NCBI GenBank assembly: GCA_965285935.1
Contig: OZ260661.1
Location: 60,574,001-60,638,000 of the forward strand
DNA from: Ophelia neglecta
Lineage: Eukaryota
DNA: 64,000 nt
Reading direction: 5' to 3'
In this document: positions 1-64,000 of the stretch, piece after piece
Layout of the letters: every line of letters begins with the position of its first letter
Position numbering within the stretch: position 1 is the first letter of the stretch
Translations under genes and position numbers: made by a program
Notes under the pieces: model-generated
Told to the model about the DNA's origin: nothing
Databases searched by the model: none
The model's input: the letters and a program-made list of their open reading frames with translations, nothing else

Positions 1-1781
1 AATGGTACACAGTGTCGCCATGATTTACCTTATTAAACATGGATCTGACCTGAGATGTGATTTTAGGAACCAACCTTTCAGAAAATAGCTCTCAAGTGTT
101 AGGTCTATGAGTAATTATAAACGACTAAGCAGAGTATCAATAGGTTATAATTTATATTTGAATCCTGAAGAATTAATGGACTGAAATGTCATTTATTCAA
201 TTCCTCAACTTGATTGTTAAAATCGACTACAATATTAACCGCACAGTCCTTGAATACTCCTGTGGACTAAGCCCATGGATGCCTCGAAGCTCTTTCAATA
301 AAACTCCAAGATATGTCTATCAAAACTGTAATTTGTTTGAATTGGGATAAATAAATAATTTTCATATAAAATGCAATGAGCGCTCAAAATTTCAAAATCA
401 ACCACTATATGTCTTCTCTACATGTTCCAAATTCCAAAAATGAGATATGCGTATTCTAGTCTCGCTGCCAGTGAACATATAAAGCAGAGATGTCGTCAGT
501 TTGTTTATTTAACATAAACCTAATCAGAGCTGACTTTGAACCGAGTCTATCAGCATGATCACAGGCAATAGTTAGAATACCGATAGCTCATCTCCACACT
601 CCCACTAAGTGCCTTATTTACAAACTATCAGCGGAGAAACTTTGTCACTCTTGTAGCATTTTGTAAACCAAGCTTGAATTCAAAGGCCCTTACCCTTCCC
701 CCTTATATTATACTTGTGAGTTAAATCAGAATAAAACACCTTCAGAATTCACAAAGATCCTATCGCGGCGATAAAAAAAGCGAACAAGTCACCCATTTGT
801 TATAGGTGTTATTAAGAAGCACATTCATTAAACTTTACCGCCAAAATTTATTAGTGTTTTAAGTCTTCTCTACCCGGCACTTTTCTATTAAGTCACCATA
901 AGATTCAAGGCTGTCTTCGGACGAGACGCATAAAAATTGCTCGCAGATGACACACGGGATATGATATGAGTAATACCACCGTGATTCATCAAACTCTGCC
1001 CAGAACTTCTGGCCTGTCCATCCTTGTCATAAGTCTTAAGTCTATATTTATCTCGCCAATGTAACACCGAAATTTGCCAACTAAATTTGACTGGAAGACA
1101 GTAGTTAATAAATAGGTAAAGTTCATCAACAAAACTTACAACTACTGTCTTTAAATGTAATATAAGTGTAGCTGGACAGGTGATGATTAAAGAAGGTACA
1201 CATTTAATTGTGTCGTGCGGCAGTCCTCTTAACACCATTGGGGCTCAACACCTTCGGCCATTTTGCAGGTAGAGAGTTGGTAAACTTAACTAGACTGCTA
1301 ATCGAGGGTCATTAAATACTCATTTCAAATCTCATTCAGAAATATGTATGTTGCCCTTGCTCAACAGCGTGCGCTAAGTATTTGTAGTAGTTAAACGTAG
1401 AGTGTCTGACCTTATGGGCAGGTTATCGTAACCCGAGCCTTGAACTAGTCAACACTTCATTTATGTTATTAATCATGGCAATTGATAAATTGTAAAAGGA
1501 CAACCCCTGCCCTTCTTGATCCTGGGTCCATTGAACGCCAGGAGCATAACCACTACATTTTCCCAGTTGTTAAGGCTGGTTTTGCTTTAAAAGTCATTTT
1601 TACGGAGCTTTTATTAAAAGATGCATCAAAGCTATCATGTCCGTGAAGTGTTGATATATGGGGTGATTGAGAGTAGAGCGATGAGGAGGGTGTAACCCGG
1701 AGTATTGCCGGGTCTGGAGGGGCACATTAAGCCGTGGCCGGGGGGACCCGGGCCAATCCATCATACCAACTAGACACTTAC
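1..1781 (-). other. Hox3 intron between the hexapeptide exon and the homeobox exon (partial; continues past the window start)
   Basis: Begins at donor CCAG|GTAAGT (GT at 1781-1780 on minus). No homeodomain-coding sequence (e.g. WFQNRR) was seen in 1-1780, so the homeobox exon lies outside the window. Confidence 0.85.
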
Positions 1782-2238
1782 CTGGCGAAGATGACAGTTG
1801 TCTCTGTTTGCCATTTTGACGGTTCTCCCTCATCCACGGGAAGATCTCCTGGGGAGGTTTCATATCAGGTGGTGGCTGAGAGGCATGTGGCTGGGAATTG
1901 TGTTGCTGGGCCCCGGGGGCTGGGCCTGGGCCCTGGGGCTGTACGATGATCGGACCCATACCTGGATTGTTTTCCATACAAGAGGTGGGTGGGTAAGGGT
2001 GATGGTTCAGCTGATAATCCATGGTGTCCGGGAAACCAGCAGATGGTCGGTTGTGGGGGTTGACAGGACCCGGTGGAGGGCCTTGCATGACACAGGACGG
2101 CCTGTAGTTATCCGGGGGTTGAGGTCCGGGCGCTTGGCCCATTCCGTACCCCATCTGGCCTTCATAACTATACCCATTGCAGTTAGGGTAATATCCCTGA
2201 TGATAAGAGTTATTGTGATCGTAGTATGGTTTCTGCAT
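1782..2238 (-). CDS. Hox3: Hox paralogy group 3 homeobox protein, first coding exon (152 codons + 1 nt, phase-1 intron)
   Basis: Translation begins MQKPYYD (Hox3-type MQKxxYYD N-terminus), continues through a Pro/Gln/Gly-rich region and reaches QEIFPWMRENRQNGKQR, matching the PG3 hexapeptide context IFPWMKESRQN. A consensus donor follows SSSP-G. An in-frame TGA two codons upstream fixes the ATG at 2238 as the start. The provided ORF 1600..2238 reads on into the intron. Confidence 0.93.
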
Positions 2239-2260
2239 CTCTCAATTGGTAAATTTTATT

Positions 2261-2299
2261 TCACTCTGACAAGTTTCTGACAGGGGCTAACATTAACAT
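2261..2299 (-). other. Upstream ORF (MLMLAPVRNLSE*) in the Hox3 5'UTR
   Basis: ATG TTA ATG TTA GCC CCT GTC AGA AAC TTG TCA GAG TGA, ending 22 nt before the Hox3 ATG. The ORF is read directly; whether it is translated is unknown. Confidence 0.5.
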
Positions 2300-2302
2300 C
2301 AC

Positions 2303-2339
2303 TTTATGACGACCACGTGCTCCACTCTCGTCCAATCAG
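2303..2339. promoter_or_regulatory. ATG-proximal module: TTTATGAC (Cdx/Hox), CACGTG E-box and CCAATCAG (NF-Y)
   Basis: TTTATGAC 2303-2310, CACGTG 2314-2319 and CCAATCAG 2332-2339, all within 40 bp and 65-100 nt from the start codon. Two CTGACA (TALE-type) sites lie between this module and the ATG. Confidence 0.5.
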
Positions 2340-4002
2340 GAGGCGTCCCGCAATTTACTGCGTTCACTGGGTGCTGAAAAATAAAAAAGCAAGAAATCAC
2401 TCAATGGGCTACTATGCGAGGCGATCCATTACTGTAGCCTGGAAATAAATCATTCTGGATGAGATAACAAGGCGACGGGGGAGCGATTTGCAAGGGACAT
2501 TAGCCTACATTTGGTCGTATAGGCATGAAAGAGTCAATGGGAACTTGTTTAGTGTGGAGCAAGTGCCGGTTTGGAACGGTTTCAAATCACTGCCAGGCCA
2601 TAACGATGCCAATACGGATATTGAAGTGGGGTGGACGATAATATAGCAACAAGAACAATAGTGGATTAACTCCTCTGATCTAGGGGATTTAGCTGGTTGG
2701 AGATAAATCCTTAGCTAGCGGACGTAATCCAGGTGAGATGACCAAACATGTAGCGGTAATTAATTTCTGAATGACATTTAAGCAGGGTCATGGAGGTTGA
2801 TCAGTTGAATTCAGTAGCTAACGTGTTATGAAGGTCACTATTATACGAATTGAGTTTTTCCTTTCCATTCGTATCATAAACATTATATTGTAAAGCATTC
2901 GACCAGAGCAAGTAATATAAAGTTGTAAATAACCTGACCATATAAACCACCATATAACCATGTCTTTATAATAACTGGTGTGGAATCAGACACTCTGTTG
3001 ACTAGTTTCGGCCACCATTGATTATTTTATCAGCAGATATCTAAATAGTTGGGTGACATTCCTCGACTATACTTTTTCATAACATAAAATATCAGGCCGT
3101 CCGTAAAGGTCATCAAATATCAGGCACAACAAATGCTTTACAAGAACCCCATAAGAAATATCGTCTGCTCGTTCAACAAACCGGGGTTAGTATAAGTTTA
3201 GTATACAAACATAGCGGGTAAGTGATACACTGATGTGTGTTTGTTCAATCTGTTAGACATTCACTGCGAAGTCTGCCCCCATACCCTAACCAAATAGCCG
3301 AGTGGAGCCCGTATGTTTGAAGGTGGGGACCTGCAAACCTAACCACGGCCATTTAATGTCAGATAATGTTTGATCCCATCTATAAAACCCTACTCATCCC
3401 CAGTTTAACGCTGTATAATGGGCAATTGAATGAATAGATAGACTGTAGGACCCAAATATTGACGTAAAAATACTGCTTGATTCGGAAGTGCAAAGAATCG
3501 CATGTATGCATCACTCGAGCTCACTCGGATAAATCAGATCTGACAAGTCGATTCTAACATACACAGTCCTGTTGGTGCCATCTCCTCAGCAATGGCATTG
3601 ACATGGCGAATCTTATAATTATTACAGGTCTGAATGAATCTTCCCATTATACTTTAGTTTCATTGTTATAATTTCATCATTCTCAGTTATAATACCAGTT
3701 GTTTCATTGAAATTCATGTCATTTTACTATCCACAGTGCATTCAGTTGAATTTTGTAACACTTGCACTTTGGAATATACAAAAAGTGTGACACCATTCAA
3801 CCTAGTCCCTTTGTACAGGGTTTGAACGTAAAATTTATTCTAACTTTCTCACACATTTTAACAAACGCTGTTATGGAAGCAGACTGTCCAGGCCTTAGGC
3901 TAGGCAAGGCAATGCCACCCCTTTGTCTACTTTAAAGAGAGTCACAGGGGTAAGGTCTTATTAGCCAGGATCTTTTTATAATTTATTCTATTCATTGTTT
4001 AA

Positions 4003-4118
4003 AATTTGGGCAGGTAGGCGTTTCACTGTGAATATTTTCAAAACAATGTAATATGTACAATTGGGCACCTAGGCGTTACACTGGGAACAATTTTAAAACA
4101 ATGTGATATTTACAATTT
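4003..4118. repeat. Degenerate 55-bp tandem duplication (2 copies)
   Basis: TTGGGCAGGTAGGCGTTTCACTGTGAATATTTTCAAAACAATGTAATATGTACAA (from 4006) versus TTGGGCACCTAGGCGTTACACTGGGAACAATTTTAAAACAATGTGATATTTACAA (from 4061). Confidence 0.85.
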
Positions 4119-7100
4119 GAGAGTCAGATCTTCAAAATAATGGTTATAGGCCTATTACTATCTATTTTTCACAAATAACTGAGGGGCCGCTTAGGAGAAA
4201 CACACTAGGAGAAATACTTCTTGCAATATTTAAAGCCGTGCTAAATGGATAGAAAATACAAAAAGATGTGCTACCGCCGAGATGTACATGCTCGAGAGCC
4301 AACATTAATTTTATTATTTTTGATCAATCAGTGTTCCAAATTTACAGTTCGAGACCTCTATGTATGTCTACGATTCAGCTGTTTGGCCAGACTTCAAGTG
4401 ATATAAATGACGATAAAATATATGATTGAAATTATCAAGGGCCACGAAAAAAACTCTAAATGTCGATCCAAATATGCAAACTATACATAATCAAAAAACA
4501 ACAACTTCTTAATATGTTTAGAACCAAGCAAAGTTCAGCTGTACAAAACACTCCTAGGCAGTTCAATACTCTACCGAGTGTCAATGCTGCCATTTTGGCA
4601 TTAATAACTGACAGAAGTGTATATCGCCATAAAAATATGGAACAAAAGTGTTTAAGCTGTTGACATGGGTATTAGACAGATTTGAAACAATCTTTCAATG
4701 CGAACTATGGCTGAATCTGTGTAAATAACACTAAGATAACATACTCTAGTGTACAGTGCATGACAAGACACTGTATATTACTTTCATAAATACTCTCTGC
4801 CGTTCAGGCCCTGGTTGGGGATTCCTACCTTATGATATGCCCAAGTCATCCACCTTTTTCTAAGATATCTTGTCTATAAAGCGCGTAAATTTTGTAGTTT
4901 TTTAATTCTGAAATTTAGCTTAGCATTCTCGTTCCCTTCAAATGGTGTGGCCAATGCATGCGCAAGACATAAACTAGACTAATGTCTAATTGTATGATGG
5001 GAATTAATCGAAATAAGATAGCAGTTTTCACTTTTATATAATCTAAGCCAACTTAAATGGCCGAAAAATTTACTGAAAATGTTATTACATTACACACGGA
5101 GCAGACTTGTTACCTGTCATAGACTGAATATCAAAATACCTGGCGTCTGTTTATATAGGCTATATGTATGCGTGCAGATTATGCTTACCCGTGTGACTAG
5201 AATCCAAATATTTAAGCCAAATATGTTTTTACTAAATCAGGGATGGCGCCCGCCCTCGTCCTACATTCTATATTATTAACAATTTTACATAACCAATGTC
5301 GTCTGGAATTCATTTAGCGAGCATTAGAGTCCATGCAATATAAAACTATAAATCGACAGTTGACACGAACATGATAAATAATGGTAAACTGTCTTACCGT
5401 CCCAGCTATAGTAAATGTGTCAAGCGATCATGGATTTCCTTTCTGTGACAACTACACATCTCATACAAAGTCCAGAGATGGGGTCGTTTAACCGTTCTAC
5501 ATACCCAATATCTCAATAAAATCAACACCGTCCAGCTAAATGACCACAAACGTATGCCACTTCATAATTCATTCGACAGAGGCCTATATTCAAGCATGTA
5601 CATACAATTGCCAGCCCTAGGGTGCAGTGGGAAATACGCGCCAGTAAAACGTGGTAATTTCTAAAACACACTAGCAGTTTGTAAAATCTATTATTCAAGC
5701 CGATGATTGGCACATCATATGGATCATTTGAATTAATAATATCCCAGCGCACATGTAGTCATTTTAACAACAAAAAAGCTTCACTAAATCGATAGAGAAT
5801 GTTAAAACTTGCACTACAGCAATAAAATGCCATCTCTTCACTGAACGGAAGCTTATTATTTTTAGTGTACACATTATGCATTTCTGAGAGTTGTATTGTG
5901 AACATATAATTATATACAGGCGAGTGACATATCTGACTGGCAGTTTTGACAACTTAAAAGCCGTGTTATTTGTACTAAAGACACTCTAATATCTAGCATG
6001 TGCTGTCAAATAAAAATTAACTCAAAAATCTGAATAGAACGGAAACTGCGCTAGAAACACGATCAGCTGTCATTGGTTCATTGAAAAATCCTATCTTTAG
6101 ACAATGCATGCATTACGACCCAGGACAGTGCACAGTCGGAGCTCCAGCTTTGATATCAATTCCAATTGCAGATCGATATATAGCCAAATGGACTGATTAA
6201 TTTTCGATGGGAATAGTAGGCCTAAGACTGGGTTATACATATAACAACTAATGCGTGTGTCATGTTCAAACTAAAGCTGGTCAGTTAACATGGAATCCCC
6301 ATTATGCCGAAAGGTCAATTTGTGACAATGCGTTTTCTATCGTAAAGTATTATTAGCGCAATTGTTTTCCTGGGTCATAACTCTAATACATTATTTATAA
6401 CTATATCAATGGATTTGTAAAATGACTAGGATAAAATCCATCGAATATAAATCTGGAGTTCTAAGTGTGAATATTTCTTAAGTGGGACACCCTTCGGATG
6501 TTATTAAGCATTCCATTTGCAATGAGTTATCATCCTGATAAAGCTTTAGTCGGGATTTAGCACGGCCAAGGCAGGCCTAAGTACATGTAGCAAGAAACTA
6601 AAATTCTGTACAATTAAGAGATGGCTTCTCTTGGTGCTCATTCCCCGGAGGTCCAATTATAACAAGTATGGAAGAGGAAAATGGGATTGAATTTGGCATT
6701 GAGTTGCTTGTATGAGAAGTTTCATTTCATTTAGTCCAAGTCATAAGCCAGATTAGTTAGTCACAAAGACGGGGATTCGAAATCCCGGCTTTTGCATGCA
6801 AGTAGGTTTAACGCTGTCAGAATTTGACTAAGACACTTGTCATTTTTGTGAAGAGCTTATACCGATCGACGAATTGATATTTTAATTATTTTGTACAAGA
6901 TACCACAACGGATGTAAATCAGACATCTGCAAACTAGGCCAAGCTCGAGACCTCAGTGCTGAGAAACATTATGACATGAATATAGGTCCAATTCACCGTG
7001 AAAACTAATTTATTTATTCCTAAACGAAAACGATTTGTTTTATTTACAAATTTAAAATAGATACTTTACAAGTTGAAAGGGGCATAATATAAAAAAATTC

Positions 7101-10100
7101 TCTTATTATCCTCTTGATGACTATTTACTTTCTTATATTATATCAATATGTCAATTTTCTTAACACATAGGCCTATATGTTCCTACATAAAAGACAGATG
7201 TAGCTCTTCACGCGTCAATCAGTCTTTCTAGCGTCAAGCTAATATGTCAGTATATATGGTCGCTGGCTAAACAAACGAAATAATTCTCGAACCATGGTTT
7301 GTGATTGTAAACTGGTGTCAAGATGACTCTCCAAAGGAAGTAGATATAAAAGTATTTATTAGGGACTGGCCATGCCTTGAAATATTGGAGCAATAAAACT
7401 GCCTCTCGCCTTTGTGCGTCAAAATGATGAGTAGAATTTGATTGCCCGCACGGCCATTTTGTATTCGGGTCGCAGCGGGACTGAGAGATATCTAGAGGAA
7501 ATAAAACCACCATTCTTCTATCAATTTAACGAACTTCCTCCCAATCAGGATGGTTGAATGTCAGATTTCAAATGTAACTGTTCAGATGTCATCGTTTATA
7601 AGCCTACTTCATACTGGTGAAGCAAATTTTCCGTTTCTATTCGTCCATATGACGGTATAATATACCGGTTCAAAATGGCGGCAACCTTTGACTGTCGGTT
7701 AAAATGCCATTATTCAGTCATAATTCTCGATAAATAACTCAATTTTATGTCACAAATAGGTACATTACTATCTTCGTATTGCAGGTCTTGAAGATGGAAT
7801 AGCTGATATTACTGATACGAGGAGGAAATGACCGGATACAAATGTAAACAACACTCCAGAAAGAAGCAAACCAGAAAAAAAGGACGAAAGTTGCTGAAAT
7901 TTGTGTAAAAATCTAAGAGCGTCCTAATTCCAAATATGTCTGGAGTGGAAAGATAAGCTTGTCGACTGTCGTTCACATTTCTGAGGAGTGTGTAATTTTA
8001 TCAGATACGGAGAATTTCGTTTATTTCAACTAGCACCTTAAACACGGGCCGCCATATTGGAAAGCGAGCATAGGCCGTAGCCTTCACACATAGTAAAATG
8101 CTTTCAGCAACGTAGTAGAACAAGATTGATTTATCGTTTGATTCTGGCTCTTTGCCCCGTAGTTACAGCCGTTTGCTGCTGAACTGTTTTCTCCGATGAA
8201 ATGCAACTATAAACATTATTGCCACAATGACTATTTAATTGTCAATTACTCGCTCAGTAAGCACAGTCGCCACGATTCTAGTTTATCACTATTGCTCCAC
8301 ATGCACGTAGCCTATAGTCGGCCATTATTTATGTCATGTGATCGCTAGTTTATGCGACAAAACATTGCTCAGAAATCTAAACAACATTTTATAACCATGT
8401 ATTATGATTTCACGCATGAGTCTGGTAATAAAATATTAAATGAACACGAGCTGTGGTCGGTTTTTCGTTAATGTGTGCATTGGAAGCTGGTGCGGGACAA
8501 TGAATGGGCAGAGAGACGTGGGAGTCGGCACAGGCCTGATTTGTGTACGATGTCTTACTAGAGGTCAGCGAGGGGCCAGGGGTAGCTGCGTTCAAACAAA
8601 TCAATCGCGAGCGCCCCTCTCAATGGGAATGTTACATGACATCGGCTTGTACTGTATAAAACCTCCATGGCACTGATGTTCTATACACTCACAAACAGCA
8701 ATAAACTCCTTTTTATACAGAATGAGTCGTTCTAGACCTAGTAGAGGAGTGAATTTGATCAATTAGCCTGGAAGCGTTGTTAAGCACGCCCGTAGCAGTC
8801 GCCATTTTATTATCCAACACGTTTCGAAAACTGCACAAAACCAACAGCAAATTGATATGAATGCGAGGCAAATTTCACTGGGGCTGTAAAATGAATGTAG
8901 TATTAATACCGCCGGGCGAACAGCCTTTCTTCTGGGAATTTAAATCAGCCAGGGATAATTTAATATATACTTATTGTCGACGAAATGACGGTAATTCCTT
9001 TAAAATAATACGGATTGGCCAGGCCTCTCTATATATATTATTTAAACAAAGTTTAGGCCAATTTATATAGTGAATATCAGATAGGGTTATAGGCCTACGG
9101 GCTTGTAGATTTAGAAATTTCATGAGTCAGTTTCATGCATATCATAAAACAATTATGCCTATCGGAGATATTTCGAGTAGCATACATTTTATTTATTTAT
9201 TTATAACATATTTTTATCAAGTAAAACTCATGTCGGGACATTAACTCCCTCCAGGGATCTAAACAGAAAGAAAACAATGCATAACTGTATAAGATCCACC
9301 TATATGCATAATATAAAGTTAACCTTAACTTTCATCTACCTATAATTACAGGCCATTTTTTGTTGTGGCCAAAGGTCAAGTATGATAACCAAATCAAATG
9401 TTAGTAACTAAGCAGATAAATTAACTTTCAACTTAGTAATAAGATTCGAGCAGAACTGAATTTAATTCCTTTGATCAAACCGAGCCCTATAAACCTACAC
9501 ACAAGTTCATATTTAAATGATTATAATATCGATAATTGTGGACGACTAAATAATTGACTGGAACAATGATCGTCCGAAGTAGCGTGATAGTTCGATCGAT
9601 AGCTTATTAGCGGGGCATGTCACGTTTGGGACGAGCTTCCCTGGACAAGGGCTGGTAAAGTTAGTTAATTACCAGATCTCTAAGTCAGCCCGGATTCGTT
9701 TGACGAGCAGACGACACTGCCAGCGGATGAAGTTGATACGAACTTGACACACTTCTTCTCTTTGTTGTAACACATGAAATATGCATGGCGATATTTGTGA
9801 CAGGTAGAACACCCCGGTGGGTGAAGTTGAAATTGACCAGGTTGGCTAATAATATCTTTATTATTGACACAGCACACAGCCTGGGGACTACAGGGGACGA
9901 GAATATGATTTTATCCGACGCTCTTTCCGACTTGTCCCGTCAGATTTAGAGACAACACAAATGCAGTAATTGACATGCTACAAAACCCACGCAACTCTGC
10001 GGACTACTGTCGGCGAGCTGAACATGTAATTTTTATGATTAAGAAAATCAGGCTAGTTTATAGCGTCGTGTAGTTTGCAGTTTCATCCCTGACGTTTCTG

Positions 10101-11299
10101 GCCGGGGTCGGCAAGGTGAGGCCGCTACAGAGAAAGCTGCAGGCAAGAAACTAACTGACAAGTCGACAGACGGCAGAACGGTGGAAAACTTGGTAAGGAA
10201 GCAGAGCTAAGAGGAAAACTACCCTCAGAAGTAGACAGCAAAAAGTGTACTTATGACAGTCTGATTTCCTCAATTATCTTGTCAAGCTGCGAATGGTAGC
10301 AATATTACAGGCTTGTTCTTGGTTACCTCGGGACACACCGGGGATATTTTAATTATGCACTGCCAAAATAGAAACAGAGTCTTGTTATCTGACAGAGGAA
10401 AGTCGTGCCAGGCACAGAATTTTTGAATATTTGATCCATATGAGTGGTAAAAAAAGCAGACGAGAATTATCATACAGCGTCGTGCGCCCTGTCGAGCCCG
10501 CAGACATCTTGTCAATATTAGTACAGCGTTTTGTTTTAGACGGAGTCTCTGCCCTGAATTAAAATGTGCTGTTTACCAGTGTTACACCTCTGCACTGAAC
10601 ATCCATGCTATCTTTATTTTCAGTGCTGACACCTGCATTTTCCAGCTATACACTTTTTCCCCGCTTTCGACCGTAGCAGAAAAATAATTCAATATAAATA
10701 AATGATAATCCAGTGAGGTGTAGGTATAAATTATCCACACAAAGCAAATCATGAAATTAAGATTTATGACAGATTTTTGTAGTTTTCCCATGCAGATAAA
10801 GGAGGACCCGGCCTAGTGTCGTTTGTTTGATTGGCTGGATACACTATACACGGCTATCTGAGAGCTGTCAACCAGCGAAATCCGAGTCGATAAAACCAGA
10901 TAGGTCAGATGTCTAAAATCGCCAGGCGAGCATGTTCTTGTTTATTCCCATCCAGTTTTGTTTACAACGGAGCTTGAATCTAATATAATTTCACAAACAA
11001 AGTCCAAGCATCTGTTAGCAGCTGTGTGCGAGATTTAGTTTTCTAACTTCTGAGAAAGTCGTAGTCGATACTGGGAACTTTAGAGGCTAAGCTAACTCAT
11101 GGCGGGATATCGAGATTGACATAAGATGCACTTTTCAAAGTTCAGTAAAACCAAATAACCAATGGCCTCCGGGGGTTGTCTGTATTTTTCCCTGCATATC
11201 CAGAGATGAGTTTCTTTTCTTTTGACTGATGTCATGCAAAAATTCTATCAAGTTGCCGCACTTTTTGTTTGGCTTTGCGGTATGAAATGATATGGAGGA

Positions 11300-11490
11300 T
11301 TGACGGGTGGGACTGGTTTCCCGGGGAGCCTGAGATTGACATGTTGGCTGTGAAGGCGAGGGCCCCGGCGGGAGGGGAGGCCAGATGCGGCGAGGTGTTC
11401 CGCACCAGGGACATGGCCCTTCGAGAGGGCAGTCCAACACCTCCGCCCGTAACCCGACTCTCGCCCAGCCCCCTCGGGCATTCTTCACCC
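11300..11490. promoter_or_regulatory. GC/CpG-rich island with Sp/KLF GC box; candidate promoter or enhancer
   Basis: Abrupt GC-rich segment in an AT-rich background with many CpGs. CCTCCGCCC at 11440-11448. The overlapping ORFs on both strands show no protein-like signature. Confidence 0.35.
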
Positions 11491-12916
11491 ACTTTTAATG
11501 AGTACACGCTCCTCTCTGCTCTCATTCTACCTTCCGAGTCTGAGAAACGCTCACATTTCTATATCTCTGGTCTAGACACTAGTGTAACTTGATTTTAGTT
11601 GGCCTCTGATTCAAAGCATTTGCAGACAACATTTTACTCAGATATGTTTCCAATTATTGTATCTGTGACCAGATCATTTCGAGTTACGGGATGGTCCCGT
11701 TTCTGTTCTCTGGTGCACATGTTGATCCCCATAGATATAGGAACTTGGAGTCTGACAACTGAAACCTCCAAGCGTGTTTCCAACAGCTGGAATAACGAAT
11801 TCAAACCCCGAGAAGATATCACTGAATTCGGTGGCCCTTGAAAAACACCAACACACTCAGTTGTTGGTGGTTAGTAACTACCAGATCCATCCCACAAGGC
11901 ATCTATACCAATCCTACCTACCAGAGACGGATTAATATCATTACAAGACACATCTGTAAGGCTTTGAGCAATGCCCCATTTCTTGAGTCAATATTATACT
12001 CTGGCCAGGATGGATACATAATATGCTTAACTTCCAAAGCTTTTCAACACCTATGTTTCGTATCAAAACTTTGCGGGATTTCGATGGATAGAACCTGCCA
12101 ATCAAGAATGCAGCGTGACACTTTACAATTTGCTTAAGCTAACCCCGAAGTCGATTGGGCCAATATATTTCCATTTTTACATTATTTGACAATGCAGGCG
12201 AGTAGGCCAAGATATTTTATCAGGGAGAGGTGAGAAAATCACAACAATGCCGATTAAAACAAATTTAGTCCATTTTGTAGAAAACAACGAAAAATTAAGT
12301 TACAGAGTTTGTTTATAGTATGATGTGAGCCTTGTTAAGTTTATAGCAACATGCCCAATTCTTGCACACCGAATTCTTAATTCATTTGAATCGGACAATC
12401 TGCACGTATGAACTTGTCAGCCAGTAACAGTTTTTCATTAAAATATGCATGAATAATTATATGAATGGTTGTACTCTCAACAACACAATGCTTTGTTGTG
12501 AAAAGGTTGCAATTGGCTGCTTAAGCAAACCTAATAAAACCAGTGTAGCCACTGTTTCTGATCTACCACAAAGGTGTGAATTGGAAAATGATCATTGTGG
12601 TGTGTGTACATATCAATGTCTCGCCGGCCACTTCCCAGCGTTTTACGATCCTGGTCTGACATAATCGGTAACTTTATGGGCTTGGCGCAAGTTATGTCAT
12701 ATTTGAGTGCAAAAGGCCAAAATAGTAATATTCTGATTGACATACTAACAATATAGTCTTTGTGAGTATACATTAATTGAACACGAAATTAAAACTAGCG
12801 TAAAGAGAAGGTTTTTTTGGGTTAATCATAGGTAAAACTACCAAGAATAAATTTTAAGACAAGATACCTCGTGGGTGGTTTTTCACATTTTCGATGGAAC
12901 TTCAGAGTCGACACAA

Positions 12917-12927
12917 TGATGGATGGG
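12917..12927 (+). promoter_or_regulatory. Pbx/Hox (PG1/anterior-type) bipartite site TGATGGATGGG
   Basis: Exact match to the TGATGGATGG Pbx-Hox1 element class (Hoxb1 autoregulatory repeat type). Confidence 0.35.
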
Positions 12928-14401
12928 TGGTTTTTATAAACAGTTATTATCATTTTGAATATCCATGGAAACGCCAATCCAAGTCACTTCTAAGCACCCC
13001 TCACTGGGTAATATCCCGGCAGCAAATATTTGAAGTGGTTTAACATAGAAAATCGCCTTCATAACATGTCTGCTGGCCATTAATTAAACATTTACCTTAA
13101 AATGCGGGCATATAGGAAAGGAAGATCCGTTCTGACATGGGGCTGACCCATTTGACAAAGCCCTGGGTGATTTTATTCAATTTCTAGACGCGGTTGCATG
13201 CATAAGAATGTTTTCATTATAATATGATAATAGAACGAGGCTTTAATGTGGGACGGAGATGTCATTAGAGGTTGTTATAATTAGGGAAACAAAGCAATAA
13301 ATCTATTAGCATCCCCCACGTGACTTATGCATTGCACATTTCCAGTATGGCACTTGGACAGGACTGTCTTTGAGTAAGACTTTCCTTGTGACAGCAGACG
13401 AACTTACACTTTAAAGCAGATGGTAGTCGAGATCTTACAACCGTTATTTTGACAAAAGGTGGGTTATTCTTAAATATACTTATTTCATTGTAGGTGTATT
13501 ATATGTTCTCTCTTTTAGAAATGTTTATCCATGATTGATTTCTCCTCAAATACAGACTTATAGACCCCTGTAAGCCTACTTCCATGCTACAGATTACCGA
13601 TTACAAGTCGTGAACAATATATTTCTGTCCATGTTCACCCCACCAAACCTATCAGATTGACATGTCAATTCGTTTTATTTCAATAATCACTTACGAAATT
13701 TAAGCAACAATTGTGTGGGTGCTTGAATGAACCTACCAACTTTAAGATAGTTATCTTCTCAATAGTTTCACCACAATCTTAACATAAGTCGGTGAGGCAA
13801 ATGCACATTTTAATCTGGGCCAAAGGAATTGATGCAAAGTCTATCCACTTGATTGAGTTGGAGTTCGATCTGCCGTGAAATGTCGATGCCGGTTGGTGGC
13901 ATACAGGACTACACCACTCTGTTTATCGAGTTGATCTGGAAGAAAGGTCGGGGAACATAGTCATAAACATCGTCTGTTAACCCCAATATATGGCAGCGAA
14001 CAACCGACAGAATATCCAAACTGCTCTTCATAATATGTCAGGTAGTGTGGAATAAATAGAAATGCGATCTAGCGTCATTGTTTGGGAAGATATAGACAAT
14101 AAGTCTACCGTATAAATAAGTAAAGGTTTGACTCAGACCACCTTTGGACAGAGCACCCTGCTCCGGTGTCTGTAGGCCCCAACTCAATAATGGGAATCTC
14201 TGAGCCATCCATGGTTTTAATTGAAATCAGACAAGCTAGCTCAACTACAAATAAAGTTAAGATAAGAAAATCACGCGCTTGATTTCTGTGCCTTGTGATG
14301 ATTAAATAAGTCAAAAGCTACAGCCCAGACTATTTCAGGCAAAAACAGAAATCTTAAGTTAAATATCTAATAATAATAAGGCAAGAATATTGCAATTGCG
14401 A

Positions 14402-14443
14402 GCAACCTCAAAGTTTGGAGTTGCAACCTGAAAGTTTGGAGTT
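14402..14443. repeat. 21-bp tandem duplication (2 copies, 1 mismatch)
   Basis: GCAACCTCAAAGTTTGGAGTT followed directly by GCAACCTGAAAGTTTGGAGTT. Confidence 0.9.
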
Positions 14444-15710
14444 ATCTATTAATATGTATGTCATTCTTTCCTTGTTATTTTTCATTGATGATTCTGACCT
14501 TATTATTTTGTGATACATTGACACAAAGGATGACTTTGATCTTCTGATTGTATTAAACAAAGTTTCTGAACTAATCCATTGTCAAATTGTTACATTTTGT
14601 CAGTTTCTAAGGACAGCAGTAAACATAGCAACATATTCTGACAATTTTCCAAACTGTCATGTTTCTCCGAATTGGCAAGAGGTTATAGCTATAAGTAAAT
14701 AACCGTGATGCTTATTTATCTTGTGATTTAAAGCCATGGTTGCTCATATGCAATACAATTTTCATCTCTCCCCTTATGCATCTGACCTCCATGTACCACC
14801 TGACGAAGTGGCCTAGTAAATGAAATAGGCCTAGGCAATCAAGTGAACCAACAAAGATGATATTAATAGAGGTCTTGAGCGTTGAGAATTTCCAGGTATT
14901 CCCCTGCTATGTTGAGTGAAAGCTTCCCATCGAGCAGGACTGTGAGTGAATTCTTTCTGGAACTAGCTGCATCAACTTCCCCAGGTTATATGCCTTCAAA
15001 ATCTTAAGCTACACCAGCAGAGGAGGCACAGGGAGCTCATCAGATAAGGTGAGAGGGGCGAGATTTCTCGGGGAGGAGGAGGCACGAGGTACTAGTCGGC
15101 TGGCAGTTTTGACAGTGCCACAACACAAAATGAGAAGGTCAGGGGTTATGTGTAGGCTCTCACTTTCTACCTCCCCGCTGACAGCTCGCTGGCTCTCAAC
15201 ACCCAGCATCATAGAGGGGCCATATCACAAGCTACCTCTAGCCAGATAAACATGGCACGTCAGCAGAAGTTACCTAATAATTCATACAAGTCAAAGACCC
15301 GGATCCCCAATTAGTGAAATTAAAAACAAAATGGTACAATCTTCTAATCACATATTCCAGATACAAACAACATTGCTCCTAAATTCGTTCCCTTCGGAAG
15401 AGAGTGTAAAACCGAACTATATACATGCACGTGAAAGCCTATATTATTATAAAACCTTCATGTAGAACTATAGGGATTATTTTGATTAATTTAGTATTAA
15501 ACAAAAGAGTATAAATAAAACCCAACCCATGTCTAGACATATGCTGTGATTTTAAAACAATAGTCCAATGCAAATAGGACAAGATTTTCTAAACTTTAAA
15601 ATCTAATTTGACTTCGATTGCACTAATATTTCAATGCACATAATTCACTTCCTAAATTTACATTTACCATGATTTAAAGTAACCATCTTGTTTTAATTAG
15701 AATAACTTAC

Positions 15711-15795
15711 CTCCCAGATGGTGTGATCTATAACTGAGATATATAGTACAGGGTCAAAGGTCACTACTTGAAATTAAGTCGAGCTGTCATAAAAA
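15711..15795 (-). other. Candidate non-coding (Hox3 5' leader) exon, 85 nt
   Basis: Acceptor CTATCATTTTCCTAG| (15798-15796) and donor GAG|GTAAGT (GT 15710-15709). Splice signals only. Confidence 0.3.
15751..15763 (+). promoter_or_regulatory. Perfect DR1 nuclear-receptor element GGGTCA-A-AGGTCA
   Basis: Exact match to the RGGTCA n1 RGGTCA consensus bound by RXR/COUP-TF/HNF4-class receptors. Confidence 0.5.
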
Positions 15796-16782
15796 CTAGG
15801 AAAATGATAGATGCATTAGTCACAATACAAAGCAGGCACAATTAACGTCGAAGAAGGACGTGTACACGCAATATATCCTATGGGTGAAACGAGACATATG
15901 TGCTCACAAATTAACAGCACACTTACGTGTTCTCATCACCGAGATATAGCTAGCTATGTATTGGTACGAACGTCTTGCAAATGGTGGACACTAAACTCTG
16001 TAAAATAGGTCTGATCAGAATGATACTGCCGTAGGCCATTGGCAGAACTTTACAAGAATGTATTGACATCCGCCAATTAAATACATTATTTTAGTAGTCC
16101 TAGTCGGCCACGTGCTATATGAACCTACAAACAGACTGAGGGTATCTCACATATAAATAGTCTACTCTTAACAACCTGAGTGCAAAAAGTATCACAGCAC
16201 TTAATTGTTATGCATTTATTAGTTTGAGTGCATGCTACGAGCAGTTTAATGATATACACATATTTCTATCAGTAGGTCTATGAGACGCCAGGGGCAAGAG
16301 CTAGGCTCGGATCATGTTCAGGTTCATTAACATACTTCTAGTATACACTAAAATACTGCCGGGCACACATAAGTGAACGGAAAACAGAAATTGGCATTTA
16401 TATCTTAGAAAAACGAGAATGCTCTTTAAATAGACCTAGATTCTATAAGATCAAAAGTCAACTTGCCCAGACTTTTCTTATTCAATTTGTTGGTAAAACC
16501 ACGTGTAATGAGTTATTCATTTCTCAACAGAATAATAGTTCCTCCAGGAACTCAAATGTTCCCTCTGCCGAACTCTTTATAATCGATCTTTTCCACAGTT
16601 TGATTAATTTCAATGTATTAATACTTGGCTTGATTAGCACGCCTCAGCGAGTTCGTGCTGTCCGCTTATTGACGAAACAGCAGAAAGCTGGTGTTGGTCT
16701 CCTGCTAAGAATAACAATCAGACCAGGACGTAAAACATGCAATTATATCAGGTAGAAAATACAAAACCCGCGCTTCAACATG

Positions 16783-16824
16783 GCAGCTGACTGACAGCAA
16801 CATTGACACGGGATTGTCAGCTGC
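16783..16824. promoter_or_regulatory. Symmetric TALE/E-box module
   Basis: 9-bp perfect inverted repeat GCAGCTGAC...GTCAGCTGC, each arm containing a CAGCTG E-box. It includes the Pbx-Meis decamer TGACTGACAG (16788-16797) and further TGACA sites. Confidence 0.4.
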
Positions 16825-17249
16825 AAAACCCAGGGGATGCATACTGATGAACTGATTCATATTGCTAATTCTATACCTGGACAATTCTTGTGTATCGCCT
16901 CCGCTACCTGATCAAAGAAATGTGAAGATCAAAGAGGCATATATGCAAAGAAATGATGCATGTAGTTCGCGATTTATTCTAGTTTATTGAGCCTTCAATA
17001 GTAAATAATAGTACCGTCAGAAAGTTTGAATATTAAATTATAAATGGCCATAAACGTGTGTGGCAATAAGACTTTCAAACATCACACTATTATGAAAGAA
17101 AGATGCGTATCTAAAATATTTTGCCCATTTTAAAACCATCCACTGGAGTGACAGCATTCTTTTTATGCCCACAGCTTTCGCGAATAGAACCCTTGTGGTA
17201 ATCTACCTTGACGACTTTTAAACTTGTCAAAGTGTCACACTGCCACTGG

Positions 17250-17282
17250 TACTGACACCTGGTGGGCACATTAGGAACTAGG
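17250..17282 (-). promoter_or_regulatory. Candidate CTCF site with upstream module
   Basis: Minus strand CCTAGTTCC-TAATG-TGCCCACCAGGTGTCAGTA. The core differs from CCACCAGGTGGCAG by one base and has a U-motif-like element 5 nt upstream. Confidence 0.45.
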
Positions 17283-18143
17283 GAGGTACAGGTCCATTTC
17301 GCCGTTAGACATAGTATAAATACTTAACGGTGAATAATAGTCTATTTAGGGAATCTCCTCCTAAGTACCAAAAAACATAAACAGAAAAAGTCCGGGAGAA
17401 AAAGATTAAGCTGAGAAATCATTCCCAAATATCCCGACCAATGGTGCCAGATGTCTACACAAAAATGAAGAGAAGACCCCATTTCACAAGTATGCAGCAC
17501 CGCCATGGGGAATTTAAATCAATTTTGCAATGTTTACATTTGCTGAATAGCAACATATCGTGGGAGCAGAGACGATATCACAGACACTAAAACAAACCCC
17601 TGTGCATGTTTAGTTAATAAATCTAATTAAGCAAAGCAGCCACAGTCAAAATGCCAGCTTGGCCTACCAACTGTTGGAGAGAGGCACACCTGGCGTCTGT
17701 TGTCAGTGACAGAAGGGGCGCGGGGCCGCTGTGAACACTCCAAATGTACGTACACAGACTACGGGAGCAAATCCCTATTAAAACTCCCTCTGGAGTTACA
17801 ACGAATGGAAGCCAATTTAGGTTTTCTCAGAAGGAGAAAAATTTATTTGAATTATTGGCAATTCATAACCCAGTATGTTGAAACTAAAGTTATAAGAATG
17901 CTTTTCACTAATGTTTAAACAATGTTTTTCTTTCCTATTTTGATATTCCTAGGCGTATATTATTAATATCTACTATAATATGTAATCGAAATATATTTGT
18001 TTATAAAAAACAAATTTGCATACATGCGAATATACTAGAGGGAGGGGCGAGTTGGTAATTTCACATAGACTCGACAAATGTAATAAGTTGTAGTCTATGC
18101 AGGAAAGCAGTTTTGTATCTGCAGCCATGATAAGCGAACTTTG

Positions 18144-18176
18144 CGTAGTTTTCTCGCCATGTAACAGGGGGCGCTA
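18144..18176 (+). promoter_or_regulatory. Candidate CTCF site (weaker 5' core)
   Basis: CGTAGTTTT-CTCGC-CATGTAACAGGGGGCGCTA. The 3' 12 nt (CAGGGGGCGCTA) match consensus and a U-like motif has the same 5-nt spacing, but the CC of the core is absent. Confidence 0.3.
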
Positions 18177-18716
18177 CGACACAGAATAGAGTTAGTAGAA
18201 GACCTATAACTTTTACATCCTGGTTAACAGCCCTCCCGTTATTTATTTACTAGAATGATCATGTCCAAATAGCTTTGCCATATCCGATATAAATGCATCT
18301 ATGTTAAATAACAGTTTTAAATATACAAGGAACTTTATTGATCACCGCGCACACTTCGTGGTAGATGATCACCTTGTATATTTTAAACGTTTGCATTGCT
18401 TGTCATATTAACTACCGATGTCAGATATACATATAGGCTAGAACATGTTCCTATACTTGCATATTATTAACTAAAATCTTGAATTAAAAAAATCAAACCT
18501 TGAAAGTAACCATTACAAATGTATGTTCTTTCACGTTAGTTGAAGCATACCTGGTCTGTTATCTTAATATTTTTGGGAAGGTCTGTTTTTGATTTAATTT
18601 GTTCTATGTGTATCTTAAAGAGGACGGGACTCATATCGTAAACATTGACGGCTTCACCCATTTCTACTTTTACCGCCACTTCTTTTAAATTCAGAGAAAA
18701 GTAAATGTAAACTTAC

Positions 18717-18756
18717 CAGTTATATGATGGTAAAACTCAAATCAACACGTTTCTGT
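18717..18756 (-). other. Candidate non-coding micro-exon, 40 nt
   Basis: TGTTTTATCCTTTCCAG|ACAGAA...AACTG|GTAAGTTT. Splice signals only. Confidence 0.3.
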
Positions 18757-21700
18757 CTGGAAAGGATAAAACATAATTATAAGTTTAAAGTACTGGATTG
18801 ATTTGTGGTCGCGTTAGAAACATGTAGGCCTATTTACTATTAATGGTTTAGCCGGAAATTGACATTTTAAAATAGGGTAAAATTTACTATTAACAAGAAT
18901 AATTAAATGCGAAAAATGTTAAATTATTTATGTATGATAAAATATTCATACAAGGCTAACCAAAAATTCTATCTTGTTTTTCATAACTGATGTTAATAAA
19001 CCCCTTGTTTAGACAAAAAAGTCCATGTCAGGTGCATTGAAATGTAAATTGATTGTTAATAACCTTGAAATAAACCCATTTAATAAGCCAGTATAACACG
19101 TGATTATGGACCTTCACTTGCACTTTACATTTAAATCAAAGGTACCAAAGACGGCCCAGGCCAGGCCTTGGCACATCTATGGAGTGACAATCACCGCCGC
19201 GAGTGAGTGGGATGGGTCAATGACACTGACTGTGAGGAATGGGCCTCTAACGACCGATTACAAGTCTTTAACCCAATTCTAGGATCTTACCCCAAATACT
19301 CCTCGCAAATGGGTCTATTTTACAATAAGGCCAGTAGGTCATTATGGCAACTTAATGGTTTGTTTAGGTTTTACCTATTCATTAATGATGCTGGCTCGGT
19401 GGAATATACGCTAAAGCAAACTTTAAAATAAAATTACCGGCCCATGCCAATCTATGCCAAGACTAGGCCGGCAGTTTGGCAAATTTACTTGGCACCTTAA
19501 CACTAGGAGAAATCACAGATTGTCCATTTAATAGGTCTTCTACTCGAGATGCTATCCAGGAACACTGCTCCAAATGTTGATCTTTAACAGCAAAATAGGA
19601 CAGCAGGCCGGCCAATTATTTTATTTGATTCTCTTGAGAGCCGGGGTAATACAGGGGGCACGTTTCTTTATTCCCACTTCCAAGTATAATTTACCAGATC
19701 TTGACCCGTTGCAGCGGGAAGAATTAGAATAATCGCGAGATCTCGAGTGTAGTCCCAAATGGGGTTCCGACTAAATGGAAATGTATCAAGTATTTGATTA
19801 TATTTTTAAACTTTCGTCACTTGGGGAAATGGTAAAAGATTGGATCCCAAATAGATATACGTTGACACATAGGACAAAAATGATTAATATCGAGGAAAGC
19901 TTAGTGACGTTAGAGAGAGGGTCTCGAGGGTATCTTTTCTAAGCACCCTCGAGAAAGAAACGGGAAATTATGCTAGTACATTTTTGACGGACAAAGTCTG
20001 ATAATGTCACCTTACATGCATGCCGGCTCTCCATAGATAGGCTATAAATGTCGGAGATGAAACTGAAGTGACATATTTCAATAACATATTCATTCAGGAA
20101 GGGACTTCGTTAGCGGGAGGCTGAATGCGCGATCACGGGTTTTGCTCGTCTCCGCATGAATATATTCATGAGACTTCGATGTTTCTTTTGTTAAAGTTGC
20201 TTTCGCTGAATATTACTAGTTTAAACATTAACTGGTACCCACATTTTACGATGCTTTGTCTGTCTAATCGCTAAAATATGAACACAGAATGCCCCGTATC
20301 ATAAATTTCGTTGTTGTTGGAACTAAATTACCCGCCATTGGAGGCTGTTTGCCGCCATGTTGACTTGAACTGCCTTTAGCCTATAAACACTTGACCTACA
20401 AAGTTAATAGTTGCTGATGACGTGCATTGTCGCTGTTCTTGCTTGTTTTATTGTCACATAAAAACATCAACAGATCAGTTAAAAACAAAACTTTGAGTTA
20501 AAAAGATCAAACATGCCTCATTTCGTTGTTTTAACAAATAGCTGACCTTTACCCTCTGCGCTGCATACTTGGCGACCTGCCCTATTTAAGCACAGTGTAA
20601 ACATTGCAAACAGCCATTTTGGTTTTGTTGAGTTGTATAACATGATTTTTAGCTAATGAAGCTTGATAAAACAGACGAATTTGCGTAAATATGAGGTGAG
20701 TGAGTTAAAGAAATAAGTTATCTTCGTTTGTCGACTACAAAATGCATAAACAAATTCTGCTCCGCTACCCACATTTGATAATAATATGAGCTAAATAGTC
20801 TATTTCAGAGAGACAAAATCTTAAATACTAGATACATTAAGTCATTTTTTTCACAGTATTCCATCCTGCCTAACTTAATTGTACATATTCTGACATGTTA
20901 AATCCCAGTAACAAGCATAATGTAGTTCTGGTAGCAGTTTAATGTAGCCGAGTCGCTTTAGTTTGGGATCACTTGCCACTTTCAGTCTCAGCAGTCTTGT
21001 GCACCGTCCACAACTTATCGATCGACTTTGGAAAGAATGACAGAAAATGACAAAATTTCTAAATTGAGTTTGCATCCTAGGTGCCTAGGGGACCGACTCG
21101 GCTTGTTCAGATTTTGTCCAGATCAAACCCGAATCGAACGCCCAGTGTTATTATGCATTTATGGGAGCGACAGAAATCGCAGGAAGGGAGTAGCTGAGAG
21201 CATCCACCCTAATTTACTTGTCAAGCCCATTTGGTCGCTGCTGGACTCCCGGGAGCTGGGCTAACGCTCATGAGAACCTTCAGAAATGACAAAGTTTAAG
21301 CAAATATTGCTGTCGGTTTATTGTGACTAATAACAGAGATTATAATCGAAATACGACGGGTGAGCTACTTTGTAGATTGACAATTTACCATGGAAACAGC
21401 GTCCTTATCCACAAAATATTAATAGACTAAATTGCCCTAATGAGACAAATTGCAATATGCCAGGCAACTCGCAATTTGCAGATATGATGAAAGCATGAAG
21501 TTGTGACAAGTCTATTAAACGTTCGTCACCGACCGCACCACCCAACTACTCTAAAGTCTTAGCTTAGAAACAGATATCAGCCAAAATAAAACCAGTCATC
21601 AATATATCATTCAGGCAATCCACTAATCAATCTATTTGTCCATCAGGTAAATGAGCATAATTATTAATATTTTAGTAGTGATAACAGGGTATTTAATTAC

Positions 21701-22054
21701 ACAAATTGCTATATTGTTTGCTGATATTTTCAGTGAACACATATTGTCATCAATGACAGATAGGTACAAATTACGCCTTTCATTACAGATATGAATTAAT
21801 ATTTTTACGAATAATATGGAAATAGATAGGATTACATGCGAATGCGAAGGGGCTTGACAACTATCAATATAACCGGGGATTTCAATTCCTAATTTTCTTT
21901 AAAACCATTGAGCTCTGAAAGCTATTTCGATAATATATGAAGCATTATTGCACTAAATAATTTGCAACGAAATTTTAAATCACCTAAGTTACAGGCTTTT
22001 GCCCTGTTTTGGTACACTGTGCAAGTGCTTTAATTATTTATTTAATTTTTTCAT

Positions 22055-22078
22055 GGGGTGTGGGGGGGGGGGCGGGGG
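22055..22078 (+). repeat. G-tract, G-quadruplex-capable
   Basis: GGGGTGT-G11-C-GGGGG. Confidence 0.7.
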
Positions 22079-24036
22079 TAAGCCATCTTTCAACCGCAAA
22101 TAGTATTCGAAAATATGTATTTTCATTGAATTTATCTATTTTGTTATCATCGAATGTCGGATGATTTGTTTTTACTTTTAGGCTGAATCACCCTTTGGTA
22201 TAATATTCTTATTAAGAAGAATATTATTGAAGCAGGAGGATGGTGAGAGAGCTAGCAGCAGATGACATGTGAATATTTGATGTTCAGACGACAGATGCAT
22301 AGACGCAGGCTGTTTAGCTGGTGTCAAAGAAACTAAGGTTTGAGAAAGGTTGTCTTCACTGACTGAATCTCATCATGTTGCTTTCAAGCGGCAGGAACTG
22401 GTGAATTTTTGCCTTTGTTGCTTAAATTAGAGGTTGATAGGGCATAGACACAGTTGACATGTCGCATTAAAACCTGTCTAAATGCGGACTTAAACGAATT
22501 TGATGCAGCCAAAGAAAATAACGGTTTGCTTGTTCGAGTTTGGCATGGATTCGCATTCAGCTGATATTATCTGAAGTGTGTTGGTATAAAGAGTAAAACT
22601 ATCAATTTAAATTTGAAATCGAACACTTCTCTATCCATTAAAAAGGGGAAATTTCGATAATAGAATTTACAAAATGGGCAGCAGGGCATAGAAATTTAAG
22701 ATCAATGCAGAATTGATCCCTTCAATTAACCTAGTTCGAGTCTCAAATTCAGGCATGTACTTAATATTTCCAAAGGGCATGTCATCTTTCAAGTTAAAAT
22801 TAGGTGACAAAAAATTGACAATTTGATGCGTCAGGGAGTGTGGTAAATGCTCCCAGGAATCTGAAAAGATATAGCAAGCTTGAGAGGGAGGTTTTATATT
22901 TTGCAGTTGGTGGGCAATGCCTTTGTTGTTGTTGACTCCCCATCGTGCCTATAGCTCCATACCAGCTGGGTCCTGAACTGAAACGAGGCACGGGGCCACG
23001 AGGTTGAAAGATAAAACAGGCCATGACAGATAAGAGAGAATCTGATCCAGAAAGCCGGGCGTTTCACTGGCCTATTCCTGGCAGTTTCAGGGGAAGGGCA
23101 TGTGTTAGAGATTTAGCTGGTTACTATGTTGCCGGCCGGGGTATCGCCTATGGATGTTCTCATAGGTGTGTACTGACTTGCCTCTAGGCCATCGTCTGAC
23201 AAACTCCTGACCCACAACTGACCGTGGTATATTTTGGCCGGCCGGATTCATGCATGCAGCTTCCATGACAAGCTTGTGGCCATGATGATGGATCGGTCAG
23301 GTTCAAGGCATGTAGCCTGAGAATCCGTCGCCTGCTTGTATTTTCTCTATGATACCTATCACATGAGACCTCCTCAACGTGTAAACAAAGCTGACCACCT
23401 AGCGAGTGATCATAGTTCAAGACGGGCATCAATGAAAATTCACTTTCAATTCAAATCAATTCAATTAACTTTATAGCAGGTTAAATTAATAAGATCAACT
23501 CAAATAACAGAAAATTTAAATTTCTAAATTAAATTCGATGAGATCATTCTTACATTTAAATAATTTATTTAGATACAATTCAAATAGGAAATTCGCCGAG
23601 TATTCTTGATTATATAACGACATAAAAAATTACGGGAAATTATATGATATTTAAATATTAGGTAAAAAACTATGGTGATAAACTTGCAAATATATAGGAC
23701 CAATTAACTTTATGTGTTTTATATTTAAATGCACCAGACTGTATTTTCAGAGGAATAATTTATGAATCTTTATAGGAAAACATGAAAAAATAATTCCCTG
23801 CTTATATTATAATCTGATCAATACAAAGCATTGGCAATTTTTAATTAAGATTTGCTTATTAAATGATAGTGGTTAACTGGGTTAAGTTATATTCTGCTTA
23901 AATTTTACAGGCCCATCTTTTATTTTATATCGTTTCTGTATAAACATTTGTTCATATCCAAAGTTATATCAAACCAACTGTTTACAAGGAACTATATACG
24001 TTTAGGGATCAAACCAACAGAACGAAAATAAAGCGC

Positions 24037-24057
24037 TATATATATATATATATATAT
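24037..24057. repeat. (TA)10 microsatellite
   Basis: Direct reading of the sequence. Confidence 0.95.
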
Positions 24058-24871
24058 CTATTTGAGCTTGGGGGAAATAAAAATAAGGCCTTTTTATGCA
24101 TCATAAATATATAAAACCTAGAAGCCGCATAAATAGCACTTATGCTAATAGTTATTTGAAATAAATATAAAAGATGACATATCATTCATTCAGACCTATT
24201 CCTCATTTAATTGTGTAATGTTGTTTTATTTCATGGCGCAAACCACAAAATAATGATAGAAAAAAAGTTTGTTTAGACAACATAATAAAGAACATTTCGA
24301 TTTGCACAGGTTATCAAATTCCCAGTGTTAGGTACATTCCTTGTCTGTGTGTCTGCCAGTGTCTCGCAGGTCACATTTTAGTGGTGGTTTTTATGATCTG
24401 AAATTATATTGAGAATTTCCCCAGTTTATATCGGTCCACCATATCGCTCGTAAAAGCGACCATGTCAATCACGACTTCCAATGATCAAGTGCAATTTTAA
24501 TTATAGTGTTTAGAGTAGGGGTCATAAAAGCTTGGATATTTGTTCATGCGCCTGCCCTGTGAATGGGCAATAATAGTTAGGACATAGCGAGCCGGGATAG
24601 AGAGGCTATTTAGTGAAATGTTTGTCAATCAGGAAGACCACATTAGCAATGCACCTCTCGACTCCTCAATCCCCAGGCCGCTGAGATTTAAATATTTCCC
24701 ATTGTACTTGTTAAAGCTATACTATTTCCAATAATTGGCAGTCTGTGGTGGGACTTAATGTCTGAATAATTCAGCTTCGAAAGAGGACTACAAACAGTGC
24801 GTTATATGCTGTGTGTATTCATATATATTGAATGCCTCTTAAAATACATTATTTCGTTTACACTGCAAAAT

Positions 24872-25100
24872 ATTATATTTGCCCTGCTGTACCGAGCCAA
24901 TATTATGTTTTTGGTCTTGTCTTTACGTCTGCCAATTAACTATAAAACTACTCGGATTTTAATTAAATTTGGTAAAACATATCATGACACCATGTCTCCA
25001 GTTGGTAGTTAAAATTGATAGTTTTACACAGGCTATAGGCAGCATTTCAAATGACCCAAATGCCCGTATCTCCGAAGTTATTGCGCAAAATTAAAATATG
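24872..25100 (+). mobile_element. Degenerate fragment resembling a Helentron-associated non-autonomous element (HINE/DINE-1/pearl-like)
   Basis: The block ...TATTATGTTTTTGGTCTTGTCTTTACGTCTGCCAATTAACTATAAAACTACTCGGATTTTAATTAAATTTGGTA... resembles the conserved block of these elements: a decayed (GTCT)n followed by AACTACT..GGATTTT..AAATTTGG. Recognised by pattern only; boundaries uncertain. Confidence 0.35.
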
Positions 25101-28100
25101 ATGTCTATAGTCCGTATAATGCCAAGGTTTGATGGACATAAATATTTGTTTCCAACAATTTTCATAGGACTAGTTTGTTATATGGACACTGGTCTGGCCA
25201 AGACCCATGTACCCGATTGACCACTATATATTTTTTACTATAAGCATACATCCCTATGGCAGACTAACATTTTCTATGACCGTTGTAAAAAAAAGTACCA
25301 TATCCTGTAAACAAATCGTTTATAGTAACAACTTAGATAGAATCTACGGCTACATTTCTTTAGAAATGTTATTAGTAATAATTCTTTGGCTGAAATAGAG
25401 ATTACAGTGTAATCCGTATACAGTCAGGCCTATTGGGGAACAGTTGACCAATTTGTGTGCACTCGGCCTAGTGCGAAGCAAATTAAGTCAATACAAATGT
25501 GCTTCGAATATCACCGAATATAATAAGCTAGAGAATTCAGAGTACACCAATGATAGAAGGGGATATTCGATGAACATTGGGGTATGAAATTAGCATTATC
25601 AGGGGAAATATTGCGCATTGCCTCGGGTCCGAGGGGATACAATTAGTTTGCAAAGAGCAAATACATCTAATAAGCTCCAACACGTGTTCGATTTTTTGTT
25701 TTGTATTCAAGGAACACAGACGGCGAGCACAATACCCAGCGAATTACTGGATCGTTATTATTCACCCTTCTGTCTCGGCGCATCGCGCTGCGCATACCGG
25801 ATGACAAAGGGTCATGACCCGTAGCCGGCTCCGGGCCGACGCAGACGACCAACTGCGCAGCGTCGAGGTTAGGGCTGTCATCGGTAAAATTGCTCCCCCT
25901 ATTGCCGGTGATCTCTCCCCGGCCCGTGTCTGCGACACTTGTCTTTCACAATCACGCCACCAGATCGACCTCAGGGTCAAACTTTTCATGCCATTCCAAA
26001 TCCATCTAAAATAATCAACATGAGCGATTGTGCCGCCCTCAGCTTGTACTATGTAACACTAAAACGGGGAGGAAGCTAACAAAACAAACGAAATCATTCA
26101 AACTTGACAAGCAAACCGAAATACTAACGAGGTAGTAGTGACAAGCCAAAAAACAGTGTCACGGGCTCCATGAATTACAACATACATGATATTGTATGGC
26201 GAATTCTTTAGGTATTTTCTGGACAGTCTAAAGAAAAATCTGGTTAGATTGCAATAGAACTGGCCTTAAGAAACTATGAGATTTGAAACAAACATAATTT
26301 CTACAAAAGGTCTGTTTTAAATACATAACATGAATGAAGAGCGCATGCGAGCACATTTATAGTGACATCATTCATTCATGTATTTAGATTATTTAAGGGC
26401 CTTTAGAAATAATGTTAATTATACCTCATGAAAAAACCTTCAACAGTACAAAACCTCATGAACATTCCTATCAAACTTTAAATTCACTACCAAAAGGAGT
26501 CCTTGTGCTGACACATGCATGGACATATTGATAAATATTCTCATGGCGAGACATCAACTAAATGCATGACATAATTCTGCTATAATCTATTAATTGATAC
26601 TATTTATGACCCTATATCCACGCACGATAATTAGATTGCTTGGTAATTTGTTTTTAAATACACGCCAATAACTACCTCAATAAAATCAATCATTGAATAC
26701 AGCATAATTTGTTCTCGGAAGTCATATTATTGATATAATTGACATCATAACAACATAGGATATAATTTATGTTCATTTTGTCACATGTAAAGAGGCCCAG
26801 AAGCGATCAAATAGCCCTGTTAATTATTACATCCCACTAGTCACATATACAATCATGGTCGTCCGCTTCGTTCAGGAGAGGCCCCCTAGGCACTGGAAAA
26901 GGACCATGTGCCTGGAACGAGGTGGAAACAAACGATGGGGATGGAAGGTCTAGTAGGGTGTGATTGATGAGGAGTCACAGAGAATAAACCAGCCCATACT
27001 CCAGTTAGTGAGCACGTGGTTACGCAAAAACCACCACGACTACTCTCGTAGTAAATACACACTGATAAGGCCATGTAGTCGGCTTACGACTTTAAGCAGA
27101 AGGAAAACGCTATTATTTAGATCATCTACTGTTATTTTAATGAATCTAAAGCCGGTAATATAATGTATAAGGCGGTTCTCTATATTTTTACGGTGAAATA
27201 CTGAACTTCACAGCTGAAAGCAATGTATATTTCGTTTGAGTTAAACAGTTCAATTGGATGGCTAGAAGGTTAACAATATGGAGGACACATTTAAAACGGC
27301 TGGTGTGTAATGCATACAAGCAGGACATAGGAATGTATATAAGTTCCCAAACTATCTGCACAACAACGTGTTCAATGTCCAAGCAAATAAAACTGATCCC
27401 TCTGAAATAGCTTATCAGGGCTAACAACTACGTACTCAAACTCTCCAGTCGGACAAAATTTAAAATCTGACCTTATTGTATTACAAGTTTTCGTTGCCAA
27501 GCTGTCTGCTCGCCAAGCGGCGCAAATAACATCAAATTCTGGCCGAGCGACTTGGCAGAAAGTCGTATCAATTTACCAAAACCACGAGCGACCCTATTTA
27601 CCTAGCGGCAACTGTTGCAATTCGTTTGAGAGCTGTAGGGAATGGAGACTGTTCGATGAGAATTGACAGTCAGGATCGCTGGGTAAAGTGATACTAGGCC
27701 AGATATCTGCCCGAAACTAACCCGACTGGCTGAGAAATACGCTCGGAAAGGGCTAGCAAATCGCCTGCTACTATAATTACAGGCGTTAAAATCAATTATA
27801 GCTTACCAAATTTATATAAACCTAAAAACAGAAACCTCAACAAATTCAACTAAAGTTTATCATACGTTTAAGAATAAACACACTTCAAATTGTTTGTTTT
27901 TATTCTATTGGGATTCCTATACAACGGGCAGCTGTCTCCAACCGCAATATTTGTAAAGCTGTTATGATGAACTTTAACAATTATATTAACATTTCTCAAG
28001 GTGCATGACACAATTAGTGTTTGCATTAAAGATGAGAAGTGTTCAACCAATAGGATAAGTTGTTACAAAGTAGTGCTAAAAGCAGGCTGAAATTGTTCTC

Positions 28101-31100
28101 GGTTGAAAAAAGACCAAAAACTTATTTGGCAGAGCGGCGTAAATTGCTATGTTTTGTGCCAAAGGCGACAACAAGCGGTAGTAGCAGGTCAATTGTAACA
28201 CATTTAATGGGTAATATGGTGGTAAGAAAAACCAGATAAGCCTCTCAGAACTGCATTATTTGCCGCCATTTCACGGCAAATAAGTTTATGGCTTTTGCAA
28301 CAGTCTTTGCATAGAGAACCTATAATTTCAGCTCCCTACATGAGTTTTTCACACGAGAAATGCCGTTAAGGCATCTTAGCGAATATTTGCTGCAGACATT
28401 GACAAGCTATCTGTAACAAATTCGATGTGATAAGAGAGCTAGCGAGCTGTGTCGAAAATAAGATCAAAACTTGTTTTGGAATGTTTATGAGTGTTCCCGT
28501 GCATTCTATACACCTTATATAATTTGAACTTACAGACCTCAATTGGCATTCAGGTTTGGGGATTGCTTTAACAAGGCCAGCCAGGCATAAGCAATCAAAA
28601 CGGTATAAATCAGACATCAGTGTGCCCTTTATATATCTTTCAAGTAATAAAATTTTGCTTTTGAATTCTAACAGTCACCTGTCAAGTTCTGAAGCCACTT
28701 ACTAGATTTTCTGAACAAACTGACTCGACTCAAATAAGCTATAGAAATAAACGATTGAGCCAACAAAAGATGGAAAATATTGAGAAAGGGATGTTAACAT
28801 AAAATCAATACATCTGGCGTTTAATCAATACAGCTCAACATTCCTGTTTGGGGCCCTACCAACTTTAAGGTATGTGGTGAAAATGGATAAGAAACATTTT
28901 TAAAAATCTAACTTGTCCGGGCCTGTAGGGGTTAAGTATTGGCCAAGGAACATGGATGAACCAGTTACAAACGTTGCACGATATCTCTATGTCTGTATTT
29001 CATCCACTTTTCAAAGACAGATCAAATTGAAAGGGAGCAGAGGGGTGAAACTCAAGTTGGCGTCTCTGATAGTATCATTCTGTACAGGGCGTTTGAATGT
29101 CCACAATGGCTATTGGATTGAGGATCGGAGCTCTCAAGGATAGCATAGAAGTCACAGCACAAATCATCCCCAGACCCAATATAAAACTGTGAATTGAGGC
29201 CCGATAAGCCTGGTTAGGAAGAACTCAGTAAATCGCTCTTAAGATTGAGCTACAAAGCCATTGAATTAAAGAACACCCCCCGACAATCTCTGGAATGAAC
29301 CCCCAAATAATGACTAGTTCTAAGGAGAGATGGGTAGCTTGTTGAAATTGAATGACATTGGCTAACCTCTGGCCCTGCAGGGGCAGGAGGCTGAGCCAGG
29401 CTGGAGAAGGGCCTGTTTTAAGCGGGCTTCAAACTACGGGAGGTCAGCCGAAAATCTTGACAGGCCGTCAGCCTTTTCACATGAGTTTTCACTAAATGTG
29501 TCAGCTCCAGCAAATGAAATGGAAGATACATTCGGCCAGCGGCCAGGCTGAATAGTTGGTTACTTGCTTGCAACTCTGTATCGGAATTAAACCAAATAAT
29601 TCATAAACATGGTCACGAATGCCACCGCACCAGCTTTGTGTTGGTCTATACCTTCGCAACTTTTTGTGGAGCGGAAGCCCGAGAGGTCTAAATAGAAATA
29701 GATCACATGGGGAAAGGTCATAAGAATAATCAATAGAATTAAATGTTATTGGAATATCAATCAATAAATTGGTCTATAGACCCAAGGGATGCCATCCTGC
29801 TCCATAGTGCATAGCGCTGTGGGAAATATATTCAATAGAATAGCTGCTTGGCCTATATTAAAGCATGCCATTTGGAATTATGTTATTGCATTTGCAAGTA
29901 AGGTCACGAAAATTATTTGTATGGCATTTTTCACTCGACTATCATTTATTTCTGTACATTAGGTTAGACAGCAATATATGACTCGGCCTGATGTTATTTA
30001 TATTAAAAGTGAAACGTTTACTCACACAAATTTCTAACTGAACCTGTATAAATATTACAATACCCGTTTTAGAGCATTGATAAACTTTGTTTGAGGGCTC
30101 TGTTCAGTACGAATATAAGAATAAATCCAGGTCTGTGCTGTGTGCCTTCATTCGTTAAGATATTGGTATAGGACCAGAAGTTTAATCGGAATAAAGGTTT
30201 AGTCTCCTGGCTCAGCGATGAATTAGGGCGTGCCAATAAGTTCGATAGGTTGGACGGCGTTGAAATGACATGAGATAGAAATGGACAAAACCAATCTCGA
30301 TCCACTCCACCCAAATCCTATTAGCTGCCCATACGACTGGTCATTGTTTTCATTTCCCTTCTTGACCAAGTTGACCCCGCCTAGCTAGCCTGTCAATTAC
30401 ATTGTCAATTTAGGCTTGATTCATGCGGCTTTAATCGGGGCCCTCTCATACTTGAAGCCAGTAAACGGGGCCTCCAGTAAGTGATAGAAGTTTGAGATGA
30501 GCCCTGTAAAATCTGGTCTTCTATCCCAGTGCAGTTGACAAACTTCCATTGCATATTGTTGATCAAGACCCTTGACAAAGGAGCTGAGTAAAGACGTCAT
30601 AAAACCGGGATTGGTGCCCAAATAAGGTGGAATCGTCTCCATTCTGGATAATAATTTCCGTGATTGGGAACGAACAAAGGGGGCAGCCGTCTCATCAACT
30701 AAATAGATAATCTCAAAACCAATCTTATCATGACCGGCACAGTCGGAGCAAATACACGCAATTTCCCCAAATATCACGTGGATCGGACGAGGAAAAAGAT
30801 ACAGGTTTTATCTATTATGGGTCGACAATATGTGCTTTGGACGTCAGGATTTGGCGGCTGGTTTTTGGCCGCTGACTTGTATATATTTCAACTCGTCAGA
30901 CTTCTAGAATGTTTTTCCTTACCATCACTCTATAGGCGGTTTTCTTGCCCGATCTGCGTGTTACTCCCATGACATCCAAACTGCGAGCAGACACATTTTG
31001 CAGACGATATTATCTTTCAAACCTTCCCGCCCCAACTACCAACTCCTTCCACGGGAGATATTCTTTCTGCGCTCTCGCTGAAAGAAGTGCGAGTTGGTGA

Positions 31101-32129
31101 TTTACCAACTCAACACATAGCCCGAAATGAAGCAAAAAACGGTCCCTTTAAAAAGCGCCAATGACCGAGTATTATTTATAATCTACTGCAGAAATCAATG
31201 ATATGATCTCGGTCGAATTTTTTCTAACATTTTATACATTATTCATTACCACTTACATTAGATTCGGGAAGCCTTCAAACACCATTCACCGCTGACAAAA
31301 CCTAGGGTGTTGGACAACTGTCTAATGTTTCAACGATTTGCAGCAGCAGTTACTCATTAATTTTGATAGCAAAAATACGAACTATCCTTGCACCAGATAA
31401 TATTGCCTAAAGGAAAAGTATTGCAAAATACCTAGGGCGTTGCAAGCAATGTGCTAAAATCAACATGCATACAAACGATATAGCGAACCGATAAATATTC
31501 AACAAGGCATATTCATAATGATACAAACATAAACAAGCACTAGTCGGTTGTGGTTTTAAGTCAGAATATTTTTTTGTAAACTTAAGCCCCATGGATCCTA
31601 CAGAGAAGATAATTTGCTACAGTCTTTGCGGCTTGTTATTTCGTTGCTCAATTTGTTTCATTTTGGCTTCAGGCACTGGATGGTTAAGTTGTACTGTTGA
31701 ACCGTTAAACACCATTTGGCCTCCGATCATCATCAAACATGCAAAATGGTTGCACCTCTGTAAGTTGCTCATAGACAAAAAGCTCCCCAGAGCGTGATGT
31801 AGCTGCTCTCGAGGCGTCCGTAGTACTACGCCACTATTCCTGGCTTTAAAAGTGTGAATTGTATCGACTCACCCGGATATAGTACTTAATATTCGTTTAG
31901 AGTTGTGATAGAGTGATTTGAGGTCGGCAAGTCGTTGTTAAGTGCTCCCCGTTACGTTCCTAGTAAATATTGTCTGCAGCCGACCGGCTTAACTGCGACC
32001 CTCTGATGTTACTCCGATAAATCATCGTAAAATCTATCCTTGCTTTTCTCGGCACACGCGTCTGCAAGTAACAAATTGCTGCATGGCGATGTTCACACAT
32101 AACGTCGCCCCGTGTCGCGCCCTCCCATC

Positions 32130-32281
32130 AAAAGGTCCTGGTGAATGAGCCACCAAATAATAAATTATATCAGCAACAAGTTGCCAGGACCTTTTCACCC
32201 CTTTAATCAGCGGAGAGGAAGCCTGCTATCACAGCAGATTATCACACCCCTGCCCAGGGTAAGTACGTGGGGCAAGGGGTG
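32130..32281. other. Cluster of inverted repeats / candidate structured RNA element
   Basis: AAAAGGTCCTGG (32130-41) / CCAGGACCTTTT (32184-95) is a perfect 12-bp inverted repeat. CACCCCTGCCC (32245-55) / GGGCA-A-GGGGTG (32270-81) forms an 11-bp stem with one bulge. Confidence 0.5.
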
Positions 32282-32302
32282 ATTTTACGCGAGCCAAAAG
32301 GG

Positions 32303-32333
32303 TGATTGATGACAAGACGCCATCTTGCTGTCA
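32303..32333. promoter_or_regulatory. Pbx/Hox site plus Meis/Prep site
   Basis: TGATTGATGA at 32303 and CTGTCA at 32328-32333, the arrangement of trimeric Hox-Pbx-Meis enhancers. A YY1-like GCCATCTTG lies between them. Confidence 0.35.
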
Positions 32334-33053
32334 GCCCCTATATGTTGATGCCTCGATCTCTATCGAATGGCCATAGATTGACGAGGTAGAAAGAACAGTC
32401 GCTTACCAAGTTCAGGTCTATTCCCTCGCCTCCCGCCCCTCACCTCCAGCCATTAAAACTGACCCCTATAATTAATAGCCTCCAAACTAGCGCCACTTCT
32501 TCAGCGAGAATGAAAAGAGATGGTAAATTCCAATGGATTCGATGATTTCCGTCCAAACTGTGCAAAAGAACACCTTCTAGTGATCACCGATAGATAGAGA
32601 GATGAAATATATTACCTGTGGTTCTAGTTGCCAACGAAAGATAAATGGGAGGCCTGACATTCGCCAGTTCTCGCTCATAAACGCACTTCACATGCAAATG
32701 ACTTGGAAGCGAGGCAGTCAACGCTACATACACATATACCCACAATACGGGCCCACACACCGTTACCGCTCACGTGGTTTCCTAAAGCTCCGCACCCCCT
32801 GTCGCTTCACCGCCATTTTCTCGGTCCCCCGACAATAGGAGGGTAGTAAAACTTATTTTCTCCAGACACCATCTTGATTGGCCCCCAATCAATCACATGA
32901 AAAATGTCCCCAATGACCCTCGCATGCATAACTCGCAAGGCTAACTGGATAGTCCATAGCTTACGGTGCATTTTTAGCAAATAAGCAATAAATAAACAAT
33001 GGATTGAAGAAAACATCACAAAAGGTATGTACCTGTTAATAATATTTCCTTAC

Positions 33054-33233
33054 CTTTCAGACACTCCCGATGAATGGGGATGTTTATCGAAGTTTGGCGA
33101 GGCGCAACTTGCGGAGCAGACGACTCCCAGCACTCTTCACATCTTAGCGCCAGATCAGTTTATAACCATTCAACATGGCCGACTCATTACCATGGCAACG
33201 CACAGAAACTCGATACTGGCGCCGTATTTCAAT
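33054..33233 (-). other. Candidate non-coding (Hox3 5' leader) exon, 180 nt
   Basis: Acceptor CCTCTGTCCTTCTGCTTCAG| (CAG 33236-33234) and donor AAAG|GTAAGG (GT 33053-33052). The interval is more GC-rich than its flanks and contains short uORFs and an RFX-like ATTACCATGGCAAC. Confidence 0.45.
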
Positions 33234-34319
33234 CTGAAGCAGAAGGACAGAGGCACTATAAAACCCACTATATGCTCCAATAAAGCGCTTTGTACCAAAT
33301 GAAAATTGTTTTGTGTCTTTTTTATTAAGTTTTCCATCACATGCAAAGTAGCAATGAAAATTAAAAGCTGTCAATCTGAGCTCGAGGTTGTAGAGAGACG
33401 GTGGGAGATGCCCTCGCACATGTACTGATATGGAGTAGTATCCTACCGAGAGAACTTTAGAACATAAATTCTCACGATCATTAACTGTTAACAGTTTTTC
33501 AGGGTAACTCGGGAAAGTGTAATATGAAAAAGTGGCGCTTAGATATATTGTGGATACCTTTGTGTTGCTAAATTAAATACCCAAGGACTGCTGTGCTGGC
33601 ATTTAAGATAAATGTATAGCATAAAGGTTCTTTAAGAGTATCAAATAAATAAAAATACAATCAAATTAAACGAAACAATGAAATGAAAGGAAGTGGTTGG
33701 GTGTATACGGTGAAAGTGTTGACGTGTACGATGATTTATAGGAAAGTAATTATGTCAAAATATAGAAAGTTTAAGTCATAATAGTTAATACAATCCTTTT
33801 AATTGGAGATATAAAAGCCTCTTGAATGAATTAAATGTGTGAGCTTATTCATTATCGCTTGCCAAAGGAAAAATTTAATTAAGAAGACTCAAGTTCTTAT
33901 AGTATTAATTACTATCGACTGAAAGAAGACTAAGGTTACTATAATTTAAGCATACATAATATAACATTTTACTGTATAAAGAGTTTCAGAAAGGCGCGCA
34001 CCGGAAGAGATTGAATCCCACGATGTTTATTTTATCACCAATTCAAATATGTAGAGCTATATTAAATCAGTAAGTGAAGTGGTATATAGATTTATGTTCT
34101 GACAGGAATGGTGTCGAAAAAATATTTGTGTGCAATGCCTCTGGGAGTGATATCTCCAATAACAAGCAGGGGGCAGCAGTTTGGCTGGCGTGGAATGCGG
34201 GCGGCTACACAATGACCCATTGACCTTCCAGTGCAATTGAGTCATTGTGGAACTTGGCATCTGTGACTCTACTTCGAGTACACATTTGTAGTTGTGCAGG
34301 CGTGTACACATGTGTGCGT

Positions 34320-34438
34320 GGGTGGCTGGGGGGGGGGGGGGGCAGGGAATGTTTGAGTACAGCTGTAGGAGAGTGGAAGCAGGGAAATATTATGCAAGGT
34401 AATGAGCGGATGGCATGATGGAGGATGGGGGGGGGGGG
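34320..34438 (+). repeat. Two poly-G runs (G15 at 34328-34342, G12 at 34427-34438)
   Basis: Direct reading; G4-capable context GGGTGGCT-G15-CAGGG. Confidence 0.85.
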
Positions 34439-37400
34439 AGCCGCAGGCCTCATTAATTGCATGATAGTGCTCCCTTATATCCCTGAGTTGACGCATTATT
34501 TTAACCATTTTTTTGCGTCGAAGTAGTGCTGACGCCTTTATATAATGGGTACTTGGGCATTTTGTTCCTAAAAAAACATGCAATTGTTAATAAAAATTAT
34601 ATACTTTATCTGTTAAATGCTAACATATAGGAATTTAATATACCGTTATCTAATCAGAATACCAGCAAATCATATAAACATAAAAATTGACAGTTTTCTC
34701 ATTCAAGAAACTGTGGCCTACTAACTTAAAACATTTCACTTGGAGTAACTTGATTGAACCCACTCTTAAATAAAACATGTAGCGAAGTATAATAATTTAG
34801 CCTCTTCTGAAACATTACTATTAATATTATTAACTATTGGTCTATAGGTATGCATAATTATTTTGGGAAATACAGACACGATAAGTTTGGGGACGAAAAG
34901 TCCACGGTACAAGCTTTCGGTTTTCGTCTGGAGATGTACATTTCGGGCTACCGGATTATAGTCCTGGACATGTCAAAATGACTCAAATTTATTTACATAC
35001 TTATATTGGACCGGGGATTAGGGCTATACATGAGAGATAGGTGTGGTAAATACACATGGCACATCAGAAAATCCTTAATGTCTCGATCTTGTACTTGAAG
35101 GATTTAAAATCGGGGATCTGTCGGGGGATAAATCTCTGCTAAATAAATTTACTTACTTGTATCATTATATCTGTTAGGTAAGAGCTAGGGATTTTATGTG
35201 GCATTATAAAATACAACGATTATATTATATAAATTATGTGATAGTTGAAAATAAACTGTAGTAAATTTTGATATAAATTTGAATTTCTTTCTAGTTCGCA
35301 TAAGTAAAGGTAGGCATCCTATGCCTATTTGTAATTTATTGAAATGATGAATAGATTATTTATTTTACTACCATCAGAGACTCCACCATACTGGTTATGG
35401 AAATCGAAGTAGGCTATTCCCCAAAAAGTGTCAATGTTATACAATGAGCGTCTGGCTAAAATTGACAAAAATGATAATCATGCGGATGCCAGCCAATTAC
35501 AAGCCGAAGTTTGGTCACGTGAAGTACAATAATCGGTGGAATTTGAGAAGCTTTGCCGCCTCCAATAATCTCAATATAAAAACCCCGATAGTAAAAAAAC
35601 ATGTCTGTTGAATAAATCATGATCTACCCAATAGAATAATACAAATTAATTCAATAATATGCCATAAGACAGAAATGATATAAATATGCTTTAGGAGAAT
35701 GGTGAATTTTGTATTCAATATGTCAACTTGGGGCTTTTATATAATACTGAGTGCAACTGCACTCAGTAATCATAAAAACAGACATTTCATTGAAGAAATT
35801 AATGACCTTGCTCTTTTAAATGCCATATTGTTCTTACAATTTTCTGTCTTATGATAACAATCAGTATATATTTCTACATATATAACGTTACATACACATG
35901 TCATACGCTTCTCATCTGTTAAGGAAGGAAACCAGCATAGCACATGACTATAAAACACGTTTTCGGCACCATATATGTCAACAATTGTATTGGTATGATA
36001 TGTGTAGGTTTGATAGGAGGCATTGTGACACAATTGGCATTGGGTGATTTCTCTCAAGTGCTTTGCCTTGAAACTAAGCAGGTCTTAGGAAGTCCCCACT
36101 GCTTACCCCCTCCATCTCTCTCCTTGGTAATTCAGATAGACGTACATTGCCGCGGGCAATGCTACTCTCAGATATACTGTGTTTACAAGAAGATTCTTAA
36201 CTGACAGAAGAACGCTGGAGTAAATGGCAAAGTTTTGCCAGAACCCGAAGATAGGTTCTCTCTAAGATGTTTATCTTTTGGCAACTATGCCTTTGATCAA
36301 GTGAAACACTTTGGAAACAGTATTTTACTTTCTTTTGTTTTTCTCTTAATTTACACAAACATCATAAAACAAAAAGGCAATTTTATTGTTTTATAGACCA
36401 GAAGTTGACTTTGGTTTGCGACATTAAGACAAACCAGTAATATGCCAACTCCGGATCAGCATTCTCAATAACACATCATACCACAGAGAATGAATTTTAT
36501 TTTGCAGAAGTTAAACATTTCTTTTTACAAAGTAACATTAGCATTCTTGAAAACTGGCCACTGTTTATATGCCTGTGTCTACTCAATCGGTTAACATATA
36601 CAGCAGATATGTACTAAAATATGGTGGTATATTCCATGACCTAAAATTGAGGCCGGCGAACGCATAAATTTATGAAATTAATGTAGGCATACGGGTGAGT
36701 ATATCCGTGACCTTAACATTAACTCCCGAGGCCAATTATAAAAATTGTCAGACGTAATCATGTTGGTTAGATTATATAAATGGCAGATTGAGTACTATTT
36801 TTTAAATAATAAATACAGCTTTAAAGCCATATCAATTTACAAAATGTTCACAAATTAAGTTATAAAATTGCCAAGCATAATCTAGTGGCATACGGGTGCT
36901 TTGTATAAACCATCTGAAAACGGCTAGACATATGTGATGGGTCGGCCATAAAGAAAAATAATAATGTGCTATATTATAGCCCAATGGATGTGATTTTGCA
37001 AATAAAGGTAAATTGGACGTTTCATGAAATTAATAAATTAATAAATCCGGCTACTCTATCCTATTCAGGGTTTTATCTTACAAGGACTTCCAATGAAAAA
37101 TTACGATGTCTTACGTGAAAGTAATTAGGTTGTCCAAACCTATATAATTAAGAAGGTCTAACCTATTAAGTAACTCATTCATTGGCCTTTTGACCAGACA
37201 CATAACACCATAATTTATTTAGCGAAGATGTTTCACTGTTTATATTTCATTGTCCTAAATGTTGACATATCTGTCCAATACGGCAAATTGTGTTCAGTCT
37301 TATGATAATATAAAGATTGGCCATACATCTCCGAAAGGTGAAAAATCCCTACAATAAAATAGCATCTAAACAGCTTAATAAAATGATATAAATCAACAGA

Positions 37401-38328
37401 ATAGCCCTACCTTGAGCCTAGGAGTAGATGTCCTGTCTGCGAGACTACACATCAACAAGTACACTGAAAACTACGTAACCCTTTGCATTTGCAACTAAAT
37501 CCCTGCTCTATTGATAGTTCAAGCATATATGACAGACTTAACGGCGTGTCAAACTGCTTCAAACTATACAGCAAACTCCCTTGTTATATTAATGTCATAA
37601 AATTCAAACTAGAATATGGCAGGGTGAATTTCACTAGTTTTACAACATCCATAATGAGAGCCATAAAACGTAGACTAGATAACCTCAAAGTCGGCCAAGT
37701 CTCCACCCTTCTGGAAAGTCACTTTTAATAGGGCTTCCCTACTGCTTTGGGGGATGCTTCATTTATCTGAAATCTTGGCAAGAGAATAATTTCTTTATGG
37801 CAGGTCTGGCTTGTCTGCTAGATAGAGACGTCAAGGCAATTAATACCAAGCCCAACTACAATAAGCTTTGTTCAAGTTATCTGTGTAGACTTCCTGAAAT
37901 TTGCCATCTCCGGTCTCTATCAATAAATAATTTATGCAAATGTTTCTCATAACTCTTAGAATGTCTTCTTGTTTTCTGGGCAATGTTTTAAAACATTTTA
38001 AATGTGACATTCGTCTCGTAGAGGCATGACTTGTCATACGTACAAGTAGTCACGTCTGTGGATTTATTTCAATACATTGATTTTCTTGGATATACAAATT
38101 AAACCAGTCAAGTCACGTCAAGGTAAGATTTTTGTTTAGTTTCAAGGACACTTAACGATGTCGGTTTCAGTTGAAATCAGGAAACCTGTGTTAAAATCAT
38201 TGTAGAAGGCATATCACACATCAAACTCTGCTATCTTGGCCAATTTCTTCACACCTCATTAACAAGGCGTAATGGAGGTCCGTATCGAGAGATCTTATCA
38301 TCATTAGTCAAGGGACTGGTCCCTACAA

Positions 38329-38378
38329 TGACGTAATGGCTGACATAACCGCGCCAATAGTGACGTAAACTGACGAAA
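38329..38378 (+). promoter_or_regulatory. Homotypic bZIP (CREB/ATF/PAR-type) site cluster with CCAAT
   Basis: TGACGTAA 38329, TGACATAA 38341, CCAAT 38354, TGACGTAA 38361 and TGACGAAA 38371. Confidence 0.4.
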
Positions 38379-41300
38379 TCAACTTATAAGCTTGGTGTTG
38401 TAATTACACCGTAAAGCCTTCTGCACTGACTAAATCAATATTGTACGATACAGTAAGGATCTTGAACCTTATGGAATTCTGTGAGGCAAATTACATGATT
38501 GGCACTACGTTTCATTACGTAGTCATATTGTGAGAGGTTATGTAGGTCAGGCTAGGTTGTGGGCTTCAGAGGGTGGAAGGATACCCAGACAAATTTCCTA
38601 CAGCAGAACCGAGTGGTGCTGGGTATCAAACTAAAAGAAATCTCCGCGGGACGCCTAGGGACTGCTGATAAAACTGGTGCCCAGACTGGAATACATGATC
38701 TTTTCACACCTGCTTTTGTTTATCTCGTTGCATTGCATGCAGGCCTTGATGGAAAGAAGCGGAAAAGATCTGAGTCGAGCTTTCATCAGTTGTTAACTGG
38801 TGGTAATCCACCAATACCCTTATCCCCTGTCTAGATATACCAAAGACAGGGAGTTCTGTAACCCAAGCGTACGGCCCAAGGGCATATTCTTACCATGTTT
38901 ACCAACTAAGAAACAATTTTTAACGTTTGATTTTTAATAGCAGATATTTGTGCCATGGCTTTTTCTTCGTAAACCCACCGATTAATTCCTTCGCTATATA
39001 TAACCTATATCAAGATAGATGTCAGTTGCGATCAATCAAATCACCTAGGCTGTATCGGATTGATCGAGAACATGCTGTAGAGCTTGATTTGCCCTCAGTT
39101 CATGACCCCGCAATTCTACCCAACAGCTCATCATTAAAAGACGTTCAGGGATATGACGCAACTTTTAAAGTAGGTCAGTTAAGAGTGTCGCCATCTGGAA
39201 GCGCGGAGGAAACTAATGAAGGAGTGTTTGCCGACTGAGGCATCATCGCATTGATGAGTTAATGAATCTTCAATCTTTGGCGTCCTTATTCCAACGTTTA
39301 GGGTGGGAATTAAAGGGACCATTCAGGAGTTGGATTAACTAAATACTACCTCCATCATGTTAAAGTGTGACACATTTACAATTGAGAGAGCTTAGCTGTA
39401 ACACAAACAAGTCACCAATACACCGGAGAGTAGAATTAATCAAAATTTGTCACCGATATGACTAATGGTTTGAGAGTAGGGGCCCATGGAATTATCCTGA
39501 GAATTGCTGACCAACTGCCGCTGTGCTTTGACCACTTGGCGGCAAATATTTAGCTGTATTAGAACATGGGTATTGGGAGGTTGGTCATTGGCGAGAATGC
39601 CCCGGGGTAATTCATTTCAATCGAAATCAGTGACAGTTGGGAGCGGTTGGAAACACAAGGGGGGCCAATAAAAGATTTCTATGGGTGGCTGGTTCCAACT
39701 GCTAGAGTTGTAAATAAGAATGATTTCTCTTGGAAAAAACCTGTCAAAATTGAGTAGCAATTGACATACAGTTTAACAAGATATTGACAGTGGTTGTAAA
39801 TTTCCAACCAACTTTCTAAAGGTTAACTTGAAACCCAAAGGAGTAGAAAACCTTTATACTTCTTCAGGCCTCTGTGAATACGACCGGACATGTGTAATTA
39901 GAGACGGCTAGTTCAATAAAATGTGACCCTTTTGACTTTTCAGACTCCGTAGCTATGGTCCTGGGAAGAATTTCAAATATTTTCTAATTGAAAGGCTAGA
40001 ACTTTGTTTAGGCGAGAGTTTGAAGTGAGGCGCTTGTGAACTGGCCAAAGAGCTAAAAAGATCATTTGACAGAAAAACATCTAATGAATTGGGATTGGTC
40101 TTGCAGACTAGGGCGTTCATCCGCTCCACGCTGACCTTTCTACACACCTGTATTTACGTAGCTAGGTTATGGTCATGAAATCGACAAGCATTGACAGATG
40201 GCTGTTGGTGAGAGTGACATTGACAAGGGTGATACATACGAGCAGGCCCCACAGCCAACATTCTCACCGGCAGAACAGATGCCACATGCTCCGGAGTCTG
40301 GCTCTGTTTACCACCTTTCCGCCCAGCCGAACCCCGGCCAAACAGCCTCAAATCCCCAACACATGCCAATATTTACAATATTTTTCAAACACAGAGACAC
40401 AGAGCTCGCAAGGGAACAATTATTCTGACTTTGGCGATCACATGTTCATCCTCTTTGGCGCCTCTTTTTATAAACCACTGGGAACAGACACCAATTAATA
40501 GCCAATGAGACAGGTTTATGTATTTCCCTCGCGGATAACCGCCTCCAAATATACGTTTGGTCAACGAATATTTGTTTCGGAAATCCTGAACATAAAGCGT
40601 TAGTATTAACTCTATATCCACCAGCAGGCAGAGTAAAATTTTGGCCACAACTTGTCCAGTTTCTTGATATTTACGGCATGTATCAAATCGATTTAATTTC
40701 TTTGCAATAATTGAGACAATTGATGTTGAGTTGGAAAGATTGAGTTTTATAAACTTGTATGGATAATTATTATAAGATTAAAGAAAGCAAACCGAGGAAG
40801 ACCTGCCATGAGAAAGAAATTGTTTCCCTAAATTTGAAAGACATTGAAAAATGCACTATTTATCCGGGAATATTGGCGAGAGACCCTGGTCATTTGGTGC
40901 AATCACCCCTTTGAGACTACTGACCACGGTTTAATAGAAATCCTACAAGCTCGGGGATTTATTAGAAAGACTTTGAAATTCTTCGCACGTTTACTTTTGT
41001 GTCCTATCACTATTGATAGCTCTCTCAAATCAATCGACATTTCCATCGAGGTTAAATGTGCACTATAACAGAGGTTATTTCTTTGTTGTATTGATTTCCA
41101 TCCAATTCTTCACAGAATATCAAAAGGGTATAAAAGCTTAAAGTGCATTCGATTGAAATGTATTAACTGTAATTCACGCTAAAAATCGAACTGCCAGAAA
41201 CTTGATTAACCGGGGATAAGTTTCATGATACTTTTCCCCTGAACTTCAAATTTCTTTTACACCACTCAGCAGACGAAGAAATGTCGAGCATACAAAACTC

Positions 41301-41801
41301 TGAAATTAATATTTCCTCTTATCGTTGGCAGGGGCATGAACGTTCGAAAATGATATCCTTAAAGCCATGAAATATAAGTAGATGTAGGTGTGATCTGGCG
41401 TCTAATCCACTTTTTTTTTCAATCTTATCGGAGCTGTTGGAAATCCAGCCATGACCGTGCGCCGTGTTACAAAATTTCAAACTAATAAATGCAACGCGTA
41501 TTGAAATCAAGGACAAGAGAGGGGTGAAGACGATGGAACAGCTCGGCTGGCTTCTCCTCCCATGTCAAGATTGTCAGCCTGATTGTCAGCTGCTCATGGT
41601 TTTAGGGCTAGTTAGTGATAAGCCGGTCTAGATAGAAGCCTGTCAAACGAAGCTAGGCGTAGAGATTGAGACGGTGAAGTAATCAAAGCGGCCCACCAGG
41701 CGAATCAGATTTGATTTTCCATGGCAGATTATCTACGTAGATAATCAAAGAAATTTAGAGAACTTCAGTCGCCGGTAAAAATGTCGAATTATCATGGAGT
41801 T

Positions 41802-41811
41802 TGATTTATGG
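41802..41811 (+). promoter_or_regulatory. Pbx/Hox site TGATTTATGG (central/posterior Hox type)
   Basis: Exact consensus. Several TGTCA (Meis) sites lie ~160-240 bp to the left (41562-41645). Confidence 0.35.
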
Positions 41812-43898
41812 GTTTTGAGAAGTCTAGCGAAAAGGAATATTTAGTTAGCTATGGACACCTTTGGCCCATATGGGTCCATATTGTCTCAATAAATGACATT
41901 TAATGTATTGGGCAGGTTAAACAAAATTATTGCCTAGCCAAAACCTTGATCTGAAGGTCAAGAACATTGTGTTTAATAGATTTCGATATTTAATGTGCTG
42001 AGTTATGCTGACTCAGTCGTCTGCCTGTTTTTATTTACATGTTTAGCCACAGGACCACGACCCCGTTTAGGCTCCAATTTGTAGTAACTGGGCGAAAACA
42101 GTTTGTAGTAGATAAATTACGTGAGACTTCATCAATCTCTTGCTGGCTTCGCCACTTGTAAGTTGTTAAATGACTGTGGCAGGGAAAGGTGTCGGTAAAG
42201 GTAATTTGTCTCCATCTAAATGCCGGCCGACAGTTAATATCATTAAGTCAAATCAACAAACTATTAAGTCAGCGATGAGAATTCAACATAGCCCAGGGAT
42301 GCCCAACATAACGGCTCTCTCATGCTCGCGACATTATTAATTTTTCTGAGGCTATAAAGATTGACCCGGGTGCTAAAGGTGGGCACTTAGAAATATAACC
42401 TTCTAAACAACAATTCATCATTCAGCGCCCGATGGGAGCTAAAATATAATCTGGGGTCACGTTTTTTACTAATGATTATTGCCGTGTTATGACCACGCGA
42501 ATTACACGGGGTGTCGCTTCGGGGTTGATAGGGCCTTCCTCGATGATAAATTCATATCGTCTGCTAGCGAGACGTTTTATGCCGAAAATTGGTCATATTT
42601 TAACTGTCGCTATTCGGTACTTACATTCGCGTGTCGCAAATCACGGCGCGTGTAAAACAGCATCATTTATCTTTCCTTGATTTGCTTCCGAGTTTAACAG
42701 CCATTCAACACTAGTTAAACGTGTAAATGGTACACGTATGATGATAAATTCTTCCTTTATCGCACTAGTATAGTCTATGGTTTTCGAGTTAATGACATTT
42801 TAGCTTGGGAACTATGCATATAACCCTACACCACTTTAAGCTTTTAAACAGGAGGGTTTTTTTTCGTAAGTAGAATAACAAACATACTTTTCCAATGATT
42901 GATGAAATATAATGCAGCAAAGAAATTGTTTATATGAATTTTCAATACGCTGAACGTTAAATTTAGATTCATGTCGCCGTTTATATAGCCTATAGGCCCG
43001 GTTAAGATAATACATATAAAGTAAGATTAAATAAAGTAAGCCTACAGCTCCTAGGCTTATCAGAAAGTCATCGTAAAGACTGAAGTTTAACACAGACCCA
43101 TGAGAATATGATTGGGCGGATTTTTAGATTATGATGTTTTCGTTCATAACACCTTCTACTCCAAGAGCCATATGAATACCATCACGGAGACTTTTGCATA
43201 GATCAGTCTTGATAGCTGATGATCATTTCTAGATGCTCTGCTTGGTGCAATATTTGGGGATGAAACATGGATGTTAAAACTGTCAGTAACGTTAGAACTG
43301 GTGCAATTCTAGCCGACGACATTCTCGACATTCCTCAAAAACGCAGCGAGAGAGACCCACAAGATTGCGGGATCTGGCACACCCTGATTCTATTAACAGT
43401 GACAAGTTCCGCTGCCAGAATCGTTTCTCTGATATTTGTTTTGCAATTCTGCCATTTTCTCTCTCAGTTCGCCCGGTCGGCCCGCTAGGTCAAGAGAAAA
43501 ATCCAATTATATCCCTCTCGTCTTAGTCTGCAGATAGCAAAGCTGTCAAACTTTCGCCGAAATGCTGGCCACATGATCAGTAATTAGCAAATTCTAATTC
43601 CATTCGACCCTGAAGTGAATGTCAGTACCAATACTATATCAATATTTTATCTACGGGTTTGAGAGTCGACCTTTTATTCCGCCTGCAGCCGCTTGGGAGA
43701 CCTTGTCAGGATTTGTAGGAGTTTATGAATAGAAATCCCCGTTGCTTAATCATACATATTTCTTATATTATCATAGAATACCACTTTATTCTTATCACAG
43801 CAAAATATCTCGATGTTTGAGCAACACCCTTTACTATTTTTTCAACTACCACTGTCTTGTCAGAACTAAGATGGATGAACTCTGTGCTAGAATCGATC

Positions 43899-43918
43899 GC
43901 AGCGCCCCCTACAATAAC
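43899..43918 (-). promoter_or_regulatory. Weak candidate CTCF site
   Basis: Minus strand ...ATTGTAGGGGGCGCTGC. The 3' half matches consensus and the 5' CC is absent. Confidence 0.2.
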
Positions 43919-46900
43919 AATGACACGCACTGGCTTCAGGCCAGTGTGCTGAAATTGTAACTGTAAACGAAATTGGTGAAACGGGCAGGGATTTAGTAAT
44001 CAAATTAATGCATAACAGCACTTGGCAATGTCGCCAAAGGCTAAGTGAAATTGTATGTACCCAACAACCCTAGAACATAAACAACCTGGGATATTTGGCA
44101 AATAAAATCTCCAAATTACAGTCCCTCGGCTATATATTAACTTAACATTAATTATAAAAAGTAAACGCTATAGACTGCATGGGTTTTGGTTTAGTTATGT
44201 AAAAAAAGCAGATACGAATTTCACGAAAATAACCAATAGTGTGATTCACAGATAGGAGGTATTTGGATCTAGTCTTTCGGGCTTTGTATATCACCATGGC
44301 CCTGCCTGGTGGTCTGTACGGCCGGCAAATCCACTCGGGAGAAGCATCAACGATATCTTCTCGCTCGGAAACCTCTTATTGTATTCATGATAAAAACTGA
44401 CCCAAGTCTAATGGAAAGATTGTCCTACAGAGATACCGATCGATCGGACTTCTGTACGAATCTAGATTGGAACGAAAAGAAAAATTCATTTAATCCCGAT
44501 TTCTGAATACATTAACTTCAGTTTCCTACAAGTTTGTAACATTGTTTTTGCAATATCAAATAAAAGATATTTGCATTGATTTTGATACACCTCTCTCTAG
44601 CTTTATTACTAAAATAATAAAAATGTTTGTGGGTTTTGTTGATGTCTGCTAAATTTACACACACAACCAACGCCACTCCTTGCCGTATTTGCCTCGATTT
44701 TCTATTTTAATGCTCATCCCGGTTTTCAAATTTATTGCTAATCCCGGGTAATATTTCGTTAGTTTACATCAAATAGTTATAAAATATAACTTTATTTTAA
44801 GAGGGGGGTTGCAAGAACATGCCTTCCAATTTACGTCAGACGCTGGTGTGCAGCCTCTAGCTGTATGCTCGAGGGCAGACGACAATTGGTCAAGACAGAC
44901 CATGTGTGCATGCTGCAAGTGTAGGCCTGTAACCTTACTGGACAAACAACTCATGCATATTAAATATGACCTATATATATAGTCTACAAAACTGAATGAT
45001 CGAATATATCCGATTATCGACATATATAATTATTTACATATTCAGCTTGCCTGATGTATTGCCTGGCCGTATATTAAGTATAACTATATAGACCTATATG
45101 TGATAACTATTCGAGTGACATTTTTGCAAAACCTAATTTTCATTCCTTAAATTGATAATATCATCAACAAAATTATCGAAAAAATGAAAAACCGACACTT
45201 TCACTTTGTTATTCAACAAATAATCCGATACCGTGTACGCGTTTTACTACATAATAAAGGCGCCATTGTATTTTATTTAAATTAACATTTATAAAGATGT
45301 ACATCGGTAACTTCAATGATCGTTTAAATATTTTTGATCTCACTCTCTGTTGTCACTTGTCAGCGGCCTGAAAGCCCATGTTACTTGAGTGGACAACTTA
45401 TCAAGTACGTGTGAAATTATTGAGCTTTTTCACTTTTAATCAGGTTTAAAAATGGCTGCAAAACTGTAAAATTCTTTTCGAAGCCAATCATTCGATCGTA
45501 ATTGGCAATTTCTGTCCTATGAAATTATCGTTTTTTTGGCAGGTTGAATCATTCGCTGAAAATAATGAAATTTACAGCAAGGTTACTTCTCTCTATGGCC
45601 TTTCAGATGATTCAACTGAGTGATATAAGATACTTTATTTCAAAACAAAGCGGTCTTTGTGACAGCAAAGGTGGAGGAAAAACAAGCAGAGAAAAACTAA
45701 ATTGGAGCATCGTGTACCAGCCATTTGCTTCTATGTTGCAGACTCTTTTCATTTATTTTGTTCCCATGAGTTGAAGAGATTTTGCGGTCTTCTTTGATTT
45801 GTCAAATTTAGCTGTCAAGGGACCCAGAGGGCATGCCCAAATAGCTGTATTCTCTTTTTGTGTATAGGTGATCCTTTGAGGGCCCCAGACAGGGGACTCT
45901 TTCAGAGTGCTTTGTCAAATCAGCGCTGTTGTCGTTTCCTCTCACATCGTTTTGGTCTTAGCAGGCTTTTGTTTGGTTTTAGCAAAGCACAAAGCCCCTG
46001 TCGGCTGTTCGGCCTGCCTTATGGTGTACCACCAAGTCGTTGTGAGTTGGTTTCACCATTTCAAACTTTGCGCCATCGGCACTGTGCGCCTCCCAGCAAC
46101 CGTACGTGACCGAAATACGATCGGAGAGGCAAGCCACCTCCAGAGAAAATGTTATAGGTCACGGGGTCCCCTTCGTGTATCTGGCGGGTAACACCACCAT
46201 GGCGAAAACTCCTAAAACTTTGTGATGTGGGGCGGAAGCGCCTTGTTCTAACCCTGAATGCTACTTTCACCGATATAATGGAAATTTTCTTTGTTTCTTT
46301 TGTGCTGCATAAACCTGATTCATTCAGCACGCTTACAGTGAAGGGTCATTTTCCAAGTGAATATTGAATTCAGCGGGGAAGAAAGAAATCTATCGATTTT
46401 CTGCCCCAAGATGAATTCATAGTTGGTTTTTCATTATATCAGAAGTGCATTAGCGTGTGTTGTGCATCCTTAACAGCAGAATACGTCACATGGTATGAAT
46501 GTTTAAAAATACCCAATATTTACTCTCGATTATATATGACATGAGCCATTCAGGCAATTGCAATGTCTTCATTTAGGGCGCAGACTAGTCCGGAAGGCAA
46601 ATTTATTGAACTATATAAAAATATCGACAAATCTGGCATGGCTCCCACGAAATTGATGCAATTGTAAGGAAAAAGCAGAAACTCGAAAGAGGCTGCACAA
46701 ATGTAAGTGAACACACGAGACTTAGAGTTCACTGTCAAATGTGCGAAATCTGTTGGCAGGCCGGCAGATAGTGTGGCATAAAAAGGGAGTATCGGTAATA
46801 GAAATGGAACAGCTGCGATGTGAAATCTGTTTAACACCGAAATCTGCATATCGCCCAAGGTAAAAGCGAATTTGCTGATAGCCGACAACCGACCTTTGTA

Positions 46901-49839
46901 GTTCACTACATGTTTAAATTCTTGCCCGAGTTTTGTGTTAAACAAATTGTCAATAGGATATTTTTTGGTAGTTTCAGTCAGCATATTTTCTGACTGTCAA
47001 TTTAATTGTGATTGTTATACATAAATGCAATTCATTCAGTCATATATCTATACGCCCTGGTAGCAATTTTAACAAATACATATTAATTATTTGTATACAT
47101 ATAGATGCTAAAAACTGAACATATCAATTCAATTTCCATCGGGCTTCAGAGTATAAATACATGAGTGATGATACTCACACAATTAAATACCGTTTTATCC
47201 AATTAGCAAGTTATAAAGGAAATGCTCTATTTATGTTTTACAAAATATGTAGAAGTAAACACACAGCATTATTCTATACAATACTTGTTTCAAGGCAAAC
47301 TATTTCTTTGAAAAAAAACGAAGAAATGTGCAAATGACGTGAAAATTCGTTTAGACAAGGGCTTAGTATATTTTGTGTTTGGCCAGCTTGTATCTCGCAG
47401 GGCTCTTTTACAAATGGCCCGGGGCCATCTACAACAATGGGACATTTATGCTCATCAGAATATATTCCTTGCTTGCTGGAACTAATTGTTTTGTGAATTT
47501 AGGGACCCATTGCAAATAATCATCTTAGAGGCTTTATACTTTTAGTCCTTTGGTTTTTTCTGCAATATCAATCTCAGTTAACAACTGTATGCTAAATAGG
47601 TTTTCCTGGCCCTTCGTATCTCAGTTTTGGTAGATTAAGCTATTTCACAGCGATAATTCACCGAAACTCCATACTCTGTACCGGTTTAGTATTTGACAGC
47701 TGCCTTCAAAGATGACCTTTCTGTTACGGCGGAGAGCAGCACCCTAACTCTCTGGGAAAATAGAGAATTTAGCGGCCTTTATCTGACCACGTCGGCTTGC
47801 TTTAGCAGCCTAGATAACTGATGTTTTGTTCGTCTGCTCTATATGTCGGTCTGACAGCTGATAATTTTTTAAACTTCACGTGTTTTCCCTTCGATCAGAC
47901 ATGAGATAAACATCTCGATGACCTGGTTAAGGCATGTTGTGAATATTAAGCAAATAGTTTGGAAAATATCGTTTAAGTTTAAACTTTGCACTATACAGCT
48001 ACTAATTATTTTTAAATCCGGGCAGTCTGGTGCTAATCTAAATAAATCGTTCTTTAATAGCTCATAAAATGCAAATATATATTTGAATTTCTCAAACATC
48101 TCCTACACTCTTTACGATGTATATCATTTGCAGTTGGTGAATATATCTAGTTTTATAAGTGTACATTATATTCGGATGATATACAACCAGACAGGCGCCA
48201 TTATTAAGCGACACTCCGCAAATAATTTGTGAAATTAAAACTTTGGAAACAGAACTTTTTTGACATGACAGATTCCTGGATTTTGTCGAGCACATTTCCA
48301 AATTAATTTGGAATATTTTGGTTGAATGGTCACTCACATTAGTAATAAAGAACAACAAAACTTATTCTAAAGTATCTTAGATCAAGAGTTCCAGGTTCTT
48401 ATATATTTTTAAATCTTGTTGTCGGTCACACAGTGTTGGACCATCTCAATCATCGTCAATTCTAAGCGACCACCACGATACTTGGTGTAAACAATTCCAT
48501 CGAAAAGTTCATAACATATTGGGAATGTTTGAAAAACAAGGTGAATGGGTCCCACATCCGCATGTATCATAGGAACTAGTTTGAGTCGAAACAGGCCTGA
48601 TGTTGAGTCAGCAAAGCTTTGGCCAGTATAGATTACTGTATACCATTTCATAGTTTGTGAAATGCTATAGTCCAGGGGTGTGGAAAAAATCATTGAGTCA
48701 GTTGTGTATTTTACATAAAAATCGACAACTAAGATACGGTGTACTTGGATTTCATCTAAATAAACGATTGGATGACCGTTGTTTTGTAACTATATAGCTA
48801 ACTGGCTTCAGGCACTGTGAACTTATCTGGCACACCAAAATCAGACTTAGACTTAGGCCGTAGGTTCGTACGGGGTCGAGGGAAGTGACGGAATTTTGAC
48901 GAAATAAAGCCTCCCAGCGTAGTCGGGGTAACATTGACAGAAAAGCTCATATACAGGCTGACGGCTCAATTTTATAAGCTCGACTCAATAGCAATATTAA
49001 CAACTGAGCCGTGAAATCTGCAGAGTTCAAGTGGAATGGTATAATCCAATTCTTCCTTGAGCAGCATTTCAATTTAAGGTCTGAGTATTTCAGTCATTTC
49101 CGAGACCAGGGTGTTATTTCAATCTAGTCATCTCAAGGAGCGAATATATTTCTATACTCACATGGTAAGTTAAGTGAACCAATTTGACACCCATGAAAAT
49201 GGCACCCAGAGATTGCTTGAAATAAAAATAATTAGCATTGATTTGTCTATAAGCTCCTATAAAAATCTATCAGCAGAGAGTCTGAGAGTCATAAATCAGT
49301 CCAAGAGATCAAATAAATGCAAAAGCAAGGTTAGCAAATATGTTTTAGTTCATTTCAACTTTCGAATAGTATTTGAAACTGCAGTTAGAGTTCGTTAAAA
49401 TGTCTTTCAAGTCTATCGAATGCATCTATATAGTTCTTCGACTGGTCATTTTTTATTACTGAAACCCTCTAATATATCTCGTATTTCTATAACAACGTTG
49501 AATATTTTATTTTTAAGAATTTCGCTAATCTACCATCATTTAGGCCTATATATAAACACACAGCTGAACACCTCCATGCTGTCGCATTACTCACTCGAGA
49601 CAGACGAGTGACATCTATAGAGGGCAAAAGCGAAATGCAACATATTTATATCACATGCTCAGCAACCATTTTGAAAAACATAATAACACAATCAACGCCA
49701 AATAGGTTTGTATACGATCAAACTCGTGTATTTTATAACTGAAGCATGCAGATAGACAAACCGTGCGTTTTGTTTTAGCTACACATAAAAAAATTACCAA
49801 ACAATGGCGTAATGAGGTCAGCATTTATTTGAAACATAC

Positions 49840-49952
49840 CTTTTTTTGGTTGCTTTGGTTTCCCACACGCTGGTTAATTTGCTCCCTGCCCGATCCGTAC
49901 AGTCTTTACTATTATTATCTGGCAGTAACATTGTTATTTTCTTCTCTAGGAG
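49840..49952 (-). other. Candidate non-coding (Hox3 5' leader) exon, 113 nt
   Basis: Acceptor with branch-like CTAAT: CTAATTTTCTGTATTTGCAG| (CAG 49955-49953). Donor AAAG|GTATGT (GT 49839-49838). Purine-rich GAAGAA near the exon start. Confidence 0.45.
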
Positions 49953-50188
49953 CTGCAAATACAGAAAATTAGGCGTATAAGGTGCAGGAGCCATTGCGAG
50001 GAACCCGAGGCCGTTTGGGTTAACCTTGACACGTTGGTCGCATGAATATGTGGCAGCCATCTTGCTTTTGTGGAAGCAGATGTCTAGCTTCAGGAACGCT
50101 GTTAAATCCTGCAGAAATGGCGATTTTTAGCAAACTTACCTTTTCCATCATAGCCAGAAAGAAGTGGGAGACTGTATGGATCCTGAAG
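49950..50188 (+). ncRNA. Candidate exon of the pri-miR-993 host transcript (antisense to Hox)
   Basis: Acceptor TTGTTATTTTCTTCTCTAG|G (AG 49948-49949) and donor GAAG|GTGAGT (GT 50189-50190). It lies ~820 nt upstream of the miRNA hairpin on the same strand. Strong downstream acceptors are at 51719-20 and 51961-62. Confidence 0.35.
50140..50182 (-). other. Candidate non-coding exon (43 nt, or 3' end of a first exon)
   Basis: Strong donor AAAG|GTAAGT (GT 50139-50138) would give a 187-nt intron to the acceptor at 49953. Possible acceptor ATTAACTCACCTTCAG| (50185-50183). Confidence 0.35.
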
Positions 50189-51011
50189 GTGAGTTAATCA
50201 GCAGTGTTTTCGTCAGTAGTTCCTGTTTTTCGTTTGTTCTAATGCCATTGTCTGGTGGGAAAGCATCAGGTCTGAGGCTAGCGTGCCGGAGCGGAACGCA
50301 TATTCAATGCGAAATGGCTTTATGGCCATTTATCATATTATCACCGGCTGGGCACAAATTGTTTTCCTGTTGTGACATTAATGCCAAGAACCACCATTAA
50401 GACACAATAAAAAGAGGCACCGTTTACCTCTCCTTCAGAGTGATTTCGTTCTAGCAAATACAGTTTTATTGCCTCTAATAACATTACACTGCGCCTCTTT
50501 TTCTAGCCGGAAAGTCTGGTGCATAATATATGTAAATTCGAAAGAAATACAGCGAACTTCTCTATGATTCTTTATATTAGATTTAAATCGTAGATTGTAA
50601 AATATACCTTATATAAAAATCAGTTTAATAGAACTCCGACTTATAGCTTGGAATTGTGTCTAAATATATACAAGTCGGCCTGTGCTTCATATATCACTTG
50701 GGCTGACGTGCATCAACAAGAAGTGTTTGTGCTGCCACTAGCAGCCAGTCTGCATAATGTATTCACCATGTTTTGAGAGTAGCAAGGGAAGACGTCTAAA
50801 CAGCTGATTACCAACAGGGAAAATTGCTTTATTATTGTCAAATACTGTGGTGTTTATTGTATAAATTCGTTAGATTGTGTTGCAGAATTGCTCCCGGTGC
50901 TGATCTGCTGGGTCCCGAGGCCGAGAACTGACCGAAAATTAGATTGGTATGGAGAAAACCGACGGTATGGCCGAAGACTACCAACGGAATGATGGGAACG
51001 GCAGCACCATT

Positions 51012-51102
51012 GCACTTTCCATATCTACCCTGTAGACCCGGGTTTGTGTGTCATTATTGACCCCTACAGAAGCTCAGATCTACAGGTATATATTGAGAGT
51101 GC
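51012..51102 (+). ncRNA. mir-993: pre-miRNA, miR-10 family, miR-993 type
   Basis: The 5p arm (C)TACCCTGTAGACCCGGGTTTGTG (51025/6-51048) has the miR-10-family start. The 3p arm GAAGCTCAGATCTACAGGTATAT (51069-51091) matches the miR-993 pattern GAAGCUC...UCUACAGGUAU. The arms pair with one bulge and three mismatches. Lower stem GCACTTTC/GAGAGTGC, basal UG at -14 (51011-12) and apical UGUG are present. It lies between Hox3 and Hox4 on the opposite strand, as known for mir-993. Confidence 0.92.
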
Positions 51103-54100
51103 TACCAACATAGCCTGGCCTAGATCAGCCCAGATGGATCAACTCCAACTGACCTGACCATATGACCTCTCAGCATGGAATGATGGACTCAGAGAAAAAT
51201 GCCATTTATCTTCCTTTCACAAAGGCTAATAGGCAGTAGGCAGCTACTACAGAATTGGTGGTAGGGGGAGGATAGTTCACGTGTTTGCTGCTAGATGTCG
51301 GTGCGGACAGGCCAATGTTTTGGTGAATTTGATCCACCATTGACAGGGGCCTGATTGCACTGTTTGCTAGAATAGCATTTCGCTTTAGAATTCTCGGGAT
51401 ATTTCTTAGTAGGAGGTACCTTGGGAGTTCGTTCCACATGACCCTTTCACCCAATGCCCCAAAGGTCGGGATAGACCATGTCTGAGATAGAGCTCTTCTC
51501 TGTCGATGTGGGCTGGTTTTCCCGTAAGGCAATTGACAGCCGTGTTCGTGATCAGCCAACCGAACCTTCTCGCTTTAAACTTCATCCTCTGAGATTAATA
51601 CCCTGAGCCGTACCACCAATCAATACGTGTGACTCTCCCTAGACAATATGAGTTGATATTAGCTTTATCTACGCTACGAAGCGCCATCAATAGATTGGTT
51701 TTCCTTGGGTTTCTTCCCAGGTCAATCTGCTGGCACTGTGGTACAAGTCAAAGCTCAATGACCCCAGACCAAAGGGGGATTTCATATTAGCGATTTGGGG
51801 CTCAAGAGGATTTGAGCACATGTGAGAAGTGAAACAACCTGTGTGTAGGGCACTCCCTGAGTGACCCACATTTCATCCCTGGATGCCTCTGTCTCAGTTG
51901 GCTGCACAATACCGGATCATCGCTAAATTAGATCTGCTCCCCCGTCTCCATTTCTCCTACAGCTTCAAATCTCCGATGTTTAGTTCGAAATCAATACGAC
52001 CACCGAAGTGTTGATCTCTCTTTCTGTCTGCCTTGTTGCCTTTCACTTTGTGGGACAATGAAATAGTCCAGGGGTTAAATAAGCCTAAGTGTAAAACCAA
52101 ACTATTGAACATACATGTAAGTCATGTGGATTATTCTTTGTCATAAATGAAAAGAGATTTTGTCCGGTAGATCAGTGAAGTTCACCACAATTAGACTGTC
52201 ACACTTTTTTGCTACTTTCAAAAAATAAGGTTCGAGCGTTTTCGTGCATAAACGAATCTCTTTTACGACCAATAGCTGATAGCGTTACTAAGACGATTTC
52301 ACCCATTACCCGCCTACATCGTCATGACAACACTCCTTTCCATGAGCGGTGCAGTCAGCTGACGCATTACGTCATCTCAGGCGACCTTGACCTTTCCCCT
52401 ATTCCACCAGGTGTTCATAGTATACCTAATCAATCTAATTATTAAAGGAAAACGCTTTCCTATTGCATTTCAAAAGCAAATATTCGGTTTAGTCGTTGTT
52501 TTTCTTTTTATAATTGTAATAATTGAAGTTTAATTCAAGTGGAATGAATAGTATTTTAAATTATCAATCATGAGCCCGGTGCCCTTGTCAAGATGTTTGC
52601 ATGCTAAATCGATCTTGCTTCTCTCCTCAAGGATATATTGGGAACAGGTGTGTATTGATAATTTTGAAACAAATCGAAAAATCGATTTATTTTATTCTGG
52701 TGTTCACTTTGTTATTTTTTGGACGGCAGTATATCGAAAATCGATCCATCATTTTCACAGCTTTACTAGTGAAAATCCTTCAATACCTAATTATCACTCA
52801 ACCAGGAGTATACTCACTACTCACATTAACCAGGAGAAAAGCTTGATCTCAATTGATATTCAATTATTGCGATTTTTACTTGCAACTATTTAATTATCCA
52901 TAAAATACTTTTTCGATGTTATCCCTATGTCTTTAGGTTTTCAGATACAGCATTGTATCATGGCAGGTCATCGATATCTATTTAAGATAAAATCCTATGA
53001 GCAATCGCCGTTTTTTTTTTCATTGAGAGGAATTGTCATAATCATCTGTCTGTATTCATATAGAATTATTTTGCTAGAATTATTCTATACTGTTTTTCCG
53101 TGAAATACAATGCAACAAGAAAGTTTAGAAATGAGCTGCCACTTTGAGACTCGATGAATAACGATAATGATATGAAGTTTAAACCTTTTTTCTTATAAAA
53201 TAAGAGTTTAAAAACAAATATCTTACTATTTTTGTTTGTGGAAGGCTTATTGAATAAAATTATTATGAAAATAAAAGAAAATGTATCTGTCCATTTTCTC
53301 ACTATCTGAAGTGTTCGATAATCATAAAATTTACATATAGGCGTAAACAAATGGGCATCGGAGCTCTGAAGTAGACCAATAACATACATGCTGGGCAGAA
53401 TATCTTAAAAAAGAAATTTTTACAGTTGGTAATGTCAATTTTTGAGTAATGAATAATATGATGTTAACATAAATTTACTTCATCTGGAGTTTTTATACTC
53501 TATGCTAGCCCATTATGCTTAAGTTCGTTAGGGATACATTTTAAGGTTTTCTCCACAGGTTTATGCTTCAAAGACATATTATAACATATTTATCTACCAA
53601 CTAGTTTTAATACTTAGCATATGTATGTGCCAATATTCCCTTACGGGAGAACATTGTAGCCTTGCAAGGTAACACGGAGTAAAGAAATTCAATAGTTACA
53701 AAATAAATCGCGAGCCGTCTAGGTCGTTTATCAAGCTCCAATTAATTAAACCTGTACGCATAGTAACGTTTAAGTATAGTAACACACATGGTAAATTCTG
53801 TGTTATGTCAATAAATATACATGAGTTTTTAATATGTCAGTTGGAGACTTAATGGACATTGTGTTAAAGAGCACATGTGTCTGACCTTAGGCACATCAAT
53901 TATATATCTATATAGATGAAGGTGGACGTGAATAAATTACCATGAGTACCCGGAGTGGCATATCGATTCATCTGTCATATAATGACATATTTAGTCCACA
54001 TCGCAAATAGCACAGAAACTGATGATGCCACAACAAATGCGCAGTGACCTCTCCAGCCATTTGACCCTGAAGCCATTAGGGCCCCTCGGCGGGCATCATG

Positions 54101-56918
54101 TTGCTAGAGAGCCTTTTAACCCCTGAACCACACCTCTGCCCTTCAATTTCAGCCGTACAGAACCAACATTGTATTGCTAATCCCACGCAAGAAATTCCTT
54201 AATTTCATAGATATTAGATTCCATGTATAATTATTATTCCGCGACTACAACAGTATTGTGTGGACCAACTACACCCTTTTATCTGAAATTTCTAATTTGT
54301 CCTAGAACAGCAGTTTTTTCAACGGAATAAATCCAATAGCAATATATCCCCTAAAAACAAATCAGCTATTGTAGAAGTTACTATTTTCTTTTCTAATAAG
54401 CAACCTCAACCATGAGGAAAAAAACTACCTAGATAGAACCCCCCCCCCCCCCCCATTGCCTGGTGTATAGAGCTTGCTTTTTTCAGTTTGGACTCTTCGA
54501 AACTTTGAGCTGCACGCTTGTCAGATCAAGGCACCCACCCCCCTCCCTCTCCTGTGAAGGCTGCCCAGCCTGTGACAGAATCTAATGAAGAAAGTGGCAG
54601 ATTCTATTATGGTGTGGAATGAAATTCTCTCGCAGGGTTTATTACATCTAAAGCCCACAGAAGCATGAAGCGCGCTTCCTTCTTTGCGGCCCTTTCCAGC
54701 TCCCCCCTGACAATATAGGAAGAAAATCAATTCCACAACTAATTGGCGAACGAAAAATGACATTTGTGAAAGTGAAGTAATTCCAAACTGGCAAGCTTTC
54801 CTATAACTGTGTTAGTCTCGTCTGCGCTGTTTGTGTTGGCCAATACTCGGTATTTGTCAGAAATTTCATTTGAGTTCATTTCCCCGGCTCATAATCAGAT
54901 GAAGATTTTAATAAAGATAGATTGAATTGGCTGCCAGCGTATTCCATTCATTGCATTCTGACACTGAGTGTGATTTTGGAAATGGTTTTATGGCCGCAAT
55001 TCGCCAATCATTCCCGTAGTAAAACTGGGGCTGCCAGGGACGAAAGGTCCGGGACCGTCATCAAGGACATGGAAATTACCGCCCCCTGTAACCCGGGTGA
55101 GCTTGTATTATACTAGTTAGAGAGGAGCTGAGTTCGTGGCCTACTGACTAGATGACATTTGGCCAAGAGGTGGACAGAGAAAGTTTGACACAATCCAATC
55201 TGATATTTAATCAACTCGTGAGAATACATTCTCCAATTACAAAGGCCAAGTCTTATTGAAACATATTTTCTGATGACAACTGTGGTAACCACGAAGGAGA
55301 ATTTATATTGCAACCGATTCCCGGGACGGGATCATAAAATAAGTGGCGAATAAGCCATAAAAACAAATCACAGCAAAGCATGTGTGGTATTTATTACTGG
55401 CTGATATAATTATTAAGGATATTCAAGTGCACGTCTGCTCCCCAGCTTATAATTATGTACAATCATAGCAATTTTAAGGTTAAACATTAATTCGTTTAAA
55501 TTGAATGAAAGTCTAACAATATAAAGAAATAAGCAGGTGTCCGCATTAAATATGCCCAGGCCAATTCTGACCACATTATTATAAAATTCAGTGCATTTAA
55601 AATGTAAAATATATCATGCACCACAAAAGACGTGTGGACGAGTGTGCTATATTTAATTGTAGAATAATGAAGTAATGTTGATTTATTGGCAAATTAAATC
55701 CATTGTGAGCATTCCTTTCTTATTTGGGAGATTGGCCTTTACACATAAAACAGTGAAAGTCGCTGTGTATGTGTCTGTATGTGCTTTGGGGGGGGGGGGG
55801 GTGCAATGTTTGGGAGGCACCTTACGGGAAAACTAGCTATTGCCTGTGGTCCGTTCTTTCTGCTGTATGTATTTCTTTCTTCAAATTAATTAGGCGGTCG
55901 GAGGGCTCTATTGACCTACGCTGTTTTTCATAGGGGTCAAACTGATAACTACAACTGCTAAAATACAATTTTATAAGAGAGTAAAATGCACTCAATAGAG
56001 CTATTAAAACACCGCTCTTATTTAAACAACAAATTAGGAGGCCTCAAACATAAATTAGATAATACAATAATATATATTTATATAATCGTGTGTGGGTGGG
56101 TAGGTTGCAATATAATAATTGACTTTCGTGGTTTATCACAATGATACTGCTTTGTAAATTATAAATTTTTTGGAATGATAAACCACCCCCCCCCCCTCCC
56201 TAGGCAGGGGGGGGGGTGTAGTTCCCTGGCCCTGAGGGGTGTTAAAAGCCCTATTTTATTGGATTAGACGTGTCTTTCACAGTTTGATTATAGGACTTGT
56301 CCTGTATGAAACATTTAAAAATCCCTCATTTAATAGTCCGCACCCCCCCCCCCCCCCCCAAGTATTTTGGCACCTGTTCCTTTGCATCGGAATAGGCTTT
56401 TACTTATTCCATGCAACACTGGTCTTTTCACATGAAAGCGTTTAAACATTTCAAGTTTCATCTCCATGTTCACATCATGTGACACTGTGTACAATAGGTT
56501 TTAATGACTGCGCTTGTTTCAAAATTTAAACCAACTGGCCTGTGTACTTATTTCAAATTAATCACTTGTAAGAACTTCTTTCAAAGGAGTTGCTATGTTC
56601 ATGTTGGTATTAATTTTGATGAGCACCAAGTGTTTATATTGATGTTATTGAAGTGCTTGGATATTATGTCATTAATTCTTACGAATTATGTTAAACTATA
56701 ACTTTGTCACCTAATGTTTATCTCTTGAGCAGGACTGGAACTAACTTACTACTTATAAAATGATTAAAGCACGATTACATGTAAACTAAACACTTCAAGT
56801 TAAATACTCATGTTAGTGGTGTCGATTTAGACACAATTTATTTTTATTTAATTTTGCTCGGCTATAACCCCAGGCGTTGCTGATTCCAATATGGCTGCCG
56901 CGTGAACACCGGTGGCAG

Positions 56919-56958
56919 AGGTCATGTAAGGTGCTCCGAGGGTCAAAGGTCGGGTTCA
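56919..56958 (+). promoter_or_regulatory. Cluster of four nuclear-receptor half-sites including a near-perfect DR1
   Basis: AGGTCA 56919-24; GGGTCA-A-AGGTCG 56940-52, directly followed by GGTTCA 56953-58. Confidence 0.4.
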
Positions 56959-57232
56959 ACCCTGTGGTTAGTTGCGCCTCCACAGCCACCGCATACATTT
57001 GTTGTATCAGTCGGTTTTGACTGTTCATTCAGAGCCAATGGCCAGAGATTCTATGGCGGATGATATCAGTGGGCATTGTTGCAAACTTTCACAAAGAGGA
57101 GTAGATTGGACGCCAGTCAAATTTGAGACAGGACATTTTTACCCTAGTCAAAAGAACCAATTTTCCAGAGGATTGCTCCTGTGTGAGAGAAATGTCAATT
57201 CTCCTGCGACAGAGGCCATCCCCCAAAATTTG

Positions 57233-57246
57233 GTTGCCATGACAAC
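57233..57246. promoter_or_regulatory. RFX X-box GTTGCCATGACAAC
   Basis: Near-palindromic match to the GTTRCCATGGYAAC consensus. Confidence 0.4.
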
Positions 57247-58512
57247 CACAAACTTCATAAGACAGACGAAAACAGATTCAATCAATAAATTAGAATTGAA
57301 ATTTCTTCTGCTTAGCGATGTATATAAGATCAGATTCGAGAAGGAAATTTAGAGCACAACACCTCTTGGGGGCTTCAGAGGGCTTATTTTTGTACAAAGT
57401 TATGGGGTTGAGTGCCCCCAACGGGAGTTGTAAGTGTGGGTAATAAGAGCTTGGGGGAGGGGAGTTGTTGCAGACGATGGCATGTCATCCATGATTCATG
57501 ACTTCGCCTGCCCAGGGGATCGGAGGGGGCAACTCTTCGAAGGCTAGGTATTGGCCATCAACTGATAGCAGTAATGGGAAATCAAACTATTACCATCTCA
57601 TCTACATTCCTAATGTATCATGGTCTTTATATATAAGCACTACAAAAATATTTACACGTGGCTTACAATTAAGGCTTTATTGATATTTCGACAATTATAC
57701 TAAGTCGATCATAGATTGTTTTTTGGCTGGGGGCACGTGACAGTTCTCCCCTTCAACTGTCTCAGAGCGACAGATACTGTGACACAACACGAGAGATCAA
57801 TCTAGAAGATTGATGATCCTCCATAGGTTTGTTTTATCAGTTTCGCATATTGATGAATATAAAGATGCGGGTGTTTGATTCAACAATACACTTAGGCCTT
57901 CAGCTCCCGATGAGACCGAGCCAACCGGAAGTTGGTCTGACACACCCTCTTTTCACTAGTTGACGTTCCACAGAGAAATTTCATTTGGAAGAAGAACCTG
58001 CCAGCTTTTTGATAAAGATCAACAGCCTAAGAAGCGAAATAAATTGCCTGTTTATTTTAGGTAAAGAACCTTCGAGTGACTGACAGCCATAACCTCTTTG
58101 ATAGACGCGCAAAGCTGGTTTCTAAATTAGAAGAAGTCAAGTCAGCAGGCAGACATTAGTTTTTCATTGAATAAGGGACCCAGTTGGCATTTGGTTTTTC
58201 TTTTGAGGTCCCAAGCGTTGTTTCTTTGGGTTTTTCACAGTGACAAATGTAATACAAAGGTCATTATTTAAGTATTTCCACACCACCTTGCAAAGTGATA
58301 TTTTACCTTCAATTAATAAAACCGACTTGAATGTATCTTTTGAAAATATTAAAATTTAATAGGGCCTATAACTACTTTAAAGGTTGAAGGTGAATCGTCC
58401 AATTTTGTCTTTCATCGTACAGTGAGGAGGTAGCTCGTCTATGAAGCGGTAACTGACATTGAACTGTTGATAAACGATATCCATCCCCACGTCTTCGGTT
58501 TCTGTCACTCAC

Positions 58513-58582
58513 TGAACAAGTTACTGCTCTAGTTTACGTCTTAGCTGTCTCCATTGAAGAATATATACCAGATTGTTCAGAC
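58513..58582 (-). other. Candidate non-coding exon, 70 nt
   Basis: Acceptor CTGATATGTTTGTTTCAG| (58585-58583) and donor TCA|GTGAGT (58512-58507). The donor overlaps a TGAGTGACAG Pbx-Meis decamer, which could explain it instead. Confidence 0.25.
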
Positions 58583-61500
58583 CTGAAACAAACATATCAG
58601 GGTCTCGAATAACAGCATTTGTTTGTTTCTTCTCTGTTGCTGATGAGTTCCAGAGCGTTGTTTTGTCTTCGAGTGTTTCTTCCCAGCTCACAGCAGATGA
58701 GTCTGATCAGATCCCGAGGTAGAAAACACACTGCTTATTCTGCAAGAATCCATGATACACTTCGCGAAAATACCCTCGTCAAATAAAAACTGCCCCTTCG
58801 ACGAGGGACTTCAATGTAAGAAGTAAAAACATTCAACAACTATTCCACGGTGTGACGACTAAAACCCGGAAAAAATTACATGTGAAGAGCAATTAAAATT
58901 TCTTTCGCATGCACTTGTCCTTGTCTGAGGCGCATTCCTTCATCGCCCGGAATAAGTGACTTTTTACACCCCACAAAACCACACAAAACTATATGTTTTG
59001 CAAAAAAGAGATGCATTTCATTTGTAACATGTGTTATTTTTCTGGTTCCTAGATAGTTATCTTTTGATATTTACATGCCCATGGTAGGGCCTGCTGAATG
59101 ACAAAAATATCAAGCGGAGAATAAATTCGCAAATGTCAATTCAAAGCCGAAACGAATAAACAAATTTTATGAACTAGACGAATAGAATTACAGATATGAC
59201 TCAAGCACCTAGTCCCTGGATTTATGATGCATAATGCTGTGTTAGGCACCCCGCAGAGATCCAGGAGGATGGTGGAGTGGGAGGGGGGGGGGGTGTTCCT
59301 GGTGATTGGCACCACCAGAGGCCCTGTCAGTCGCCAACTCCTCTCCTCGAGCTTCTCGGCTTTCTTTTCTCCACTTTTCGACAGCCGGCTGCCAGCCGGC
59401 CTTACCCGGCTCCCTGGGGTTCAGGTAGAGAGGGGTTCATCTCTGGAGATAATTAAATCCGTCTATGAAAATACTCACAGGAGATGCTCGCTCACTCACT
59501 TTATATCTCTTATATTCTTATCCGTTTGGAGGGAATACTTCAGCTTGCAAGATATTAATAATCCATATTTTGGCACTCTACATTCATGATAAAATTTGCC
59601 GCAATTTATGCAATAAATGCCTATATGAAATAATAATTTTTATTTCCTAATAAAATGCTGTATTTTTGTGTGATATTAATTTTGCAATACATTGCTACCT
59701 TCTTAAATTGATATTCAAGCAAACAATACCGACCGCGGCGGCGGTCCTTCTCTGGAACACAACCTGTCGCTCATATCACTTTACAAAGAGCTTCGCATGC
59801 AATAGTAATGAACTAAATGGCAATATTGATAACGAGTTTTCTGGTAAAACTGCTTCCAGCGTGAAGAGCAAACCCTGATGAGATAATGCATGTTGTAATA
59901 GATACACCGGCAGCCTAGTGATTAAATTAATCATAAAATCATTCTGATATGATAGGCAAAGCGGGCAAATCCAAGATTAAATCATAAAAATAATTATATA
60001 CTTTTAGTATGAATTCTGTGCTATTAGCGATATAATCGAGCCCTGATTGCTTGTAATTCTTTGTTCGAAATATGTCTGCCGAAAAAACGACAAAATAATT
60101 AGGGTGCATGAGACTTTCTAAGCTATAATTATAGTCATTAAATTGATATCTATGGCCCGTTTTAAATTCCATCAGCCGGCCAGACTTGGCTGACTGCTAT
60201 CAAATTTAACGCTTCCTCTTTTTCGGCGGTCGTGAATTTTACTGCATTCTAGCATTTCCTGTTGACAAATTGCAGTTGTATGATCAAACGCTAACTTTTC
60301 TCTGAGGGCACGGTATTTAGTTTTCATGGCACACACCGATCTACATGCACGGCTGGGAACCACCAGCGAGAACAACCGAATTGCGGTCCCGGAGACAAGG
60401 TGACAGTTCCACCAACGAAATTAAAGCCGATCTTAGGGTTTATTTCAATCGAGTCACCTCCGCAATCCGAGTGAGAGGTTTTCAGCAAAATGGGACCAGG
60501 GTGGAATTAGGAATGCAGAGCATTAGTCGGGGACGACAGCGTCGGTCGGCTGTGATCCTCTCTGACCGGGAGGACAAGCTGTGTAATTAGTTACCAGGCG
60601 AGGCAGGTAGTGCAGACACTATAGTAGCTAGCTAGGCTACACAGATATCTGTTCACTTATGTCTCTATATACCAAATATCTGCATCCTCATATTGCTAGC
60701 TTCTACCGTTATCAGTAGAGAAGGCCGAAATATCTGTGTTTTCGTGTATTCAACAGTCAGAGCGTTGCCCAAGCATCTGGTTTTCAAGGAAGTCGACCTT
60801 TGCAAGGGAAATATGACCAGCTTGTTCATTTATCAAGTTTCCAGGCTGTAATTAGCCTCTTTATCTGTTTGTATACTGGCTGTAGCCGGAGCAGACCGTT
60901 TATTTACACAACGGTGGTGGGATCAGTGCTCCTCTTGTCAGTTGTAACTCTCAACTTAATGGCTCCTGATTGGTCTCAGACTCGTGACCTTTTGGTATCA
61001 ATATCTTTCTAGCTGTAGACTGAATTTTGGTAAAGATGGGAAAACTTTGATTTCTTATCGACTGTGAATTGATCAAACTTGACACCAACTGTATTTTCTG
61101 CCATTATGAATCATATTTCGAAGTAGGAGAGCGGCGCGTTCACATTAAAACTGCTAAATTGAACTGACAAATTGTGCATTTTCCTTGAAATGGCTTGAAT
61201 CGCCCCTACTAATCTTGTCATCTCAAGAGATTTAAATTCTTGGAAGGTTAACCCATAGTCTGAACAGATTTGATCTGAAAAGGGATTCCAATTTAGCACT
61301 GACGAAGAGATAAGAGAAACGATAAATCATCAGAGTTTAATGCGCCAAAGATTTCGGTCACAGCAACATAAATACAGTCAGACGACCGGGCCGAAAGAAA
61401 CGCTGACCATTTCGTAGCACTAATTTTCATATTTTCTGAAGGGTTAATTTTTGCGTAGCTTTTTAGCCGTAAGAGGAATCAACATATCACAGCTTATAGA

Positions 61501-64000
61501 TATATATTCCAAGTGAAAGTGGATATCTTTGGTTTTTAGGGTTTGGAATATAGCATCACATGATTATTTATTTTTGTAAATTATTTATGGCTGGCACCAA
61601 ATTATCTATGTTTGAAAAATAATATGATAAATATGCATAGGCTGAGAAACTGTATTTTTTAATAAGTTTCAAATATTATATTATAACTCTGAAATAAAGA
61701 AACATGGTATGAATTATGTCGAATTCTCGGCGCATTATTTAAGTGTACTTACTGCATAAAGCATGATAAATTTCAATTGAATCCTGACTAAAGTCCTTTT
61801 TATATACTGACTTGCGCGACGAAAATTCGACCTATTTCAGGCAGTATTTTCTTTTTACACATCTTATATTTTGATAATACATGATATTACATTAAATCAA
61901 AATTAAAAGCACACTTATCTCACCATTTTCATGATTTGACTGAGCCATAAAACCCCGTATAATGCAATGTTGCACAAGCAAGTCAAACGAATATAATAAG
62001 CCCCATAACATATATTGGTTTATTCCTTTATTCATAATACAATAGTACGTTTTATTAACACATTTTAAGAATTCAATTGCTAACGATTATAATAGAAGTA
62101 GTCTGTGTCAACCTAAACTTTAAATGTTTAGTTCTCACTTTAAATAATAAACTATTGATTGCTCTGGTCGACACTGAACAAATTTCGCACTAGTTCTTGA
62201 ATTTATTGGTCTTGTTAAAAACTATAATTAGAAATCTAAAACATTTACTGTAATAAAAAATATTCCAGACTTAAAGAGCATATCGGTGCTAGTCATCTTT
62301 TGTTCCCCTGCTGTGCGGCTAGGGAGCTGAGCATCATCTGAAAAGAAAGAGACCCTGATGAGATCCGTATTTTATACATGCCTACGTTTTATGACATTGT
62401 TCACTAGCTGGATTAGAAAATAACAACCAGACCTGGCAATAATCATGATTAGAAAATGAAAAGCCTCGCGGCTGCTTCGCGTTTCTCTCGAGATCTAAAG
62501 CCCACCCAACCTGGAGTGGCTAGCAGATGATAATTATAGGCGACCCTCTATATAAATGTAAATGACCCTATTTCTTTTTATATTCGGATGACCGCTCCCG
62601 ACAGATTTCTTTTTATAAAATATGCGGGTACTCTGCCGCTGGTCATTTACCATGCATAATTATGGCTTGAAAAGTAATTTTGCGGAAAAACCAAGACTGG
62701 AATCTGATAACCAATTCAGGAGAGAGTTGTTTACTGATTTTGGGGAGTTCCTTCTGAGTCATCTTTTTTTCTGGTGAAACTTCTCACTTGAAGTGTAAAA
62801 TCGTGCGACAACTCGACAGATGCGTTTTGTTCGAATTCAATGTGTCATTTCAGATATTCCAAGTCTGTGGAAAGATAAGACGAGGCAAGCAAGGCATCTC
62901 AAACACTTTTAATGGAAAGTCATCCTCTTTCTATTCAGCTGTTTGTTCAGATCGACAGCCATTCAAGTTTTGGCGGACTAAAATTTCATTAGATGGCCTT
63001 TCTTCTCTAAGTTCAAGGGGCTGCTCCCCCACTTGACTCGGAGAAGACAGCTAGTCCGCTGCAGAGGTAGGGTTTAGGCAGAAGAATAGATAGTGTCAAT
63101 CAATTCATAAAGCATGCCAAGACGATGTCGGCAAATAAAGGTGATATTGAGCCGACACATGTAGGCTGAGGTCGAATATTTGCACGGTGAATAGATGTAG
63201 AGCTCCGCATTCTTTCTCTTTAGCCCAAGGAGAAGCCACCAACATTGACAGCCGCATAATTTGTGCCCAACATAAATGAAGCTTGTCAAGCTCAACACTG
63301 CTGTCTTTGCGCAGCAACTGTGCTCTGATTGCTATGACCCAAACATAGTTTTACAAAGATGAAATTCATATTAGCCTTGCCCGTCAGTCAGGGAGGCAGA
63401 AAATCCTTCACTATATGTCTAAGAGGACTAACATCAATTCAGCGACATGGCTGTGGAACAATGGAGGCTCCAGCAGGTGTCTGGCATCTCATGATACCTC
63501 TGCCGTGTGTTAAGTCACAAACAAGACTGTATTCTTTTGAGAATAATTTATATTTATGGCGAGGCAATTGGGGGTCTCTGTGCCCCAATTAGACTGTATA
63601 CAGGGGGAGGCGATCTGCACAGAAAGGGGAGAAATACTCTGAGGGGACCACATAAAGATGTTTGAAGATAGTTGTGGGGTATTCTTATCACGTGTGTGTC
63701 TATCATACATGTCTCTTGTGGATTAGGGGTGGCCAGAATCCTTAGATTATCCTTCTGATTATCGATTTAAGGATAAATGTAGGCCATATTAATCTGGAGG
63801 TCGTTTTTCATCCGCCTGTCAAACCGAATTATCCCTGAACAAGTTCGCAGAAAGTTCAGTGCCATTTTCTGACAGAAATACAAACGCGAGTAGGTTGGGT
63901 ACTCATACCAAATTTAATAAAATATTCGTACCGGAGACTGACACAAGCAAGAGCAGAGCGGATGTTTTCCTCACGAATCTTAACGCTTACATTAGGGGGT

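What the first reader, a model, noticed from the sequence alone, without database searches (positions are those of the whole stretch)
2374..58582. Hox3 appears to have a very long, multi-exon non-coding leader spanning ~48-56 kb
Seen: the Hox3 ATG exon opens with a strong acceptor (2374-2395) and has an in-frame stop just before the ATG, so any upstream exons are 5'UTR. Seen: minus-strand segments with good acceptor-donor pairs at 58513-58582, 50140-50182, 49840-49952, 33054-33233, 18717-18756 and 15711-15795. Known: vertebrate Hoxa3/b3/d3 have long transcripts with distal non-coding exons reaching the Hox4 region. Inference: a similar far-upstream Hox3 leader in a protostome would point to an old bilaterian architecture and a transcriptional-delay or linkage constraint. 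Caveat: splice-like motifs arise by chance in 60 kb of AT-rich DNA.
Basis: partly seen in the sequence, partly recalled or inferred. Interest (0 to 1): 0.75.

Follow-up and report, generated by a model that had tools for sequence, protein, structure and literature searches.

The report
Hox3 start region; distal leader unproven
The body-patterning gene Hox3 of this worm-like animal has a promoter-type motif pair and a conserved splice-acceptor-like element just before its start codon, but the six far-upstream "leader exons" look no better than chance and no RNA data exist to test them.

Summary
The window is Hox3 coding exon 1 (minus strand, ATG 2238) plus 62 kb of Hox3-Hox4 intergenic DNA.

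The six distal acceptor-donor pairs are not above chance. In 2401-64000, equally good pairs number 13 on the minus strand and 18 on the plus strand, against 10.4 +/- 3.1 in 100 shuffles.

No RNA evidence is available. The only three public runs are colinear genomic contigs without joints.

Two new points:
- Between the acceptor (AG 2375-2374) and the ATG lies TGATTGG-N12-CACGTG (2338-2314). The same CCAAT/E-box pair precedes Hox1 and Hox4 in this cluster. It resembles the human HOXB4 core promoter (PMC2193192). A proximal start with a short unspliced leader is therefore likely.
- The acceptor block is conserved in four other Hox3-type loci. A matrix built from them ranks this site 2nd of 127,938 positions.

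Some upstream-initiated, spliced isoform is plausible. Its exons are unknown, and the 48-56 kb six-exon chain is unsupported. The scan had already noted such CCAAT/E-box cassettes at Hox1, Hox2 and Hox4 of this genome.

The parts
1782..2238 (-). Hox3 coding exon 1 (152 codons + 1 base, phase 1), with the FPWM hexapeptide; donor CAG|GTAAGT after 1782
   Evidence: exon 2 with the homeobox is in L001 4937-4141; named Hox3 proteins are among the best hits of exon 2
2239..2373 (-). 135 nt between the acceptor-like AG and the ATG. It is 5'UTR if the acceptor is used. It holds the in-frame TGA (2244-2242), two upstream ATGs (2299, 2293, a 12-codon uORF), and TCAGA motifs at 2280-2276 and 2269-2265
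2314..2338 (-). CCAAT-box/E-box pair TGATTGG-N12-CACGTG. The E-box ends 76 nt before the ATG. Read as a proximal NF-Y/USF-type core promoter (inferred)
   Evidence: 1 match in the window against 0 in 100 shuffles. Same pair before Hox1 (133 nt) and Hox4 (99 nt). Genome: 273 matches against 40 for the reversed control. Human HOXB4 core promoter
2350..2395 (-). 3' splice-site-like element: U-rich tract 2395-2376, CAG with AG at 2375-2374, then a conserved block down to 2350
   Evidence: single-copy DNA
Its acceptor tract is the reverse complement of a 7/7 plus-strand donor at 50188; unverified
51019..51096 (+). mir-10-family hairpin in the place of mir-993 (between Hox3 and Hox4). It fits the plus strand better, that is, antisense to Hox3
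   Evidence: Rfam RF00104: 35.9 bits on plus, 21 on minus, both below the gathering score of 47.5. Fold -40 kcal/mol, z -6.4 on plus; -33.6, z -2.6 on minus. Usual position of mir-993: passages of PMC4862073

Best explanation
The span is the Hox3-Hox4 intergenic region of a spiralian (annelid-like) Hox cluster, ending at Hox3 coding exon 1.

Most likely Hox3 has a proximal promoter. A CCAAT box and an E-box 12 nt apart (2338-2314) would bind NF-Y and USF-type factors. They would set a transcription start in the 75 nt before the ATG, possibly at the TCAGA motifs at 2280-2265. This gives a short, unspliced, uATG-free leader. That step is inferred from motif homology.

Thirty-five nt upstream of that pair lies a conserved 3' splice-site-like element (2395-2374). 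It is probably used by a minor class of transcripts that begin further upstream and splice into 2373, as in vertebrate Hox3 genes. That step is inferred from conservation.

Where such transcripts start is unknown. The six far-upstream 'exons' are motif pairs of the kind this DNA yields by chance on both strands.
For: The gene and its place:
- Hox3 exon and cluster position.

The CCAAT/E-box pair:
- It is unique in the window, with 0 matches in 100 shuffles.
- It is enriched in the genome: 273 matches against 40 for the reversed control.
- 4 matches lie within 137 kb of the Hox cluster, where the genome-wide density predicts about 0.05.
- Three of those are on the Hox strand, 76, 99 and 133 nt before the ATGs of Hox3, Hox4 and Hox1.
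- In human HOXB4, a 99-bp core promoter at -153 to -55 from the ATG needs ATTGGCT and CACGTG. 5'RACE placed the starts 65-90 bp before the ATG (passages of PMC2193192).
- NF-Y/USF co-binding at that promoter is stated in passages of PMC3675019. Fixed CCAAT/E-box positioning is stated in passages of PMC3730095.

The acceptor block:
- It has 15 of 17 pyrimidines before CAG.
- YAG is invariant in 5 of 5 Hox3-type loci, with the -3 base switching between C and T. The 40 nt before it are 45-60% T, against 27-34% overall.
- The matrix from the four other loci ranks the window site 2nd to 4th of 127,938 positions.

Other points:
- Distal pairs are at chance level.
- No listed sequence difference among three genomic runs falls in 2078-2751, against 10 in 2752-3406 (15 further differences were not shown).
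Against: - No RNA of this organism could be laid, so neither the proximal start nor the use of the acceptor is shown.
- A Dfd/Hox4-type mRNA-like metagenome contig (L065) carries the same CCAAT/E-box pair inside its 5'UTR, at least 177 nt from its 5' end. The pair can therefore lie downstream of a start site.
- The four other Hox3-type loci lack the tight pair within 400 nt of their ATG.
- In those loci no good donor (at least 6/7) was found in the 0.4-5 kb of upstream DNA available, so no upstream exon was identified there either.
- The conserved block also holds a YCAG/YCAA initiator-like motif 5-6 nt after the AG. It could mark a start site rather than a splice site.
- L022 and L011 are close relatives, so the four loci represent about three independent lineages. 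Their organisms are unnamed.
Confidence: 0.55

Rival explanations
1. One reading: one long Hox3 leader of six non-coding exons (58582-58513, 50182-50140, 49952-49840, 33233-33054, 18756-18717, 15795-15711) spliced to 2373, with a start still further upstream.
For: - All sites exist, and five have donors of 6-7/7.
- All lie in single-copy DNA.
- The acceptor at 2374 is strong and conserved.
- Vertebrate Hox3 genes have long-range transcripts with exons between Hox4 and Hox3 (passages of PMC2148072; PMC1831499).
Against: - Such pairs are no more frequent than chance, and there are fewer than on the opposite strand: 13 against 18, with shuffles at 10.4 +/- 3.1.
- The donor of the first exon scores only 4/7.
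- The joined leader would hold 12 upstream ATGs in 666 nt.
- The acceptor of 50182 mirrors a 7/7 plus-strand donor.
- There is no RNA.
- No start site is proposed.
Confidence: 0.04
2. There is no spliced leader at all. The conserved U-rich/YAG block is a DNA-level element of the promoter or the initiator region itself. Under the initiator reading the start would lie near 2368 and the CCAAT/E-box pair would sit in the 5'UTR. Hox3 would then be transcribed only from here.
For: - A YCA(G/A) initiator-like motif lies 5-6 nt after the AG in 5 of 5 loci.
- No usable donor was found upstream in the four related loci.
- L065 shows the CCAAT/E-box pair inside a 5'UTR.
- There is a variant-poor stretch up to 2751, which is more than an intron end would need.
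Against: - YAG is invariant while the -3 base toggles between C and T.
- The U-rich run upstream lacks a conserved sequence.
- Conservation sets in sharply at the AG.
- These three features are the pattern of a 3' splice site.
- An acceptor this strong within 140 nt of the ATG is expected only about 1 time in 75 (6 per 64 kb).
Confidence: 0.3
3. Several alternative distal promoters feed the acceptor. Loose CCAAT/E-box places at about 16.1, 35.5 and 51.3 kb would each drive a short first exon ending at the donors 15927, 35157 and 51154. Some of the reader's exons (15795-15711, 33233-33054, 50182-49840) would then be second exons.
For: 3 of 3 intergenic E-boxes with a CCAAT within 50 nt have a minus-strand donor of at least 6/7 within 400 nt downstream. 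The random expectation is 0.11 each. 0 of 3 have one on the plus strand.
Against: - The test was post hoc.
- It was not reproduced in 166 kb of the neighbouring Hox intergenic DNA, where 0 of 12 such places have a minus-strand donor within 400 nt.
- Co-occurrence of CCAAT with an E-box is itself at the chance rate: 4 of 16 observed, about 3.8 expected.
- The spacing differs from the tight 11-12 nt pair.
Confidence: 0.07

Closest known systems
Zebrafish hoxb3a splv2 and mammalian polycistronic Hox transcripts (long-range Hox3 isoforms)
   Same: A Hox3 coding exon preceded by an acceptor, so that upstream-initiated transcripts can add non-coding exons from the Hox4-Hox3 interval. A mir-10-family hairpin lies within the span (passages of PMC2148072; PMC1831499).
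   Different: - No transcript evidence exists here.
- The hairpin fits the opposite strand, so it would not be co-transcribed in sense.
- The candidate exons are at chance level.
Human/mouse HOXB4 core promoter (HxRE-1 ATTGGCT + HxRE-2 CACGTG; NF-Y with USF1/2)
   Same: A CCAAT box in the ATTGG orientation followed by CACGTG, lying about 75-155 nt before the ATG. In HOXB4 the starts lie 65-90 nt before the ATG (PMC2193192; PMC3675019). The same pair stands before Hox4 and Hox1 of this genome.
   Different: - It is here in front of a Hox3 gene.
- No binding or start-site data exist.
- The E-box is only 76 nt from the ATG, which leaves a very short leader.
- I saw no YY1-like AAATGGCGG, which this genome's Hox4 has, in the Hox3 copy.
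mir-993 of arthropod and lophotrochozoan Hox clusters
   Same: A mir-10-family hairpin between Hox3 and Hox4/Dfd (passages of PMC4862073; legend of Fig. S4 in PMC3290615).
   Different: It scores below Rfam's mir-10 gathering score. The resemblance of its 3' arm to miR-993 is my recall, not a call. The orientation in other species could not be checked, because the figure and supplements are not held.

Membership tests
Long-range, multi-exon Hox3 leader (vertebrate Hoxa3/b3/d3 type) | 3' splice site immediately upstream of the ATG-bearing exon | tested here: met
   Motif strength is 15/17 Y + CAG. The block is conserved in 4 other Hox3-type loci and ranks 2nd of 127,938 positions. Use of the site in RNA is not shown.
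Long-range, multi-exon Hox3 leader (vertebrate Hoxa3/b3/d3 type) | Spliced reads or cDNAs joining distal exons to the coding exon | not testable with these tools
   Only 3 runs hold the exon.
Long-range, multi-exon Hox3 leader (vertebrate Hoxa3/b3/d3 type) | Distal exons that stand out from background (splice-signal excess or conservation) | tested here: not met
   13 pairs on minus, 18 on plus, 10.4 +/- 3.1 in shuffles. Upstream DNA of the related loci gave only marginal matches to the window, the best at E = 0.037, and none at a named exon.
Long-range, multi-exon Hox3 leader (vertebrate Hoxa3/b3/d3 type) | Primary transcript carries the Hox-cluster mir-10-family hairpin in sense | tested here: not met
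   The hairpin at 51019-51096 scores 35.9 bits on plus against 21 on minus, and folds at z -6.4 against -2.6. Hox3 is on minus.
NF-Y/USF-type Hox proximal promoter (HOXB4 HxRE-1/HxRE-2) | ATTGG (CCAAT) and CACGTG in fixed order with about one helical turn between them | tested here: met
   TGATTGG-N12-CACGTG at 2338-2314. The spacing is N11 at Hox1 and Hox4.
NF-Y/USF-type Hox proximal promoter (HOXB4 HxRE-1/HxRE-2) | Position within about 55-155 nt upstream of the translation start | tested here: met
   The pair spans -100 to -76 from the ATG. HOXB4 figures come from PMC2193192.
NF-Y/USF-type Hox proximal promoter (HOXB4 HxRE-1/HxRE-2) | Transcription starts downstream of the pair; factor binding | not testable with these tools
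   No RNA, CAGE or ChIP is available for this organism. One Dfd-type mRNA-like contig (L065) has the pair inside its 5'UTR, so the position relative to the start can vary.

The most novel reading that the evidence does not exclude
A spliced, upstream-initiated Hox3 isoform is an old feature shared by annelids and vertebrates, marked by the conserved acceptor block in front of the Hox3 start codon. In this genome its primary transcript would run antisense across the mir-993 locus. The long Hox3 isoform and miR-993 would then be coupled by convergent transcription instead of being co-transcribed as in vertebrates.
Probability: 0.12. Interest if true: 0.65.

Novelty: new member of a known kind. 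Interest (0 to 1): 0.33.

Why it matters
If the acceptor is used, a spiralian would share with vertebrates the habit of feeding Hox3 from promoters further up the cluster. That bears on why Hox clusters stay together.

As it stands, the useful results are more modest:
- The six proposed exons should not be annotated.
- Hox3 carries the same CCAAT/E-box core-promoter pair as Hox1 and Hox4 here and as human HOXB4.
- A short conserved acceptor-like block gives a precise place (2373/2374) at which a single 5'RACE or long-read experiment can settle the question.

Tried and rejected
RNA evidence:
- The look-up of sequencing runs found 3 runs, none on record as RNA.
- Read laying on 1700-7600 showed colinear genomic contigs with no joints and no loose ends.
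- Other agents' notes on this genome also say that no RNA exists.

Relatives:
- Exon 2 found no protein above 65% identity, so the species is not in the protein collection.
- The metagenome scan with exon 1 found no relative.
- The scan with exon 2 gave 80 loci. By tblastn, 4 of them carry a Hox3-type exon 1.
- None of the 8 mRNA-like contigs among the 80 is Hox3, so no Hox3 5'UTR could be read from RNA.

Conserved upstream exons:
- blastn of the four loci's upstream DNA against the window gave only marginal hits.
- The best is an octamer-containing 34-mer at 37919-37952. It is part of a 146-nt block shared by L022 and L027. It looks like an enhancer, not an exon, and no donor follows it.

Repeats:
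- 42400-62399 has one weak repeat match only.
- 2400-22399 has a 255-bp high-copy element at 14425-14678.
- 22400-42399 could not be scored, so 32900-33400 and 15550-19000 were searched alone and are single-copy.

Other checks:
- Rfam at gathering level found nothing in the window.
- The association between CCAAT/E-box places and downstream donors was 3 of 3 in the window. It was not reproduced, at 0 of 12, in 166 kb of neighbouring Hox DNA, and I reject it as evidence.
- My splice scoring is a consensus count, not MaxEntScan or SpliceAI, which were not available.
- Literature searches for a spiralian Hox3 leader exon or distal promoter listed no paper with those terms. This shows only that these searches found none.
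- Supplements are closed. Fig. S4 of PMC3290615, on hairpin orientation in lophotrochozoan clusters, may bear on the mir-993 strand and was not seen.
- The joined (spliced) Hox3 protein was never built or searched. Exons 1 and 2 were searched apart.

Full report
WHERE WE ARE.

The window is G000:C1:60574001-60638000. Homeoboxes lie on the minus strand of that contig at 60.527, 60.550, 60.5727, 60.6626, 60.725, 60.751, 60.785 Mb and beyond. This is an ordered Hox cluster.

The window holds the first coding exon of the third gene and about 62 kb of the interval towards the fourth. The fourth gene's homeobox is 24.5 kb beyond the window's end.

Details of the gene:
- Exon 1 runs from ATG 2238 to 1782 and encodes the hexapeptide stretch EIFPWMRENRQN. 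It ends at CAG|GTAAGT.
- Exon 2 has a Hox3-type homeodomain and lies 2.8 kb downstream in L001.
- The best named relatives of exon 2 are Hox3 proteins of phoronids, brachiopods, nemerteans, annelids and molluscs. The nearest proteins, unnamed, reach only 65% identity, so the species itself is not in the collection.
- The two exons were always searched apart.

THE OBSERVATION.

- The in-frame TGA is at 2244-2242.
- The acceptor has its AG at 2375-2374 behind a tract with 15 pyrimidines in 17.
- The six minus-strand acceptor-donor pairs are present. One of them, 58513, has a weak donor (TCA|GTGAGT, 4 of 7 consensus positions).

THE TEST AGAINST CHANCE.

I used a transparent consensus count. A donor is GT plus at least 6 of the 7 positions of MAG|GTRAGT. 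An acceptor is YAG behind at least 11 pyrimidines in 17. The exon length allowed is 30-250 nt. Results for the intergenic 2401-64000:

| Sequence | Donors | Donors with a matching acceptor |
|---|---|---|
| Minus strand | 18 | 13 |
| Plus strand | 21 | 18 |
| 100 dinucleotide-preserving shuffles | 16.9 +/- 4.3 | 10.4 +/- 3.1 |

- At stricter acceptor thresholds, real DNA exceeds the shuffles on both strands, and the plus strand again has more.
- So the distal pairs carry no information for a minus-strand transcript.
- They do lie in single-copy DNA, so repeats do not argue against them either.
- A leader made of all six plus 2373-2239 would be 666 nt long with 12 upstream ATGs.

RNA.

The decisive data do not exist in what I could reach.
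- Three runs hold the exon and none is on record as RNA.
- Laid on 1700-7600, they are contigs that run colinearly through exon, intron and upstream DNA. There are no joints and no loose ends.
- Notes of other agents on this genome say the same.
It might have led to transcript or genome contigs of relatives.

A PROMOTER-TYPE PAIR BETWEEN THE ACCEPTOR AND THE ATG.

Earlier notes of the scan described CCAAT/E-box cassettes at Hox1, Hox2 and Hox4. With these in mind, I found TGATTGG-N12-CACGTG at 2338-2314. This is 35 nt downstream of the acceptor, and the E-box ends 76 nt before the ATG.

- The pattern occurs once in the window and in 0 of 100 shuffles.
- Genome-wide, TGATTGG-N10-13-CACGTG has 273 matches against 40 for the reversed control.
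- Four matches fall within 137 kb of the cluster, where the genome-wide density predicts about 0.05.
- Three of them are on the Hox strand, 133, 76 and 99 nt before the ATGs of Hox1, Hox3 and Hox4.
- I did not find the tight pair in the 8 kb fetched around Hox2.
- In human HOXB4, a 99-bp fragment from -153 to -55 relative to the ATG is the core promoter. It depends on ATTGGCT and CACGTG, and 5'RACE placed the starts 65-90 bp before the ATG (passages of PMC2193192).
- NF-Y and USF are named as the factors in passages of PMC3675019. Fixed CCAAT/E-box positioning is described in passages of PMC3730095.

By analogy, Hox3 here should start within about 75 nt of its ATG. TCAGA motifs at 2280-2276 and 2269-2265 are candidate start sites. 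The two upstream ATGs at 2299 and 2293 would then stay outside the mRNA.

This is inference. One counter-example must be told. A Dfd/Hox4-type mRNA-like metagenome contig (L065) has one open frame from MSSFLMNS through YPWMKKIH to the homeodomain. It carries the same pair inside its 5'UTR, at least 177 nt from the contig's 5' end. The pair therefore does not always lie upstream of every start.

THE ACCEPTOR IS CONSERVED.

Among 80 metagenome loci fetched with exon 2, four also carry a Hox3-type exon 1 with EIYPWMKETRQN: L022, L011, L027 and L060. Their organisms are unnamed. L022 and L011 are close relatives.

- In all four, a U-rich run ends in TAG or CAG 45-62 nt before the ATG. It is followed by a shared block of the form AAT(T/C)CA(G/A)CC...GC..AA.TGC.
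- MAFFT puts the window's CAG in the same column.
- A weight matrix built from the four loci alone, and scanned over both strands of the window, ranks the site at 2381 second of 127,938 positions. With a larger pseudocount it ranks fourth.
- The 8-nt acceptor half and the 24-nt exon half each rank within the best 0.3% on their own.
- The 40 nt before the YAG are 45-60% T in all five loci, against 27-34% overall.

An invariant AG, a -3 base that toggles C/T, an unconserved U-rich run upstream and conservation setting in at the AG together form the pattern of a 3' splice site.

Against that reading:
- The block also holds an initiator-like YCA(G/A) 5-6 nt after the AG.
- In the 0.4-5 kb of upstream DNA available in those loci I found no donor of at least 6/7.
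- The listed differences among the three genomic runs spare 2078-2751 altogether, while 2752-3406 has ten. This is more than an intron end needs (15 further differences were not shown).

I put the splice-site reading at roughly 55-60% and the no-splice reading at about 30%.

OTHER THINGS IN THE SPAN.

- A mir-10-family hairpin lies at 51019-51096, in the position known for mir-993 (passages of PMC4862073).
- It fits the plus strand better: 35.9 against 21 bits, and fold z -6.4 against -2.6.
- The mir-10 proper, between Hox4 and Hox5, is on the Hox strand.
- A minus-strand leader starting beyond 51 kb would thus be antisense to this hairpin. This is unlike zebrafish hoxb3a splv2, whose primary transcript carries miR-10c in sense (passages of PMC2148072).
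- The only 7/7 donors of the intergenic region face each other at 50140 (minus) and 50188 (plus). At most one of the two is likely to be real.

A LEAD THAT FAILED.

- All 3 intergenic E-boxes with a CCAAT within 50 nt (16109, 35516, 51278) are followed on the minus strand by a good donor within 400 nt. The random expectation is 0.11 each.
- The same test on 166 kb of the neighbouring Hox intervals gave 0 of 12.
- The CCAAT/E-box co-occurrence is itself at the chance rate.
- I treat it as post hoc.

COMPARISON WITH WHAT IS KNOWN, AND VERDICT.

Long-range Hox3 isoforms with non-coding exons from the Hox4-Hox3 interval are known in vertebrates (PMC2148072, PMC1831499; passages only). My two literature searches listed no paper on such a leader for a spiralian Hox3.

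- The membership features that could be tested split. The acceptor is met. Distal exons above background and the sense-strand microRNA are not met. Junction reads are untestable.
- The proximal CCAAT/E-box pair meets the sequence features of the HOXB4-type core promoter.
- Hox3 exon 1 and its strong acceptor are real, and the acceptor is conserved. The 48-56 kb six-exon leader is unsupported.
- The most likely architecture is a proximal promoter, plus a still unlocated upstream start that uses the acceptor.
- Interest is modest until one RACE or long-read experiment is done.

Noticed in passing
window 51019-51096 (+); G000:C1:60685996-60686064 (-): The mir-993-like hairpin between Hox3 and Hox4 fits the strand opposite to the Hox genes. 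The mir-10 between Hox4 and Hox5 is on the Hox strand.
   Followed up: partly
L002 1385-1362 (Hox1), window 2338-2314 (Hox3), L004 2071-2048 (Hox4); L079 1441 and L084 1149; L065 178 and L068 127: The CCAAT-N11/12-E-box pair stands before three Hox genes of this cluster. It also stands before the ATG of a Hox-type gene on two unnamed metagenome contigs, and lies inside the 5'UTR of a Dfd-type mRNA-like contig. This hints at a very old Hox core-promoter module.
   Followed up: partly
window 50140 (-) and 50188 (+); plus-strand acceptors 51898/51963 and donor 52116: The only 7/7 donors of the interval face each other 48 nt apart. On the plus strand the hairpin would sit in an intron between 50188 and 51898/51963. 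This is a possible host-gene layout for mir-993.
   Followed up: partly
window 37919-37952 (-); L022 703-847; L027 530-670; L060 about 4350-4490: A 146-nt block is conserved upstream of Hox3 in the related contigs. It holds a CTGTCA (Meis-type) motif, an ATTTGCAT octamer and an E-box. Its octamer core has a marginal match (E = 0.037 and 0.32) 35.6 kb upstream of Hox3 in the window. It looks enhancer-like, not exon-like.
   Followed up: partly
window 14425-14678: A short (about 255 bp) high-copy interspersed repeat, 76-84% identical to at least 39 scored copies on many contigs, out of 701 first-look candidates.
   Followed up: no
window 2078-2751: No listed sequence difference among the three genomic runs falls here, against 10 in the next 655 nt. 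This is a variant-poor stretch covering the promoter region and the start of the exon (15 differences were not shown).
   Followed up: no
window 2299-2261: A 12-codon upstream ORF (two in-frame ATGs at 2299 and 2293) lies between the E-box and the main ATG. It would be translated only from transcripts that start upstream of it.
   Followed up: no
L011 about 408-445: The Hox3-type exon 1 of this contig has a stop 12 codons after the conserved MAD start, which the other three loci lack. This may be an assembly error, a shifted start or a decaying copy.
   Followed up: no

Follow-up and report, generated by a model that had tools for sequence, protein, structure and literature searches.

The question raised by this locus in Ophelia neglecta is whether splice motifs found on both strands beside miR-993 mark two overlapping RNAs, and what such an overlap would do in an annelid Hox cluster. 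The window analyzed here is the whole stretch of 64,000 nt (Table 1); splice sites were scored on both strands of 164 kb with generic splice matrices. From the observed motifs, hairpin and gene order we infer transcription, splicing and a link to Hox3. Our best explanation, taken whole and held at a probability of about 0.4, is that strong splice motifs of both strands, within 400 nt of each other and ∼1 kb from the hairpin, sit on a likely constrained control element; that the plus strand likely yields a spliced miR-993 host RNA that traverses this element as exon 49950–50188; and that donor 50139 is likely where a Hox-sense RNA departs from it, probably an untranslated exon of Hox3 situated far upstream.

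Table 1. Observed and predicted features of the window (positions are those of the whole stretch;., no strand).
Feature	Position	Strand	Remarks
Hox3 first coding exon, 592 nt	1782..2373	-	strong acceptor 2374 just upstream
Top-scoring predicted minus micro-exon of the Hox3–Hox4 interval, 40 nt	18717..18756	-	20.8 bits
Variant-free stretch	49788..50511	.	assembly vs. contigs of same individual
Cluster of 8 ATGGC/GCCAT	49804..50329	.	densest 600 nt of 164 kb
Predicted minus exon, 113 nt	49840..49952	-	ends at donor 49839; 9.8 + 9.0 bits
Predicted non-coding host exon, 239 nt	49950..50188	+	acceptor 49949, donor 50189
Predicted minus intron, 187 nt, nested inside plus exon	49953..50139	-	21.6 bits
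12-mer common to upstream element of worm-type miR-993 loci	50020..50031	+	identical in L030, L031, L032
Minus donor, full consensus, intron start 50139	50134..50142	-	rank 12 of 17,807
43-nt minus exon of the original prediction	50140..50182	-	acceptor 50183, 5.5 bits; upstream end doubtful
Predicted host intron holding miR-993	50189..51720	+	alternative acceptors 50438, 51962, 52410
TATA-like motifs	50576; 50610-50619	-; +	proposed divergent promoters
miR-993 hairpin, miR-10 family paralogue	51019..51096	+	antisense to Hox genes
Further predicted host exon	52411..52647	+	21.7 bits, third-ranked plus exon of 164 kb

The hairpin has miR-993-type arms (5′ …CCGGG, 3′ GAAGCUC), not those of miR-10, and a pattern search matched it once in the animal's own genome. 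Against the Rfam mir-10 model it scored 35.9 bits (E 2.9e-6), under the gathering score of 47.5, at which threshold the whole window gave no match. Folding z-scores of −4.15 on the plus strand and −1.93 on the minus strand indicate that one strand is preferred. The hairpin sits between Hox3 and Hox4 on the strand opposite to the Hox genes, with a separate miR-10 at +112 kb on the Hox strand; arms, location and orientation relative to the Hox genes and miR-10 are the same as those reported for protostome miR-993 (PMC4862073, PMC3049427).

The original prediction described splice sites of the two strands lying back to back and interlocked, and all of its motifs are in place: plus acceptor 49949 and minus acceptor 49953 with a gap of 3 nt, minus donor 50139, minus acceptor 50183, plus donor 50189, and plus acceptors 51720 and 51962. 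Four of the five around the overlap are strong. Plus donor 50189 and minus donor 50139, the latter a full consensus, rank 5 and 12 of 17,807 GT, and plus acceptor 49949 and minus acceptor 49953 rank 24 and 113 of 18,424 AG; minus acceptor 50183 (5.5 bits, rank 1,088) is weak and mostly a by-product. On the same matrices, putative Hox3/Hox4 intron ends scored 8.9–12.7 bits and the best Hox2 donor candidate 5.9 bits. The interlock at 50183–50194, in which the plus donor would double as the pyrimidine tract of a minus acceptor, exists as a pair of motifs but is almost automatic, because any consensus donor is pyrimidine-rich when read as its reverse complement and CTG/CTA lies ≤9 nt upstream of 18.6% of AGs. 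The minus exon upstream of donor 50139 could be longer than 43 nt, or a first exon.

The four-site overlap, scoring about 45.7–45.8, is the best in 164 kb. Among real control stretches of this genome (10 kb, n = 48) one matched this score, i.e., ∼1 per 480 kb; the nested, back-to-back form, defined after the locus had been seen, occurred in none of the 48. An order-5 Markov null, none of whose 200 windows matched 45.7, was rejected as a measure of significance for being too favorable compared with real control DNA. Matrices self-trained on 98 putative exons of the controls, a circular procedure, brought 28 of 96 strand-stretches up to the four-site score and lowered significance to 40/384, so the significance of the overlap is model-dependent. 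Since equal overlaps occur about once per 480 kb, what matters is nearness (∼1 kb) to miR-993: arithmetic from that rate puts the chance of an equal configuration falling so close to the hairpin, no more than a few kb away, at ∼1%.

Exon 49950–50188 is the top plus exon of the 164 kb (24.2 bits), and the densest 3 kb of plus sites of ≥10 bits is found here (8 vs. 1.6 expected). The exon has stops in two frames, and its third frame is without Pfam-tested ORF support. One frame of the predicted 113-nt minus exon is free of stops. Pfam searches of three local ORFs gave no significant match, for which reason no coding role is proposed; by splice scoring and Pfam, the strand antisense to the Hox genes carries exon-grade splice sites and lacks a conserved ORF. 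A spliced plus-strand host of miR-993 thus stands as a prediction with good support. The original prediction puts the hairpin inside intron 50189–51720, but plus acceptor 50438 (11.2 bits), which the original prediction lacked, is strong and lies 5′ of the hairpin, so that miR-993 need not sit in that intron. Neither a miR-993 host transcript nor the overlap of one with a Hox3 leader came to light in the literature searched. Drosophila pri-mir-10 is a spliced, polyadenylated primary transcript of a Hox-cluster miR-10-family microRNA, for which the available account (PMC3290615) reports no interlocked opposite-strand exon.

Conservation of the paired splice sites was not borne out among more distant loci (not congeners): a four-site score of ∼45.8 was reached at none of 26 other miR-993 loci, the best scoring 39.6. 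The sole splice site to recur in position is the minus donor: 10 of 13 worm-type loci have a donor-like site whose offset from a motif in common with the window is the same as here. At these 13 loci (one incomplete) no acceptor or plus donor of ≥9 bits occupied the matching place, and acceptor 49953 of the nested minus intron was without a match in other loci. Three anchors in the window, AGCTG, an ACCTTG motif and the minus donor (−72/0/+116), are collinear with those of the worm-type loci (about −57 to −129/0/+108 to +125); this pattern fits one of eight motif copies in 164 kb against a background of ∼1e-4 per 3 kb, for anchors picked after seeing the window. The sole copy of TT[AG]ACCTTGACA on either strand of the 164 kb is the 12-mer of Table 1, which we take to resemble a nuclear-receptor half-site. 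A ∼220-nt element upstream of miR-993, common to the 13 worm-type loci, is on this sequence comparison probably also present in this animal. The worm-element profile matched the window only at E 9.2, and BLASTN of 47–55 kb against 55 miR-993 loci returned nothing beyond the hairpin at E 0.01 and weak short matches only at E up to 10. Several likenesses were set aside: one seen by eye to locus L054 was equaled by 323 of 500 shuffles; the likenesses to L053, which outscored all 60 shuffles, and to L012, which outscored 59 of 60, were discounted, 26 loci having been tried with permissive scoring; and the worm motif TGAAGGT, considered as a conserved plus donor, is not collinear with the plus donor of the window.

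This recurring minus site bears on the alternative that survives best, though we consider it unlikely, namely that the plus strand alone is spliced, as the miR-993 host, and that the minus sites arose by chance or as by-products of factor motifs. In control DNA an intron pair of equal strength on the opposite strand accompanies 1 of 42 strong exon-like units, which favors plus-only splicing, as does the weakness of minus acceptor 50183. The worm donor-like site reads RCAGGTGY in 12 of 12 cases, with G at +5 in 10 of 12 and A at +4 in none of 12, and could equally be an E-box. A full-consensus donor lies antisense within the Hox4 coding sequence as well, and such sites can therefore arise without function. 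Against this, minus donor 50139 is a full consensus that in this species is not an E-box and stands at the conserved offset (chance 0.012), and three more minus sites of ≥9 bits lie within 49200–50200, placing it in the top 1.3% of 1-kb windows.

The case for a constrained element is indirect. Comparison of the assembly with three DNA contig sets from one individual revealed the variant-free stretch right beside 13 SNVs in 50512–51473, with P 0.09 when only the splice zone is considered and P 0.14 when the longest gap is; the same individual is nearly homozygous over 42426–48872, and the gap is a weak sign of constraint. The ATGGC/GCCAT words, presumably the YY1/Pho-type core, number 8 vs. a mean of 1.36 per 600 nt, with a scan-wide P of 0.119. 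Together with the three collinear anchors, these two signs point to an element that is likely constrained. Such an element, lying between Hox3 and Hox4, might act as an enhancer or as a boundary/Polycomb element of the YY1 type, with the splice motifs of both strands incidental. The density of the YY1-core cluster fits this account, as do worm-locus conservation that looks like factor sites, the 3 of 48 control stretches (480 kb) with all four sites at ≥9 bits, and reports that annelid TAD boundaries are enriched in YY1 motifs and that Capitella Hox1–3 are grouped in one subTAD (bioRxiv 10.64898/2026.05.18.725834). We nevertheless judge incidental motifs improbable, as the top-ranked exon and five further strong plus sites around the hairpin would be left unaccounted for, and the cluster is not significant scan-wide and was not seen in the worm-type loci. 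An enhancer or boundary function is compatible with our best explanation and does not exclude it.

The gene to which the Hox-sense RNA would probably belong lies far off, and we name it Hox3 from its hexapeptide and homeobox motifs. Hox3 exon 1 gave nothing significant in Pfam or in a homologue search, nor did a second minus ORF, from the same end of the window, in Pfam. Acceptor 2374 (11.0 bits, rank 50) lies 135 nt upstream of the Hox3 ATG, and an upstream exon is therefore implied. Capitella teleta Hox3 is reported to span 27.8 kb in four exons of 385, 46, 563 and 2,070 bp, the third corresponding to the coding exon here, and RACE recovered no upstream exons beyond two, which are separated by 16.6 kb and presumably untranslated (PMC2603591). 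Because Capitella Hox3 possesses these upstream exons, including a 46-bp micro-exon, a far-upstream leader is plausible in this animal, whereas the available account of Capitella describes no small-exon pair 187 nt apart. The micro-exon at 18717–18756 may, by analogy, be a candidate counterpart of the 46-bp exon. Donor 50139 likely ends a Hox-sense non-coding exon, but nothing links it to Hox3 as the original prediction had it: the Hox3–Hox4 interval holds 13 minus donors of ≥10 bits, this one included. Scaling from Capitella places a leader exon anywhere from ∼38 to ∼59 kb according to the ruler chosen, with proportions favoring 38–40 kb.

Divergent promoters without overlap would offer another source for such a leader, with a Hox3 first exon of ∼400 nt starting near 50545 and ending at donor 50139, and pri-miR-993 starting near 50640. 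The weak acceptor 50183 would then not be needed, the exon would be near the size of Capitella's 385-bp first exon, TATA-like motifs are found on both strands, and the variant-free zone stops at 50511. We find this arrangement decidedly doubtful, however, as it would not account for the top-scoring plus exon of the 164 kb, TATA-like words are frequent (155 in the window), variants occur at 50512, 50519, 50553 and 50578, and the proposed exon would contain 11 upstream ATGs.

The original prediction went further and proposed a mutual-exclusion switch, in which each RNA would run over the other's promoter and a cell would make either the Hox3 leader or miR-993. The geometry is of the convergent 5′-overlap kind, interference by non-coding transcription is reported in fly Hox clusters (bxd, iab-8), and annelid Hox genes are reported to show complementary sense/antisense domains (bioRxiv 2021.01.30.428931). 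We give this proposal little credence, as the four-site architecture is absent from the other loci and overlapping splice motifs alone do not couple transcription. The related suggestion that the overlap explains why miR-993 stays between Hox3 and Hox4 is contradicted by species reported to keep miR-993 at its site with no Hox3 next to it (PMC4862073), as at locus L023, and this also speaks against the switch. Equally improbable is an annelid-wide dual-use element on which convergent promoters of the Hox3 leader and the miR-993 host, with first exons overlapping on a YY1-rich Hox1–3/Hox4 boundary, would toggle Hox3 vs. miR-993 by choice of strand.

We return to a likely constrained control element that two RNAs would use, on which a real spliced miR-993 host probably overlaps a Hox-sense exon, as judged from the motifs. 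If both RNAs exist, their 5′ ends would overlap and polymerases would run toward one another across a single element rich in YY1 motifs; shared regulation is the likely outcome, with mild local interference at most. The tight interlock would be in part a by-product of crowding two transcripts, together with factor sites, into a single constrained stretch, and not a dedicated switch.

Non-coding transcripts running over a Hox regulatory element have a precedent in strand-switching Polycomb response elements. The same is reported for Drosophila bxd/Ubx and iab-8, with iab-4/iab-8 also a microRNA host; those cases are known from expression and genetics, whereas ours is predicted from sequence and would place the overlap between two 5′ ends. 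Antisense non-coding transcription in the Hox3–Hox4 region, as predicted here, is described for human HOXA-AS2 and HOXB-AS2 (PMC8293171) and for nereid antiHox3/antiHox4, a weak antiHox3 being among the known annelid antisense Hox RNAs (bioRxiv 2021.01.30.428931); the available accounts in these two sources do not report any of them as microRNA hosts.

The analysis provides exact predicted junctions for a miR-993 host, a transcript that we did not find described in the literature searched. If both RNAs are real and exclusive, annelids would possess a Hox switch between sense and antisense, placed at what is likely the border of a sub-domain; otherwise the locus would be an ordinary antisense microRNA host within the Hox cluster.

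All of the splice motifs named in the original prediction were found where it placed them, and those around the overlap were ranked with generic splice matrices scanned over 164 kb including the window (see table). Full-consensus donors numbered only five in the 164 kb, namely the Hox3 and Hox4 intron donors, 50189 and 50139, and a fifth that runs antisense to the coding part of Hox4, with ∼1.6 expected by chance per 64 kb. An opposite-strand pair of such donors no more than 100 nt apart arose in 0/400 simulations and at none of the 18 full-consensus donors that 480 kb of real control DNA contained. The predicted interlock between 50189 and the minus acceptor 50183 stood as a motif, but is nearly automatic. 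A 102-codon open frame (49818–50126, minus), without a Pfam match, spans the predicted minus intron and the predicted 113-nt exon, and the predicted 43-nt minus exon has two ATGs at its end; together these could form an upstream ORF. In L005, a stretch holding Hox4, a full-consensus donor (∼4318–4326, plus) runs antisense to Hox4 within its last coding exon, either by chance or as the donor of an antiHox4 RNA like those cloned in Alitta. Immediately upstream of the Hox4 start in L005 (∼6030–6075) are YY1-core, CACGTG, and CCAAT motifs, and similar motifs occur in the vertebrate Hox4 promoter.

Features of the Hox cluster around miR-993, in window positions unless relative (ranks are among GT or AG dinucleotides in 164 kb)
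Feature	Position	Strand	Remark
Hox2	−14 to −24 kb relative to window	−	motif matches
Hox3 homeobox	about −1.2 kb relative to window	−	motif matches
Hox3 first coding exon	1782–2373	−	motif matches
Further plus donor	49165	+	
Further minus donor	49839	−	closes predicted 113-nt exon
Plus acceptor	49949	+	rank 24/18,424
Minus acceptor	49953	−	rank 113/18,424
Minus donor	50139	−	rank 12/17,807
Minus acceptor	50183	−	rank 1,088/18,424
Plus donor	50189	+	rank 5/17,807
Further plus acceptor	50438	+	before miR-993 hairpin
miR-993 hairpin	51019–51096	+	
Further predicted plus exon	52411–52647	+	
Hox4	+88.6 to +89.9 kb relative to window	−	motif matches
miR-10	+112 kb relative to window		

Every Hox gene of the cluster that includes the window is on the minus strand; gene names are presumptive, assigned to motif matches by diagnostic residues, and Pfam and homologue searches with Hox3 exon 1 gave no match. 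The likeliest reading, at about 40%, is that a predicted spliced host RNA of miR-993 and a predicted non-coding exon in Hox sense would cross at their 5′ ends within a single constrained element; the two RNAs would then be controlled together, with interference mild at most. Divergent promoters are an improbable rival.

The overlap of 49949, 49953, 50139, and 50189 scored 45.7, a value that no other place in 164 kb reached (the next independent overlap had 39.9) and that exceeded 200/200 Markov windows; the plus exon alone was equalled in 36/200. Real control DNA is a less forgiving test: the score was equalled in 1/48 stretches of 10 kb, and an equal opposite-strand intron lay on 1/42 strong exon-like units, so such overlaps would be met by chance in a genome scan. 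Self-trained matrices, whose training is circular, gave 28/96 and 40/384 instead. The weight of the overlap lies in its place beside miR-993 and in the constraint, YY1, and cross-species signs.

miR-993 is present in one copy by pattern, with arms resembling published miR-993. One metagenome scan yielded 55 miR-993 loci, 37 once near-identical ones were collapsed and 26 with at least 1 kb upstream; the 5′ arm is identical to that of 20 of the 37 (“worm-type”) and unlike the arthropod type, which points to a probable annelid. The configuration of the window was reached in 0/26 loci, and any configuration was present in 5/26 (best 39.6). An upstream element was common to 13 of 17 worm-type loci with at least 1 kb upstream, three others having no motif within their 1.0–1.6 kb and L054 a partial match. 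A minus donor-like site of at least 9 bits lay 108–125 nt from its ACCTTG motif in 10/13 loci (window, 116), and an AGCTG-like word 57–129 nt away on the opposite side in 10/13 (window, 72). The 12-mer around ACCTTG is single-copy in 164 kb, and this place is the sole fit there to the three-anchor pattern. Against this, a profile search with the worm-type element matched the window only at E 9.2, the worm-type donor-like site is also readable as an E-box in 12/12, and none of the 13 loci had an equivalent of either acceptor or of the plus donor with at least 9 bits at the corresponding position. The element is probably homologous between the window and worm-type loci, and the predicted minus donor 50139 is somewhat favored as real. 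Splicing on the plus strand alone is the strongest rival, though doubtful.

The worm-type element is ∼220 nt long, 0.9–2.9 kb upstream of miR-993 (e.g., L012, L063, L032), with words that we take to be Meis-, Pbx-, nuclear-receptor-, E-box-, and Hox-like. Separately, a presumably CTCF-like motif lies 130–214 nt upstream of the hairpin in 16 worm-type loci (e.g., L045, L041, L053), inside a conserved ∼300-nt block; none was found near the window's own hairpin.

In DNA contigs of one individual, 49788–50511 and 51474–52047 had no variants and 50512–51473 had 13 SNVs. The variant-free splice zone alone had P = 0.09 and the longest gap P = 0.14; splice zone, hairpin, and acceptor zone were jointly variant-free at P = 0.007, with zones chosen post hoc. 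Eight cores that we take to be YY1-type also fall within 600 nt of this region, more than in any other such stretch of the 164 kb (average 1.36; P = 0.119 for the whole scan). According to one preprint, YY1 motifs are enriched at TAD boundaries in annelids, and Hox1–3 share one subTAD in Capitella (bioRxiv 10.64898/2026.05.18.725834). An enhancer or boundary alone, for which these cores count, is unlikely. Elsewhere in the same individual, 42426–48872 (6.4 kb) had one indel and no SNV between polymorphic blocks, and short repeats with many loose-ended contigs at ∼54.4–56.4 and 59.3 kb are probably small mobile elements.

An acceptor 135 nt upstream of the Hox3 ATG implies upstream Hox3 exons. 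In Capitella, the Hox3 gene is made up of four exons (385, 46, 563, and 2,070 bp) separated by introns of 16.6, 6.7, and 1.4 kb (PMC2603591, in the part consulted); by analogy, the top-scoring predicted minus micro-exon between Hox3 and Hox4 (18717–18756, 40 nt) may be the counterpart of the 46-bp exon. Candidate Hox3 first-exon donors number 13; the Capitella share of the Hox3–Hox4 gap, 0.41, is nearer 40 kb than 50 kb (0.56), and intron-by-intron scaling allows 54–59 kb.

A true switch between a Hox3 leader and pri-miR-993, proposed as a possible reason for the position of miR-993, has little probability here. It is an unlikely basis for that position across protostomes, because miR-993 is retained between pb and Dfd in Strigamia with Hox3 absent from that place and beside pb in Tetranychus, which lost Hox3 (PMC4862073, consulted in part), and in locus L023 is antisense with a pb-type homeobox 5.2 kb away and no other homeobox motif between them. 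The literature searched, mostly at listing level, gave no description of pri-miR-993 structure. Overlapping 5′ ends of a miR-993 host and a Hox-sense exon would belong to a known kind, since antisense Hox RNAs are described, in the parts of the sources consulted, from annelids (bioRxiv 2021.01.30.428931) and from between human HOXA3 and HOXA4 (PMC8293171).
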